In this document: piece after piece, positions 1-36,862 of the stretch
Position numbering within the stretch: the stretch's first letter is position 1
Layout: the number at the start of each line of letters is the position of its first letter
Assembly (NCBI GenBank): GCA_030867685.1
Contig: JAQOWU010000005.1
Location: forward strand, 1 to 36,862
Source: Wickerhamiella versatilis
Lineage: Eukaryota
DNA: 36,862 nucleotides
Direction: 5' to 3'
Program-made: the position numbers and the translations under genes
The notes under the pieces: generated by a model
What the model was told of the DNA's origin: nothing
The model's input: the letters and a program-made list of their open reading frames with translations, nothing else
The model's database searches: none

Positions 1-2400
1 CTCTTTCAGTAGCTCTCTGATTTAGACTTGGTGATATCATTAATTAAGTTCCCTGACGCAACAGTGTTTCTAATTCACGTGTGATTCTTCTCTTCTGTGC
101 GGCAGGATTTGGGACCCTTCTATGGTCGCATAAGTAGTTCCTGTGAGGCTAGAGTCTCCGCGATCCGCAGCCTGAAAAGCAAGAAAAATATAACGATTAG
201 AAAAACATTGCAACCGCAACACCAATCTATCAGACAAAAAACCCAAAAGGTCCAACGCCAAGAGCTTATGTTCACCAAGTGCAGCAAACCAGGCTCCCTA
301 TCAAAGCAAGGTCCAACGAATTGCCGCCTGCAATTGCTCGCCAGGGTCCCCAAGCATAACCCAAGGGGGGGGGGGGAGGGGGAGGGGGGCTATACAACAG
401 AGTATGGAAAATCAAAAACCGAATAGAATAATGATACGTAGCTGCTGTTTGTGCAAGTTGTGGTAGATGCTTTTCACAGCATTCCGGCAAGAAGGCTGAG
501 AAACTGACAAAAAAGGAGAACCATGATTAATTATACGCTGTTGGTCTCTGTATAAAAATAATGGCGCACAAAGAGAAAAGCGTTACACAAATGGTTACTC
601 ATGATTTTGATGACTTTCCGGTTTCGCTTCGTTCGATTCGATTCGTCGGTTCGGCCTCGAAAAAAAAGGGTTTTCCTCATTGACAAGAACCACAAAGGTG
701 GTCGAAAGGCCTAGAGAGCCGAACGCTCGAGCGAACACTACGCCAAGCTCAGCAAGACCGGAAAGCCCGAATAGCCAATAGCCCCATAACAAACCAAGAA
801 CAAGCAGTGTGTCCTAAACTAGCAAACTCAAATTTGTCACCACACAGTCAATTGAAGCCGGATATTCCAAGCTAGTTCCAACACTCTGCTGTTCAGCGAC
901 AAAAGGAGTAAAAAGACATTAATAGAGATCTATGACAGAAGGGCAGAGAAGACGACGGGAACAAGCGAGGAGAGGGCACGGGGAGGGGGGGGAGGGGAGG
1001 GAGAGGCGAATATAAAGAGACCCCAAAGTAAGTACCCTCGGCCCCTCACGCACCTACCCCGACGCAGACCAAGCCCCAATCCAACCCAACCGCGGAATCA
1101 CCCGCGCGTCGTCCCGCGCCGAAACACCCGCGTCACCCTCCTCAAACCTATGCCATGACCGATAAGGAAAAGCATTATTATTTTCTTTATTCAGAATTAA
1201 TTTACGAAACATTTTCCTTTGGTAGGAGGAAACGAACCGTGGCAGCGAATTGCCGGCGCGCGTGGTATTCTCCGTCGCCAGAGCATCCGAATAAATTTCT
1301 TCCCAAGCCTGGAATTCTTTGCATCAATTGAGGTGGATTCTCCGTCGCACTAAATCGAACTTTTTAATTCCTCATTTTCTAATTCTCTATTTCTCGCATC
1401 GAATTTCCTTATCTTCCAAGTAAATTCTGCTTCCCGTTTTATAAATCTGCCTAGTTCTTAATTCATTTCACTTATCCCCAACCTTCCCAAGCGCCGATGT
1501 GAACGACCAATGTATGAATTATTTAAACGCGATTCGAGCGTTAATTCGTTTTTCGCGCTCCAATAGCGAAGGCACCAACGAGGAATCCTACGATTCATCG
1601 AATTTCCTCCTTTAGAATCATCTCCGACACGCAGACTCTCAAATCGATCCGCCTTCAACTCACAGACGTCTCCAAAAACCTTCTCAGTCGCTCAGTTTTT
1701 AAATTACCCTTGCATTTGCTTTTTCCATAGAATTTGGAACGATTGCTGAGCTCCCGATTGCTTCCGACTTGGCTCGAATACTCGGAAATCCCGTATCGCT
1801 CAGGCGAACGCCGTCCAGCCGCGCATTCAGGTGCAAATTCAGGTGATTTCAAATACTATACCTCGCTTACTACTTTTCTCTGGGATTTCACAATCTTCTC
1901 TACTTTTATGTTCAATTGCAACCGAATCTCTTATCCTCTTAATCTCAAATCTTCCCCTCATGCAGACTGAATGCACGAAAACATGAATTCTAAACCATGT
2001 GGTTAAAGATAAGTACTTAACCAAATTTCGGCTGAAATTACCCAATTCCACTGGTGGCCCAAGCTAAGACTGGAACTAGTCAAACACGACACACGCAGCA
2101 AGGGCGCAATGAATAATTAGAAATAAACAAACTGCCACAAGAATCATTCAATACCAATCTACTCTCCTAACAACCCCAAACTGTCGGAGACTTTAACAAT
2201 TTCCACCCTAACAATTTCCTCCACTGAAGGACACCACCGCACGAAAATCACACACGAAGACACCCACGAAAACCGAACACGAGCCCGTGCGGCCCCAAAC
2301 CGGCAAAAAAAGGAGGAGGGGCAAAATTAACACATCGCTCCTGGCAACCGAACCTCCTCTCGAAGACCAAATTATCGACGGGGTTAGGGTTGGAGTCTAG
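1..2400. other. Long non-coding region, possibly rDNA external transcribed/intergenic spacer at an array edge
   Basis: No credible ORF. Poly-G tracts at 365-389 and 980-1001, GC-rich block ~1040-1140, GAATT/AATTC-rich low-complexity block ~1200-2040, A/C-skewed + strand. No 18S, 25S or 5S sequence recognised, so the identity is inferred from composition only. Confidence 0.3.
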
Positions 2401-2458
2401 CCAGAACTCCGTAGATTACAACAAGGTGAAACAGCAAGCGTAACAACTTCCGATCAAC

Positions 2459-2465
2459 AAGGAGG
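2459..2465 (+). promoter_or_regulatory. Shine-Dalgarno-like AAGGAGG 10 nt upstream of the SDR start codon (possible bacterial relic)
   Basis: Sequence aaggagg-atagaataca-ATG(2476). Confidence 0.35.
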
Positions 2466-2475
2466 ATAGAATACA

Positions 2476-3228
2476 ATGGCAGGAACGCTTAAAGGAAGGG
2501 TAGCAGTTGTAACTGGTGGCTCTCGTGGTATAGGTGCAGCAATTGTTAGACGCCTGGCTGATGCAGGGGCCAACGTTGTCTTCAGCTATGGGAGGTCAAT
2601 GCAGGATGCTGAGGATTTGGCAACACAGATTCAGCTCAAAAGTGGGTCCGAGATCTTTCCGATTAAGGCTGATCAGGCCGTTCCTTCAGAGATCCGTTCG
2701 CTTATAGGTAAGGCTTACGAGACTTTTGGCAGTATTGACATATTGGTGAACAATGCTGGGGTACTGACAGGCGCTGCTGTTGATGATACTAATGCTGATA
2801 TTGAAGCTTTGGATCGTCTGCTGGAAGTCAATGTGAAAGGTGTTTCCATCGCAGTGCGTGCAGCAGCCCCCCTGTTAAAGTCTGGTGGCCGAATCATTAA
2901 TATTGGTTCCATCTTCGCGGACCGTGCCCCTTTTCCCGGTTTAGCCGACTACGCAGCCTCAAAGGCGGCCGTTGCTGGATATACTCGAGGCTGGGCTCGT
3001 GACTTGGGAAAGAAGGACATAACAGTTAACCTGGTTCAGCCTGGCCCCATCGATACAGACATGAATCCAGGCTCTGGTCCATCTGCTGAAACTCAAAAAT
3101 CATTTTCAGCGAATGGTAAATATGGAAATGCCGAAGATATTGCCGCTACGGTGGCCTTCCTGGCTAGCCCCGAGGCAGGTCACATTACTGGTACTACCAT
3201 CAACGTTGACGGTGGATTCTGCGCGTGA
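2476..3228 (+). CDS. Short-chain dehydrogenase/reductase (classical SDR, bacterial BdcA/YjgI-like)
   Basis: TGGSRGIG, NNAG and YAASK motifs; C-terminal ITVNLVQPGPIDTDMNP...ITGTTINVDGG; 250 aa. Confidence 0.93.
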   Translation: MAGTLKGRVAVVTGGSRGIGAAIVRRLADAGANVVFSYGRSMQDAEDLATQIQLKSGSEIFPIKADQAVPSEIRSLIGKAYETFGSIDILVNNAGVLTGAAVDDTNADIEALDRLLEVNVKGVSIAVRAAAPLLKSGGRIINIGSIFADRAPFPGLADYAASKAAVAGYTRGWARDLGKKDITVNLVQPGPIDTDMNPGSGPSAETQKSFSANGKYGNAEDIAATVAFLASPEAGHITGTTINVDGGFCA

Positions 3229-3518
3229 ATGGCCAACAATATTCCGGTATGCAGTTAACAAGTTGAAATCAAGAGGCGTTTCTTAGGTGGTCTATAGAAA
3301 GTAAATGGAACGTATTTGTTTATAAAATTTATATCCATATAACTGGTGGTGAAACGATTGCTAACTGCGGTCTTTTAGTGAGTTTAAGGTGCCGCATCCC
3401 ACCGGATTTTCCCAACTGATGGTGCCTAAAACGTTAAAAATCTGGGGTCATGCAGGATGGATGAACTGGCTGGAAAGCCTAGAGAGAGAGTATCACGAAC
3501 GGAGGGACTTGTTATGTC

Positions 3519-3540
3519 GTGGGCTATCTTGCATTGTTCA
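3519..3540 (+). repeat. 41-nt dispersed repeat, partial copy
   Basis: GTGGGCTATCTTGCATTGTtCA, ~100 nt upstream of the MOSC ATG. Confidence 0.8.
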
Positions 3541-3636
3541 TAATACTTAGTAACCATGTCTCTACCGCAAATCTTCCCATTTGTTATCTTAAGTTGTTAT
3601 TAAACACAACATTGCTACTTACTTTATTGTTCTGCG

Positions 3637-4563
3637 ATGCACGTATCTCGGATTTTCATACACCCTGTCAAGTCTCTTAAGGGCATCGAGGTTGAAGAAA
3701 GCGAGATAGATGATTATGGGTTCAAATACGATCGTGTATACACGCTTGCCACGGGTCCTAGGGATACCAAGGGTCCATGGGAGACGTACAACCAGAAAAA
3801 TGAGCCTCGTCTCGCTTTAGTTAACACAGCAATTGAGGATGACAATATTGTGGTTAGTTACAATGGACGTGAGCTTCGTATACCGGCTGATCCGAGTAAG
3901 GTTTCCACTGATGGGCCGACTGTGACTCTGAATATGTATGGAAACACATGTGAATGTTTCGACATTACAGATAAATACGATATCTCTTCTGTATTCAATG
4001 GAGTAATTGAGCCCAAGGTTTTACCGTCAGTTCGTCTTCTGGCACCCAAAGTGAGATTGGTTCTGGGAGAAAACCCGACCTACAAGCCGGAGAATATGCA
4101 AACTTGGGACAAGTTCGCTAAATCCGTACCTCGGAAAATGGAAACAGCATTTCACGATCTCTTTCCATGCCATTGTGTCACGAGCGCTAGCCTAGAAGCT
4201 TTGCAGCTGCATGTTAATTCAGGCCCTGACCAATCGTATGAAGTGGTTCCCCAGAATTTCCGGCCAAATATAGTTATTGAAAATGAGGATCCGTGGGAAG
4301 AGGATGACTGGGAAAGTGTAAGGATTGGTAACCACGAATGGTTCCTCGCACTCTCGGCTCCGCGTTGTCCTATCACAACTGTTGACTTAAACGAGGGTAA
4401 ATTCCGTAAGTCAAAAGAGGTTCTGAGATCATTAGGAAAGTTCAGGGTTTTAAATAAAGGAGACAGTCCGTGTTTTGGCAGATATATGGCCCATCGAGAT
4501 CCAAATACTATTGTCCACGTTGGGGACCCTGTAGAGGTTCTGTCGCTTAGGCCTGACGTCTAG
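3637..4563 (+). CDS. MOSC domain protein (MOSC_N barrel + MOSC; mARC/YcbX-like)
   Basis: N-terminal IFIHPVKSLKG and FKYDR; FHDLFP, NFRPNIVI, WEEDDW, PRCPITTVD (conserved Cys); C-terminal VHVGDPV. Confidence 0.9.
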   Translation: MHVSRIFIHPVKSLKGIEVEESEIDDYGFKYDRVYTLATGPRDTKGPWETYNQKNEPRLALVNTAIEDDNIVVSYNGRELRIPADPSKVSTDGPTVTLNMYGNTCECFDITDKYDISSVFNGVIEPKVLPSVRLLAPKVRLVLGENPTYKPENMQTWDKFAKSVPRKMETAFHDLFPCHCVTSASLEALQLHVNSGPDQSYEVVPQNFRPNIVIENEDPWEEDDWESVRIGNHEWFLALSAPRCPITTVDLNEGKFRKSKEVLRSLGKFRVLNKGDSPCFGRYMAHRDPNTIVHVGDPVEVLSLRPDV

Positions 4564-4596
4564 AAACTTTGCTTCTTTCTCCGCAAAATGCAAATA

Positions 4597-4639
4597 TGGG
4601 CTATCTCGCGTTAACCAGCCAGTATGAGGTAGTGAAGTG
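4597..4639 (+). repeat. 41-nt dispersed repeat, full diverged copy
   Basis: TGGGCTATCTcGCgTTaaCCAgCCAGTaTgAGGTAGTGAAGTG aligns ungapped to the consensus; ~35 nt after the MOSC stop. Confidence 0.8.
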
Positions 4640-4689
4640 AGTTATGTGTTATGGTTAATATCTACAGGCTGGTACTCTGAAACCAAAGT

Positions 4690-4733
4690 CCACTTTACTA
4701 CCTGAGACTGGTTGGACAATGCAAGATAGCCCA
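4690..4733 (-). repeat. 41-nt dispersed repeat, near-perfect copy
   Basis: Reverse complement TGGGCTATCTTGCATTGTCCAACCAGTCTCAGGTAGTaAAGTGG; another partial copy at 4769-4790 (+). Confidence 0.9.
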
Positions 4734-5061
4734 TACATGTAACAAGCATACTCCCACAAAAGTCATGTTATCTTGCATTTCCAATCAGTCAAACAGAGAG
4801 TAAGAGTCACTTTATTGACTTTTCCTCACTAGATAGACTACTAACTATCGATATACTGGGGCCTTCTAAAGCACCGGGCTTAGTAAGCACCAAAATCCAA
4901 ATATTATTGTGTATCACTCGGAACTGGAGCACAGAGCTGCTAATGACTTGACTTAAGAGCTTGAATGGGGCGCCAAAATAGATATTGGCTTCAAAGGTTG
5001 CCCAAATAAATGTACACAAACAAATACTCATATTATAAGACCGTGAACTCGATAATACTGT

Positions 5062-5107
5062 GTGGGCTATCTTGCATTCTTCAACCAGTCTCAGTTAGTG
5101 GAGTTGG
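5062..5107 (+). repeat. 41-nt dispersed repeat, full copy
   Basis: GTGGGCTATCTTGCATTcTtCAACCAGTCTCAGtTAGTGgAGTtGG; ~50 nt from the curA-like stop. Confidence 0.9.
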
Positions 5108-5155
5108 TCGGACTTTAGTACGGCAAGTGAAAAACAAAACAAATACATCCAATAC

Positions 5156-6175
5156 CTATTGACTTACCTTAACTACCAGCTTCCCATAATTTTCTCCTTT
5201 TAGAAGTCCGATAAATGCCTCTGGAGCATTCGATAAGCCCTCAACCACGTCTTCCAAGTACCTTACTTGACCATTGCTGACCCATTCGTTCATTTGGCCA
5301 ATAAACTCAGGATACTCATCTGAATGCTCTGAGATAATGAATCCCTGGAACAGGAGACGTTTTTTGAGTATGTCGACTAGGAATGAAGGCAGCTCATTCG
5401 GCCCAGGGACTGCCGAGGTATCGGCGTTGTACCAACTAACGAGCCCACAGACAGGAATCCTAGCAAAGTCGTTTAGATGAGGCAGAACAGCCTTGGTAAC
5501 CGCGCCACCCACGTTCTCAAAGTACACGTCGATTCCATCAGGTACCGCAGCAGCAAGCTTGGAGGCAAAGTCTGGGTCGTAATGGTCGATACAGGCATCA
5601 AATCCAAGAGTATCGACCACGTGCTGGCGCTTTTTCTCACCCCCTGCCACTCCAATAACCCGGCATCCCTTAAGCTTAGCGATCTGTCCAACAGTAGCGC
5701 CCACCGGCCCGCTGGCAGCTGCAACCACCACCGTTTCACCCTGCTTAGGCTGTCCAATCTTCAGAAGTCCGTGCCAGGCGGTGAATCCTGGCATTCCGAG
5801 CACACCCAGTGCCCATGAGGGATGCTTGAGCTCGGAAGGCAGCTTCTGGACTGCCTTGCCGTCCAGCACCGCGTGGCTGCGCCACCCTGACATGGTGAGA
5901 ACAAGGTCGCCAGAAGACAAGCCATCATACTCAGACTGCACTACTTCAGCAACATTGGATCCCGCAATAACATCTCCGAGCTCTAGGCCCTTCACGTATG
6001 ACTTACCAGCAGCCATCATACCCCGCATATACGGATCCAGTGACATCCACAGTGTCTTAACCAGGACTTGCCCCGAACCAATGGGTCCCAGTTCATTCTT
6101 CTCTAGGCGAAAATCATCAGGCTTCGGCTCGCCTACTGGCCGAGAAACCAGGACAAATTGCTCACTAACTGTCAT
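5156..6175 (-). CDS. curA: NADPH-dependent alkenal/curcumin reductase (MDR superfamily, PTGR/CurA-YncB family), bacterial type
   Basis: Long near-identical stretches to E. coli CurA/YncB as recalled: SLDPYMRG, PSWALGVLGMPGFTA, AAASGPVGATVGQIAKLKGCRV, GIDVYFENVGG, ARIPVCGLVS, FIGLLKGENYGK. Start placed at ATG 6175 (MTVSEQFVL). Confidence 0.9.
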   Translation of the reverse strand: MTVSEQFVLVSRPVGEPKPDDFRLEKNELGPIGSGQVLVKTLWMSLDPYMRGMMAAGKSYVKGLELGDVIAGSNVAEVVQSEYDGLSSGDLVLTMSGWRSHAVLDGKAVQKLPSELKHPSWALGVLGMPGFTAWHGLLKIGQPKQGETVVVAAASGPVGATVGQIAKLKGCRVIGVAGGEKKRQHVVDTLGFDACIDHYDPDFASKLAAAVPDGIDVYFENVGGAVTKAVLPHLNDFARIPVCGLVSWYNADTSAVPGPNELPSFLVDILKKRLLFQGFIISEHSDEYPEFIGQMNEWVSNGQVRYLEDVVEGLSNAPEAFIGLLKGENYGKLVVKVSQ

Positions 6176-6210
6176 GGTCGAACTGATCATTAATACAAGC
6201 CCTCTTATGG

Positions 6211-6236
6211 AGTGGACTACCTTGCATTGTCTAACC
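6211..6236 (+). repeat. 41-nt dispersed repeat, partial copy
   Basis: AGTGGaCTAcCTTGCATTGTCtAACC, 35 nt upstream of the curA-like ATG. Confidence 0.65.
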
Positions 6237-6916
6237 CTACCCTGGAGTGTTTGCCACTGCACGTACTTAGAAGCGGTTGTACTTTACATGGGGCAGGTAA
6301 CGTGGACTTGTTGGCCCCAGTACCAAGTCCAGTAGACAAGTAATGATCGCAAATATCCTTTTAAAAAGTTATGCTACCATATAGTCTAATTCAATGCGAA
6401 AAGTAGGTGCAGCAGTCTCAACGCTCTGCATGATTGGTAATATTATCAATCATGCATATTACCAATCATGCAGAATGGCAATACCTCTACGTTTACCTTG
6501 GATATTGCTAACCCATCCTTCACTTTCTGAGCATTGCTTGACGATATTAGGTCTTGAGGAAAACCGGCAAGTGAGAAAATGCTCGAGGCAAATCAAAACC
6601 CAATAATTGCTTCGGAGAGTGAAGTGTACTATCTCCCAGTTGCCTAAATCACTTAGCCAGGATTACCCTACGCCACCAGGATTAACAAAGTTACGCTTAG
6701 TCCGCCGTACCTTGCGTGAGACCTCGCGGAACAGTTATTTCTTCCTCGACAAGTGTGGAACAGACCAAGTTCTAAAGTGGACAAAAACTTCGACAGTGTT
6801 ATTGGGCTCTCAGATGACTATTTGCTGAGCTGATCAGTATTTGCGACGAACATATAGTTCAAGGGGTTCGCTGCACCATACTTCTATGGAACTTGCTTTA
6901 GGTGGATGGGGAATGC

Positions 6917-6989
6917 GGAAAATGCAAGATAGCCCACTATAATACGTTTTGCATTGACCAACCAGTCTCAGGTAGTGAAGTGGGCCATC
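6917..6989. repeat. Two divergent copies of the 41-nt repeat (6917-6938 minus; 6949-6989 plus, one full circularly permuted unit)
   Basis: Reverse complement AGTGGGCTATCTTGCATTtTCC, then TTGCATTGaCCAACCAGTCTCAGGTAGTGAAGTGGGCcATC (exactly 41 nt). Confidence 0.9.
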
Positions 6990-7052
6990 ATCACATCATT
7001 TGTAATACCTCTGTCATTTTAAATCCCCTCGTATCCAACATATCGGCCATAG

Positions 7053-7943
7053 ATGACCCTCCGACATCAACTAATTTTCCTTGAGTGTCAGAATCATGAA
7101 ATCAGGGTGATTTCTCCCGGTTCCAAGGATAGCCAGCTACTGCTCAATACCGGTAAGAAGTATCCAGATGGAATTTGTCTAGATAGTCGAGCAGGTCATA
7201 TATATTGGACGAATATGGGAGAGGATGCTTCTGGTGCTGATTTTTTCTCAAATGATGGTACCATCGAGCAGTGTAATTTGGATGGAACACATTCTAACAC
7301 TATTGTAGCAGCAGGACACGTGGTCACGCCAAAACAGATAGTGAATGATGAATCGGGGTGGTTGTACTTTTGTGACAGGGAAGGTATGCGAGTTATGCGA
7401 GTTAGATACGATGGATCAGATCTTGAGACTCTAGTGAAGCGCGGCAACTGGCCTGACGATATGGAGGATAAAGATCGCCATTGTGTGGGCATCACTCTCG
7501 ACAAATCGCGCAACAACATTATTTGGACCCAGAAGGGATTCCCCAAGGCGGGCCATGGAAGAATATTTCGCGCTCCGGTTGATATTGTCCCCGGCGAGAA
7601 TCCCGCTGGGCGAAGTGATATTGAACTTTTGGCGGGGGGGCTCCCAGAGCCGATTGACTTGTACTACAGTGAAATGTCCGGAAAACTCTTCTGGACAGAT
7701 CGTGGCCAGCCTCCGTCCGGAAATACCCTCAATGTGGCGGACGTTACCGATGAAGGTCTAGCAAACCACCGCATCATATGTGTTGGTTTGGAGGATGGTA
7801 TCGGGCTTGCAGTAGATGAGAAAAATGACGCTTGTTACGTCACTGATGTTGGAGGTTTTCTGAGAAAGGTGGAGTTGTCAACAGGAAAATCGGAAATTTT
7901 ATATAAATCGGGTATGTTAACAGGAATTGAAATTGTCCCGTGA
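7053..7943 (+). CDS. YWTD/LDL-receptor-class-B-like beta-propeller protein (family associated with 3-hydroxyacyl-CoA dehydrogenase)
   Basis: Blade motifs PDGI..D...GHIYWTNMG, NDGTIEQCNLDG, TPKQI, LYFCDREGMRVMR, CVGITLD, WTQKG, LPEPIDL, LFWTDRG.PP.GNTLN, GIGLAVD. Confidence 0.85.
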   Translation: MTLRHQLIFLECQNHEIRVISPGSKDSQLLLNTGKKYPDGICLDSRAGHIYWTNMGEDASGADFFSNDGTIEQCNLDGTHSNTIVAAGHVVTPKQIVNDESGWLYFCDREGMRVMRVRYDGSDLETLVKRGNWPDDMEDKDRHCVGITLDKSRNNIIWTQKGFPKAGHGRIFRAPVDIVPGENPAGRSDIELLAGGLPEPIDLYYSEMSGKLFWTDRGQPPSGNTLNVADVTDEGLANHRIICVGLEDGIGLAVDEKNDACYVTDVGGFLRKVELSTGKSEILYKSGMLTGIEIVP

Positions 7944-8304
7944 TTGATTGCCAAAGTGCAACATCATTAGCGATCAGAAAGCTCAAGTTGAAAACTACAA
8001 GTTCTTCTCGTCTCAAGAGGAGTTTAAGAATGAGTAACAATGCGTGATAAGTTATTATGTAGATAGTCGGATACATTTTGCACTGAGATTTCGATTAGAA
8101 ACAGGTTGGATAGTATTTGGCTAGCATATTCTACGGCACAACTGTGATGAACAAAACAGGTTAAAGTTAGAAAGACAAGAATACTCATTTCTGTTATGTT
8201 TCAACTATATACAGTGACATTACTGAAGATAACATAGCTAGCACATGAAAATTCAGTCTACAACAAGTATCTGGCATATGGTGTTGGTATTTTGGCACCC
8301 ACAT

Positions 8305-9393
8305 CTACAACTGGCTCAAAATTGGATCCTTACCCTTTTCAAGGACTATCTTCACCAGTTCCTTGTCACGAGCTCTTTGCAGAGCCACCTGACTAGAATC
8401 TATCTTTGCCATCTCCCTTTTAATACCACCAGCCGCGGCATTGATGAGCTCTGGTGTGATCTTATCGATGTGCCCTAGATCTGCCCACCAGCTTTCTATC
8501 GGCCTACCCAAATGTTCAAGAAGGTGGCGGATACCACCCTCTCCGCCGCCGAGGTTGAAAGTCATAAACTGTCCCATCAAAGCCCAGCGCAAGCCTGGCC
8601 CGTTGGAAACCGCCTTGTCAATATCCGCCAGGCTGGCCACGTCCTCAGTTAGCAAGTAAAACACCTCCCGAAGCACAGCAGCCTGGATGCGGTTAGCAAT
8701 ATGTCCCGTTATCTCTTTGTTGAGACGCACCGGTTTTTTCCCCAAAGCCTGATAGAAGTTGATGGCTTTCTGTACATTGGCTTCGTCAGTAAGTTTGCCA
8801 GCACACACCTCCACTAACGGAATCAAGTGGGGAGGATTAAATGGATGCCCTAGCAGAACTCGGCCAGGCAGACGCAAGGTTCGCTGATAGTCGGAGATAT
8901 GGAGCCCTGATGAGGAACTGGCAATTATAACATCATCTTTGATATGTTTCTCCAGAAGCTGGAGCAGGGATTGCTTGATAGCGAGATTCTCTGGCCCATT
9001 CGCCTGGATGAAATCAACCTCATGGAAGGCATCATTAACTTCGGTTGTGAAAGTCAGAAGATTAAGATCTACCACAAGGTCAATGTCATTGTCGGAATAA
9101 GCCGCGCGAGCATTTTCAAAAAATGCAATCAAGCGCATCTCAGCAGTAGGATCGGGATCCATAGCGACAACTTTCAGCCCTTTAGAGATGTAAAAGAATG
9201 CCCAGCTCATCCCAATAACACCGCATCCTACTACTCCGACCTTGGAGATATCTTCCACCGAGCCAATGCGGGTACACGGCTGGCTCTTGGCTTTATAGCT
9301 CGAATACGCACGTGCCAACGATGGAATGCTAGAGCGAGAAGCGACTGTCACACGACTGGACCGAAGTAGTACCTTAGACAACAACATTGACAT
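8305..9393 (-). CDS. 3-hydroxyacyl-CoA dehydrogenase family (L-carnitine dehydrogenase/lambda-crystallin-like) with N-terminal presequence
   Basis: GVVGCGVIGMSWA Rossmann motif, GPENLAIK, IIASSSSG, GHPFNPPHLIPLVEV, GHIANRIQAA, GPGLRWALMG. The N-terminal ~40 aa are Arg/Ser-rich and lack acidic residues. Confidence 0.9.
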   Translation of the reverse strand: MSMLLSKVLLRSSRVTVASRSSIPSLARAYSSYKAKSQPCTRIGSVEDISKVGVVGCGVIGMSWAFFYISKGLKVVAMDPDPTAEMRLIAFFENARAAYSDNDIDLVVDLNLLTFTTEVNDAFHEVDFIQANGPENLAIKQSLLQLLEKHIKDDVIIASSSSGLHISDYQRTLRLPGRVLLGHPFNPPHLIPLVEVCAGKLTDEANVQKAINFYQALGKKPVRLNKEITGHIANRIQAAVLREVFYLLTEDVASLADIDKAVSNGPGLRWALMGQFMTFNLGGGEGGIRHLLEHLGRPIESWWADLGHIDKITPELINAAAGGIKREMAKIDSSQVALQRARDKELVKIVLEKGKDPILSQL

Positions 9394-9755
9394 ACAAGGT
9401 TAGAAGGTCTATCGACGAGGAGGGTAAGGGGAGCTATAACCCGGTAAAACACTCCAATCACGTGACTACACGTTGCTTTTGACTAAATCAAGTCAACTAT
9501 GTCTACTGTAAAGTTGGTGTTTGTAGTTAGATATATATATTTACGTATGTATATAAATAATTGTTGGAAGTATCCATAATATCTACAGAGCGTACTTGCA
9601 TAATCAAATGTGTTCGCTGATCAGCAGAGCTATTCTAAGGAGCTACCAAATCAGTTATCCGTAATGAGCTCTCATACCCAGGCTCCTGAGTTCGATGCTG
9701 GAAATTCGGCACAACTTAAGACTATATTCCAACAAGTTCTGGCCACTTCTGACTT

Positions 9756-10019
9756 ACCACGAGTTTCTGATAATAGAATGCTCGCCACTTTGAATTCGAA
9801 AAAATAATCAGTCGCCCAGATTGCTTTACTCATAATAGGGTATTCAGTACCCAATATTTAAATTTATTCGTTATCATGTCTCTAATTAGTACACAGTGAG
9901 AAACTGATTAGCTACTGCTGGTATAGAAGCAAGGTACCTGACCCATATTTATAACGTCAAATTACCATTCTTAAGATTGATTCTAAAACGGTATGTCATT
10001 AAGCTACATAGATAAGCTA
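9756..10019 (-). pseudogene. Duplicated 3' fragment of the membrane-protein gene at 31867-32870
   Basis: 264-nt ungapped direct repeat of 31749-32012 (~28 mismatches by hand count, ~89%). Translation in the homologous frame has two premature TAA codons. Confidence 0.75.
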
Positions 10020-10530
10020 CGGAAACAATTCGTACAAAAATCGAGCAAGAATTTAGTAAAACGAACCGAAATAGGGTCGGCGATATGGTATAATTTGAGT
10101 CTTATAGTGGAAAATAAAAATGCACCTTATCACTATGACGATTCAATATATATGCATACAAAAAGCCAGACATGGAATAAAATTCATTTATTGCTCTGAT
10201 AGTTTGCCACAGTGGGCTATCTTGCATCAAGTAAAGCAAAACGTAATGATCGATCATCTTGCTTAATCCATGCGCAAATGCTTGTAACTACAATTGATAA
10301 GCTCTCACGCATTGCTCAAATCCTTCCAGACAAAGAAATGAGCTGTGGTATAAATGAATAACTAAGAGACAAATTGCCCGTTGATTAATCATAAACCTAA
10401 GATGTGGTAATCTTGCATATATTGCATATCCCGTGCAAAACTAAAAGGTACGCAGCTGGCCTCTGACTGGGAGTTATCTAAACTTGTACACTTAATTAAT
10501 ATACCTATTTACTCCCAGGAAATCTCACAC

Positions 10531-10565
10531 TGTTCAACCAGTCTCAGGTAGTGAAGTGGGCTATC
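10531..10565 (+). repeat. 41-nt dispersed repeat, permuted copy spanning the unit junction
   Basis: TGTtCAACCAGTCTCAGGTAGTGAA|GTGGGCTATC; another partial copy AGTGGGCTATCTTGCAT at 10211-10227. Confidence 0.88.
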
Positions 10566-10713
10566 CAACATCATTAACTTGGTCATATGCAGTAATGTTG
10601 CATATACACTGCCTCGTTACACCTTAAAAAAGTTGGTTGGACAGTCTTTCATATTACTCACCCTATTCTTGTATTGTGCCTGTCGAAATTTCTTTGTGCA
10701 ATGGATCCAGTAG

Positions 10714-11340
10714 ACTTTCACTGTCAAGGAATGGTTTAAATCACATGACCCCGGTACTTTCACCTATAGATACCGCGACGACGACCTGGAAGATGCTCTT
10801 GAACTTGCTGTGGATTACAAACGTATCGACCAGGAGATTGTTGAGCAAATAATCACTCAGCTTGGTAATGATGCTGATGATTGGTGGTATGTTGTGGACG
10901 ACTTTTCTGACATACGTGTATGTAACCTAAATAATGACACTGAGGAAGCATGTGTATTTATTCGGACCCTTGTGAAAAATGCGATGGAAAAACTGAAGCT
11001 CTACTCGAATCTACCATTATTGAAACCGTGTAATGCCTCCTCCTACAAGGCCATGGTTGAATCCTTGGCCGAGCGTGCTCCTTTGGTGGACGAGCGAATG
11101 AGGGACGTTAGCCACGGAAAGCTCCCCGATATCTTCACCCTCTTTGAATTTTCTTCTCAACTAGAAGATATAGGAAAGATTACCCGACATCGTACTAACT
11201 TTGACTGGGGATACCTTTGTGGGGAATCGCTCGATCATTATTACCTTACTCATGCACTTCATCGTAGTGGAAATTTTCTCAAACCAGGTGCCCCACGTAG
11301 GAAATCTGTTGATCTCTGTGTCTGGTGGTGGGAAGATTGA
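10714..11340 (+). CDS. Hypothetical protein, probably frameshifted at the 5' end
   Basis: Frame open from 10714 (TFTVKEWFKSHDPG...LELAVDYKRID...) to 11340 with protein-like composition. The nearest upstream ATG (10701) is one base out of frame. Confidence 0.5.
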   Translation, partial: TFTVKEWFKSHDPGTFTYRYRDDDLEDALELAVDYKRIDQEIVEQIITQLGNDADDWWYVVDDFSDIRVCNLNNDTEEACVFIRTLVKNAMEKLKLYSNLPLLKPCNASSYKAMVESLAERAPLVDERMRDVSHGKLPDIFTLFEFSSQLEDIGKITRHRTNFDWGYLCGESLDHYYLTHALHRSGNFLKPGAPRRKSVDLCVWWWED

Positions 11341-11794
11341 TAGTACTGGTGGTGGTCAATTAAGAACTCAGCAACTCCTGTTATCGTTCAATATGAAAAT
11401 TGACGGTTACCAACCACTCCACAATCGAGCTCTGTACCAAATACTAGAGCCAAAAATCTTAGGTTTATCATGTAGTGCCAAGAACCCTGTAGTGTGGTTA
11501 TTGTGAATTGTTATAATTTCATAATCGGGTTACAATCTTGTAACCTACCCAATGTCTTCTCATGACTTGCTATTGCCAATGCTGCGACACTGGTAAAGCA
11601 AGATTGATTTATCTGCTTTTCACCGATTCATCCTGAGACTAGTTAGTATCTTGGTGCCTGGGATAGTGTGTGTTCTTGGATACATAGTGCAACCTAAACG
11701 ATACCTGAGAAGTACGTGATTCAATGTTGCCGAACCTTCGCAATTAGCCAACTTGGCAGGTTTCGGCTGGCGCTCGGTCTAGAATCAGCGAGGC

Positions 11795-13693
11795 CTAAGA
11801 CTTTACTTTTTTAAACCATAAGTAAACTGGATCCGTCCTATAAGGTTGTACACCTTTCGTTACAATTTTGTCCATTTCATCCAGAGAGTAGCCATGGGTC
11901 TCTGGGACAAAGAAGAAGGTGAAAATTGCAGCCAGCATTCCAAATACCGCGTAGATTACGTATGTTTTCCATTGAATATTTATAAAGCCAGCAGGACATG
12001 ACACAGTGATGATGAAGTTAAACAACCAGTTAGTGGCTGAACCCAGGCCATTGCCAATCCCACGTTGACTGGGAGGAAATATTTCGGAAAGATAGACCCA
12101 ACCTACTCCCCCCCAGGTAATGGCAAAAACAGCTAGGTATATTATCGAAAATGCCAATGTAGCTTTTCCAGCAGACTTCTTTGTGATCTGCTGGCGAATT
12201 GTCGGGTCGCAGGTATAGTCGTCCCCTTCACCAGTACATAACCCTTCCTTTCCCAGAATCTGCCCATACTTACCGGTTAAGCCTGCTATTATACACATGC
12301 ATGTGCACATACCCAATGCGCCGCCTATAAACACCCACCGTCGTGACCAGCGGTCGACCCAAAACGTGGTAGGCAGGGTCATACCAAAATTAACTGCAAA
12401 CCAGATCGTGGTGAAACGAAATACGTCAATATCTGAAAATCCAGACATACGAACTATGGGGCCAGCGTAATACATAACTATGTTTGTTCCCACAAGTTGG
12501 GAGTTTGCCTGAATGCTTAATGAGGCAATAGTCCTTCTGAAGCTGTGACCCTTAAATAGATCGCTGAAACTTGTTTGCTTTTCTGTTTCTTCCTTAATAG
12601 CCTTCCTATATTCTTCAAGTTCGGTCCTTACCTCCTGAGATTGGGCATCATTTTTTCTTAAAAATGTGAGCACCTCCACACATTTCGACCAGTCGCCCAT
12701 GTTAGCCAGCCATCGAGGGCTTTCGGTTAGAAATAAAGAGCCAGTTAGCCATATGGCGCCAGGAATCATCATAAGGCCCCATGCAAGCTCAACCCCGGCA
12801 CGTGCTCCATTTGCAGTAATGTGAGAGCATCCCCATGCAATTTCATACATTACCAAGATACCTAGAGTATTTGACAACTGAAACATGACTGCCAGTCGTC
12901 CTCGAATGTTTGGTGGGCTTAACTCTTGAAGATACATGGGGACATTGGAGGACGCGAACCCAACGCTAACACCCATAATAATACGACCAATTGACAAAGC
13001 CGTCCTTGCCCCCGTCTCCGAGTGTGGGATTGCAGCTGAGCAGACTTGTATTACCACGCCTATCATCCAGCTAATGCCACCAAGACATATCATATTCTTT
13101 CGACCTAGTGCATCAGAATACATACTGGAGATAATAGATCCAACAAAAGCACCACCTGGATAGGCTGCTGAAACACCACCCTGCTGGATACCAGGAATAT
13201 CGCCATAGATATTATTATAGCCGAGGTTACCGATGAAAGGTGTCATATTACTGCTTGCAGTACCAAAAAGTAGCGCGCCCATTGTAGAGATTACTGCAAT
13301 AATATAAGGATTTCGGAACTTGATTTTTGGCTCGATTTTTCCAAACGGAACTAGGTCGTAAAGTGGACTATAACTTCTAACTCTAGGTAACGTCTTGCTG
13401 GACAGATTTGCTTTCTCCAGCTCAGGAGTGATTATATTATTTCCTGACTGCGTTTCCTCTGAGTTAGGCGTTGACGAAGTACTCGCATCTGTATTACTGG
13501 AATTTGGGAGATATCCACCACTCTTTTCGTTTCGCATTATTTTGAGCGCTAGCTCTTCGTTTATTGCCTCCATCTGGTGAATTTCGTCTCGAATACCTTG
13601 GACGTCCATTTCCATTTGCTGCATTTTCGTATCATACACAGTCCATCTGCTTTGTGGGCTATTAGAAGAACCTGAAGCTTCCAAAGCGCTCAT
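11795..13693 (-). CDS. Sugar porter family MFS transporter (high-affinity glucose transporter Hgt1-like) with long N-terminal extension
   Basis: SDALGRK, GRIIMGVSVG, YLQELSPPNIRG, ESPRWL, QLVGTNIVMYY, VDRWSRR, WVYLSEIFP, FVPETHGYSLDEM. Confidence 0.92.
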   Translation of the reverse strand: MSALEASGSSNSPQSRWTVYDTKMQQMEMDVQGIRDEIHQMEAINEELALKIMRNEKSGGYLPNSSNTDASTSSTPNSEETQSGNNIITPELEKANLSSKTLPRVRSYSPLYDLVPFGKIEPKIKFRNPYIIAVISTMGALLFGTASSNMTPFIGNLGYNNIYGDIPGIQQGGVSAAYPGGAFVGSIISSMYSDALGRKNMICLGGISWMIGVVIQVCSAAIPHSETGARTALSIGRIIMGVSVGFASSNVPMYLQELSPPNIRGRLAVMFQLSNTLGILVMYEIAWGCSHITANGARAGVELAWGLMMIPGAIWLTGSLFLTESPRWLANMGDWSKCVEVLTFLRKNDAQSQEVRTELEEYRKAIKEETEKQTSFSDLFKGHSFRRTIASLSIQANSQLVGTNIVMYYAGPIVRMSGFSDIDVFRFTTIWFAVNFGMTLPTTFWVDRWSRRWVFIGGALGMCTCMCIIAGLTGKYGQILGKEGLCTGEGDDYTCDPTIRQQITKKSAGKATLAFSIIYLAVFAITWGGVGWVYLSEIFPPSQRGIGNGLGSATNWLFNFIITVSCPAGFINIQWKTYVIYAVFGMLAAIFTFFFVPETHGYSLDEMDKIVTKGVQPYRTDPVYLWFKKVKS

Positions 13694-14169
13694 CTAAACA
13701 CAAAAAAATAAAGTGGTAAGCAAGCTGTGTTCCTTATGTTATTAATGTTCAAACTCACTGTTGGCCAGGGCAAAGACCTATTGCTAGCGGACGAGCGGTT
13801 AACATTATAGTCCAGACTCCGAACCCCGGAACAAGTAGTCTGCTAGCTATTGAAGTTTATTCGTCCTACTCTCAAAGCCTCGCTAGATAAGGGAGGGTCT
13901 GTTTTCGTATTCATTCCCTCAACAGAAAACGGTTTGTCATGGTCATTAATTAGAGACATGGGCCGGGCATTCAGGTTAAAAACTATAGCTACTCTGGTTT
14001 TGAACCCAATCCAACAAAATTCTAGTATTTTTCTTTAATTTGTACCCATTAATATATTTCCAACCTCTCTTAACTGTCTATTGAGATCTTTCAACAATAG
14101 CTCATATACATTCTCGGGAATGTCGTATAGCTAGGTCTAGGGTGTTTTTATCATCCAAGGCAATCAAGT

Positions 14170-14181
14170 GTGGGGCTCCAC
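14170..14181. promoter_or_regulatory. Inverted pair of Mig1/CreA-type SYGGRG boxes upstream of the sugar transporter
   Basis: GTGGGG (14170-14175) abutting CTCCAC (reverse complement GTGGAG), ~480 nt upstream of ATG 13693. Confidence 0.35.
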
Positions 14182-14721
14182 ATTATCGAATGGCCATCGG
14201 TAAGCCGATTGTCACTCTATTAGCATTAATCCGATATATTTTATTCATTACATAGCCAAGAATGGGATCCTCTATTAATAGAACTGCCCACCACTGGAAA
14301 CGTAGTGCAAACTGAGGTATTCCCTATCGCAGAGCATACAAGGCAAGATAGCCCCACTTACCTAAGATCCACTATATAGTAATTTTTTGGAAGCTGTTAT
14401 ACGTGAAATAGTTGTCGCAGAGGTGAAAATACCAGATTGGTGATTTTTTAGTGGATGATAATGGCTCGACCAATACTACTATAATGACATTCATTCTAGA
14501 TAGAAAGATAAACAATGAAATCCATTAATTAATTATTCAGAAACATCGATCTATATTATGTGCATCATATTATCTGGCAAAGTGTAGGGCAGCTCTCTAA
14601 ATGTTGAGGGTGCACAGGATTTTCATTGACAGGCGAGTATATCACTATTAAACATGCACCTCTTTCATATTCAATTTAATCTTCACTAAATGTAAATTAT
14701 CCTTCAAGTATTATAGTTATG

Positions 14722-15198
14722 TCAAATCTCTTCACTTATATCCTGCGGGACAACAGACACAGCGGTTACGCAACAAGTCACTTGATATATATCCACAGTT
14801 TGTCCAATACTTTCCAAATCAAACCGAAGTCCACATGCTGCATTTGCTCCTGTTGCCTTTACGCCTGTGATCATTCGATCGATCGCTTCTTCACGTGCCA
14901 TTTGAATTAGACTAGTAAGCCTGTAGAGTTCTTCGCTGACTTTTCCCCTGATTCCTCCCTTACTTGCCTCTCTTTCTTCTCCACCACTTTTTAACATGTT
15001 GAAATTCATACCTCTTCTCGCCGTCGCGCCAAATACAACACCATGATTCTTGACGATTTCGAACCCAGGAACATCCTCTGTAGTCGATAGAACTATGCCC
15101 CCATCTTGTTCCGGGTCTGCTATACTATATGGAGGTGGGGGTTCGGGCTGACCTATGTCCTGCTTGGGCTTTTCTGATTTATCAAGCATGGTAGTCAC
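14722..15198 (-). CDS. YbjQ/UPF0145 family protein with N-terminal PPxY motif
   Basis: VLSTTEDVPGFEIVKNHGVVFG...AREEAIDRM...GANAACGLRFD...TAVSV matches the YbjQ pattern; PPPPY near the N-terminus. Confidence 0.85.
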   Translation of the reverse strand: MTTMLDKSEKPKQDIGQPEPPPPYSIADPEQDGGIVLSTTEDVPGFEIVKNHGVVFGATARRGMNFNMLKSGGEEREASKGGIRGKVSEELYRLTSLIQMAREEAIDRMITGVKATGANAACGLRFDLESIGQTVDIYQVTCCVTAVSVVPQDISEEI

Positions 15199-15370
15199 TT
15201 AAATGCTTTAGTAATCTGATTGTTTGCTTGTATATAGAATAGATTTTGCAGGCAGAAGTACACCTATATAAAGTAAATCGGAGATGGTCTGGTGTTTATA
15301 CGTTTGAGACCATCGATAAATCTTGACAATGTACGATAAGCTTCAAGTATTAGGGCCGTATCAAATCAGT

Positions 15371-15823
15371 TTACTTACGTCCCTTGGGGACAACGGATAC
15401 AGCGGTTGCACAACAACACACCTGAGATATATTAGTATGTCCAATGTATTCTGAATCAAACCGAATCCCACATGCTGCATTTGCACCAGTTGCCTTAACA
15501 CCCGCGATCATTCGCTCCACTGCTTCTTCAAATGTGACTTGAACTAGACTCGTCTGCATGTAAAGTTCTGAGCTTGTTAAGCCCCTCTTTCCTTCCTCTC
15601 CATCTTTTTTTCCTTCGTCTGTTAACATCATTGAAAAATTCTTACCTCTTCTCACCGTCGTGCCAAATACAACACCATGGTTCTTGTCGATCTTAAACCC
15701 GGGGATCTCTCCTGTAGTTGATAGAATTATATCCCCGTCTTGATTCGAACTCATTATACTATATGGAGGTGGAAGCACTACCTGATCTAACTCCTTCTGA
15801 AGCTTTCTGAATTTATCAAACAT
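15371..15823 (-). CDS. YbjQ/UPF0145 family protein, tandem paralog
   Basis: ILSTTGEIPGFKIDKNHGVVFG...GVKATGANAACGIRFD...TAVSV; LPPPY motif; clear DNA similarity to 14722-15198. Confidence 0.85.
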   Translation of the reverse strand: MFDKFRKLQKELDQVVLPPPYSIMSSNQDGDIILSTTGEIPGFKIDKNHGVVFGTTVRRGKNFSMMLTDEGKKDGEEGKRGLTSSELYMQTSLVQVTFEEAVERMIAGVKATGANAACGIRFDSEYIGHTNISQVCCCATAVSVVPKGRK

Positions 15824-16132
15824 GAGAGTAACCAGGTTGCTTAGTAATGTGGTTGCTGACGCAAATCCATATAGGGTTCAAATAACACTGTGTATATACG
15901 TATTGTGAAATAAATATTGCGTCAAGCAAAGGCAACCTAAGGAGTTTCTGCTGTGGATTATTTTTTTCTTGACCCTGGTTTTCCTTCCCTTCTTCAATCA
16001 ATATCAAGTTTTTTCACCAAGACAAATCTCCACCTCCTATAATGTCAAATCACGAAGCACAAATTTCGTACTGTCATCAGGTTAATACTTTAGAGCCAAT
16101 AATTACTAGATGTTACCACAAGAGTCTTTGAT

Positions 16133-16227
16133 CAGCAGCCGCCCGGTTTGCTGCATAGACAGTCTAATCATCAAAGTATGACGTGAGTTTAGCATATGGT
16201 CAGCTTAACCATATTACTCGTCACCAC
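16133..16227 (+). repeat. ~95-nt direct repeat of 33414-33506
   Basis: cagcagccgcccggtttgctgcat...tatgacgtgagtttagcatATGgtcagcttaaccatattactcgtcaccac versus agccagcagcctggtttctgcat...tatgacgtagtttagcgtATGgtcagattattcatattactcatcaacac. Confidence 0.7.
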
Positions 16228-16940
16228 TAGTGCCATTATCGTGTATAGAAGTCCATTTCTAGTTCGAACTAAATACACCGGGCACATATTGCCACCTGCT
16301 GTTTACATTGTTGAGCGACATATAAAGGGTAGCCCACATATCCAAGTGATAGAAAACTGATACATAACAGCATTCTACATGCGATTAACCCTATAACTTG
16401 AGTGGGCTATCTTGCATCTTGCGCTTTGCATTTTGTATCTCATTATACACTGCGGCTGGCAACGAACGAAGTTATCTCGCATACCGTATGCAAGACCAGG
16501 GCAGGGGTAGTGAAGGTCCGAACAGTTAATTTGTCGGCAAGAAAGTAGCCCATGCCGCAAAGGATTGTCCAAAATTGTCCAAAATACCAGTAGTGAAATG
16601 GCTATCGAAGATTATTGCTCCCTAAGCTATGCAGGAAACACAATGGCGGCACCTAAATAAGGTATCTCGATAAGAGGTTCGTTTCTGTGGATATGGCACT
16701 GAAGGCCATGAATAATGTCCCCTAAACAGTGATCAGAGGTATCATCAAGAGCAATTATGAGACTGCCATTGTTTGGATAGAATATGTCCAATGAGAGTAG
16801 TCCTGAGCTTCACTGTTTCAGCATATCTGAAGTGGCCCAGGAAGCTAAATATACTCCAATACTATGAACGAGATGCCCAACTGATTAAGTTCAATCTCAG
16901 GGTCATACCTGTTTGTTTAATGCAGCTAGTCCAATCTGCA

Positions 16941-16972
16941 ACCTGAAACTGGTGGGACAATTCAAGATAGCC
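16941..16972 (-). repeat. 41-nt dispersed repeat, partial copy
   Basis: Reverse complement GGCTATCTTGaATTGTCCcACCAGTtTCAGGT. Further partial copies at 14343-14359 (-), 16401-16417 (+), 16574-16606 (+) and 17790-17799 (+). Confidence 0.75.
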
Positions 16973-18332
16973 TCCCAAATTGGTTGCACTCCCCAGCACT
17001 AGCCCTGGCCTGTATATATGTCTGCAAACATACATTATGACATTTCTACCAAGAGCTGCTAGTTATTGTGCTTTTCGTGGTCGTGTTCAATGCCACTGAT
17101 AACAGGGAGGCTTCCAATTATGGTAACAAGCGTCTGTCGCTGTAACTTCTGTCGTTTGGGAGCATCTAGAATATTGACCGCATCTCGCCTAATATTGTCT
17201 TTTCTTGTACTGCCTAAACAATTCCACAAAAAGGATGGCCATGGCCATGCATGTTTGTGTAATTGTATCGTGTTACTAATTTATTATCACAAACAAACAT
17301 TCAGTTGATATTAATCTGTCGGATCACGTCGCGTAAGTTATCTATAGGCAGACTTGTTAAGTTTCGTGGACGACTAGTTCACTAAAGAGTATAGCTTGGC
17401 ATCGGAAGCATTTGGCTTCTGAAAATTTTTAGTGGAGCACCACGGTACCGTTGAACCGGGGGGTGAGATGTGGGGGTGTCATGCCTGCATAGTGGCCACC
17501 CTCCACCGCAGGTATCCTCTGGTAGCCCGATACATAATTGATAAAAGTATGTGCCTCAGCGCAATTAACCCATTCTGATTACAACTTATGAATTATTTAC
17601 TGCTGTTACTATAGCAGGAGCATGGAAGGAGTAGCGAGCGGTTATGATGATGCTGTGATTGGTACATCCTCCATTTAACTTCCGATTCGTTTGAAAATCT
17701 TCTGTTTCACATGATTTCGCATTATAACTAGTCTAAGGTATGAGCATGAATGGGCGTAAGTTATCTCGCGGTTGGTTTAGGGTGATGATGTGGGCTATCA
17801 TCAAAAACTCATAGATACCAAGTTGCTAATCATTTACCTCATACTCGTACTCAAGAATTGATCGACTATCTCTTACGAATCTTGTTTATTCGAACCAAAG
17901 GCTTTGACCACTCTTTCAGACGAAGTTGGATAACCACGTCCTGCACCGACTTCTATTCTTATCTCTAATGCCGTAATACGTATCCAGGTAAGAACAATAT
18001 AAAAATACTCCACTCACACTAGTCGAGTTTTTAGTGTGCACCCGAAATACTGGGGCCCCGGGGCCCCGGTAATAATAGCCCGTGCCCTGGTTGTGTTTCT
18101 GGCCTCAGTTCCACTTAAAATCAGTTGTTCTAACCGCTCATCGGGATGTCTGGGAGTAAGGTTTTTAGAATTTAGTTCAGTTAACAATGGGGTGCATTAT
18201 AATACAAACCATACCAAGGCATCTGAACTAAGGAGATAACACTATGTATCGTTAGGTAATGGACGATCAGTTAAGTATACAAGAAGCACACACCCTGCAG
18301 AGCATTATTAGCTATCTCAATTCAGCTTCATT

Positions 18333-19181
18333 ATGAAAGTAACGGAAACGGAAGTACGAATTGGTCATGTCTCAGGAAGTTTGTGTACCTCCAGTTCTAC
18401 GAAATCAAAGAAGTTAGTGGTGTTATTGCATGGCTGGCCGGGGCAGAAAAACTCATTTTATCAAAGAGATCTGGCAAAAACTATACCCAAAGTGCTTGGG
18501 TTCTCTACGTATCGCTTTGATTCTCGCAACCGCGGAGCGAGTGACCGGGTCCCAACTCCACCTGGTAGGACGACTGCCGGTGATTCAGAAGACATAAGCG
18601 AGGTAATAGACTATTTCGAAAATAAGGGGTTTGAATTGTATTCACTGATTTCTCATAGTCGAGGCACGTATGTAATGCTCCACTATCTGTATACTACACG
18701 AAAGCGTGTGCCCTGTGTCGTGAATTGTGCAGGTTGCATTTATTTCCCCACATTTATGAAAGCTCTTTTAGAATTTTATGGTCCAGGTTTCATAAAAAAT
18801 GATGGAGTTAGCTATGCCATTGATTATGACGGTAAATATATTCGAGAGCCTGTTCCCTTAGCGGAGATTTTGGATTTAGGGCAGTACAACTTCAGAGAAT
18901 TAACCTCAGCATATAAAGGTCAGGTCTTAACCGTACGCGGGTCAGAAGATTTGTTATTACCTGAAGTCGATGTTCTAAATTTTGCATCTATGTTTCACGG
19001 AAGGCACACATTAGAGGTGGTGGAAGGAGCAAATCATTTTTTTGAAGGTGGTGTCATAGGCACAGAGGTCGATAAGTCCAGCGGAAAATTGAAAAGAGTA
19101 AAGAAAAGTTACGTACCTCAGGTCATTGATATCATAACTAATTACTTGCTACGCTGTTCACAGTCTGATTCGCGTCTCTGA
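18333..19181 (+). CDS. Alpha/beta hydrolase with C-terminal PTS1 (SRL)
   Basis: VVLLHGWPG, YRFD.RNRGAS, ISHSRG nucleophile elbow, VRGSEDLL, VEGANHFF; ends in -SRL. Confidence 0.88.
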   Translation: MKVTETEVRIGHVSGSLCTSSSTKSKKLVVLLHGWPGQKNSFYQRDLAKTIPKVLGFSTYRFDSRNRGASDRVPTPPGRTTAGDSEDISEVIDYFENKGFELYSLISHSRGTYVMLHYLYTTRKRVPCVVNCAGCIYFPTFMKALLEFYGPGFIKNDGVSYAIDYDGKYIREPVPLAEILDLGQYNFRELTSAYKGQVLTVRGSEDLLLPEVDVLNFASMFHGRHTLEVVEGANHFFEGGVIGTEVDKSSGKLKRVKKSYVPQVIDIITNYLLRCSQSDSRL

Positions 19182-19299
19182 AGAGCTAATACCATGTCTA
19201 CCCTCCATATGGTCTGGCGTTTTCAATGAGAAGACTAATTCAGAACGAACTCGCTTTGGCAAACTTGAGCGAATCCTTGTTTTTCCTGGGTTCTGACGA

Positions 19300-19489
19300 T
19301 GTCCAATCCAACCAAGCCAGTCTCAGATAGTGATGACGTAGTTATAGCCTATAGTGTGTGACCTTATCAGGTCGTGAAGTGGGCTGGCTATCTTGCATGA
19401 TGTGGGGTAAACGTAGCAGCGCCTTGCAACATACGCCACGGTTGTGATCAACGAAGTGGGCTATTGCATTGTCCAACCACTCACAGGTA
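19300..19489 (+). repeat. Three clustered copies of the 41-nt repeat with internal stutters (19300-19333, 19367-19398, 19453-19489)
   Basis: TGTCCAA-tccaaccaag-CCAGTCTCAGaTAGTGA; TCAGGTcGTGAAGTGGGCT-GGCT-ATCTTGCAT; GAAGTGGGCTA--TTGCATTGTCCAACCAcTCaCAGGTA. Confidence 0.85.
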
Positions 19490-19618
19490 ATATTCAGTCT
19501 TATATCTCTTCTATTTAATAGGTGCTACTATACATTACGGTAGAGCCACTATAAACTAGCCTTCACCTGTGACCTCGTCATAAGAAGGAGGTAAGTCTGC
19601 TATTGGCAGCTCTTCTCG

Positions 19619-19975
19619 TCATGCTTGCTTTTGGGGGCGTAGTATCAGAAAGCAGGCCAACGAGAAAATTATTATAAGCACGGGCAGGATCCCAAAGAAT
19701 TTTGCCTTGCTTTCGTTTACATAGAAAGCCTCAAGCACTAGCTTACTTACAAACCAAATGGCAATAAAAATTGGCGAAAGTGACATACCTATTACAATTG
19801 CTAAAAAGATCGACCAACCAAGAGCGTCAATTAACCCGAGGCATCGATACTTAATCCCTGATAATATGTCGGTAGTCTCATTCTTGAGCCATGTTACTGA
19901 TATCATATACCCTATCAATCTCAGTATAGCATCAATCCACAGAATATCCCACAGAGCGAGAACAATAGCAAACAC
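19619..19975 (-). CDS. Small hydrophobic ORF, possible membrane protein fragment
   Basis: 118 aa with ~3 hydrophobic segments; called start is GTG, not ATG. Confidence 0.35.
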   Translation of the reverse strand: MFAIVLALWDILWIDAILRLIGYMISVTWLKNETTDILSGIKYRCLGLIDALGWSIFLAIVIGMSLSPIFIAIWFVSKLVLEAFYVNESKAKFFGILPVLIIIFSLACFLILRPQKQA

Positions 19976-20282
19976 CGCTGGGTGATGTTTGTTAGAAATC
20001 TATCAATCGAAGTTGAATAACAAAGATGTCGGTTCCTTGAATATCTTGACATGGGTCAAATCCTATCAAGATTCGCTTATTTGCCCTAATACCGTGAGTA
20101 TACGCAGGTAGTACAAGTATGACTGTGATATCAAGCACCTTTTTATTACAAATATACTAGGACGAATCTTTAACATTTATTGCTAATTTAAGATACACAG
20201 TACAAAGATACGAGTCAACTTACTCATGATGATCTATATTCAACTATAAATGAAGTAGCAAAAAGGTTACTTTTTTACTTAC

Positions 20283-20309
20283 CTTGCATTTTCCAACCAG
20301 CCTTAGGTA
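20283..20309 (+). repeat. 41-nt dispersed repeat, partial copy
   Basis: CTTGCATTtTCCAACCAGcCTtAGGTA, ~45 nt before ATG 20354. Confidence 0.7.
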
Positions 20310-20353
20310 TTCATCTTTATTACTAATAAAATACCAACTATTTCTTCCCAGAC

Positions 20354-21229
20354 ATGAGAACGCCTAGGGTGGACAATTTCGATATCTTCAAGGAATTCTC
20401 GAACGTGGCTAGTATCTTTTCATCCTGCTATATTATTTTGGCCCCGAATAACTCTCATGAAGGCGAAGAATATAAAACTAAGCTTCTTTTCGTTTTTGCT
20501 ATCTTCACTCTGGTATTATGTGTCGCTGAAGTGATTCTTAGATGGTTCCTGAGTGACAAAATCTTCCAAGATCATCGTCTGGTGAATACAAAAAAAGGCT
20601 TGCTATCAATAATCCTGCTGGTCAGAGGAATCTTATCTCTTTTTTATTTAATGTTCACTACCTTCCTGTATAGCAGCCTGCTTTACTGGATCCTTTTTAC
20701 CCTCGTTGCTGGTAATATGGTTTTAACAGCCATAGGTGCTGCATTTAAAGAAGTCGAAAGTGTAAGGGCTAAACGAAAGAATGAGGTAAGGAGGATTTCT
20801 CTGACAATTATTGACTATTTATGCCTAACCTTGCATGGGCTCGTTTTACTGCTATCTGTAACATTGCTTGCAAGGTCTACCGCTTTGCCTTCTGATGAAC
20901 GAACCGATGACTTATATGGGGTTGCAGTCGTTATAACCCTATGCTTTATTGCGATTATGGCAATAGACATACTTTTGTATATCTATGGAATTGACGAAGA
21001 TAATTTGTATACCAATGCTCTATCGTACGCTGCCACTTTTTCCTTTTCTATGATCAGTGAGGTAGCTGCTCTTCCGCTGGCTATAATATATGCTGATACC
21101 ACTTATTGGCTAATATCAGTACTCATTGCTTTGATTTTCATGTTAATGGTTTGCTCACCTATACTCGAACGAGTGAAAGAAGTGAGAGCCGAGAAAGGCA
21201 GAGAATGTGAGGATAAACGAAAGTTGTAG
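20354..21229 (+). CDS. Hypothetical multi-pass membrane protein
   Basis: 291 aa ATG ORF with ~7-8 hydrophobic segments; no family recognised. Confidence 0.65.
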   Translation: MRTPRVDNFDIFKEFSNVASIFSSCYIILAPNNSHEGEEYKTKLLFVFAIFTLVLCVAEVILRWFLSDKIFQDHRLVNTKKGLLSIILLVRGILSLFYLMFTTFLYSSLLYWILFTLVAGNMVLTAIGAAFKEVESVRAKRKNEVRRISLTIIDYLCLTLHGLVLLLSVTLLARSTALPSDERTDDLYGVAVVITLCFIAIMAIDILLYIYGIDEDNLYTNALSYAATFSFSMISEVAALPLAIIYADTTYWLISVLIALIFMLMVCSPILERVKEVRAEKGRECEDKRKL

Positions 21230-21455
21230 GAGAGCGCAACATCTGTGGTATAATCGTCTTGCAGGTAGGCAGTAAACTCGTGATAACCGACAATACATAT
21301 ATAATGTTCCATCAAAACACAGTGTGCTATTCTTCGTTGCCTCAAACTTATCACAGTAATTTATCACCATATTTATCGATTTCAAACACTCTTACAGCGG
21401 TAGCTTCTGATCTGGCGTTGATCGATTAGCTAATTGGGCTCAGCAATACCTTGTT

Positions 21456-23549
21456 ATGCCAAAGTCCTACAGTGGCTGCCTAAGATGCCGCCGTCAGAAA
21501 ATTAAATGTGACCAGGGAACACCTAGTTGCGAGAATTGCCTAAGTTCCAGGACTACTTGTGAGTATGCCTCCAATCTACGATGGTCTAAGGACGATCGAA
21601 ATGTCCTTCGACGGCCAGTTGAGAAAGCACGGTTTCCTCCAAACATGTGTTTTGATCCTAGTAGAGTGCATGAAATCTTAGACACTTTGGATAAAGTACA
21701 TCAAACATCTGATGCATGTATGGGACCATTCACTGTGTTCGAGGTACCAGAGCTCTTGCCATCAGCTCAATACCTTTCCAGTGACCAAAATATAGACAAG
21801 GAGCAATCGCAGAGCACTCATCCTCCCACACAGTTTTCTGAGGTACGCGGTTGTGCAGAGCATGTTCAGGAGTACAGTTCGCCAACCAATATACCTATTC
21901 CGCTATCTGAAGAAGCACCGAGCATTTTTGATAGGTTTAGTGAAACGCCACCAAATACTGGGAGCAATCAGCCGACCACAGAGTTGGACCACGCTGAGTT
22001 GTTACGAGAAGACTTGCTGAATTGCTTCTGTGAAGACTTCACTTCGAATACACCAGAACAAGATGCTGAAGTGCTCTTATTTGAACGGACGGTAGAGTGT
22101 AACTGGCCAATTAGCCAGGCGGCAAAAAACATGAGTTTTTCTATAATGAGGTTGACTACGATGGCCCAAGGACTGCTGGTATACACGACTAGAATCTTTA
22201 CACCTGACAACTCCGTGAGAGCAAGCTCTGGAAACCTTTGGTGTACTTTTTTCACACCTCCCGCCTTGGCTGCAGTTGGTGAAATCCTTGCAACCGGTTC
22301 TACTACCAGTGCAAAGTATGCTATACTTTGCGCAGTTCTTTCGTGCGGAGCTCATCGTGCAAGGCAGAACTTCAATTCAGATAGCCTTGAGGCAACTTTT
22401 TGCATTTCTCTTGGAAAAAGATTATATGATGGTAGCAGGTATTGGATCGGTAGATGGTTGAAAGATCAACCGCTGGAAAAATACAAAGATGGGCTGGTTG
22501 CGCTCATAACTTTGATGATGAATCAATTTATCACAGAAGATGAGATCAGAAGGGAAAAAACAATGCGCGTATTACAGAGAGTCGTGAATAAAAGACTGAA
22601 AGAGAGACCAGAGGTAAGCGCCAAGGTGTCTATTTTGCACAAGGCTGCTGCCATGCCAATATTACTATCGTGGGTAGCAACTGGTAGACTAAAAAACTAC
22701 GATAATGACCCTATCGATAGCTCAAGATGGATAGATTCTGCATATGAGGATACCTTTCCGACATATGAGGAAACTTTCTCCAGTATTTCCAGCAGGCTTG
22801 TTCGTCTTGATTCAAGACGAGCAATGCTGATTCACTTACAGGAACCGAACCAAATTCAAAGCTATATTGAGCAATACATATGCGATATACCCCGCGAGGC
22901 ATATGACAAAGGTTCGAACAAAAGCCAGTTTAGTTATGGATTACCACCGTCTATTATATTTCTATTTAAGGAAGCTGTGATGATTTCAGAGCTGTTTGAG
23001 AAAGGGGAGTGTAATCCAACTTCCGAATTTATCTGGAGATCCACGTTATTAGAGGCAGCCCTAGCTAACTGGGAGCGCGCCTATGAGCCGCCTATAATCA
23101 CAATTCCAGTCGGCGAAAACTCTCCAGCAGCAATGGAGGCTAGGTGGTCTGCAATTTCTAGTCATAATACTTTGGCATTTTATGATGGAGTAGTCCTATT
23201 TCATTATTGCATAAATAAAGGCGTTGATCACCGTTTACTTCAAAATACGGTGAGGCGCGTAATTGACAACCTTGAGAGCATAACATGTCTTAACATGGAG
23301 CTTAGAGAACGCATCACGGTTCCAATCCTTTTTCCAGGGTTTGTAGGTGCATGTTTGGCAATGGAGCCGGATTCAGCTCTATGCTCACGGTATGACTCGT
23401 GGCTAAATGACATGGATACTTTCAGCATCTATCCTCGTAGAAATCTTTTACGTGTGGTAACAGAATTGCGGCGGCGACGAATTCGTGGTGAACCATGTAA
23501 GTGGAGTACGATAGCCCGTGAACAACGTATAACACCAAATATGTTTTAA
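21456..23549 (+). CDS. Zn(II)2Cys6 transcription factor, Arg81-like
   Basis: KSYSGCLRCRRQKIKCDQGTPSCENC......C followed by LRWSK, as in Arg81 (KTFTGCWTCR...LRWSK); GPFTVF; long C-terminal fungal TF domain. Confidence 0.9.
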   Translation: MPKSYSGCLRCRRQKIKCDQGTPSCENCLSSRTTCEYASNLRWSKDDRNVLRRPVEKARFPPNMCFDPSRVHEILDTLDKVHQTSDACMGPFTVFEVPELLPSAQYLSSDQNIDKEQSQSTHPPTQFSEVRGCAEHVQEYSSPTNIPIPLSEEAPSIFDRFSETPPNTGSNQPTTELDHAELLREDLLNCFCEDFTSNTPEQDAEVLLFERTVECNWPISQAAKNMSFSIMRLTTMAQGLLVYTTRIFTPDNSVRASSGNLWCTFFTPPALAAVGEILATGSTTSAKYAILCAVLSCGAHRARQNFNSDSLEATFCISLGKRLYDGSRYWIGRWLKDQPLEKYKDGLVALITLMMNQFITEDEIRREKTMRVLQRVVNKRLKERPEVSAKVSILHKAAAMPILLSWVATGRLKNYDNDPIDSSRWIDSAYEDTFPTYEETFSSISSRLVRLDSRRAMLIHLQEPNQIQSYIEQYICDIPREAYDKGSNKSQFSYGLPPSIIFLFKEAVMISELFEKGECNPTSEFIWRSTLLEAALANWERAYEPPIITIPVGENSPAAMEARWSAISSHNTLAFYDGVVLFHYCINKGVDHRLLQNTVRRVIDNLESITCLNMELRERITVPILFPGFVGACLAMEPDSALCSRYDSWLNDMDTFSIYPRRNLLRVVTELRRRRIRGEPCKWSTIAREQRITPNMF

Positions 23550-23811
23550 GGACTCTAATTCATAAATATATACCTTTTTATTGTTCTTTATATTCGGTAG
23601 AAGCTGGGGTTTGATCTCATATGTCTTGTTTTATCCTCATTACCGTTTTATGATACCTTTTTTGGTAGGAAAACCCGATTTATGTAATCAAATGACTTTC
23701 CGCACCATTGGCGGAATTTTGTGCATGCGAACGCTAAGTCACAGTCTTTTAAAAATTTGAAATAAATATGACAACAATAACATAAAGCTATTGCATTTAA
23801 AATTATAGTGG

Positions 23812-25293
23812 CTAGAGAGAATATCGAAACGAATGGATCTCACGGTCAGTAAGATCTTCTGCGGCAGGACTATCCTCGTCAATTCCCATACTTGATTCAG
23901 TACGATCACGGCGTTTGTTTTCCCACAGGTTAAGGAAAAGTAACACGAGAAAGAGGAAGAATACAATGCATGAACATGCGGCCATGGTCGTCTTCGCTGT
24001 TGGATAGCCACTGGGCTCCTCGCTTCCCTTAAATGCCTGCGGTCCAACCAAACAACCAACGGCAAATGATAAGCTAACCATTGCTGATACAGTGGACTTT
24101 TTCGTGCGTCCACGAACATCACTCTGGACAAGGCTTAGAACAATGCAAAATACCTGCGGCTCATAAAAGGCAAACGCATAGTAACCAAAAAGCTGCATTC
24201 CCGTGTTTCCCCAGGCCAGGAAGCATAAACATAATATAAATTGCCCGCAAATACCAAGACCCCAGAAGGCAAGGCGGTATCTGACAAGAAGGCTGGCCGC
24301 AAAAATTCCTACCAATATCTGAAACACAAGCTCTACACCACCAGCGGGCATATCCATAAGAATGCTTTGCCCATCGGAAAACCCCATACCAGACAGAAGG
24401 ATGACGCTGAAATTTGTGACACCCCCACTGGGTATGTTTGTTAATATTACAGCAATGATATAAATCCATGAACGGATATCTAAAAACGCCTCCTTGATTT
24501 GAGACGCTTTGACTGGTTCATAATTCTCCTGGCATGGAATACGGTCGGCACAGGCTTCTTTTTCGGCTTCGTTTAGAAAGAACGCTTCCCGTGGTGTATT
24601 AGGTATGATGCACCCGAAAATGGCCCCAATGAGGATGGTAATAGCTCCTAAAATAACCATCTGGAGGCGCCAGGATGCCATTGGTAGACTTTTGTTTTTG
24701 TACAAGCCATAAGATAGACCATCTAGCATGATTTCAAATAACCCTACGAATGAGTACCACACAGACGTACGGGAATTGTGCTGGCTTCGGGGAAACCACT
24801 GAGTGTTGAGAACAACAAATGAAGGAATCACAGAACCCTCGAGAAATCCTTGAATCACCCGTAAGGCGATAAAAGAGGCATAATTTTTTGCCGCGCCAAG
24901 GCAGCATGTTATGACGCCCCAAAGTACTATAATAATGCCCAGGGTTTTACCAATTGGCACGCGCTGCATAAGATAGTTACCACCAAATATCTGCCAGCCC
25001 AAGTACCCAAAGTAGAAAGATGATCCTACAAAGCTGTATTGTTGACTATTCGGATCCATATTCAAGTCCTCACGGATACCCATAAGAGAAGCATTAGATG
25101 TTGAGGTTCGATCCCCAAATTGGATACCATAAACCACTGCCATAGAAAGGCATACGATAAAGTCAGCTTTGAGCTGCAAACTACGTTTCGCTCGGAGCAT
25201 GACTGGCGAGATCTCCTGCACGTCACTCACAATAACGCTGTGCGCTTCAGAGGTTGCGGGGTCTTTTTCGGACTTACACGAACTGAGTTGCAT
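23812..25293 (-). CDS. MFS anion:cation symporter, Dal5/allantoate permease family
   Basis: KADF...QFGDR...ASLMGIREDL...QYSFVGSSFYFGYL, QRVPIGK, LRVIQGFLEG, SWRL, QIKEAFLD, NIPSGGVTNF, GRTKK, VGPQAF, WENKRRD, DLTDRE..FRYSL. Start placed at the first ATG (25293). Confidence 0.92.
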   Translation of the reverse strand: MQLSSCKSEKDPATSEAHSVIVSDVQEISPVMLRAKRSLQLKADFIVCLSMAVVYGIQFGDRTSTSNASLMGIREDLNMDPNSQQYSFVGSSFYFGYLGWQIFGGNYLMQRVPIGKTLGIIIVLWGVITCCLGAAKNYASFIALRVIQGFLEGSVIPSFVVLNTQWFPRSQHNSRTSVWYSFVGLFEIMLDGLSYGLYKNKSLPMASWRLQMVILGAITILIGAIFGCIIPNTPREAFFLNEAEKEACADRIPCQENYEPVKASQIKEAFLDIRSWIYIIAVILTNIPSGGVTNFSVILLSGMGFSDGQSILMDMPAGGVELVFQILVGIFAASLLVRYRLAFWGLGICGQFILCLCFLAWGNTGMQLFGYYAFAFYEPQVFCIVLSLVQSDVRGRTKKSTVSAMVSLSFAVGCLVGPQAFKGSEEPSGYPTAKTTMAACSCIVFFLFLVLLFLNLWENKRRDRTESSMGIDEDSPAAEDLTDREIHSFRYSL

Positions 25294-25400
25294 CGCTAAA
25301 ACAGAAATGTGGGATAGTGCTTTCTGAATCACTCCTCTTTTTGTGGGTACAGATAGCGTGTTATTTTAGAATAATTCGGGTAAGGGTTCTAAAAGTCCGC

Positions 25401-25449
25401 GACAAGCGGGTTCTCCTACCCCATTTGGATTTCCAAACAGATAAGATAA
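25401..25449. promoter_or_regulatory. Divergent promoter motifs: GACAA(g/at)CGGGTTCT plus overlapping GATAAG/GATAA
   Basis: gacaagcgggttct at 25401-25414 matches gacaaatcgggttct at 28003-28017; GATAAGATAA at 25440-25449. Confidence 0.4.
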
Positions 25450-25526
25450 ATGTTTGTCATCTAATCATGTTGATTAGGCCATAGTGCGGTTATATATGGG
25501 TTGTGCTCATATTCATTGACTGTCAA

Positions 25527-26210
25527 ATGACATTTTCTCTCGTTGCACACGATCCCAGTACAGGACAGCTGGCTGTGGCTGTAAGTTCGTCATCACCTTC
25601 TGTAGGTTCCAGGTGTGCATTCGCCCGTGGTAAAGTAGGCGCTGTAACTACTCAAAAGCTCACCTTGCCGGATATCGGATCCCAGGTACTTGATGCTCTT
25701 GAGCAAGGGATGATGGCTCAAGAAGCCTTGGAAAAAGTGATAAAGCAAACACCATACGCAGATAAACGCCAAGTAACCGTAATTGATTCGAAAGGAAACA
25801 AAGCAATTTGGTTAGGTGAGGAAAACGTTTCAGGATCTGCTCAATCTAAAAATGCGGCTTCAGCAGGAAATTTCTTGGCACATGTTGGTGTCCCCAAAAC
25901 CATGGTTGATGCCTTTGAACAAAGTACCGGGGAGACGCTTGGGGACCGTATTCTCGACGGGTTACAGGCTGGTTTCGATGACGGTGGTGAGGGAAACCCT
26001 ATTCGATCGGCAGCCTTATTAGTGGTGGAAGAAGATCGCTTTCCACTCACAGATATTCGTGTTGATTGGGCCCTGAATCCTATCGAGGAAGTCAGGAAAA
26101 TCTATCATATATGGAAACCACAAATGTATGAATATCGCGTCCGTGCCGTCGATCCCTATAATGCACCTAAATTTTATGCTCCTAAAGAAGAGGAAGGCCT
26201 TTGGGATTAG
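25527..26210 (+). CDS. DUF1028 family protein (Ntn-hydrolase-like), bacterial type
   Basis: MTFSLVAHDPSTGQLAVAVSSSSPSVGSRC...VGAVTTQ...RQVTVID...AGN.L...GGE.NPIRSAALLVV...DIRVDW...P. Start at ATG 25527 exposes Thr2. Confidence 0.88.
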   Translation: MTFSLVAHDPSTGQLAVAVSSSSPSVGSRCAFARGKVGAVTTQKLTLPDIGSQVLDALEQGMMAQEALEKVIKQTPYADKRQVTVIDSKGNKAIWLGEENVSGSAQSKNAASAGNFLAHVGVPKTMVDAFEQSTGETLGDRILDGLQAGFDDGGEGNPIRSAALLVVEEDRFPLTDIRVDWALNPIEEVRKIYHIWKPQMYEYRVRAVDPYNAPKFYAPKEEEGLWD

Positions 26211-26486
26211 AAATCTATTTATCACAAGATAACCCTAGATATTTGGTAACCCAACGGCAACTGGCCCCATGAATTTATGAGGCTTTCTTAATTAAAAATT
26301 CTTGTACCCATATCACCGTTAAAAATTAAAGGATTTATAGACTTCATTATTGTATAATATTTAGCATTCATGTCTGTATACAAGTTCGAGGAAAACTGAA
26401 AAATAGGATGAGTTCACCACTGGAAGGTCAAGTTCAGTAAAAAAACTATGAACACTAGTGAAAGAAATAATAAGAGGCATATAATT

Positions 26487-27875
26487 CTAACATACGAGGT
26501 TTTCCAGTTCATTGAGCTGATACAGAACAGCAGCTTTTGCGGTACCACCAATCGCTGCCCTTTTTTCCACACTGTTATGGAAGTCAAACACATCCATAAC
26601 ATCTTCGTCAAATCTTGGATCAATTGATTTATATTGCTCGACTGATAGCTTGTCAATTCCACCAATATTGTGCTTCTCAGCAAAAGCAACTGCTTCGCCC
26701 GAAATGTGGTGCGTTTCACGGAATGGCACTCCCTTGCGTACTAGATAGTCGGCCAGATCTGTGGCCAGCATATCCATCGACAAGGCTTGAAACATACGAG
26801 TTTCATTAATTTTTAGAGTTGAGAGAATGCCTTTTGAAATTTGTAAAGAATTCTGAACCGTGGCCAGACTATCGAATAGTGGCTCCTTATCCTCACGCAA
26901 ATCCTTGTTGTACGTAGAGGGCATACCTTTACATACAACCATGAAACCAACGAGATGCCCTATAATTGTACCTGACTTCCCACGTATCAATTCAAGGGAG
27001 TCTGGATTCTTCTTCTGGGGCATCAACGAAGAGCCAGTTGAATACGCATCTGCGGCTTGTACAAACCCAAACTCAGCTGTAGAGTAAATTATGAGATCTT
27101 CACTCATTTTAGCCAAATGCGAGGCGACCATAGAGCACCAAAATAGTGTTTCAATCACAAAATCTCGATCGGAGACAGCCGCCAGTGAATTCCCGACTAC
27201 ACCCTCAAAGCCAAGTTCACGAGCCATGAATTCTCGATCGACAGCATAGGGATTCCCAGCTAGAGCACCGGTGCCGAGAGGACATTGATTAATGCGAACT
27301 ATCAACTGATCAAGTCGTTTAAAATCTTCGCCCAAAAATGTGGCTAGCATGCTAAGCCAGTGGGACCAGCGGATTGGTTGTGCTCGCTGCATGTGTGTAT
27401 AGCCGGGCATAAGCACATCAATCTCTGCACGAGCACGCTGAGCAATGACTAGGATTAACTCAACTAGAAATTGGCGAATTATCCTTAACTTGTCAATCGT
27501 GTGGAGCCGTAAATCCGTCACAACTTGATCATTGCGAGAACGTCCAGTGTGAACTTTTCCAGCAATATTTCGCCCAATAATTTCACCTAATCGTCTCTCG
27601 TTCGCAGTATGTATATCTTCATCACCAGGCCTCGTGATAAAGTTTCCCTGAGACCACTCATTCTCAAGCTCTTTAAGTCCAGAACTAATTTCTGACAGCT
27701 CATGATTGTTTAATATTCCAGCTTTCTGTAAAGCCTGTGTATATACTTGAGTCCCCTTGATATCGGCAGCATACATTTGCTTGCCGGTAGACAATGATTC
27801 ATTAAACGTCTCCATCAACGGGTCCATTTCTTCAGAAAAGCGACCTCCCCACAACTTGTTACCGGAAGTGTTCAT
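26487..27875 (-). CDS. ARG4: Argininosuccinate lyase (fungal Arg4-type), possibly a neofunctionalised paralog
   Basis: [85 protein letters not shown]. Confidence 0.95.
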
Positions 27876-28127
27876 GATTCTTACTCTTTCTTCGTCTTAG
27901 GATAAAAGTGAAACCCAAATATCTACTGCTATATATGATACTGTGATTATATAACCTGTCCACAATCATTAAAACCCTGATTCAACATATCAGAAACAAG
28001 ATGACAAATCGGGTTCTTTTTCCTAATTAATTTAGGGAAAGGGCAGGGGCCCCGACAAAGCCAACCACTGATAATGCGAAATATGTACTAGTTGCTGTAC
28101 ACTTTTGTTCGACTGGGTGTAATCGTG

Positions 28128-29495
28128 ATGGCTGTAAAAAGTCGGAAACTTGATAAACTGGTCTCATTTGTCGAGGAGCTTAAGTTCGAGAATATCCCTA
28201 CGAATGTTGTTGAACGAGCCAAGCGTCATTTTCTGGATGCGATAGGTGCAGCACTTGCAGGTACCACTAGTGATGCATTCCTCAAGGTTTTAAGACAGTC
28301 ATGCTTGACGGAACCAAGCTTTGATTGTCTAGTTTGGGGAACAAAATATCACTTTTCGTCGACTGTAGCTGCCTTTGCTAACGGTGTAGCTGCCCATGCT
28401 TTAGAGCTCGATGATACTGGAGGATGCGATCATAGTGGTGCAGTAGTAGTACCCTCAATACTCTCCTTGTTACCTGTACTTGGTAGACCCGTCAGCGGGC
28501 GCGAGCTTCTCACTGCCATGATTGTGGGTTATGAGGTTGGTAGGAGGGTTTTAGAAGCCTGTGGGGGATATGCAGCACATAATAATGATGGCTGGCACTC
28601 TACTGCCACTTGCGGTGTATTCGGGGCCTCTGCAGCCTGCGCAAAGCTAATGGGGCTGTCAGGTGAGAAATTAAAGTCAGCGATAACCTTATCAAGTAGT
28701 GCTTGTTCTGGACTATGGGCTTTCGTGCACGATTCTTCCCAAAGCAAGAAACTGCACGCAGGCTTGGCGTCAAAGGGCGGAATTGGGGCGGCATTACTTG
28801 CTCGTGAAGGCATGGAAGGACCATCTTATTTGTTTGATGATATATGGGGTGGCTTTTTAAAAACATATGCTAAAGACCATGCTGAATCGGAAGCCTTGTA
28901 TGAGGGCTTGGGTATGATCTGGAAACTAATGAGATGTTCCATCAAGCCTTATGCCTCTTGCCGAGGGACCCATAGCAGTATTGATGCAGTTATAGAGCTT
29001 ATGGAAGACTACGGTATCTCAGTTGATGAAATAAAGGCTGTAAAAATACATCTGAGTCCTTTTCTATATAATATGTGCGGGACTCGAGACCTGAGCAGTC
29101 TTGCTAGTGCACAGATGAGTCTTCCGTATGCGCTTACGGCTATAATTACATTAGGAGATGCCGGATTAAACGCATACCAACCAGAATATTTCAATTCAGC
29201 ATCTACAAAAGATTTTATGGACCGTATTGTGCTCAAAGTAGATGACAACTGCGATCCATCCAGAGAGCCTGATGTTACTTTAGATTCTAGTGATGGCCGT
29301 TCATTCACCACTCGCGTTGATATCGCTTTGGGGAATCCTAGGAATCCAATGAGTGATAAAATATTGTTATCCAAATTTGAAGAGTTGGCTGGGCGTGTGT
29401 TGGCTCCTGAAAAAGTTGCTCAAACAATTCTTATGTGCCTCTCCCTTGAGAAGTTGGATGATGGAAAAGCTTTACTGGACCTATTGCAAGCTTAA
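28128..29495 (+). CDS. MmgE/PrpD family protein (IDS-epimerase/YxeQ-like rather than canonical methylcitrate dehydratase), bacterial type
   Basis: AAFANGVAAHALELDD, H.GAVVVP, GYEVG.R, GWHSTATCGVFGA, KKLHAG, IKPYASCRGTHSSID, AQMSLPY, GNPRNPMS...KF. Start placed at ATG 28128. Confidence 0.92.
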   Translation: MAVKSRKLDKLVSFVEELKFENIPTNVVERAKRHFLDAIGAALAGTTSDAFLKVLRQSCLTEPSFDCLVWGTKYHFSSTVAAFANGVAAHALELDDTGGCDHSGAVVVPSILSLLPVLGRPVSGRELLTAMIVGYEVGRRVLEACGGYAAHNNDGWHSTATCGVFGASAACAKLMGLSGEKLKSAITLSSSACSGLWAFVHDSSQSKKLHAGLASKGGIGAALLAREGMEGPSYLFDDIWGGFLKTYAKDHAESEALYEGLGMIWKLMRCSIKPYASCRGTHSSIDAVIELMEDYGISVDEIKAVKIHLSPFLYNMCGTRDLSSLASAQMSLPYALTAIITLGDAGLNAYQPEYFNSASTKDFMDRIVLKVDDNCDPSREPDVTLDSSDGRSFTTRVDIALGNPRNPMSDKILLSKFEELAGRVLAPEKVAQTILMCLSLEKLDDGKALLDLLQA

Positions 29496-30059
29496 ATACT
29501 AACCTAGAATAACTTTGATCCTACTCGGTTGTATTTGTAATAATCTGGGACATATTGTCCTTCACAGTTAACATGCTCAAGAAATGGTTTCCTCATAAAA
29601 CATCTTATCTGCCCGATTGCTCTATAATCTTGCAGTTTGGGGCTGCTATCTTCTGCATTAGTCAACGCAGTTGCGTTATCTTGTAAATGGGTGAGACTGT
29701 AGAGGAGGAAAAGAAGACAGCTCCCTATCATATAACCTTGGGTTTCACCAGTTATATGGAGCCCACGATTGATTAGGCTATCTCACAGAAGACCCAATAT
29801 TTCACTTTTCATCTCAGATATGCGGCCAATTGTTTTTTATTCTAACCAGAACTATTGAACCGATCACTTTGTTCCTAAAGCTATTAGTGCTAGTTAAGTT
29901 GGAATATTTCGGGATGATTATACTGATGCACTGGGTGAAGAAAATTATTATGGGCATGTCGTACAGAAGCGTTCCCTTATGGATACTTTCTTTTTTGTTT
30001 TTTTCTATTTCGTTTCTTTTTGATTCATTAAAGTATTCCTGCTAAGAATTAAATTACTA

Positions 30060-30096
30060 TGGGCTATCTTGCATTGTCCAATCAGTCTCAGATAGT
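30060..30096 (+). repeat. 41-nt dispersed repeat, near-full copy
   Basis: TGGGCTATCTTGCATTGTCCAAtCAGTCTCAGaTAGT, 20 nt before ATG 30117. Confidence 0.9.
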
Positions 30097-30116
30097 AAGA
30101 TGATTAGTCATCTGTT

Positions 30117-31637
30117 ATGCTTTGGGTGAGCATGGCTCTAACTGCGTTAGGGCTCGCTCAAAAAGGTTCCATTGAAGATGTTCCTGGGTATTGGGAAACA
30201 TGTAGTACTGTACATTCGCGAAATGACTGGTATGGTTATCCGCAGGTCAATATTGATGTGTCTATTAACAGTAATGAACAGGAATTCGTATTTGTCAATT
30301 CCTTTCCCGTAAAAAATTCCCATGATGGCTTTATGCTATGGCAGTTTACTGTTGTTTTATATGCGTATGAAGACAAGGATCTGCTTGGTATTTCTGCTCC
30401 TGATAGTCGTGCGGAGTACGTCTGCACAAACCATACGATCAAATCCGGAGCATGCACTATTGATGACTATGGAAACATTTTATTAGAGAAAGATGCACGC
30501 TCTAAACTTCCTATTCGCTATAAAAGTGTAAATTTTGATTTGCCTGCAAGCATCAATGATCATCGTTATATCACCTTTGATATTTCGAACACGTCACTTT
30601 ACTGTGTGGGAATATTTCCCGTCCAATATTGTACACACTGGGATTCCGCAAAGTGTATTCACATAAATTCGGTGCAGGAAGAAGATTCGCCTAGTTATGT
30701 TGTTAGAAAATTGGATGCAGATGTGAGTTTTTTCAGCTCTGATGGATACTTAACCGCATCTAAAGGACTCTTAGTATTACATTTTGTTGCTGCAAGTATT
30801 TGCCTGCTTTCTGTTGCCCTTTGGTCATGGAATTCCTATCTTAACCGACATAATTTAGTGAAAATTCAGCATCAAGTTCTTATCATTGGAATCCTTATGA
30901 CCTGTGAACAGCTCATCACTGCATTTCACTACTTATCGGTAAGTATGAGAAGAGAGTTTCCAGTATTTCTTTGGTTTGTAGCTGTATTTCATGCCATTCG
31001 TATTGTTTATATGCAGTTTTTTCTGTTACTCTTGTGTGTAGGGAACTCTGTTGTATGGGAAACATGGAGTTGGACTTCACTATTCTATTGGATACCATTA
31101 GGCGCTGGGACCTTCTTCACTTTGTTTGTATACTCCCTGCAAGCATATAACTATCGCCATGATGGTATGGACGATAAACACTTTAACGTGATAGTAATTT
31201 CTGTGCTTAACGGATTGCTACTAATTAATTTTGCCTGGGTGATTTCACGCTTGTCGGCTGCAAAAAAATATTTCTTGGAAAAAAACCAGATTCTCAAAAG
31301 CAGTGTATACGAGAAAATTCGAAACTGTACCGGCGTTTATGCCCTTGTGATTGTTGCCTTTACAATCCAACTTTTGGTCTATAAGCTTTCCAGCAGATAC
31401 AGTGGCTTTTTAATTGATTACTGTAATTATAGCTGGTTTTTTTTAGATGGATTTCCACTAGCGGCATATTTATTCCTCTACTTGGTTGTCTCCTACCAGT
31501 TGCGCCCTTCTGCTTATGAACAGTTACCCCAAGATGAAGACTGGCTGAACAATGCCGGAGCAATAGAAATGGAAACGTTCCTAGTGCCTGAGTTCGATAA
31601 TTTTGGTAGGATCCGAGGGGCATCACCGAAACCTTAA
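30117..31637 (+). CDS. PTM1-like / GOST (Lung_7-TM_R) seven-transmembrane protein
   Basis: Signal peptide; lumenal domain with YEDKDLLG, YVC....IKSGAC...DYG and LYCV; GYL.A; IQH; FLLLLCVGNSVV; WFFLDGFP...Y...LRPS. Confidence 0.82.
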   Translation: MLWVSMALTALGLAQKGSIEDVPGYWETCSTVHSRNDWYGYPQVNIDVSINSNEQEFVFVNSFPVKNSHDGFMLWQFTVVLYAYEDKDLLGISAPDSRAEYVCTNHTIKSGACTIDDYGNILLEKDARSKLPIRYKSVNFDLPASINDHRYITFDISNTSLYCVGIFPVQYCTHWDSAKCIHINSVQEEDSPSYVVRKLDADVSFFSSDGYLTASKGLLVLHFVAASICLLSVALWSWNSYLNRHNLVKIQHQVLIIGILMTCEQLITAFHYLSVSMRREFPVFLWFVAVFHAIRIVYMQFFLLLLCVGNSVVWETWSWTSLFYWIPLGAGTFFTLFVYSLQAYNYRHDGMDDKHFNVIVISVLNGLLLINFAWVISRLSAAKKYFLEKNQILKSSVYEKIRNCTGVYALVIVAFTIQLLVYKLSSRYSGFLIDYCNYSWFFLDGFPLAAYLFLYLVVSYQLRPSAYEQLPQDEDWLNNAGAIEMETFLVPEFDNFGRIRGASPKP

Positions 31638-31866
31638 ATTATAATGTTAGTATTGCACGAACGGGTGGCTATCTCTACTTTAACCTTTTCCCTCTTCCCA
31701 TGTTCTGAAAATTCCCCGATCTTGTTCTACTAGGCTATTTTGTGTCCGACCACGAGTCTCTGATAATAGAATGCTCGCCACTTTGAATTCGAAAAAATAG
31801 TCAGTCGCCCAGATTGCTCCACTCATAATAGGGTATCCAATACCCAATATATAAATTTATTCGCTA

Positions 31867-32870
31867 TTATGTCTTTAATAAGTAGACAGTGAGAAATTGA
31901 TTAGCTATTGCTGGTATAGAAGTGACGTATCTCACCCGTATTTTTAATATCAAATTACCATTCGTAAGATTGATTCTAAAGCGGTATATCGTTAAGCTAC
32001 AAAGATAAGCTAAGAGGTTTGATAAAAATCCAAGCACACAGTAGCTAAATTCCAAAAAATAGATCCCATGCCCAATATATTGAATTCAGCTTTACGAACC
32101 TGGAGAGCAGAACACAAGCAAGCCAACGCATTTACGAAAAGGATTACCGCAATAAGAATCCGATAAGGCCGTCTGAGACTAAAAATCCCGACTAACATCG
32201 GAAATGCCAACCTTGCGCTTATCAATAAAGACAGCGTAATTATCTGTAATGGACGAAGTACATTCAAAAACCTAATAATTCCATTAAAAGCCTCAAGCTG
32301 TACAGATAAACCAATTTGCATATCAAGCTTGAATGACATGGAAGGAATTAAAAAAACGAAACTCATCGACAGACCAAGAATTACCAGCAATAAAAGCCCA
32401 GGGGAGCTTATCCACTTGACAACCAAGTTTTTACCACACATGACTATACCAATAAGAAACGCAAAAATTATCGGGAGCATCCCAAAAGATCCTATAACAC
32501 ATGGAAAAGCCAAAAGATCCGACGTGGGGTTCTTTGAAACAAAATCCTTTAGGTCTTCGCTTCCATGGATCCCTCTGTTTAGGTACGCCTTCTGGTACAA
32601 GTATGCCAACATTAGAATGAACGAGTTGCATACCCATATACCCGCCGCTCGATGCATAGGGAAATAATTACATGGATGGTACATATGAAATACCAAAAGT
32701 GGTGAGACTGACTCAAGTATTATGAGCCACTTGAACCTCATTGCTGTGTTTGCAGCTTCAGGTATGACTGCAGAACTGAGTCCAGCAAGAATAAGGAAAA
32801 GTAATTCGATATAATCTGTCTTTGTTGCCGTCAAGTAAACCTCTTCTACCCCATCAGTGCTCCTACCCAT
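31867..32870 (-). pseudogene. Multi-pass membrane protein, apparently frameshifted (ORF 32010-32870 plus ORF 31867-32055)
   Basis: Hydrophobic 286-aa ORF overlaps a 62-aa hydrophobic ORF at an A6 run (32054-32059); removing one base fuses them. The 31867 frame and its double stop are conserved in the paralogous fragment at 9756-10019. Confidence 0.55.
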
Positions 32871-33049
32871 TGCCTTTGGATGGTCTCAGTACTCCTATGA
32901 TAAATCCAGTTCAATTAGTCATCATCGGATAGATCTTGCTTGTTAAAACATAACGGTGACATATTTAAGCTCTAGGACCTGAATAGACTGTGGGCCATTT
33001 AGGTACCAAATATTTAAGTAACCTGTTTCTGAGCCACTTTATATTAGCC

Positions 33050-33091
33050 AGTGAAGTGACTTGCATTGTCCAACCAGTCTCAGGTAGAGAA
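33050..33091 (+). repeat. 41-nt dispersed repeat with internal deletion
   Basis: AGTGAAGTG[del]aCTTGCATTGTCCAACCAGTCTCAGGTAGaGAA; partial AAGTGGcCTATCTT at 33177-33190. Confidence 0.88.
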
Positions 33092-33512
33092 ACTGCCGAA
33101 AGTCATCGCAGGAAGCTTAGGAAAGCCACCGAACGTGACGGGACCGAAGGTCATGGTTCAACTGATTATTTCTCCTAAGTGGCCTATCTTTTTTTGTTGA
33201 TACCTTCTTATATATTTGCAGTTCCAATTGATTTTACAACCATCATATACATCTTGAATGAAAAAATGACTTTACCTCATTCACACCCCTCGTAATCAAA
33301 ATTTCTTGTGAATTCAAAATCAGCTAAAAATCTACATCTACTCATTTTAAATTCATTAACAATACATATCTTGCAAATAAATATTCTGGCGGCATATGCA
33401 CTCACTCTTTCTGAGCCAGCAGCCTGGTTTCTGCATGAGCAGCCTAATCGTCCAATTATGACGTAGTTTAGCGTATGGTCAGATTATTCATATTACTCAT
33501 CAACACATACCA

Positions 33513-34421
33513 TTGCACGAGTGGATGGATCCACCTGCAAATAGTAAGCTGAGTGCTAGTAGCATCAATGACTTCGAAAATGAAAGTAGTATAACATCTT
33601 CAGAAACCTATAGCTGCAAAATATCCTTCCAACGGAACATGTGTATGCTGGGAATCTTGTATTTCTTCTCCTCGCAATCTTCTTATATGTGGAGGAATGC
33701 ATTAAAGCAACACCATACTCTTTTATTTGTTTTTATTACATTAATATTTGTCACTGCTGGTATCTCGCTTCTCAACGTCAGATTCCATCGGAACTTGGGG
33801 TTAAATATATTTTTCATACACTCTCTAGTGGGGTGTATGTTCACAGGATGCTGTTGCCTCTCTGACAGTGGCTTTAGCATTGTTTTCTACGCTATTTCGA
33901 ACGTGGCATTTGTCTGCAGCACAGCGTGTGTCTCTGCTCAAGAGCTTTTTGACTCGACGCGCTCTAGTGGGCTTCTAGCAGCGACTGTATCGACATTACA
34001 TTCTGCACTACTATATTATCTGTATAACCTACGAAGTGAAATTATACAGAAGATACATATTACAATATTGCTTTCGCTTGAGACAATACTCATAATGCTG
34101 CCACAACTGTCAAACGCCTGCCCATCATCCAACTCAGAGAATCGATTAAGGTATGGCAGTGCCATTATTTTATGTACTGGTACTTTGAATTCCATTTTAG
34201 AGGCTATCAAACTGCAAACGGACTTTATTTTTATTTCGTCGGCTTGTATATCAGTCGTCCTATCTGTGTTTATCGTCATGGGCAGCTTCGTAATTAATCG
34301 CCGTGATTTCGAGAGATTTGAAAGGTCACTTGTTAATCCGAAACTAGCCCTTTTTGCTTCATCACTCATTGTAGTTGCCGCTGCTGCCAATCATAGTTTG
34401 TCCCAAATTCTTTTAAAGTGA
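33513..34421 (+). CDS. Hypothetical multi-pass membrane protein (start uncertain)
   Basis: 302-aa ORF with many hydrophobic segments. The called start is TTG; there is an in-frame ATG at 33525 and an out-of-frame ATG at 33475. Confidence 0.6.
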   Translation: MHEWMDPPANSKLSASSINDFENESSITSSETYSCKISFQRNMCMLGILYFFSSQSSYMWRNALKQHHTLLFVFITLIFVTAGISLLNVRFHRNLGLNIFFIHSLVGCMFTGCCCLSDSGFSIVFYAISNVAFVCSTACVSAQELFDSTRSSGLLAATVSTLHSALLYYLYNLRSEIIQKIHITILLSLETILIMLPQLSNACPSSNSENRLRYGSAIILCTGTLNSILEAIKLQTDFIFISSACISVVLSVFIVMGSFVINRRDFERFERSLVNPKLALFASSLIVVAAAANHSLSQILLK

Positions 34422-34935
34422 TTCAGCAATCAATGAGACATCTTACTATTATTCTTGGTATGCTATCTGGAATTGTTACTAATCACAGCACTCCTCTGAA
34501 ATGCTGGCGCCGCAGGAGGGCTGCTGACATGAATTTTGTTTTTTATTATACATAGTTATTTTACGCAGAACTAGTGATTTTTGAGGATGTTGGTGTGCTG
34601 AGAGAGGTAATTACAATGCTCGCTGTGTTTGGGATTGTACCACATGTTGAGAGATTTCATCATGTACGTCTGATATTGGACTGCAAGTAGCTATATACAC
34701 GTAGCTTGTACTGTTCATCAAAGTTCTCAAATCGAAGAACTAAGGAGGTACGAAATGACAGTCTTTGCTTCCTATTTAACGATTATCGTCATACTTCCTA
34801 CTTCAACCTTGATTCGAACAATAATTTCAACATGTTTCAATCACTTCAACAAGTATTTCTGCTCATCACTAGGCTTCCACAAATTTTATCAATTGACGAC
34901 ATTATAAAAGTTTCATTATCGTTAAAGCTTTTATT

Positions 34936-36015
34936 CTAGTTCTGCTGGTAGCAGGGTAACTCTGTCAGTGAGGGAGACAGTACCTGGCAAGGAACCTTGA
35001 CAACCAGATCCGCACCATAGTCCGATTTGTGATCCTGTCTTAGCTTTTCTTCTATTCTTAAATAAACCACCAATTCGTACCTTATGCGGAAAAACTGAGC
35101 CCTGAACGCCTGGGGAAGAAGAGGCAACTTCCACAAACCCCGCTCGATCATTAAGAGGGTAATATTCACCTTTCCGTCATCATCAAAGCAAACATCATCC
35201 ATTTCCCCAAGCGTATGCCAGGCGTCTTCGTAGTAGTAATGGTGATGACTACTCGTAATGGCACGAGACCGCAATTGTACTTGCACAGACTGTATCATAA
35301 CTAAATCAGGTTGTGGCGTATCCGAACTAATAGTAATACTTGGATATGTGCTTTGAGATATACCCGTACTAGGGTATGATACCAATAGCTGTGCCCATGT
35401 TTTTTTCTTGTAATCTGAATTGAAGATTCCAGCAATTCCACGCTTGTACCCGGGAAGGCGAACGGTTAAATATTGAGAGCAACATTTCAACTCAATAGAT
35501 CCACTAGGTGGCTCTAGCATACTTTGAAAAACTTTTATGGGCAAAACTCGTTCATTATCTCTGTGTGGTCCAGATTTGCAAACACAAACTTTAACAAACC
35601 ATAGTACTTTTGTAGAGCTTGATTCACCTCCCCAAGATGGCGGTATGCGCTCTAGATTGGGAATTTTGAAACTGAAGTCGAATTCATGCACATCTGCTCG
35701 TATCGTCAACCCACCACTATTAACCGATTTACCCATGACAGAGAACGGGAAAAGAACTTCCTTCATGTTTACGTATTCGACTTCTGCCGTGTCAAAACGA
35801 GGTACGGAGACCTGCTTCACGAAAAATATTTCACGGGTTTTCTGCTTCCAATCCAATTTAACCAGTTCTTTGCATTGAAGGCTTGCTGTAATGGTGCGGA
35901 CACCAATGTCTCTTTTCGCATTAATAAACACCTTTCCCGACACAATATCGCCATCAGTATACCAAGATCTCGATCCATGCTCTGATAATTCAACAATAAG
36001 CACTTCACTGATCAT
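34936..36015 (-). CDS. Alpha-arrestin-like protein (ART family)
   Basis: YTDGDIVSGKVFI...IGVRTITASLQC, HEFDFSFKIP...IPPSW...VLWFVKV, FRIRYELVV; C-terminal LPCY (LPxY) motif. Confidence 0.8.
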   Translation of the reverse strand: MISEVLIVELSEHGSRSWYTDGDIVSGKVFINAKRDIGVRTITASLQCKELVKLDWKQKTREIFFVKQVSVPRFDTAEVEYVNMKEVLFPFSVMGKSVNSGGLTIRADVHEFDFSFKIPNLERIPPSWGGESSSTKVLWFVKVCVCKSGPHRDNERVLPIKVFQSMLEPPSGSIELKCCSQYLTVRLPGYKRGIAGIFNSDYKKKTWAQLLVSYPSTGISQSTYPSITISSDTPQPDLVMIQSVQVQLRSRAITSSHHHYYYEDAWHTLGEMDDVCFDDDGKVNITLLMIERGLWKLPLLPQAFRAQFFRIRYELVVYLRIEEKLRQDHKSDYGADLVVKVPCQVLSPSLTELPCYQQN

Positions 36016-36862
36016 ATATCTTAAACACTCCTATCCTTTACTGTGAATAACAGCTCGCAGCACGATGTTATGCGTATATATTATTAATATGATTGAGCAA
36101 CACATGATAGGACGCTCCAACCATAATTGGTCAGGTATCAATAGATGTATATAAAAGAGGAGTTGAACGTTTCCAATAGCCAACAAAATGGGTTTGCAAT
36201 TATCTCCACACTACGCTATCCACTTCGCTACTCGGGAACTAAATGGAAAATGCAAGGTGTATTGTAATGACTAATATGATAAACAGCAATATGAATAAAT
36301 AGGACCAGAAAACCTTTGATATTGTCATGATAGGGCTTGGTACCATGGTGTAGGATATGAAATAGTATCCTAATGCTGGAATGGAGGTAGAATTCAGGCT
36401 ATTCATGTTCTTACTCTAACAAAGCAAGGTTTTAATATTGGAGCAGTATTTAGTGAAACATACATTCGATGACCAGCGAAACTTGCTTTCAATCAGGTCA
36501 AAATACAAGAGACTAAATAGGAAAAAATAACAAGTTTAAATCTGGGTGATAGCTGTTTCTAATTTCCTAGGCCATCTATGGTGGATTATCTTCTATTGGA
36601 CAATAAACATGATTACAAACCGGATAGCAAATCGGGGTCTATCTCTTATCCCCCCACCCCCCGTATCTATGGTGATCAGTATGATGCTTGGTTTGCTGTA
36701 ATTAATACCAATCGCACTAGCTGATCCGTCGGAGTCTATCTCTAGCGATGGGGTTATATATGTAGATAACGGTATTATTAAAGAGGTTATCGAAACGTAT
36801 CGTGACTGTGCTCTCGTTATGTTGATCAATGCTCAATTCAGCGACAATCTTACCTCTGGTTT

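What the first reader, a model, noticed from the sequence alone, without database searches (positions are those of the whole stretch)
3519..33190. Circularly permuted 41-nt unit scattered ~20 times between genes: candidate unusually long telomerase-type repeat left as interstitial scars
Seen: consensus GTGGGCTATCTTGCATTGTCCAACCAGTCTCAGGTAGTGAA at 3519, 4597, 4690(-), 4769, 5062, 6211, 6917(-), 6949, 10211, 10531, 14343(-), 16401, 16574, 16941(-), 17790, 19300, 19367, 19453, 20283, 30060, 33050 and 33177. All copies lie outside the accepted CDSs and most are on the + strand. Copies start and stop at different phases, and several read through the end-to-start junction (...GTAGTGAA|GTGGGCTATC at 6949-6989, 10531-10565, 19367-19398). 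The parent is therefore a head-to-tail tandem unit, not a fixed-end element; no TIR or TSD was found. Known: budding-yeast telomeric units can be long and complex (23 nt in Candida albicans, 25 nt in Kluyveromyces lactis), and telomerase can leave interstitial tracts at healed breaks. Inference: these are fragments of a 41-nt telomeric or satellite repeat, far longer than those examples, which would imply a very long telomerase template.
Basis: partly seen in the sequence, partly recalled or inferred. Interest (0 to 1): 0.88.

Follow-up and report, generated by a model that had tools for sequence, protein, structure and literature searches.

The report
Short scattered repeat in yeast DNA
A budding-yeast chromosome segment carries about 25 whole or partial copies of a roughly 50-base sequence between its genes; this dispersed repeat family is real and unusual for a yeast, but nothing found here ties it to telomeres.

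Summary
All 22 listed places carry a local match to the 41-nt unit. 20 of the 22 score 24 or more in a wrap-around alignment, against about 0.17 such hits per strand in shuffles. I found 3 further hits. 21 of 23 lie outside the long ORFs and 17 of 23 are on the + strand.

Only one copy is a near-complete unit, and no array exists: TRF finds none and the longest copy is 64 nt (1.56 units).

Copies are not random pieces of an array. 13 of 23 start within a few bases of GTGGGC. Several end just after the next GTGGGCTATC. This suggests a ~51-nt element made of a 41-nt core plus a 10-nt terminal direct repeat. One inverted pair forms a 141-bp foldback flanked by TA.

Contigs of other runs show many further copies with unlike flanks, and strain differences at copies.

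My best reading (0.4) is a lineage-specific short mobile or repeat element. Fragments captured from a tandem repeat (0.2) and telomerase scars (0.07) are not excluded, because no genome was available to inspect chromosome ends. A 41-nt telomere unit would not be unprecedented: a putative 43-nt motif is in print.

The parts
3519..3540 (+). head half (phases 0-21); a weaker AACCAtGTCTC follows after 14 nt
   Evidence: score 39
4597..4645 (+). full-length decayed copy (phases 1-49); left arm of the 141-bp foldback; TA before it
   Evidence: score 53; I3; fold z -7.3
4687..4733 (-). best copy (phases 1-47); right arm of the foldback; TA beyond its head
   Evidence: (score 84)
4769..4790 (+). copy lacking the head (phases 6-28, decayed further on)
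   Evidence: score 34
5062..5107 (+). full-length copy (phases 0-45)
   Evidence: score 67
6208..6236 (+). decayed head half, upstream of the first ATG of the ADH-like ORF
   Evidence: score 38
6618..6634 (+). junction-only piece (phases 35-51); not in the finding
   Evidence: score 24
6917..6938 (-). head half, head-to-head with the next copy
   Evidence: score 39
6949..6989 (+). copy without head that runs through the junction (phases 10-50)
   Evidence: score 72
10211..10227 (+). head half ending at phase 15; complementary to 10532-10565 (phases 16-50), 304 nt away
   Evidence: score 34
10522..10565 (+). tail half running through the junction to GTGGGCTATC
   Evidence: score 68
14338..14359 (-). 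head half with a piece of tail before it
   Evidence: score 32
16401..16417 (+). head half ending at phase 15
   Evidence: score 34
16574..16606 (+). copy with internal deletion and a 10-nt duplication, through the junction (phases 14-50)
   Evidence: score 26; (period 10 at 16564-16585)
16909..16972 (-). longest copy, 64 nt = 1.56 units; second unit decayed
   Evidence: score 53
17786..17799 (+). weak head piece
   Evidence: score 23 (borderline)
19312..19333 (+). tail half
   Evidence: score 32
19367..19398 (+). junction piece plus head, with a 4-nt duplication
   Evidence: score 33; D10
19453..19489 (+). nearly whole unit (phases 38-35)
   Evidence: score 54
20280..20309 (+). middle part (phases 6-35), 45 nt before an ORF
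   Evidence: score 40
30060..30099 (+). full-length copy, TA before it, 18 nt before the PTM1-like ORF
   Evidence: score 65; I2
33050..33091 (+). tail piece, a 7-nt gap, then phases 9-40
   Evidence: scores 18 and 59
33177..33190 (+). weak junction piece
   Evidence: score 23 (borderline)
36220..36256 (-). decayed copy; not in the finding
   Evidence: score 27

Best explanation
The copies belong to a lineage-specific family of very short interspersed elements in the nuclear genome of a budding yeast. The full form is about 51 nt. It is a 41-nt core that begins (A)GTGGGCTATCTTGCAT ('head') and continues CCAACCAGTCTCAGGTAGTGAA ('tail'), followed by a second GTGGGCTATC.

This 10-nt terminal direct repeat, together with a few dimers, makes copies look circularly permuted.

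Inferred mechanism: the element is non-coding and is copied or moved in trans. The head would act as the recognised end, much as the end of a cut-and-paste transposon does. Insertions survive only between genes. Copies are later truncated, split by insertions, or paired in inverted orientation.

Shown here: the family, its anatomy, its dispersal and its link to strain differences. Inferred: the way it spreads.
For: Excess over chance and exclusion from ORFs.

Fixed-looking ends:
- 13 of 23 starts fall in phases 35..3, and 9 of 23 ends in phases 3..10 of the next unit.
- Full-length forms run 0/1 to 45-50 (4597, 4687-, 5062, 30060).
- The halves 10211-10227 and 10532-10565 fit exactly at phases 15|16.

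The head is the most abundant and best-kept part. Its 7-mers occur 13-17 times in non-coding DNA, against 6-11 for the tail. TGGGCTATCTTGCAT is exact in 8 copies.

Ages are mixed, from 100% to about 77% identity.

One two-armed foldback lies at 4595-4735, flanked by TA on both sides, with DNA fold -31.9 kcal/mol and z -7.3. The copy at 30060 is also preceded by TA.

Dispersal elsewhere in the genome:
- Summed contig depth in bin 4402-5035 is 1178 (X1) and 971 (X16), against about 25-50 in most other bins.
- 13-14 contigs per run stop at 4733 with unlike continuations (agreement 0.45-0.46).
- 70 of 153 (X1) and 96 of 230 (X16) laid contigs fit only in part.
- 5 of the 15 joints shown join copies on opposite strands.

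Strain differences at copies:
- In X16 a 22-nt head piece stands where the window has 798 bp (10090-10887).
- A copy abuts 20201, where X16's cover resumes after a gap from 12010.
- Segment 4737-4879 is duplicated in X16 and X13.

Neighbouring copies keep no 41-nt register: mean offset 8.4 against about 10 expected, over 7 pairs. The clusters are therefore not decayed arrays.
Against: Only 1 of 23 copies has a partner arm.

No consistent target-site duplication is seen. TA precedes only 3 heads at TGGGC, plus 6917- and the X16 filler in another register. The others have CA, GA, TC, GT or AT.

No transposase or other mobile-element domain occurs in any ORF of the window.

51 nt is shorter than any MITE known to me (recalled).

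Copies without a head that run into the next head (6949, 10522, 16574) need a dimer or a tandem template.

The bias to the + strand is unexplained: 17 of 23 (p 0.035), or 21 of 26 with borderline copies, while only 15 of 26 are in sense to the nearest gene.

The phase windows were chosen after seeing the data.

The high depth could also come from a hidden array or a multicopy replicon.
Confidence: 0.4

Rival explanations
1. The copies are pieces of a 41-nt tandem repeat that lies elsewhere in the genome, for example a satellite or rDNA-spacer or other array. These pieces were captured as filler when chromosome breaks were repaired, or were copied by template switching from nearby copies.
For: 9 of 23 copies cross the unit boundary with the same precise junction.

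Other loci do the same. Loose ends behind 10565 run on as TTGCATT in 4 contigs each of X1 and X13. 'Goes back 34/45' joints occur in X1 and X16.

Copies are short (14-64 nt) and lack consistent TIR or TSD.

In X16 a 22-nt piece sits exactly at the junction of a 798-bp difference, with GGT shared between the left flank and the unit.

The high summed depth could include an array.
Against: No array is seen. TRF finds none and the maximum is 1.56 units.

Head-to-tail contigs have single-copy depth: 74.5 over 3 contigs in X1, and 75.9 and 53.2 over 2 contigs each in X16 (only 15 of 56 joints were shown).

Starts are not uniform over the unit. The strand bias is not expected from capture at breaks.
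Confidence: 0.2
2. One reading: the unit is the telomeric repeat of this yeast. A telomerase of low processivity patched internal breaks and left less than about 1.5 rounds of template copy at each.
For: Starts cluster at one phase, sometimes after 2-6 nt that match the unit's end (AG, AAG, GAAG, GTGAAG). Priming at the start of a template would give this pattern. Lengths rarely exceed one unit.

A single-gene tree puts the organism beside Wickerhamiella and Starmerella (99/98, unrooted). Putative telomere motifs in those genera are long and odd, 11-30 nt. A putative 43-nt motif exists in Pichia norvegensis.

Telomerase-made interstitial inserts are described for mammals (PMC2246262; abstract seen only).
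Against: No array, and no sign of one at high depth.

The motif matches none in the telomere table searched.

About 25 copies in 15 kb of non-coding DNA is far denser than any interstitial telomeric insert known to me (recalled).

Copies that start at phases 6-29, inverted pairs and the strand bias are not predicted.

A canonical GGGTTAGGGTTGG stands at 2382-2394. This hints at a TTAGGG-type binding protein, though weakly.
Confidence: 0.07
3. The head and the tail are binding sites of sequence-specific proteins, possibly taken over from an old repeat. Selection keeps them between genes in varying arrangement.
For: The 15-nt head is exact in 8 copies while the flanks are unrelated.

Head and tail occur together, apart (14, 76 or 304 nt between them) and inverted.

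Several copies lie 18-117 nt before an ORF on the same strand: 3519, 6949, 20280 and 30060.
Against: Blocks of 15-28 exact nt are much longer than usual binding sites.

Distance to genes is not constant, and 11 of 26 copies are antisense to the nearest gene. 8 of 26 lie beside 3' ends.

The order of parts is always that of the unit.

Copies sit at strain differences.
Confidence: 0.1

Closest known systems
MITEs of yeasts and other fungi (mRover1 of Lachancea, PMC4316626; pogo-like Fotyl of Yarrowia, PMC5014426)
   Same: Short, non-coding, dispersed between genes, and linked to rearrangements. One copy pair forms a foldback flanked by TA, as Tc1/pogo-type MITEs do.
   Different: Most copies are single arms of 14-64 nt without a partner. 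No consistent target duplication is seen and no parent element was found. mRover1 has 5 copies, whereas here there are about 25 in 37 kb (passages seen).
Interstitial telomeric sequences inserted at repaired breaks (PMC2246262)
   Same: Short head-to-tail pieces of a repeat unit at internal sites, sometimes with a few shared bases at the edge.
   Different: Here no terminal array is known. The unit is 41 nt, most pieces are less than one unit, the density is very high and there is a strand bias. Only the abstract was seen.
Long telomeric motifs of budding yeasts (PMC7857110: up to a putative 43 nt in Pichia norvegensis; Wickerhamiella domercqiae 30 nt)
   Same: Length and lack of G-richness are within the published range.
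   Different: No sequence match to any listed motif. Terminal position was not shown.
5'-truncated Ylli LINE fragments of Yarrowia (PMC5014426: 104 fragments of 30 bp to 1 kb)
   Same: Many very short truncated copies with one common end and no clear target duplication, in a related yeast lineage.
   Different: No poly(A) or poly(T) lies beside either end. Truncation occurs at both ends. No reverse transcriptase is present in the window.

Membership tests
Telomeric repeat / interstitial telomeric sequence | Tandem arrays of the unit cap the chromosome ends | not testable with these tools
   No genome is held for the window. Scans of public contig sets found only chance 18-mer hits.
Telomeric repeat / interstitial telomeric sequence | Interstitial tracts are head-to-tail runs of the unit | tested here: not met
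   No period-41 array. The longest copy is 1.56 units and 22 of 23 are 49 nt or less. The boundary is crossed in 9 of 23.
Telomeric repeat / interstitial telomeric sequence | The unit matches the template of the telomerase RNA or the motif of relatives | tested here: not met
   Four sub-motifs of the unit are absent from the telomere table of PMC7857110. The telomerase RNA itself is not available.
MITE (Tc1/pogo or other cut-and-paste type) | Terminal inverted repeats at both ends of each copy | tested here: not met
   Met only at 4595-4735 (I3). The other copies are single arms.
MITE (Tc1/pogo or other cut-and-paste type) | Target-site duplication of fixed length (TA for Tc1/pogo) | tested here: inconclusive
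   TA flanks the foldback on both sides and precedes 30060. Other heads follow CA, GA, TC, GT or AT. No empty site could be compared.
MITE (Tc1/pogo or other cut-and-paste type) | An autonomous partner with the same ends | not testable with these tools
   No transposase domain in the window's ORFs. The rest of the genome was not available.
Satellite / minisatellite | Arrays of two or more units in tandem | tested here: not met
   Neighbouring copies keep no 41-nt register (7 pairs). Arrays outside the window are not excluded.
Solo LTR | 100 bp or more, TG...CA ends, 4-6 bp target duplication | tested here: not met
   Similarity among copies ends within about 51 nt. No such ends are seen.
LINE/SINE retrocopy | Common 3' end with an A-rich tail; internal pol III boxes for SINEs | tested here: not met
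   No A or T run beside either end. No tRNA, 5S or other RNA-family match. Pol III boxes were not tested.

The most novel reading that the evidence does not exclude
The 41-nt unit is the telomerase-templated repeat of a long-branched yeast lineage near Wickerhamiella and Starmerella. Its poorly processive telomerase has repeatedly patched internal breaks. It starts at the first template position and usually falls off within one round. The result would be hundreds of partial units between genes, a record of break repair by telomerase on a scale not seen in any organism.
Probability: 0.07. Interest if true: 0.9.

Novelty: new variant of a known kind. Interest (0 to 1): 0.45.

Why it matters
Budding yeasts are poor in repeats, and the first yeast MITEs were reported only in 2014, with five copies (PMC4316626). 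This family has about 25 copies of a ~51-nt element in 37 kb and, by depth, perhaps hundreds per genome. Such an element would be an unusual genome component for this group.

It sits at differences between strains, so it may drive or mark rearrangements. Its odd anatomy (fixed start, terminal direct repeat, strand bias, almost no paired arms) fits no standard class. The way it spreads is therefore worth finding out.

It also breaks short-read assemblies of this food-fermentation yeast at every long copy.

Tried and rejected
RNA evidence. The one RNA run (X20) gave 6 contigs, all in coding parts (2698-2994, 5308-5873, 7345-7765). It says nothing about the repeats.

Public contig sets. A 25-mer gave 0 hits in metagenome contigs and a 28-mer gave 0 in viral contigs. 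An 18-mer gave 6 + 4 hits in metagenome and prokaryote contigs. None extends beyond the 18-mer or aligns to the window, so these are chance hits.

Own genome and earlier findings were not available.

RNA families. No tRNA was found. There was no Rfam hit at gathering score. At permissive E-values only generic hairpin (miRNA-type) matches appeared at the foldback and at a palindrome, and nothing appeared at 10470-10640. A recalled likeness of GTAGTGAAGTGGG to part of 5S rRNA got no support from these scans.

5'-UTR intron idea. At 20283 the copy ends in ...AG|GTATTC with TACTAAT and CAG downstream. Other copies lack such signals and RNA data are missing, so I dropped it.

Decayed local arrays. 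Neighbouring copies keep no 41-nt register.

Secondary structure of the unit. None: z is 0.0 and 0.7.

Literature. The motif strings occur in no paper of the library. Searches for dispersed repeats in Dipodascaceae and yeast MITEs found nothing like it.

Sense bias to neighbouring genes. Absent, 15 of 26.


Full report
**What the window is.** The ORFs carry fungal domains: a Zn2Cys6 factor, sugar and MFS transporters, a PTM1-like protein and argininosuccinate lyase. There are no tRNA genes and no Rfam match. The lyase is at most 69% identical to any named yeast protein (Wickerhamiella, Geotrichum, Sugiyamaella, Starmerella, Yarrowia). In a single-gene tree it forms a long-branched trio with two unnamed relatives. 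That trio lies in a set with Wickerhamiella sorbophila and Starmerella bacillaris (99/98, unrooted). Twelve DNA runs from food-fermentation and sediment metagenomes hold 0.78 or more of the sampled words of 3000-12000. The sequence is therefore not an assembly oddity. No whole genome is held.

**The observation.** The full 41-mer, with up to 3 mismatches, occurs once (4694-4734, - strand). Partial copies are many:
- 19 blastn-short hits of 22 bits or more, against 0.87 in shuffles.
- 23 wrap-around alignment hits scoring 24 or more, against about 0.17 per strand in shuffles.

20 reach that score, while 17790 and 33177 score 23. Three hits are new: 6618, 36220- and 31538- (the last lies inside an ORF and may be chance). 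Borderline pieces lie at 13353 and 29645.

21 of 23 hits lie outside the long ORFs (p 7e-7). The copy at 6208-6236 is upstream of the first ATG of its ORF. 17 of 23 are on the + strand (p 0.035). With borderline copies the count is 21 of 26, yet only 15 of 26 are in sense to the nearest gene. The bias is therefore to the chromosome strand, not to genes.

**Anatomy.** TRF finds no array of period 41. The longest copy is 64 nt, or 1.56 units (16909-16972, -), and all others are 49 nt or less.

Copies do cross the unit boundary. 9 of 23 have 5 nt or more on both sides, always with the same junction GTGAA|GTGGGC.

The ends are not random:
- 13 of 23 starts fall within phases 35..3.
- 9 of 23 ends fall within phases 3..10 of the next unit (these windows were chosen after seeing the data).
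- Full-length copies run from GTGGGC, or TA+TGGGC, to about phase 45-50 (4597, 4687-, 5062, 30060).
- Three headless copies end exactly at GTGGGC(T/C)ATC (6949, 10522, 16574).
- 10211-10227 (to phase 15) and 10532-10565 (from phase 16) are two halves of one such element, split by 304 nt.

The simplest full form is thus about 51 nt: a 41-nt core plus a 10-nt terminal direct repeat.

The head TGGGCTATCTTGCAT is about twice as frequent as the rest and is exact in 8 copies. Identity among copies ranges from 100% to about 77%. The unit has no secondary structure. Neighbouring copies keep no 41-nt register, so the clusters are not decayed arrays.

One inverted pair (4595-4639 and 4691-4735, 82% complementary) forms a 141-bp foldback flanked by TA on both sides.

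**Elsewhere in the genome (contigs only).**
- Summed depth rises to 1178 (X1) and 971 (X16) in the bin with the best copies, against about 25-50 in most other bins. It also rises to 443 and 231, and to 192 and 137, in the bins with 10522-10565 and 6949-6989.
- If the excess lies on about 47 nt, it corresponds to a few hundred copy-equivalents. This is an inference, and it cannot separate dispersed copies from a hidden array or a multicopy replicon.
- Contigs of X1 and X16 end at the long copies.
- 13-14 contigs per run stop at 4733 and continue with unlike sequence (agreement 0.45-0.46). 70 of 153 (X1) and 96 of 230 (X16) laid contigs fit only in part. Dispersal is therefore shown.
- A few contigs hold two units head to tail, at single-copy depth. 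5 of the 15 joints shown link copies on opposite strands. Only 15 of 56 joints and 18 of 211 loose ends were shown.

**Strain differences.**
- X16 has a 22-nt head piece where the window has 798 bp (10090-10887), though a second X16 contig resembles the window there.
- A copy abuts 20201 where X16's cover resumes after a gap from 12010.
- X16 and X13 duplicate 4737-4879.

**Telomere question.** A putative 43-nt motif in Pichia norvegensis is in print (PMC7857110, passage seen). The supplementary table of the same paper lists:
- 7-11 nt TTAGGG-like motifs in Dipodascaceae.
- 11-30 nt motifs in Wickerhamiella.
- A 20-nt motif in Starmerella bombicola.

None contains parts of this unit. A 41-nt telomere unit would therefore be long but not unheard of. 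It has no positive support here: there is no array, the density is extreme, inverted pairs occur and there is a strand bias. It is not refuted, because chromosome ends could not be seen.

**Verdict.** This is a real, abundant and unusual short repeat family. It is most likely a lineage-specific mobile or repeat element with fixed ends (0.4). Array fragments captured at breaks (0.2), a protein-binding motif (0.1) and telomerase scars (0.07) remain open. The rest is unknown.

Noticed in passing
window 9747-10019 and 31740-32012: A second repeat family of about 270 bp, two direct copies 88% identical. Contigs of X1 and X16 break at its start (9777-9795), so it is multicopy in the genome. Ends and class were not determined.
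   Followed up: partly
window 2382-2394: GGGTTAGGGTTGG, two canonical TTAGGG units, lies about 85 nt upstream of the SDR gene's ATG (2476). It is a possible Tbf1/Tay1-type site.
   Followed up: no
window 365-389 and 967-1006: Long G runs (GGGGGAGGGGGG and GAGGG repeats) in a 2.4-kb stretch without long ORFs at the window's start.
   Followed up: no
window 6425-6474: A perfect 19-nt inverted repeat with a 12-nt loop. It gives only generic hairpin (miRNA-type) Rfam matches well below threshold.
   Followed up: partly
window 14678-15222 and 15319-15855: Tandem pair of YbjQ-family genes, 73% identical at DNA level. A contig of X1 and X13 joins a repeat copy to 14801, which suggests a third paralogue elsewhere.
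   Followed up: no
window 12010-20200: The diverged run X16 has almost no contig cover here (sugar transporter, both YbjQ genes, hydrolase). This is a possible 8-kb presence/absence difference, or divergence above 15%.
   Followed up: no
window 10228-10531: A 304-nt single-copy stretch that splits one repeat unit exactly between phases 15 and 16, without a duplication. It holds two more ATCTTGC(A/T)T motifs.
   Followed up: partly

Follow-up and report, generated by a model that had tools for sequence, protein, structure and literature searches.

The window analysed here, a 36,862-nt (36.9-kb) stretch of DNA from Wickerhamiella versatilis, contains between positions 21456 and 29495 a block of five intact ORFs that appears to be a mosaic metabolic cluster of a eukaryote, and whose most likely role, a judgement which we make with moderate confidence, is the import and degradation of an N- or S-succinyl (1,2-dicarboxyethyl) compound. 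This reading is carried by the gene content of the block, the origins of three of its genes, the divergence of its lyase from the housekeeping enzyme, and a proteobacterial operon in which the closest relatives of one of the block genes are found.

The original prediction of five tightly packed genes with two divergent pairs was borne out by the ORF check and the Pfam analysis, which agreed with it in coordinates, families, orientation and spacing (233–276 nt; individual gaps of 262, 233, 276 and 252 nt). The two head-to-head pairs are MFS/DUF1028 and ASL/MmgE (Table 1).

Table 1. Features of the five-gene block (coordinates are those of the window)
Feature	Coordinates	Strand	Evidence and remarks
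Whole five-gene block with promoters	21268..29745	.	Possible presence/absence unit
Zn(2)Cys(6) transcription factor, 697 aa	21456..23549	+	Pfam Zn_clus 40 bits, Fungal_trans_2 40 bits
MFS transporter, 493 aa	23812..25293	-	Pfam MFS_1 109 bits
Divergent promoter MFS/DUF1028	25294..25526	.	233 nt; CGGGTTCT at 25407, GATAAG/GATAA sites, TGATTCA
DUF1028 Ntn-hydrolase, 227 aa, bacterial affinity	25527..26210	+	Pfam PF06267 197 bits
Putative diverged fungal argininosuccinate-lyase (ASL) paralog, 462 aa	26487..27875	-	Lyase_1 307 bits, ASL_C2 94 bits; TIGR00838 588 bits
Divergent promoter ASL paralog/MmgE-PrpD	27876..28127	.	252 nt; CGGGTTCT at 28010, GATAA sites, TGATTCA
MmgE/PrpD-family enzyme, 455 aa	28128..29495	+	Pfam MmgE_PrpD_N 205 bits, MmgE_PrpD_C 111 bits; acquired from a Halomonadaceae-like gammaproteobacterium

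Accessory metabolic genes occur across the window, including SDR, MOSC, ADH, 3HCDH, a sugar transporter and two YbjQ genes. A dispersed 31–46-nt repeat is present in 8 copies in the window and in none within the block; the earlier observation of a repeat-free block is thus correct, but it does not serve as an argument for a single unit, since with 8 copies and a block that takes up 22% of the window the same would be seen by chance with P ~0.14 (our own arithmetic). Repeats were also looked for at both ends of the block, and none was seen. The claim of a motif common to both divergent promoters did not hold up, as their longest common k-mer (10 nt) was matched in 60 of 500 shuffles, i.e. within chance. 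The 8-mer CGGGTTCT occurs only twice in the window, once mid-way in each divergent promoter; having been picked out after the fact, it counts as a lead and not as a result.

Physical linkage of the block genes holds in contigs of public sequencing runs. In run X8, from which the window itself may come, a single contig of 21,253 nt covers positions 20000–31000 with 1 difference, and in run X10, which is not flagged as the source, contigs bridge the TF–MFS, DUF1028–ASL and ASL–MmgE junctions with 0 differences. In run X5, a contig of depth 54.5 joins position 21267 to 29746, skipping 8478 nt; its shorter side is 30 nt and the sequence between the two positions is not known. The depth of the shared upstream flank in X5 is 176 and that of the block contigs 115.5–133 (115.5 + 54.5 = 170). 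This joint, found in X5 only and for that reason to be taken with caution, hints at a form that lacks the whole block, which would then be one presence/absence (indel) unit; the view of the block as a unit receives a hint from this contig and nothing stronger.

The neighbours of the transcription factor in Atlas are generic ascomycete Zn2Cys6 clusters, and the label 'Arg81-like' is a weak one for what appears to be a generic Zn2Cys6/Fungal_trans_2 protein. The nearest Atlas clusters of the transporter, which shares a 90% cluster with a 506-aa form (P0006), are likewise ascomycete MFS proteins, one of them automatically named 'Transporter PB1C11.03'; a literature search found no paper on the S. 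pombe gene behind this name. The label 'Dal5', behind which stand the MFS_1 match and an ascomycete transporter cluster without a family name, can be regarded as equally weak.

Both enzymes described as bacterial-type in the original prediction, DUF1028 and MmgE/PrpD, are of bacterial affinity according to their best matches and, for the latter, according to the tree. The best matches of the MmgE/PrpD protein come from Halotalea and Salinicola (60–63% identity), and the yeast sequence falls, with a terminal branch of 0.83, inside a clade of 8 rows (99% SH-aLRT), the other 7 of which are Halomonadaceae or unnamed; judged from this placement, the gene is an acquisition from bacteria, nested in Halomonadaceae. 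Its GC3 (0.37) equals that of the host genes. Both Pfam domains score above the cut-off of 32.1. 2-methylcitrate dehydratase PrpD was rejected as an identity (TIGR02330: 26 bits against a cut-off of 458; NF006943: 28 against 575). Among solved relatives, aligned over the full length, cis-aconitate decarboxylases (CAD; 140 bits) score ahead of the iminodisuccinate (IDS) epimerase (125 bits), which suggests the same fold family and a different subfamily. All 17 rows of the alignment share H90, E93, H102, Y148, H157, K207 and K273, and H102, H157, K207 and K273 of the yeast protein align with the His, His, Lys and Lys of CAD. The residues that hold a C4-dicarboxylate, as well as the acid/base pair, thus appear to be in place, with equivalence to those described in the available part of PMC12290011 inferred. 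According to the same text, as far as it is available, every MmgE/PrpD enzyme characterised has a C4 1,4-dicarboxylate as its substrate, two of these enzymes being C2 epimerases.

DUF1028, a Thr-1 Ntn hydrolase, has a bacterial origin separate from that of MmgE/PrpD. Besides the Pfam match, it has the N-terminal nucleophile (all 32 sequences compared have M1-T2-F3, and Thr2 and the family invariants are kept in the block protein) and the Ntn fold: the model (pLDDT 92.7) resembles 2imh (TM 0.80), followed by proteasome beta, HslV and Anbu folds. Two relatives are from yeasts (86% and 72% identity), the rest are at most 52% identical, and all named matches are bacterial. In the two yeast relatives DUF1028 and the lyase lie on contigs equal in size (36,970 nt in one, 7,361 nt in the other), and these equal sizes suggest that the two genes are linked there as well. 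Among the matches listed from the protein collection, no MmgE/PrpD relative exceeds 61% identity, hence a copy in these two yeasts would be conjecture.

The lyase is fungal (69% identity to yeast ARG4 vs 36–39% to the paralog of the bacterial operon described below), and the profile searches place it above the curated cut-offs of the ASL family (PF00206, PF14698, and TIGR00838 with a cut-off of 279.5, where canonical yeast enzymes score 605–612). It could be the housekeeping ARG4 of a fast-evolving lineage, next to which two unrelated bacterial genes came to lie, in a region prone to gene transfer, without any common pathway. We consider this reading unlikely, though it has several points in its favour: the argH profile recognises the protein, none of whose catalytic residues is lost, the window is rich in accessory metabolic genes, the two bacterial genes come from different contexts, and hundreds of xenologs have been reported in W/S-clade yeasts (available text of PMC13376923). 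The catalytic and fumarate-side motifs, checked also by alignment to duck delta-2 crystallin, include the Ser of the GSSxMPxKxNP loop, the His of the TH motif and the RN motif, and R114, N115, T160, H161, S282, K288, N290, Y322, K324 and K330 are present in the cluster lyases of all three species (window, P0246 and P0247). Against the housekeeping reading, these three lyases break 22–23 of 253 columns (23 in the window protein) conserved in at least 95% of 117 fungal ASLs, compared with a median of 1 and a maximum of 13 in the others. A common set of 17 columns is altered in all of them, among these the 20s loop, H208N, R303T and Q327R/G; L162M, R303T and Q327R/G (Q327R in the window) change positions at which 12 fungal and 5 bacterial canonical ASLs do not vary. 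The three proteins form a 100%-supported clade with a long stem (0.28), and their identity to yeast ARG4s is 66–70%, whereas ARG4s of the W/S clade and Dipodascales are 74–85% identical to one another. Judged by its invariant residues, the lyase does not look like a housekeeping ARG4 orthologue but like a diverged ARG4 paralog, which, given its score and intact catalytic residues, may still cleave argininosuccinate.

The genome probably contains another, canonical ARG4 outside the block. In three of the four runs examined (the fourth has ~3x cover) a second ASL-like gene was found, which matches 26719–26777 and 26875–26915 at ~85% identity, i.e. in two short conserved pieces only, and lies on contigs whose depth corresponds to that of the organism (163 vs 115–176 in X5; 25.9 vs 25.3 in X8, on a 53.5-kb contig; 13.1 vs 9–16 in X10). 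The contig could come from a companion organism; protein P0255 is a candidate for the second ASL. Because the block lyase is diverged and a depth-matched second gene is seen in three runs, the case in which the block gene is the only ARG4, which would have undermined the pathway proposed originally, probably fails, and the housekeeping reading loses further ground.

The pairing of a lyase with MmgE/PrpD, which had been proposed by analogy, is found in the closest bacterial relatives of the yeast MmgE/PrpD (47–62% identity): in 77 of 80 loci an ASL homologue lies ~4.5 kb upstream on the same strand, and the 3 exceptions (L015, L023 and L058) are cut by contig ends. The order of the operon is conserved: LysR, then ASL, permease, ATPase, binding protein, two deacetylase-like genes and, as the last gene, MmgE/PrpD. 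The permease, ATPase and binding protein constitute an ABC importer, and the two amidohydrolases are PuuE-like members of the deacetylase family. The ASL homologue is a dedicated paralog, as a second, better-matching canonical argH was found elsewhere in 5 of 5 operon genomes tested. Such conservation makes the pairing a functional association rather than an analogy only, and since the bacterial orthologues are ASL-linked, chance adjacency to the yeast ASL-type gene, as the housekeeping reading would have it, is unlikely; we estimate ~1 in 1000 for a xenolog landing beside a homologue of its operon partner (assuming ~5000 genes). The bacterial paralog has likewise lost Q327 and D31 and has the same loop remodelled, but the substitutions shared by the yeast and bacterial paralogs remain within chance (overlap of 1 between 3 and 22 positions among 116 invariant columns; P = 0.47). 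A literature search found no paper on the ASL paralog–ABC–deacetylase–MmgE/PrpD operon, which is apparently uncharacterised.

The bacterial operon, the diverged lyase, the second ASL-like gene and the bacterial origins give independent comparative support to the pathway idea of the original prediction. Its lyase/MmgE pairing, ARG4 paralog and bacterial-type enzymes are supported; a link of DUF1028 to ASL or MmgE/PrpD was seen in 0 of 20 bacterial DUF1028 loci, and this part is not supported. We propose that the compound would be taken up by the MFS permease, that MmgE/PrpD would bind its C4-dicarboxylate moiety and invert or otherwise prepare the C2 centre, and that the diverged ARG4 paralog would eliminate fumarate. 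DUF1028, as a Thr-1 Ntn hydrolase, would split an amide either earlier or later than this elimination. Both bidirectional promoters would be under the control of the Zn2Cys6 factor. A bolder version, attractive but in our opinion rather doubtful, is that the yeast rebuilt the bacterial operon by non-orthologous replacement: the bacterial MmgE/PrpD gene would be the only part kept, its own ARG4 would have been duplicated and re-specialised, and the MFS transporter, the Zn2Cys6 factor and DUF1028, a Ntn hydrolase from a second donor and a different bacterial context, would have been recruited for the remaining roles, giving an 8.5-kb block that segregates as a presence/absence unit and encodes a new succinyl-compound pathway. 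If true, the block and the widespread proteobacterial operon would represent a pathway not described before, one for natural compounds of the succinyl (fumarate-adduct) type, and DUF1028 would obtain its first functional context.

Or perhaps the block is a functional unit of another kind, either biosynthetic, with the lyase running in reverse and the MFS protein exporting an aminopolycarboxylate chelator, or one in which MmgE/PrpD acts as a decarboxylase or dehydratase on an organic acid with which the lyase has nothing to do? EDDS-lyase-type enzymes add an amine to fumarate, the direction of MFS transport is not readable from sequence, and cis-aconitate decarboxylases are the nearest solved relatives of MmgE/PrpD, as shown above. 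Class-I lyases are reversible, and 2SL runs in reverse (available text of PMC9706529). We nevertheless hold this to be improbable, as the bacterial counterpart has a binding-protein-dependent ABC system, which means import, and none of the five block ORFs encodes a ligase, a synthetase or another enzyme of biosynthesis (Pfam). Finally, a decaying or neutral remnant, in which a redundant ARG4 duplicate hitch-hikes with leftover xenologs, would agree with the possible presence/absence polymorphism and with the long branches of the xenolog (terminal) and the lyase clade, but is very improbable given five intact frames, an MmgE/PrpD that keeps every column invariant in the 17-row alignment, a DUF1028 with Thr2 and the family invariants, lyase catalytic residues kept in three species, and the X8 contig, in which 1 base differs in 11 kb.

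Returning to the preferred reading of import and degradation, the block can be compared with several known systems. With the proteobacterial operon it has in common the MmgE/PrpD orthologue and the same roles (regulator, importer, ASL-type lyase, amidohydrolase), but only that one gene is common by descent and the yeast lyase is fungal. The operon proteins match only the ASL (37%) and MmgE (51%) genes of the window, so no ABC or deacetylase-family gene is present there; descent of the whole operon was therefore rejected, the operon proteins other than MmgE/PrpD being without an orthologue in the window. Agrobacterium tumefaciens BY6 degrades IDS, a synthetic chelator, by pairing the IDS epimerase with a stereoselective C–N lyase. 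The epimerase has the MmgE/PrpD fold (PDB 2hp0 and 2hp3) and inverts C2 of an N-succinyl compound, feeding a fumarate-releasing lyase, which is the logic proposed for the block; the block differs in that its MmgE/PrpD is only distantly similar to the epimerase (the 125 bits given above) and its lyase is an ARG4-derived ASL. We know of no transporter, regulator or Ntn hydrolase described for the IDS system.

In the yxe/scm loci for S-(2-succino)cysteine the class-I lyase 2SL accompanies the MmgE/PrpD protein YxeQ. Like the block, these loci group a class-I fumarate lyase with an importer, an amide hydrolase and an MmgE/PrpD protein to which no role has been assigned, and they serve a succinyl adduct, as is proposed for the block (available part of PMC9706529). 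In that part the only term used for 2SL is 'lyase class I'; it is not called an ASL. None of the five block ORFs has a GNAT or M20 domain (Pfam), so the YxeL acetyltransferase and the M20 deacetylase YxeP are missing, and the block was rejected as a yxe/2SL locus; the yeast MmgE/PrpD and its B. subtilis homologue (7bra) match at no more than 102 bits. The (S)-(R)-methylsuccinate isomerase, another MmgE/PrpD enzyme, epimerises a succinate derivative at C2 without a cofactor, and its carboxylate-binding His/Glu/His/His/Lys/Lys set and Tyr/His acid-base pair seem to recur in the yeast protein, an equivalence derived from residue numbering and the CAD alignment, not from aligning the two proteins; unlike the block, its gene context is an itaconate cluster (PMC12290011, in the part available). 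In the Wickerhamiella/Starmerella clade itself a bacterial siderophore operon became a gene cluster into which a native fungal gene was integrated (PMC11043216 and bioRxiv 10.1101/399394, both as far as available). As in the block, bacterial genes became established in a budding yeast and were combined with a fungal gene; there a biosynthetic operon moved whole, whereas the block combines one operon gene with a likely host paralog and a xenolog from a second source.

All five genes of the block are intact ORFs lying exactly where the original prediction had placed them, and their families are backed by Pfam (see the table). They are separated by gaps of 262, 233, 276 and 252 nt, and two pairs, MFS/DUF1028 and ASL/MmgE, are confirmed to be arranged head to head. 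The block is physically real: a 21-kb contig assembled from the public sequencing run X8 (possibly the window's own source) covers 20000-31000 with one difference, and contigs from X10, a run not flagged as the source of the window, bridge three of the four gene junctions with no differences. A search with sampled words placed the stretch, in whole or in part, in 20 runs from 10 studies (food, fermentation and sediment metagenomes), with at least half of it present in 12 of these runs; no RNA run is listed as carrying it.

Positions of the block genes and of other features in the window (ASL, argininosuccinate lyase)
Feature	Position	Strand	Remarks
Zn2Cys6 factor	21456-23549	+	intact ORF; Pfam Zn_clus and Fungal_trans_2
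MFS transporter	23812-25293	-	intact ORF; Pfam MFS_1
DUF1028 protein	25527-26210	+	intact ORF; Pfam DUF1028, 197 bits
Argininosuccinate lyase	26487-27875	-	intact ORF; Pfam Lyase_1, 307 bits, and ASL_C2, 94 bits
MmgE/PrpD protein	28128-29495	+	intact ORF; Pfam, 205 and 111 bits
Dispersed intergenic element, ~31-46 nt	4595-4640, 5061-5106, 6938-6983, 10514-10559
Dispersed intergenic element, further copies	19464-19494, 20284-20314, 30058-30103, 33061-33091
273-nt repeat, two copies	9747-10019 and 31740-32012		88% identity, 22 kb apart
YbjQ_1 (putative heavy-metal-binding) tandem pair	14722-15189 and 15371-15823		71-74% DNA identity

Two further arguments for the unity of the block did not hold up. 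The promoter motif said to be common to both divergent pairs is within chance, the longest match being a 10-mer equalled in 60 of 500 shuffles; the 8-mer CGGGTTCT, which within the whole window occurs only in the two divergent promoters, is a lead and not a result. The dispersed 31-46-nt repeat has 8 copies in the window and none in the block, but since the block makes up 22% of the window (P ~0.14 by chance), its absence proves nothing. No repeats or target-site duplications above the level of shuffled sequences were found at the block ends, and no tRNA genes in the window. The dispersed element has the core TTGCATTG.CCAACCAGTCTCAGGTAGTGAA and often directly precedes an ATG. Contig depth rises ~50-70-fold at 29909-30275 (8685 vs ~123 in the run X5, 1221 vs 25 in X8), where loose ends are numerous on either side, which indicates that the element is high-copy in this genome or community. 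The copies of the 273-nt repeat are possibly solo LTRs, and the YbjQ_1 pair was duplicated together with its flanks.

There is a hint that the block is not fixed. One X5 contig (depth 54.5) joins 21267 to 29746, and in the same run the identical upstream flank has a depth of 176 and the block 115-133, as expected if forms with and without the block are mixed in the sample; this counts as a hint because the joint has just 30 nt on its shorter side and the sequence between the two sides is not known. Contig counts (5 for each block gene, 4-7 for flanking genes) are uninformative on presence or absence. X5 also contains a relative at lower depth (~23-25), whose MFS and MmgE/PrpD sequences are 88-89% identical at the DNA level (window 24182-25546 and 28748-29520). 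In one contig of this relative, 25062 is apparently followed by a 20-nt piece from 25527-25546 and then by 28748; it may reflect either the loss of DUF1028, the lyase and the 5' portion of MmgE/PrpD or, the sides being only 20 nt, a misalignment.

The prediction that the MmgE/PrpD protein is of bacterial type was borne out by the phylogeny: the IQ-TREE analysis (83 rows) places it, on a long terminal branch (0.83), within a clade of 8 rows that has 99% support and whose 7 remaining members are Halomonadaceae or unnamed. Its best relatives are from Halotalea and Salinicola (60-63% identity), followed by hundreds from Pseudomonas, Erwinia and Pantoea (~50%); in total, 469 stretches encoding a relative were identified in a search of 185,579 species genomes. 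The yeast gene has the same GC3 (0.37) as its yeast neighbours, and the transfer was therefore not recent. The protein is not PrpD (26 bits against the PrpD model, cut-off 458) and retains a His/Glu/His/Tyr/His/Lys/Lys set that appears to match that of characterised MmgE/PrpD enzymes. In 77 of the 80 bacterial loci around its closest relatives an ASL homologue (TIGR00838, 520 bits) is found ~4.5 kb upstream on the same strand, and the three remaining loci are all cut by contig ends. The gene order is fixed: a divergent LysR regulator, then the ASL homologue, an ABC permease, an ATPase, a family-3 binding protein, two proteins of the polysaccharide-deacetylase family, which among NCBIfam models match the allantoinase PuuE domain best, and MmgE/PrpD; the best, sub-threshold matches of the ABC genes are cystine and basic amino-acid systems. 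The operon spans ~2900-11400 of each locus (L001-L080), and its hosts include Pseudomonas, Erwinia, Pantoea, Burkholderia, Caballeronia, Rahnella, Sodalis and Halomonadaceae. Because all five operon-bearing genomes tested hold a second, better-matching argH elsewhere, the ASL homologue of the operon is a dedicated paralog. As judged from sequence comparison, the yeast MmgE/PrpD gene is bacterial and comes from this conserved operon. In Erwinia, an arginase-family gene lies directly downstream on the opposite strand. We found neither a published description of the ASL-ABC-deacetylase-MmgE/PrpD operon nor literature tying MmgE to argininosuccinate lyase, or PrpD to that lyase together with a polysaccharide deacetylase.

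The lyase did not arrive with the bacterial gene, since its identity to the operon paralogs is just 36-39%; with 69% identity to ARG4 of Wickerhamiella sorbophila and 64-70% to ~110 other fungal ASLs, an origin from the operon is ruled out. Together with its counterparts from two yeast relatives, P0246 (83% identity) and P0247 (80%), it forms a 100%-supported clade with a long stem (0.28) on the Wickerhamiella/Starmerella side of a 99% split (FastTree, 117 rows, 5 near-duplicate rows omitted). The canonical ARG4s of the Wickerhamiella/Starmerella clade and Dipodascales share 74-85% identity among themselves, and the three cluster lyases 66-70% with all of them. Among the 253 columns conserved at 95% or more across the 117 fungal ASLs, the cluster lyases break 22-23, whereas the other fungal ASLs break at most 13 (median 1); the violations in the next-highest rows are mostly gaps (11 of 12 and 11 of 11). 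Seventeen conserved columns are altered in all three cluster lyases, including the 20s loop (Y24F, A26E, P29S, Y30T), H208N, G211A, R303T and Q327R/G, while every catalytic residue is kept; L162, R303 and Q327, all among the 17, do not vary across 12 fungal and 5 bacterial canonical ASLs. The operon paralog likewise lacks Q327 and D31 and has the same 20s loop rebuilt, but a formal overlap test for convergence between the yeast and bacterial ASL paralogs was not significant (P = 0.47). From work on duck delta-crystallin we take the 20s loop and Q327 to line the substrate pocket. On these comparisons the yeast lyase is of fungal origin and no ordinary ARG4.

The main rival explanation is that the lyase is the housekeeping ARG4 and its neighbours are there by chance. 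In X5, X8 and X10, one further contig each aligns to the gene solely at its two most conserved stretches (26719-26777 and 26875-26915, ~85% identity, the same spacing), at depths that follow those of the organism: 163 vs 115-176 in X5, 25.9 vs 25.3 in X8 (a 53.5-kb contig) and 13.1 vs 9-16 in X10. The simplest reading of such matching depths in three studies is that the same genome has a second, distant ASL gene. These contigs speak for a second ARG4 indirectly, through two short matching pieces. A candidate is P0255, a further ASL-type protein, which is 69% identical to the window lyase and canonical at all 10 sites checked; its assignment as the organism's ARG4 is only circumstantial (it comes from the same two sources). 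On balance, we consider the housekeeping explanation unlikely. A third X8 contig (35.7 kb, depth 21.9) shows an 80% match to the GSSxMPxKxNP signature region (window 27000-27086) and may encode adenylosuccinate lyase or the ASL of another organism.

The DUF1028 protein was likewise predicted to be of bacterial type, and beyond two yeast relatives (86% and 72% identity) its matches fall to 52% or less, every named one being proteobacterial. The two relatives sit on contigs of 36,970 and 7,361 nt, the same sizes as those carrying the two lyase relatives, hence the lyase-DUF1028 linkage is conserved in three species. The structural model (pLDDT 92.7) best matches 2imh (TM 0.80), then proteasome beta, HslV and Anbu subunits, and Thr2 is invariant in all 32 DUF1028 sequences; the protein is a Thr-1 Ntn hydrolase. 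The family occurs in 45 of 401 sampled Pseudomonadota genomes (one, G388, unpublished). The surroundings of the 20 best matches contain no MmgE/PrpD and a single weak match to a class-I lyase; recurrent neighbours there are an FMO-like flavoprotein (12/20), RidA (11/20), an M20 amidohydrolase (15/20) and LysR (15/20), so that DUF1028 was drawn from a different, nitrogen-compound-related context. These neighbourhoods (L111-L130, Pseudomonadota) often add an aldehyde dehydrogenase, an OYE-like reductase or an ABC transporter. A metagenome search with patterns specific to the yeast DUF1028 trio returned 99 stretches and no relatives, and the best match to P0255 in that collection was 58%; by these searches it includes neither the relatives nor the organism. 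Nothing relevant on DUF1028 was found in the literature.

The transporter and the regulator are both of ascomycete type, with MFS_1 as the domain of the former and Zn_clus/Fungal_trans_2 as those of the latter; Dal5 and Arg81-like are putative labels. No literature was found on SPBPB1C11.03, the S. pombe gene after which one of the nearest MFS clusters is named. In the 90% cluster of the MFS protein (window 23812-25332), a 506-aa form (P0006) is found on long contigs and the 493-aa reading on only two short ones. The window has no in-frame ATG 13 codons upstream of the MFS start, which points to a different gene model or allele.

PMC12290011 describes the characterised MmgE/PrpD enzymes as all acting on a C4 1,4-dicarboxylate, two of them (iminodisuccinate epimerase and methylsuccinate isomerase) being C2 epimerases, and according to PMC9706529 the compounds from which class-I lyases free fumarate are N-, O- or S-succinyl ones, and in S-(2-succino)cysteine loci these lyases occur with the MmgE/PrpD protein YxeQ. 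The yeast block and the bacterial operon alike comprise a regulator, an importer, an ASL-type lyase, an amidohydrolase and an MmgE/PrpD enzyme, of which only the last is common by descent. Because of this correspondence, the chemistry of the two enzyme families and the kept residues, we somewhat favour the view that the block serves the catabolism of a succinyl adduct, its steps and substrate being inferred: the adduct would be taken up, its succinyl centre epimerised or prepared, fumarate eliminated by the re-specialised ARG4 copy, and an amide hydrolysed by DUF1028. A functional cluster with different chemistry is rather improbable, and a decaying remnant, for which the possible block-less form might speak, is very improbable with five intact ORFs. 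If the catabolic reading is true, eukaryotes can domesticate a bacterial pathway without the whole operon, the logic being rebuilt around one transferred enzyme with a neofunctionalised copy of a host gene. It would also point to an uncharacterised operon in many Pseudomonas, Erwinia, Pantoea, Burkholderia and Halomonadaceae genomes, provide testable functional contexts for most MmgE/PrpD proteins, ASL paralogs and DUF1028, all poorly understood groups, and make the five-gene block a simple experimental system.

The nearest known systems are iminodisuccinate epimerase with its C-N lyase, the yxe/2SL loci, and the operon-derived cluster of Wickerhamiella/Starmerella yeasts, and the block belongs to none of them: it lacks the YxeL and YxeP of the yxe/2SL loci, and the proteobacterial operon shares a single gene with it. 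PrpD, MmgE, ARG4 and DUF1028 are absent from the main text of PMC13376923, whose supplementary xenolog lists may include them. A yeast metabolic cluster assembled partly from xenologs is of an already known kind, PMC11043216 reporting a bacterial operon turned into a gene cluster, with a fungal gene integrated, in yeasts of the Wickerhamiella/Starmerella clade. The present block is unusual in that the place of the operon's own paralog appears to be taken by a paralog of a biosynthetic gene of the host.

Follow-up and report, generated by a model that had tools for sequence, protein, structure and literature searches.

An argininosuccinate lyase homologue altered at two near-invariant residues within a hybrid gene cluster of the yeast Wickerhamiella versatilis

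Introduction

The yeast Wickerhamiella versatilis carries a gene for a close relative of the argininosuccinate lyase (ASL) Arg4 that keeps all catalytic motifs of the family, while two sites that almost invariably hold aspartate and glutamine are occupied by glycine and arginine. The gene lies at 26487..27875 on the minus strand of a 36,862-nucleotide stretch of DNA analysed here as a whole (GCA_030867685.1, JAQOWU010000005.1:1-36862; the window) and encodes 462 amino acids. Both substitutions are rare, the gene is linked to a DUF1028 gene in three organisms, and a bacterial operon contains a parallel lyase changed at the same two sites. The gene is probably a repurposed Arg4 duplicate, that is, a fumarate-releasing lyase that would act on an N-succinyl-type substrate other than argininosuccinate within a hybrid catabolic cluster.

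Identity of the lyase

The open reading frame at 26487-27875(-) matches the Pfam domains Lyase_1 and ASL_C2 with 307.4 and 93.7 bits and reaches 587.9 bits on the argH model TIGR00838, against a cut-off of 279.5. RSRND, GYTH and the remaining catalytic motifs are present. Pfam, TIGR00838 and the motif reading thus agree with a preliminary description of this DNA, which had named the gene an Arg4 homologue with intact catalytic motifs. The nearest solved structures are duck delta-2 crystallin and human ASL (E = 1e-161 to 1e-156; 1.4e-161 for the duck structure 1k7w), and the three conserved regions that make up the shared active site of the aspartase/fumarase (class II lyase) superfamily are found in the protein. 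Sequence comparison places it in the ASL branch of that superfamily.

Other members of the superfamily are matched less well. The XcbC model NF052535 gives 205.5 bits, under its cut-off of 575, and the EDDS-lyase chains of 6g3d rank 17 among the PDB matches. Kinship with EDDS lyase and aminopolycarboxylate C-N lyases was considered and rejected, given E = 1.2e-45 for 6g3d versus 1e-161 for true ASLs. The protein was not filed as an Arg4 equivalog, because the Asp/Gln pair, one defining feature of ASL, is missing.

Two altered residues and their rarity

Gly31 is encoded by a GGC codon at 27783..27785 and Arg327 by a CGT codon at 26895..26897, both on the minus strand, where the family has a near-invariant Asp and a near-invariant Gln, respectively. 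Read from 27806, the minus strand gives ttt aat gaa tca ttg tct acc ggc aag (FNESLSTGK), with GGC at 27785-27783; from 26915 it gives acg tac aac aag gat ttg cgt gag gat aag gag, with CGT at 26897-26895. This direct reading confirms the two codons that the preliminary description had picked out. In the alignment with 1k7w, Gly31 stands opposite duck Asp33 and Arg327 opposite duck Gln328.

Contigs from three sequencing runs (X10, X11 and X12, from food, food-fermentation and sediment metagenomes) cover both codons with zero differing letters. The runs belong to two studies, and none was flagged as a possible source of the window; given their agreement at both codons, the substitutions are not an assembly slip. 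A 5,435-base contig of X10 covers 25594-29600 with one difference, at 26091, and joins the DUF1028, ASL-like and PrpD-like genes. Since this independent contig spans all three, their adjacency does not stem from a chimeric assembly.

Conservation was assessed at two depths. The close set comprised the best 120 of 8000 scored homologues, all of yeast-type Arg4 with 64-100% identity to the query. The family set held the best 150 sequences from a search of 1.84 billion representatives, each standing for a 50%-identity cluster and sharing 37-55% identity with the query. The rarity of both substitutions, which the preliminary description had anticipated, is evident in each. Among the best 120 of the 8000, all 117 yeast Arg4 sequences outside a clade of three have Asp31 and all 117 have Gln327. 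Across the 150 family representatives, position 31 is D in 145, E in one, A in one and a gap in three (Asp in 145 of 147); at position 327, 144 have Q, one has L and five have a gap (Gln in 144 of 145). None of the 150 has Gly31, Arg or Gly at 327, or a change at both sites. This degree of conservation resembles that of the catalytic Ser, His and Lys; Ser282, for instance, is kept in 146 of 148 of the 150 representatives.

The clade of three within the close set consists of the query, P0002 (83% identity) and P0003 (80%). P0002 shares Gly31 and Arg327, while P0003 has Asp31 and Gly327, so that position 327 is altered in all three members and position 31 in two. The catalytic and fumarate-side residues (RSRND, T-H, the signature loop and Glu295) are kept in the query and in both close relatives. 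Altogether, the query departs from close yeast Arg4 at 35 positions where conservation in that set is 93% or higher. Most of these positions vary across the family, and about 20 of the departures are identical in all three clade members. Further changes relative to canonical Arg4 include residues 14-31, R127I and R303T. A stricter comparison used the 93 positions with conservation of at least 85% in the 150 representatives. Exactly two of them, 31 and 327, set the yeast clade apart from the family as well as from canonical yeast Arg4, so the residues named in the preliminary description are the sole clade-specific departures among the family-conserved sites.

In structures of delta-crystallin and ASL, the arginine moiety is, as we take it, gripped at its amino-acid end by Asp31 and Gln327 (duck Asp33 and Gln328); the preliminary description had assigned Ser29, Tyr323 and Lys331 to the same part of the site. 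The human variant p.D31N appears as pathogenic or likely pathogenic in a table of one report (PMC12512550). Such pathogenicity is consistent with an arginine-end role of Asp31. According to the portion of the article available, a deep mutational scan of human ASL has been carried out in yeast (PMC12818424), in which the variants D31G and Q326R may bear on whether the two changes abolish ASL activity, and the excerpted text of PMC2779060 treats the fumarate side of ASL only.

Evolutionary placement

A quick maximum-likelihood tree of the best 120 sequences (LG+G4, with SH-aLRT as the support measure) unites the query, P0002 and P0003 in one clade with support of 100. This clade is nested in a group of 13 rows (support 98) together with sequences of Wickerhamiella sorbophila and Starmerella bacillaris. 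Its stem measures 0.52 changes per site, against 0.05-0.13 on neighbouring internal branches, and its tips measure 0.17-0.24, similar to the tips of canonical Arg4. A long stem with ordinary tips indicates a burst of change followed by constraint; such a pattern does not fit a generally fast lineage or a decaying gene.

The yeast gene cluster

The window contains compact genes whose Pfam domains lie within single uninterrupted open reading frames, among them a Zn2Cys6/Fungal_trans_2 regulator and arrestin-like, PTM1-like and sugar-transporter genes. Five tightly packed genes surround and include the lyase. A Zn2Cys6 fungal transcription factor (21456..23549, plus strand) is a possible cluster regulator, judged by its position. 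An MFS permease follows at 23812..25332 on the minus strand, with an uncertain start codon; of the NCBIfam models, TIGR00893 for the anion:cation symporter subfamily matches it best, scoring 201.7 bits against a cut-off of 395. The DUF1028 gene, of the Ntn-hydrolase superfamily, occupies 25527..26210 on the plus strand and encodes 227 amino acids. Beyond the ASL-like gene, an MmgE/PrpD-family gene (28128..29495, plus strand, 455 amino acids) is transcribed divergently from it. The GC content of the two bacterial-type genes, 0.45-0.47, matches that of their yeast neighbours.

Divergent intergenic regions separate the MFS and DUF1028 genes (25333..25526) and the ASL-like and PrpD-like genes (27876..28127, about 250 bp). 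The motif CGGGTTCT occurs only twice in the window, with one copy in each divergent promoter. The two regions have seven 8-mers in common, compared with a shuffle mean of 2.1, and 32 of 1000 shuffles reach seven; a longer promoter pattern has one match. A role of CGGGTTCT in shared regulation was discounted, given that 8-mer sharing is only mildly enriched and the longer pattern matched once.

Among the matches listed for the DUF1028 protein, two close relatives stand out at 86% and 72% identity. They come from single contigs of 36,970 and 7,361 bases, the same sizes as the contigs that carry the ASL-like genes P0002 and P0003. Because the homologues sit on contigs of matching size, the DUF1028 and ASL-like pair is linked in three organisms. 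The other 117 listed matches are at most 52% identical, and the three with organism names are bacterial. An N-terminal Met-Thr is invariant in 30 aligned sequences, as expected of an Ntn hydrolase. A search of the literature on DUF1028 returned nothing relevant.

The PrpD-like protein has a different profile of relatives. Its best 120 matches are 49-60% identical, and all named ones are Gammaproteobacteria, with 60% identity to Salinicola (Halomonadaceae) proteins. A tree places it beside Salinicola-named proteins, in a group of 7 rows with support of 99, inside gammaproteobacterial sequences. None of the best 120 matches lies on a contig of 36,970 or 7,361 bases. Among solved structures, cis-aconitate decarboxylase (E = 8.5e-40) and the iminodisuccinate epimerase 2hp0 (E = 4.2e-35) match the protein about equally well.

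A parallel bacterial operon

A PrpD-like homologue with 51% identity closes an operon in a Pantoea sp. B65 record (genome G001, locus L056). The gene order there is a divergent LysR gene, an ASL-like gene, an ABC permease, an ATPase, a family-3 binding protein, two polysaccharide-deacetylase/PuuE-like genes and the PrpD-like gene, with an agmatinase-family gene nearby. Of 251 genomes sampled from one Pseudomonas-type genus, that of G002, 36 carry a homologue of the PrpD-like protein. In the order of G001, such homologues occur in one of 151 genomes, G001 itself, and in the order of G002 in two of 401, one of which (G613) has a protein with 60% identity.

Flanking regions were taken for 20 of the 36 genus loci together with G001 and G613, giving 22 loci. 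In all 22, an ASL-like gene lies 5-6 kb upstream of the PrpD-like gene on the same strand, within a layout of LysR, ASL-like gene, ABC importer, two CE4/PuuE-like hydrolases and PrpD-like gene. Clustering, with one representative scanned per cluster, also placed AstA-like and DDAH-like genes near some Pseudomonas-type loci, in seven and five of 21 loci, respectively. A tblastn search of the window found no counterpart to any bacterial partner of the CE4, ABC, M20, RidA or FMO-like kinds. The literature searched contained no paper on the PrpD-like/ArgH-paralogue operon or on an argininosuccinate lyase paired with MmgE; likewise, the titles and abstract openings of the matches listed held no report of a yeast argininosuccinate lyase paralogue.

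The ASL-like proteins of the operon score 516-523 bits on TIGR00838 and keep all catalytic motifs. Position 31 is Tyr in all 22, and position 327 is Ser in 21 and Gly in one (G613). A canonical argH with Asp and Gln (640-697 bits) is present elsewhere in all five operon genomes tested. Of the 93 conserved positions, 11 are changed in the bacterial paralogue relative to the family, with both 31 and 327 among them. The overlap with the two yeast sites has a hypergeometric P of 0.013, or 0.0066 among the 43 positions at least 95% conserved, statistics that represent two independent lineages and not 22, since the bacterial sequences may share one event. Indeed, the 21 Pseudomonas/Pantoea paralogues and that of G613 may go back to a single evolutionary event. 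The yeast lyase is 37% identical to the bacterial operon paralogues, against 64-70% to canonical yeast Arg4, so the resemblance between yeast and bacteria reflects parallel evolution and not common descent.

DUF1028 in other bacterial settings

A scan of prokaryotic genomes yielded 593 DUF1028 relatives. Their neighbours were counted by clustering, with one representative scanned per cluster, in 63 loci with a recognisable gene. An M20 protein stands beside DUF1028 in 33 of the 63, and its representative passes the acetylornithine deacetylase cut-offs (NF005710, 506 vs 412 bits; TIGR01892, 353 vs 298 bits). RidA-family (29), LysR (25) and flavin monooxygenase-like (20) genes are the next most common neighbours in these loci. 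A cluster of 27 open reading frames from 25 DUF1028 loci was dropped as an antisense frame over DUF1028 itself.

Across 80 bacterial DUF1028 loci, there was no PrpD-like match, and the sole lyase match was weak and corresponded to an aspartase, not an ASL-like protein. Conversely, DUF1028 lies within 9 kb of the PrpD-like/ArgH-paralogue operon in none of the 21 operons checked; the distance in G001 is about 17 kb. The DUF1028 and PrpD-like genes of the yeast therefore come from different bacterial contexts. Both bacterial settings hold diverged copies of arginine-pathway enzymes, ArgE-like in the DUF1028 loci and ArgH-like in the operon, which is suggestive.

Proposed pathway

In the explanation we favour, the yeast ARG4 gene was duplicated and one copy kept its fumarate-eliminating machinery while losing Asp31 and Gln327. 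The anion-type MFS permease would import an N-(1,2-dicarboxyethyl)- or N-succinyl-type compound. Preparing the compound would then fall to the DUF1028 Ntn-hydrolase and, in this species, to the PrpD-like enzyme gained by horizontal transfer, and the ASL-like lyase would cleave the prepared compound to free fumarate. DUF1028 could open an amide; on the model of iminodisuccinate epimerase, the PrpD-like enzyme could set the stereochemistry of the succinyl carbon or isomerise the substrate in some other way. The succinyl (fumarate) part would be bound as in ASL, and a different leaving group could be accepted, since the residues that presumably hold the far end of arginine are gone. The sequence features and their rarity, the gene linkage and the parallel operon are observed directly; from them we infer that the gene has a paralogue in this yeast, that the cluster is catabolic, what its partners do and which class of substrate it serves. 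Points that weigh against repurposing are the score far above the argH equivalog cut-off, the Asp31 kept by P0003, the lack of a PrpD-like match on the contigs of the two relatives among the best 120, and the separate bacterial contexts of the DUF1028 and PrpD-like genes.

The preliminary description had proposed a remodelled arginine-end pocket and a substrate that is probably not argininosuccinate, and in this general form it gains support from the clade-only departures at 31 and 327, the parallel bacterial paralogue and the bacterial-type cluster. It had also read the two changes as making the pocket more basic. This charge reading agrees with the residues of the query and P0002 and disagrees with those of P0003 (Asp, Gly) and of the bacterial proteins, which combine Tyr with Ser or Gly. 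Because those residues differ, the common feature is the loss of Gln327, and usually of Asp31, and not a gain of charge. The suggestion of a substrate with an acylated or absent alpha-amino group, or with an extra carboxylate, is thereby weakened.

A broader version of the proposal is more speculative and, in our view, somewhat short of an even prospect. In a food-fermentation yeast, it would join an ARG4 duplicate with parallel, bacteria-like residue loss, two genes from different bacterial pathways (DUF1028 and a Halomonadaceae-type PrpD-like gene), a permease and a regulator into a hybrid pathway, in which yeast and bacteria would degrade the same or a related natural N-(1,2-dicarboxyethyl) compound. 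Candidate substrates would be an aspergillomarasmine-type aminopolycarboxylate (a mould product), an opine-like iminodiacid and a guanidinosuccinate-type compound. The substrates need not match between yeast and bacteria, where the replacements are Gly and Arg (or Gly327) and Tyr and Ser or Gly, respectively.

Alternative explanations

The gene could instead be a functional argininosuccinate lyase, either the sole Arg4 of this yeast or a redundant one, with the substitutions as tolerated lineage-specific changes. The intact motifs and the 587.9-bit TIGR00838 score are what such an enzyme would show, P0003 retains Asp31, paralogy within this yeast is itself deduced, and the tree position also fits orthology in a sub-lineage. 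Against this stands the absence of either substitution from the 117 close yeast Arg4 sequences and the 150 family representatives, and even the conservative human D31N is tabulated as pathogenic or likely pathogenic (PMC12512550). The bacterial proteins altered at both sites coexist with a canonical argH in five of five genomes, and the stem of the yeast clade is several times longer than neighbouring internal branches, which together make a working Arg4 rather improbable. That long stem, with the 35 departures from conserved close-yeast positions, might also suggest a duplicate that is decaying or has ceased to be an enzyme under relaxed constraint, in the manner of the inactive delta-1 crystallin. 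We regard decay as very improbable: three organisms at 80-83% identity retain the full-length frame and all catalytic motifs, tip branches do not exceed canonical ones in length, the roughly 20 departures identical in all three must have been fixed and then kept, and the linkage to DUF1028 is conserved.

Another possibility, which we consider unlikely, concerns the type or direction of the reaction. The enzyme might release a non-nitrogen leaving group, as in XcbC, or run in the synthetic direction, joining an amine to fumarate so that an aminopolycarboxylate is formed and not degraded. The aspartase/fumarase superfamily includes such activities, EDDS lyase acts as a synthase in vitro, the protein has the NF052535 and 6g3d matches described above, and the sequence evidence does not fix the direction of the reaction. 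However, the protein is far closer to true ASLs than to XcbC or EDDS lyase. Moreover, the permease and Zn2Cys6 regulator in the yeast, like the LysR regulator and binding-protein-dependent importer in the bacteria, would be the usual marks of a catabolic cluster. A repurposed, fumarate-releasing Arg4 duplicate thus remains our preferred reading.

Comparison with known systems

Relative to Arg4/ArgH (TIGR00838) and the active duck delta-2 crystallin, the yeast protein has the same two-domain architecture and catalytic motifs. Unlike Arg4/ArgH, it lacks Asp31 and Gln327, and its gene sits among bacterial-type genes, whereas Arg4 stands alone. A further parallel is with the gammaproteobacterial operon of the Pseudomonas-type genus, the Pantoea record and G613: both lyases are changed at 31 and 327 with intact motifs, and both are linked to the same PrpD-like subfamily, whose bacterial members are 48-60% identical to the protein of the window. 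The bacterial side differs in having an ABC importer and two CE4/PuuE-like hydrolases and no DUF1028.

Degradation of the synthetic compound iminodisuccinate uses an iminodisuccinate epimerase of the MmgE/PrpD family and a C-N lyase. The pairing of a PrpD-family enzyme with a fumarate-releasing C-N lyase is alike in the two systems; of that pathway, only the epimerase structure 2hp0 was matched here, and the PrpD-like protein of the window is slightly closer to cis-aconitate decarboxylase. EDDS lyase, which handles an amine other than arginine, offers a looser comparison; its structure 6g3d, deposited as 'argininosuccinate lyase', is ASL-like but far more distant and belongs to a different subfamily.

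As described in the part of the preprint available, yeasts of the Wickerhamiella/Starmerella clade have integrated bacterial genes with native ones, as with the enterobactin operon (bioRxiv 10.1101/2023.11.21.568075). The Arg4 tree places the present gene in that same yeast clade, and here too bacterial-type genes lie beside a native-type gene with which they apparently cooperate. Going by the same portion of the preprint, the present case differs in that the native partner would be a diverged duplicate of a housekeeping enzyme and the bacterial-type genes come from two contexts.

Implications

With scores far above the equivalog cut-off, the yeast gene and the bacterial paralogue alike are labelled argininosuccinate lyase by automatic annotation. 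Two residues separate both proteins from the true enzyme, which provides a simple rule for correcting such annotations. The bacterial operon, present in 36 of the 251 genomes sampled from one Pseudomonas-type genus, points to a catabolic pathway that has gone unrecognised in bacteria associated with plants and food. Additionally, the cluster offers a handle on the functions of DUF1028 and of this PrpD-like subfamily. If the proposal is correct, the yeast case would be one in which a housekeeping enzyme was duplicated, re-specified in parallel with bacteria and joined with horizontally acquired genes.

Other genes and a shared promoter word

The window also carries two tandem YbjQ_1 family genes on the reverse strand (14722-15198 and 15371-15823; putatively heavy-metal-binding) and three ORFs of 286-302 aa (20354-21229, 32010-32870 and 33513-34421), none of which has a Pfam match. 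Of these ORFs, the one at 20354-21229 may be part of the cluster, since the Zn2Cys6 regulator follows it directly downstream. Each of the two divergent cluster promoters contains one copy of CGGGTTCT (25407-25414 and 28010-28017), directly preceded by ACAA in both cases, and these are its only occurrences in the 36.9-kb window. Because words shared by the two promoters are only mildly enriched relative to shuffling, CGGGTTCT is at most a lead as a candidate regulator site.

The PrpD-like gene (28128-29495) clusters with proteins of Salinicola (Halomonadaceae). Its GC content already equals that of the host genes. DNA of the window occurs mainly in food-fermentation metagenomes, and a salt-tolerant bacterium of the same habitat is a plausible donor.

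Possible bacterial pathways

In bacterial loci L001-L080, each with DUF1028 placed around position 8001-8675, common neighbours are an M20 gene of the acetylornithine-deacetylase type, present in 33 of 63 loci, along with genes of the RidA family (29/63) and a flavin-monooxygenase-like gene (20/63). Together, these neighbours suggest an undescribed pathway for an amine or amino-acid derivative.

Some Gammaproteobacteria possess an uncharacterised operon (L083:2444-9529; L114-L133; L148:3443-10641) comprising a LysR gene, an ArgH paralogue lacking Asp31/Gln327, a polar-amino-acid-type ABC importer, two CE4/PuuE-like hydrolases and a PrpD-like gene; it occurs in 36 of 251 genomes sampled from one Pseudomonas-type genus. 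AstA-like and DDAH-like genes adjoin it in some Pseudomonas-type loci (L118:12501-14476), as does an agmatinase-family gene in the Pantoea genome G001 (L083:10697-11740), which raises the possibility that the operon acts on a guanidino compound. Annotation of the operon's lyase would read argininosuccinate lyase, despite a canonical argH elsewhere in the genome.
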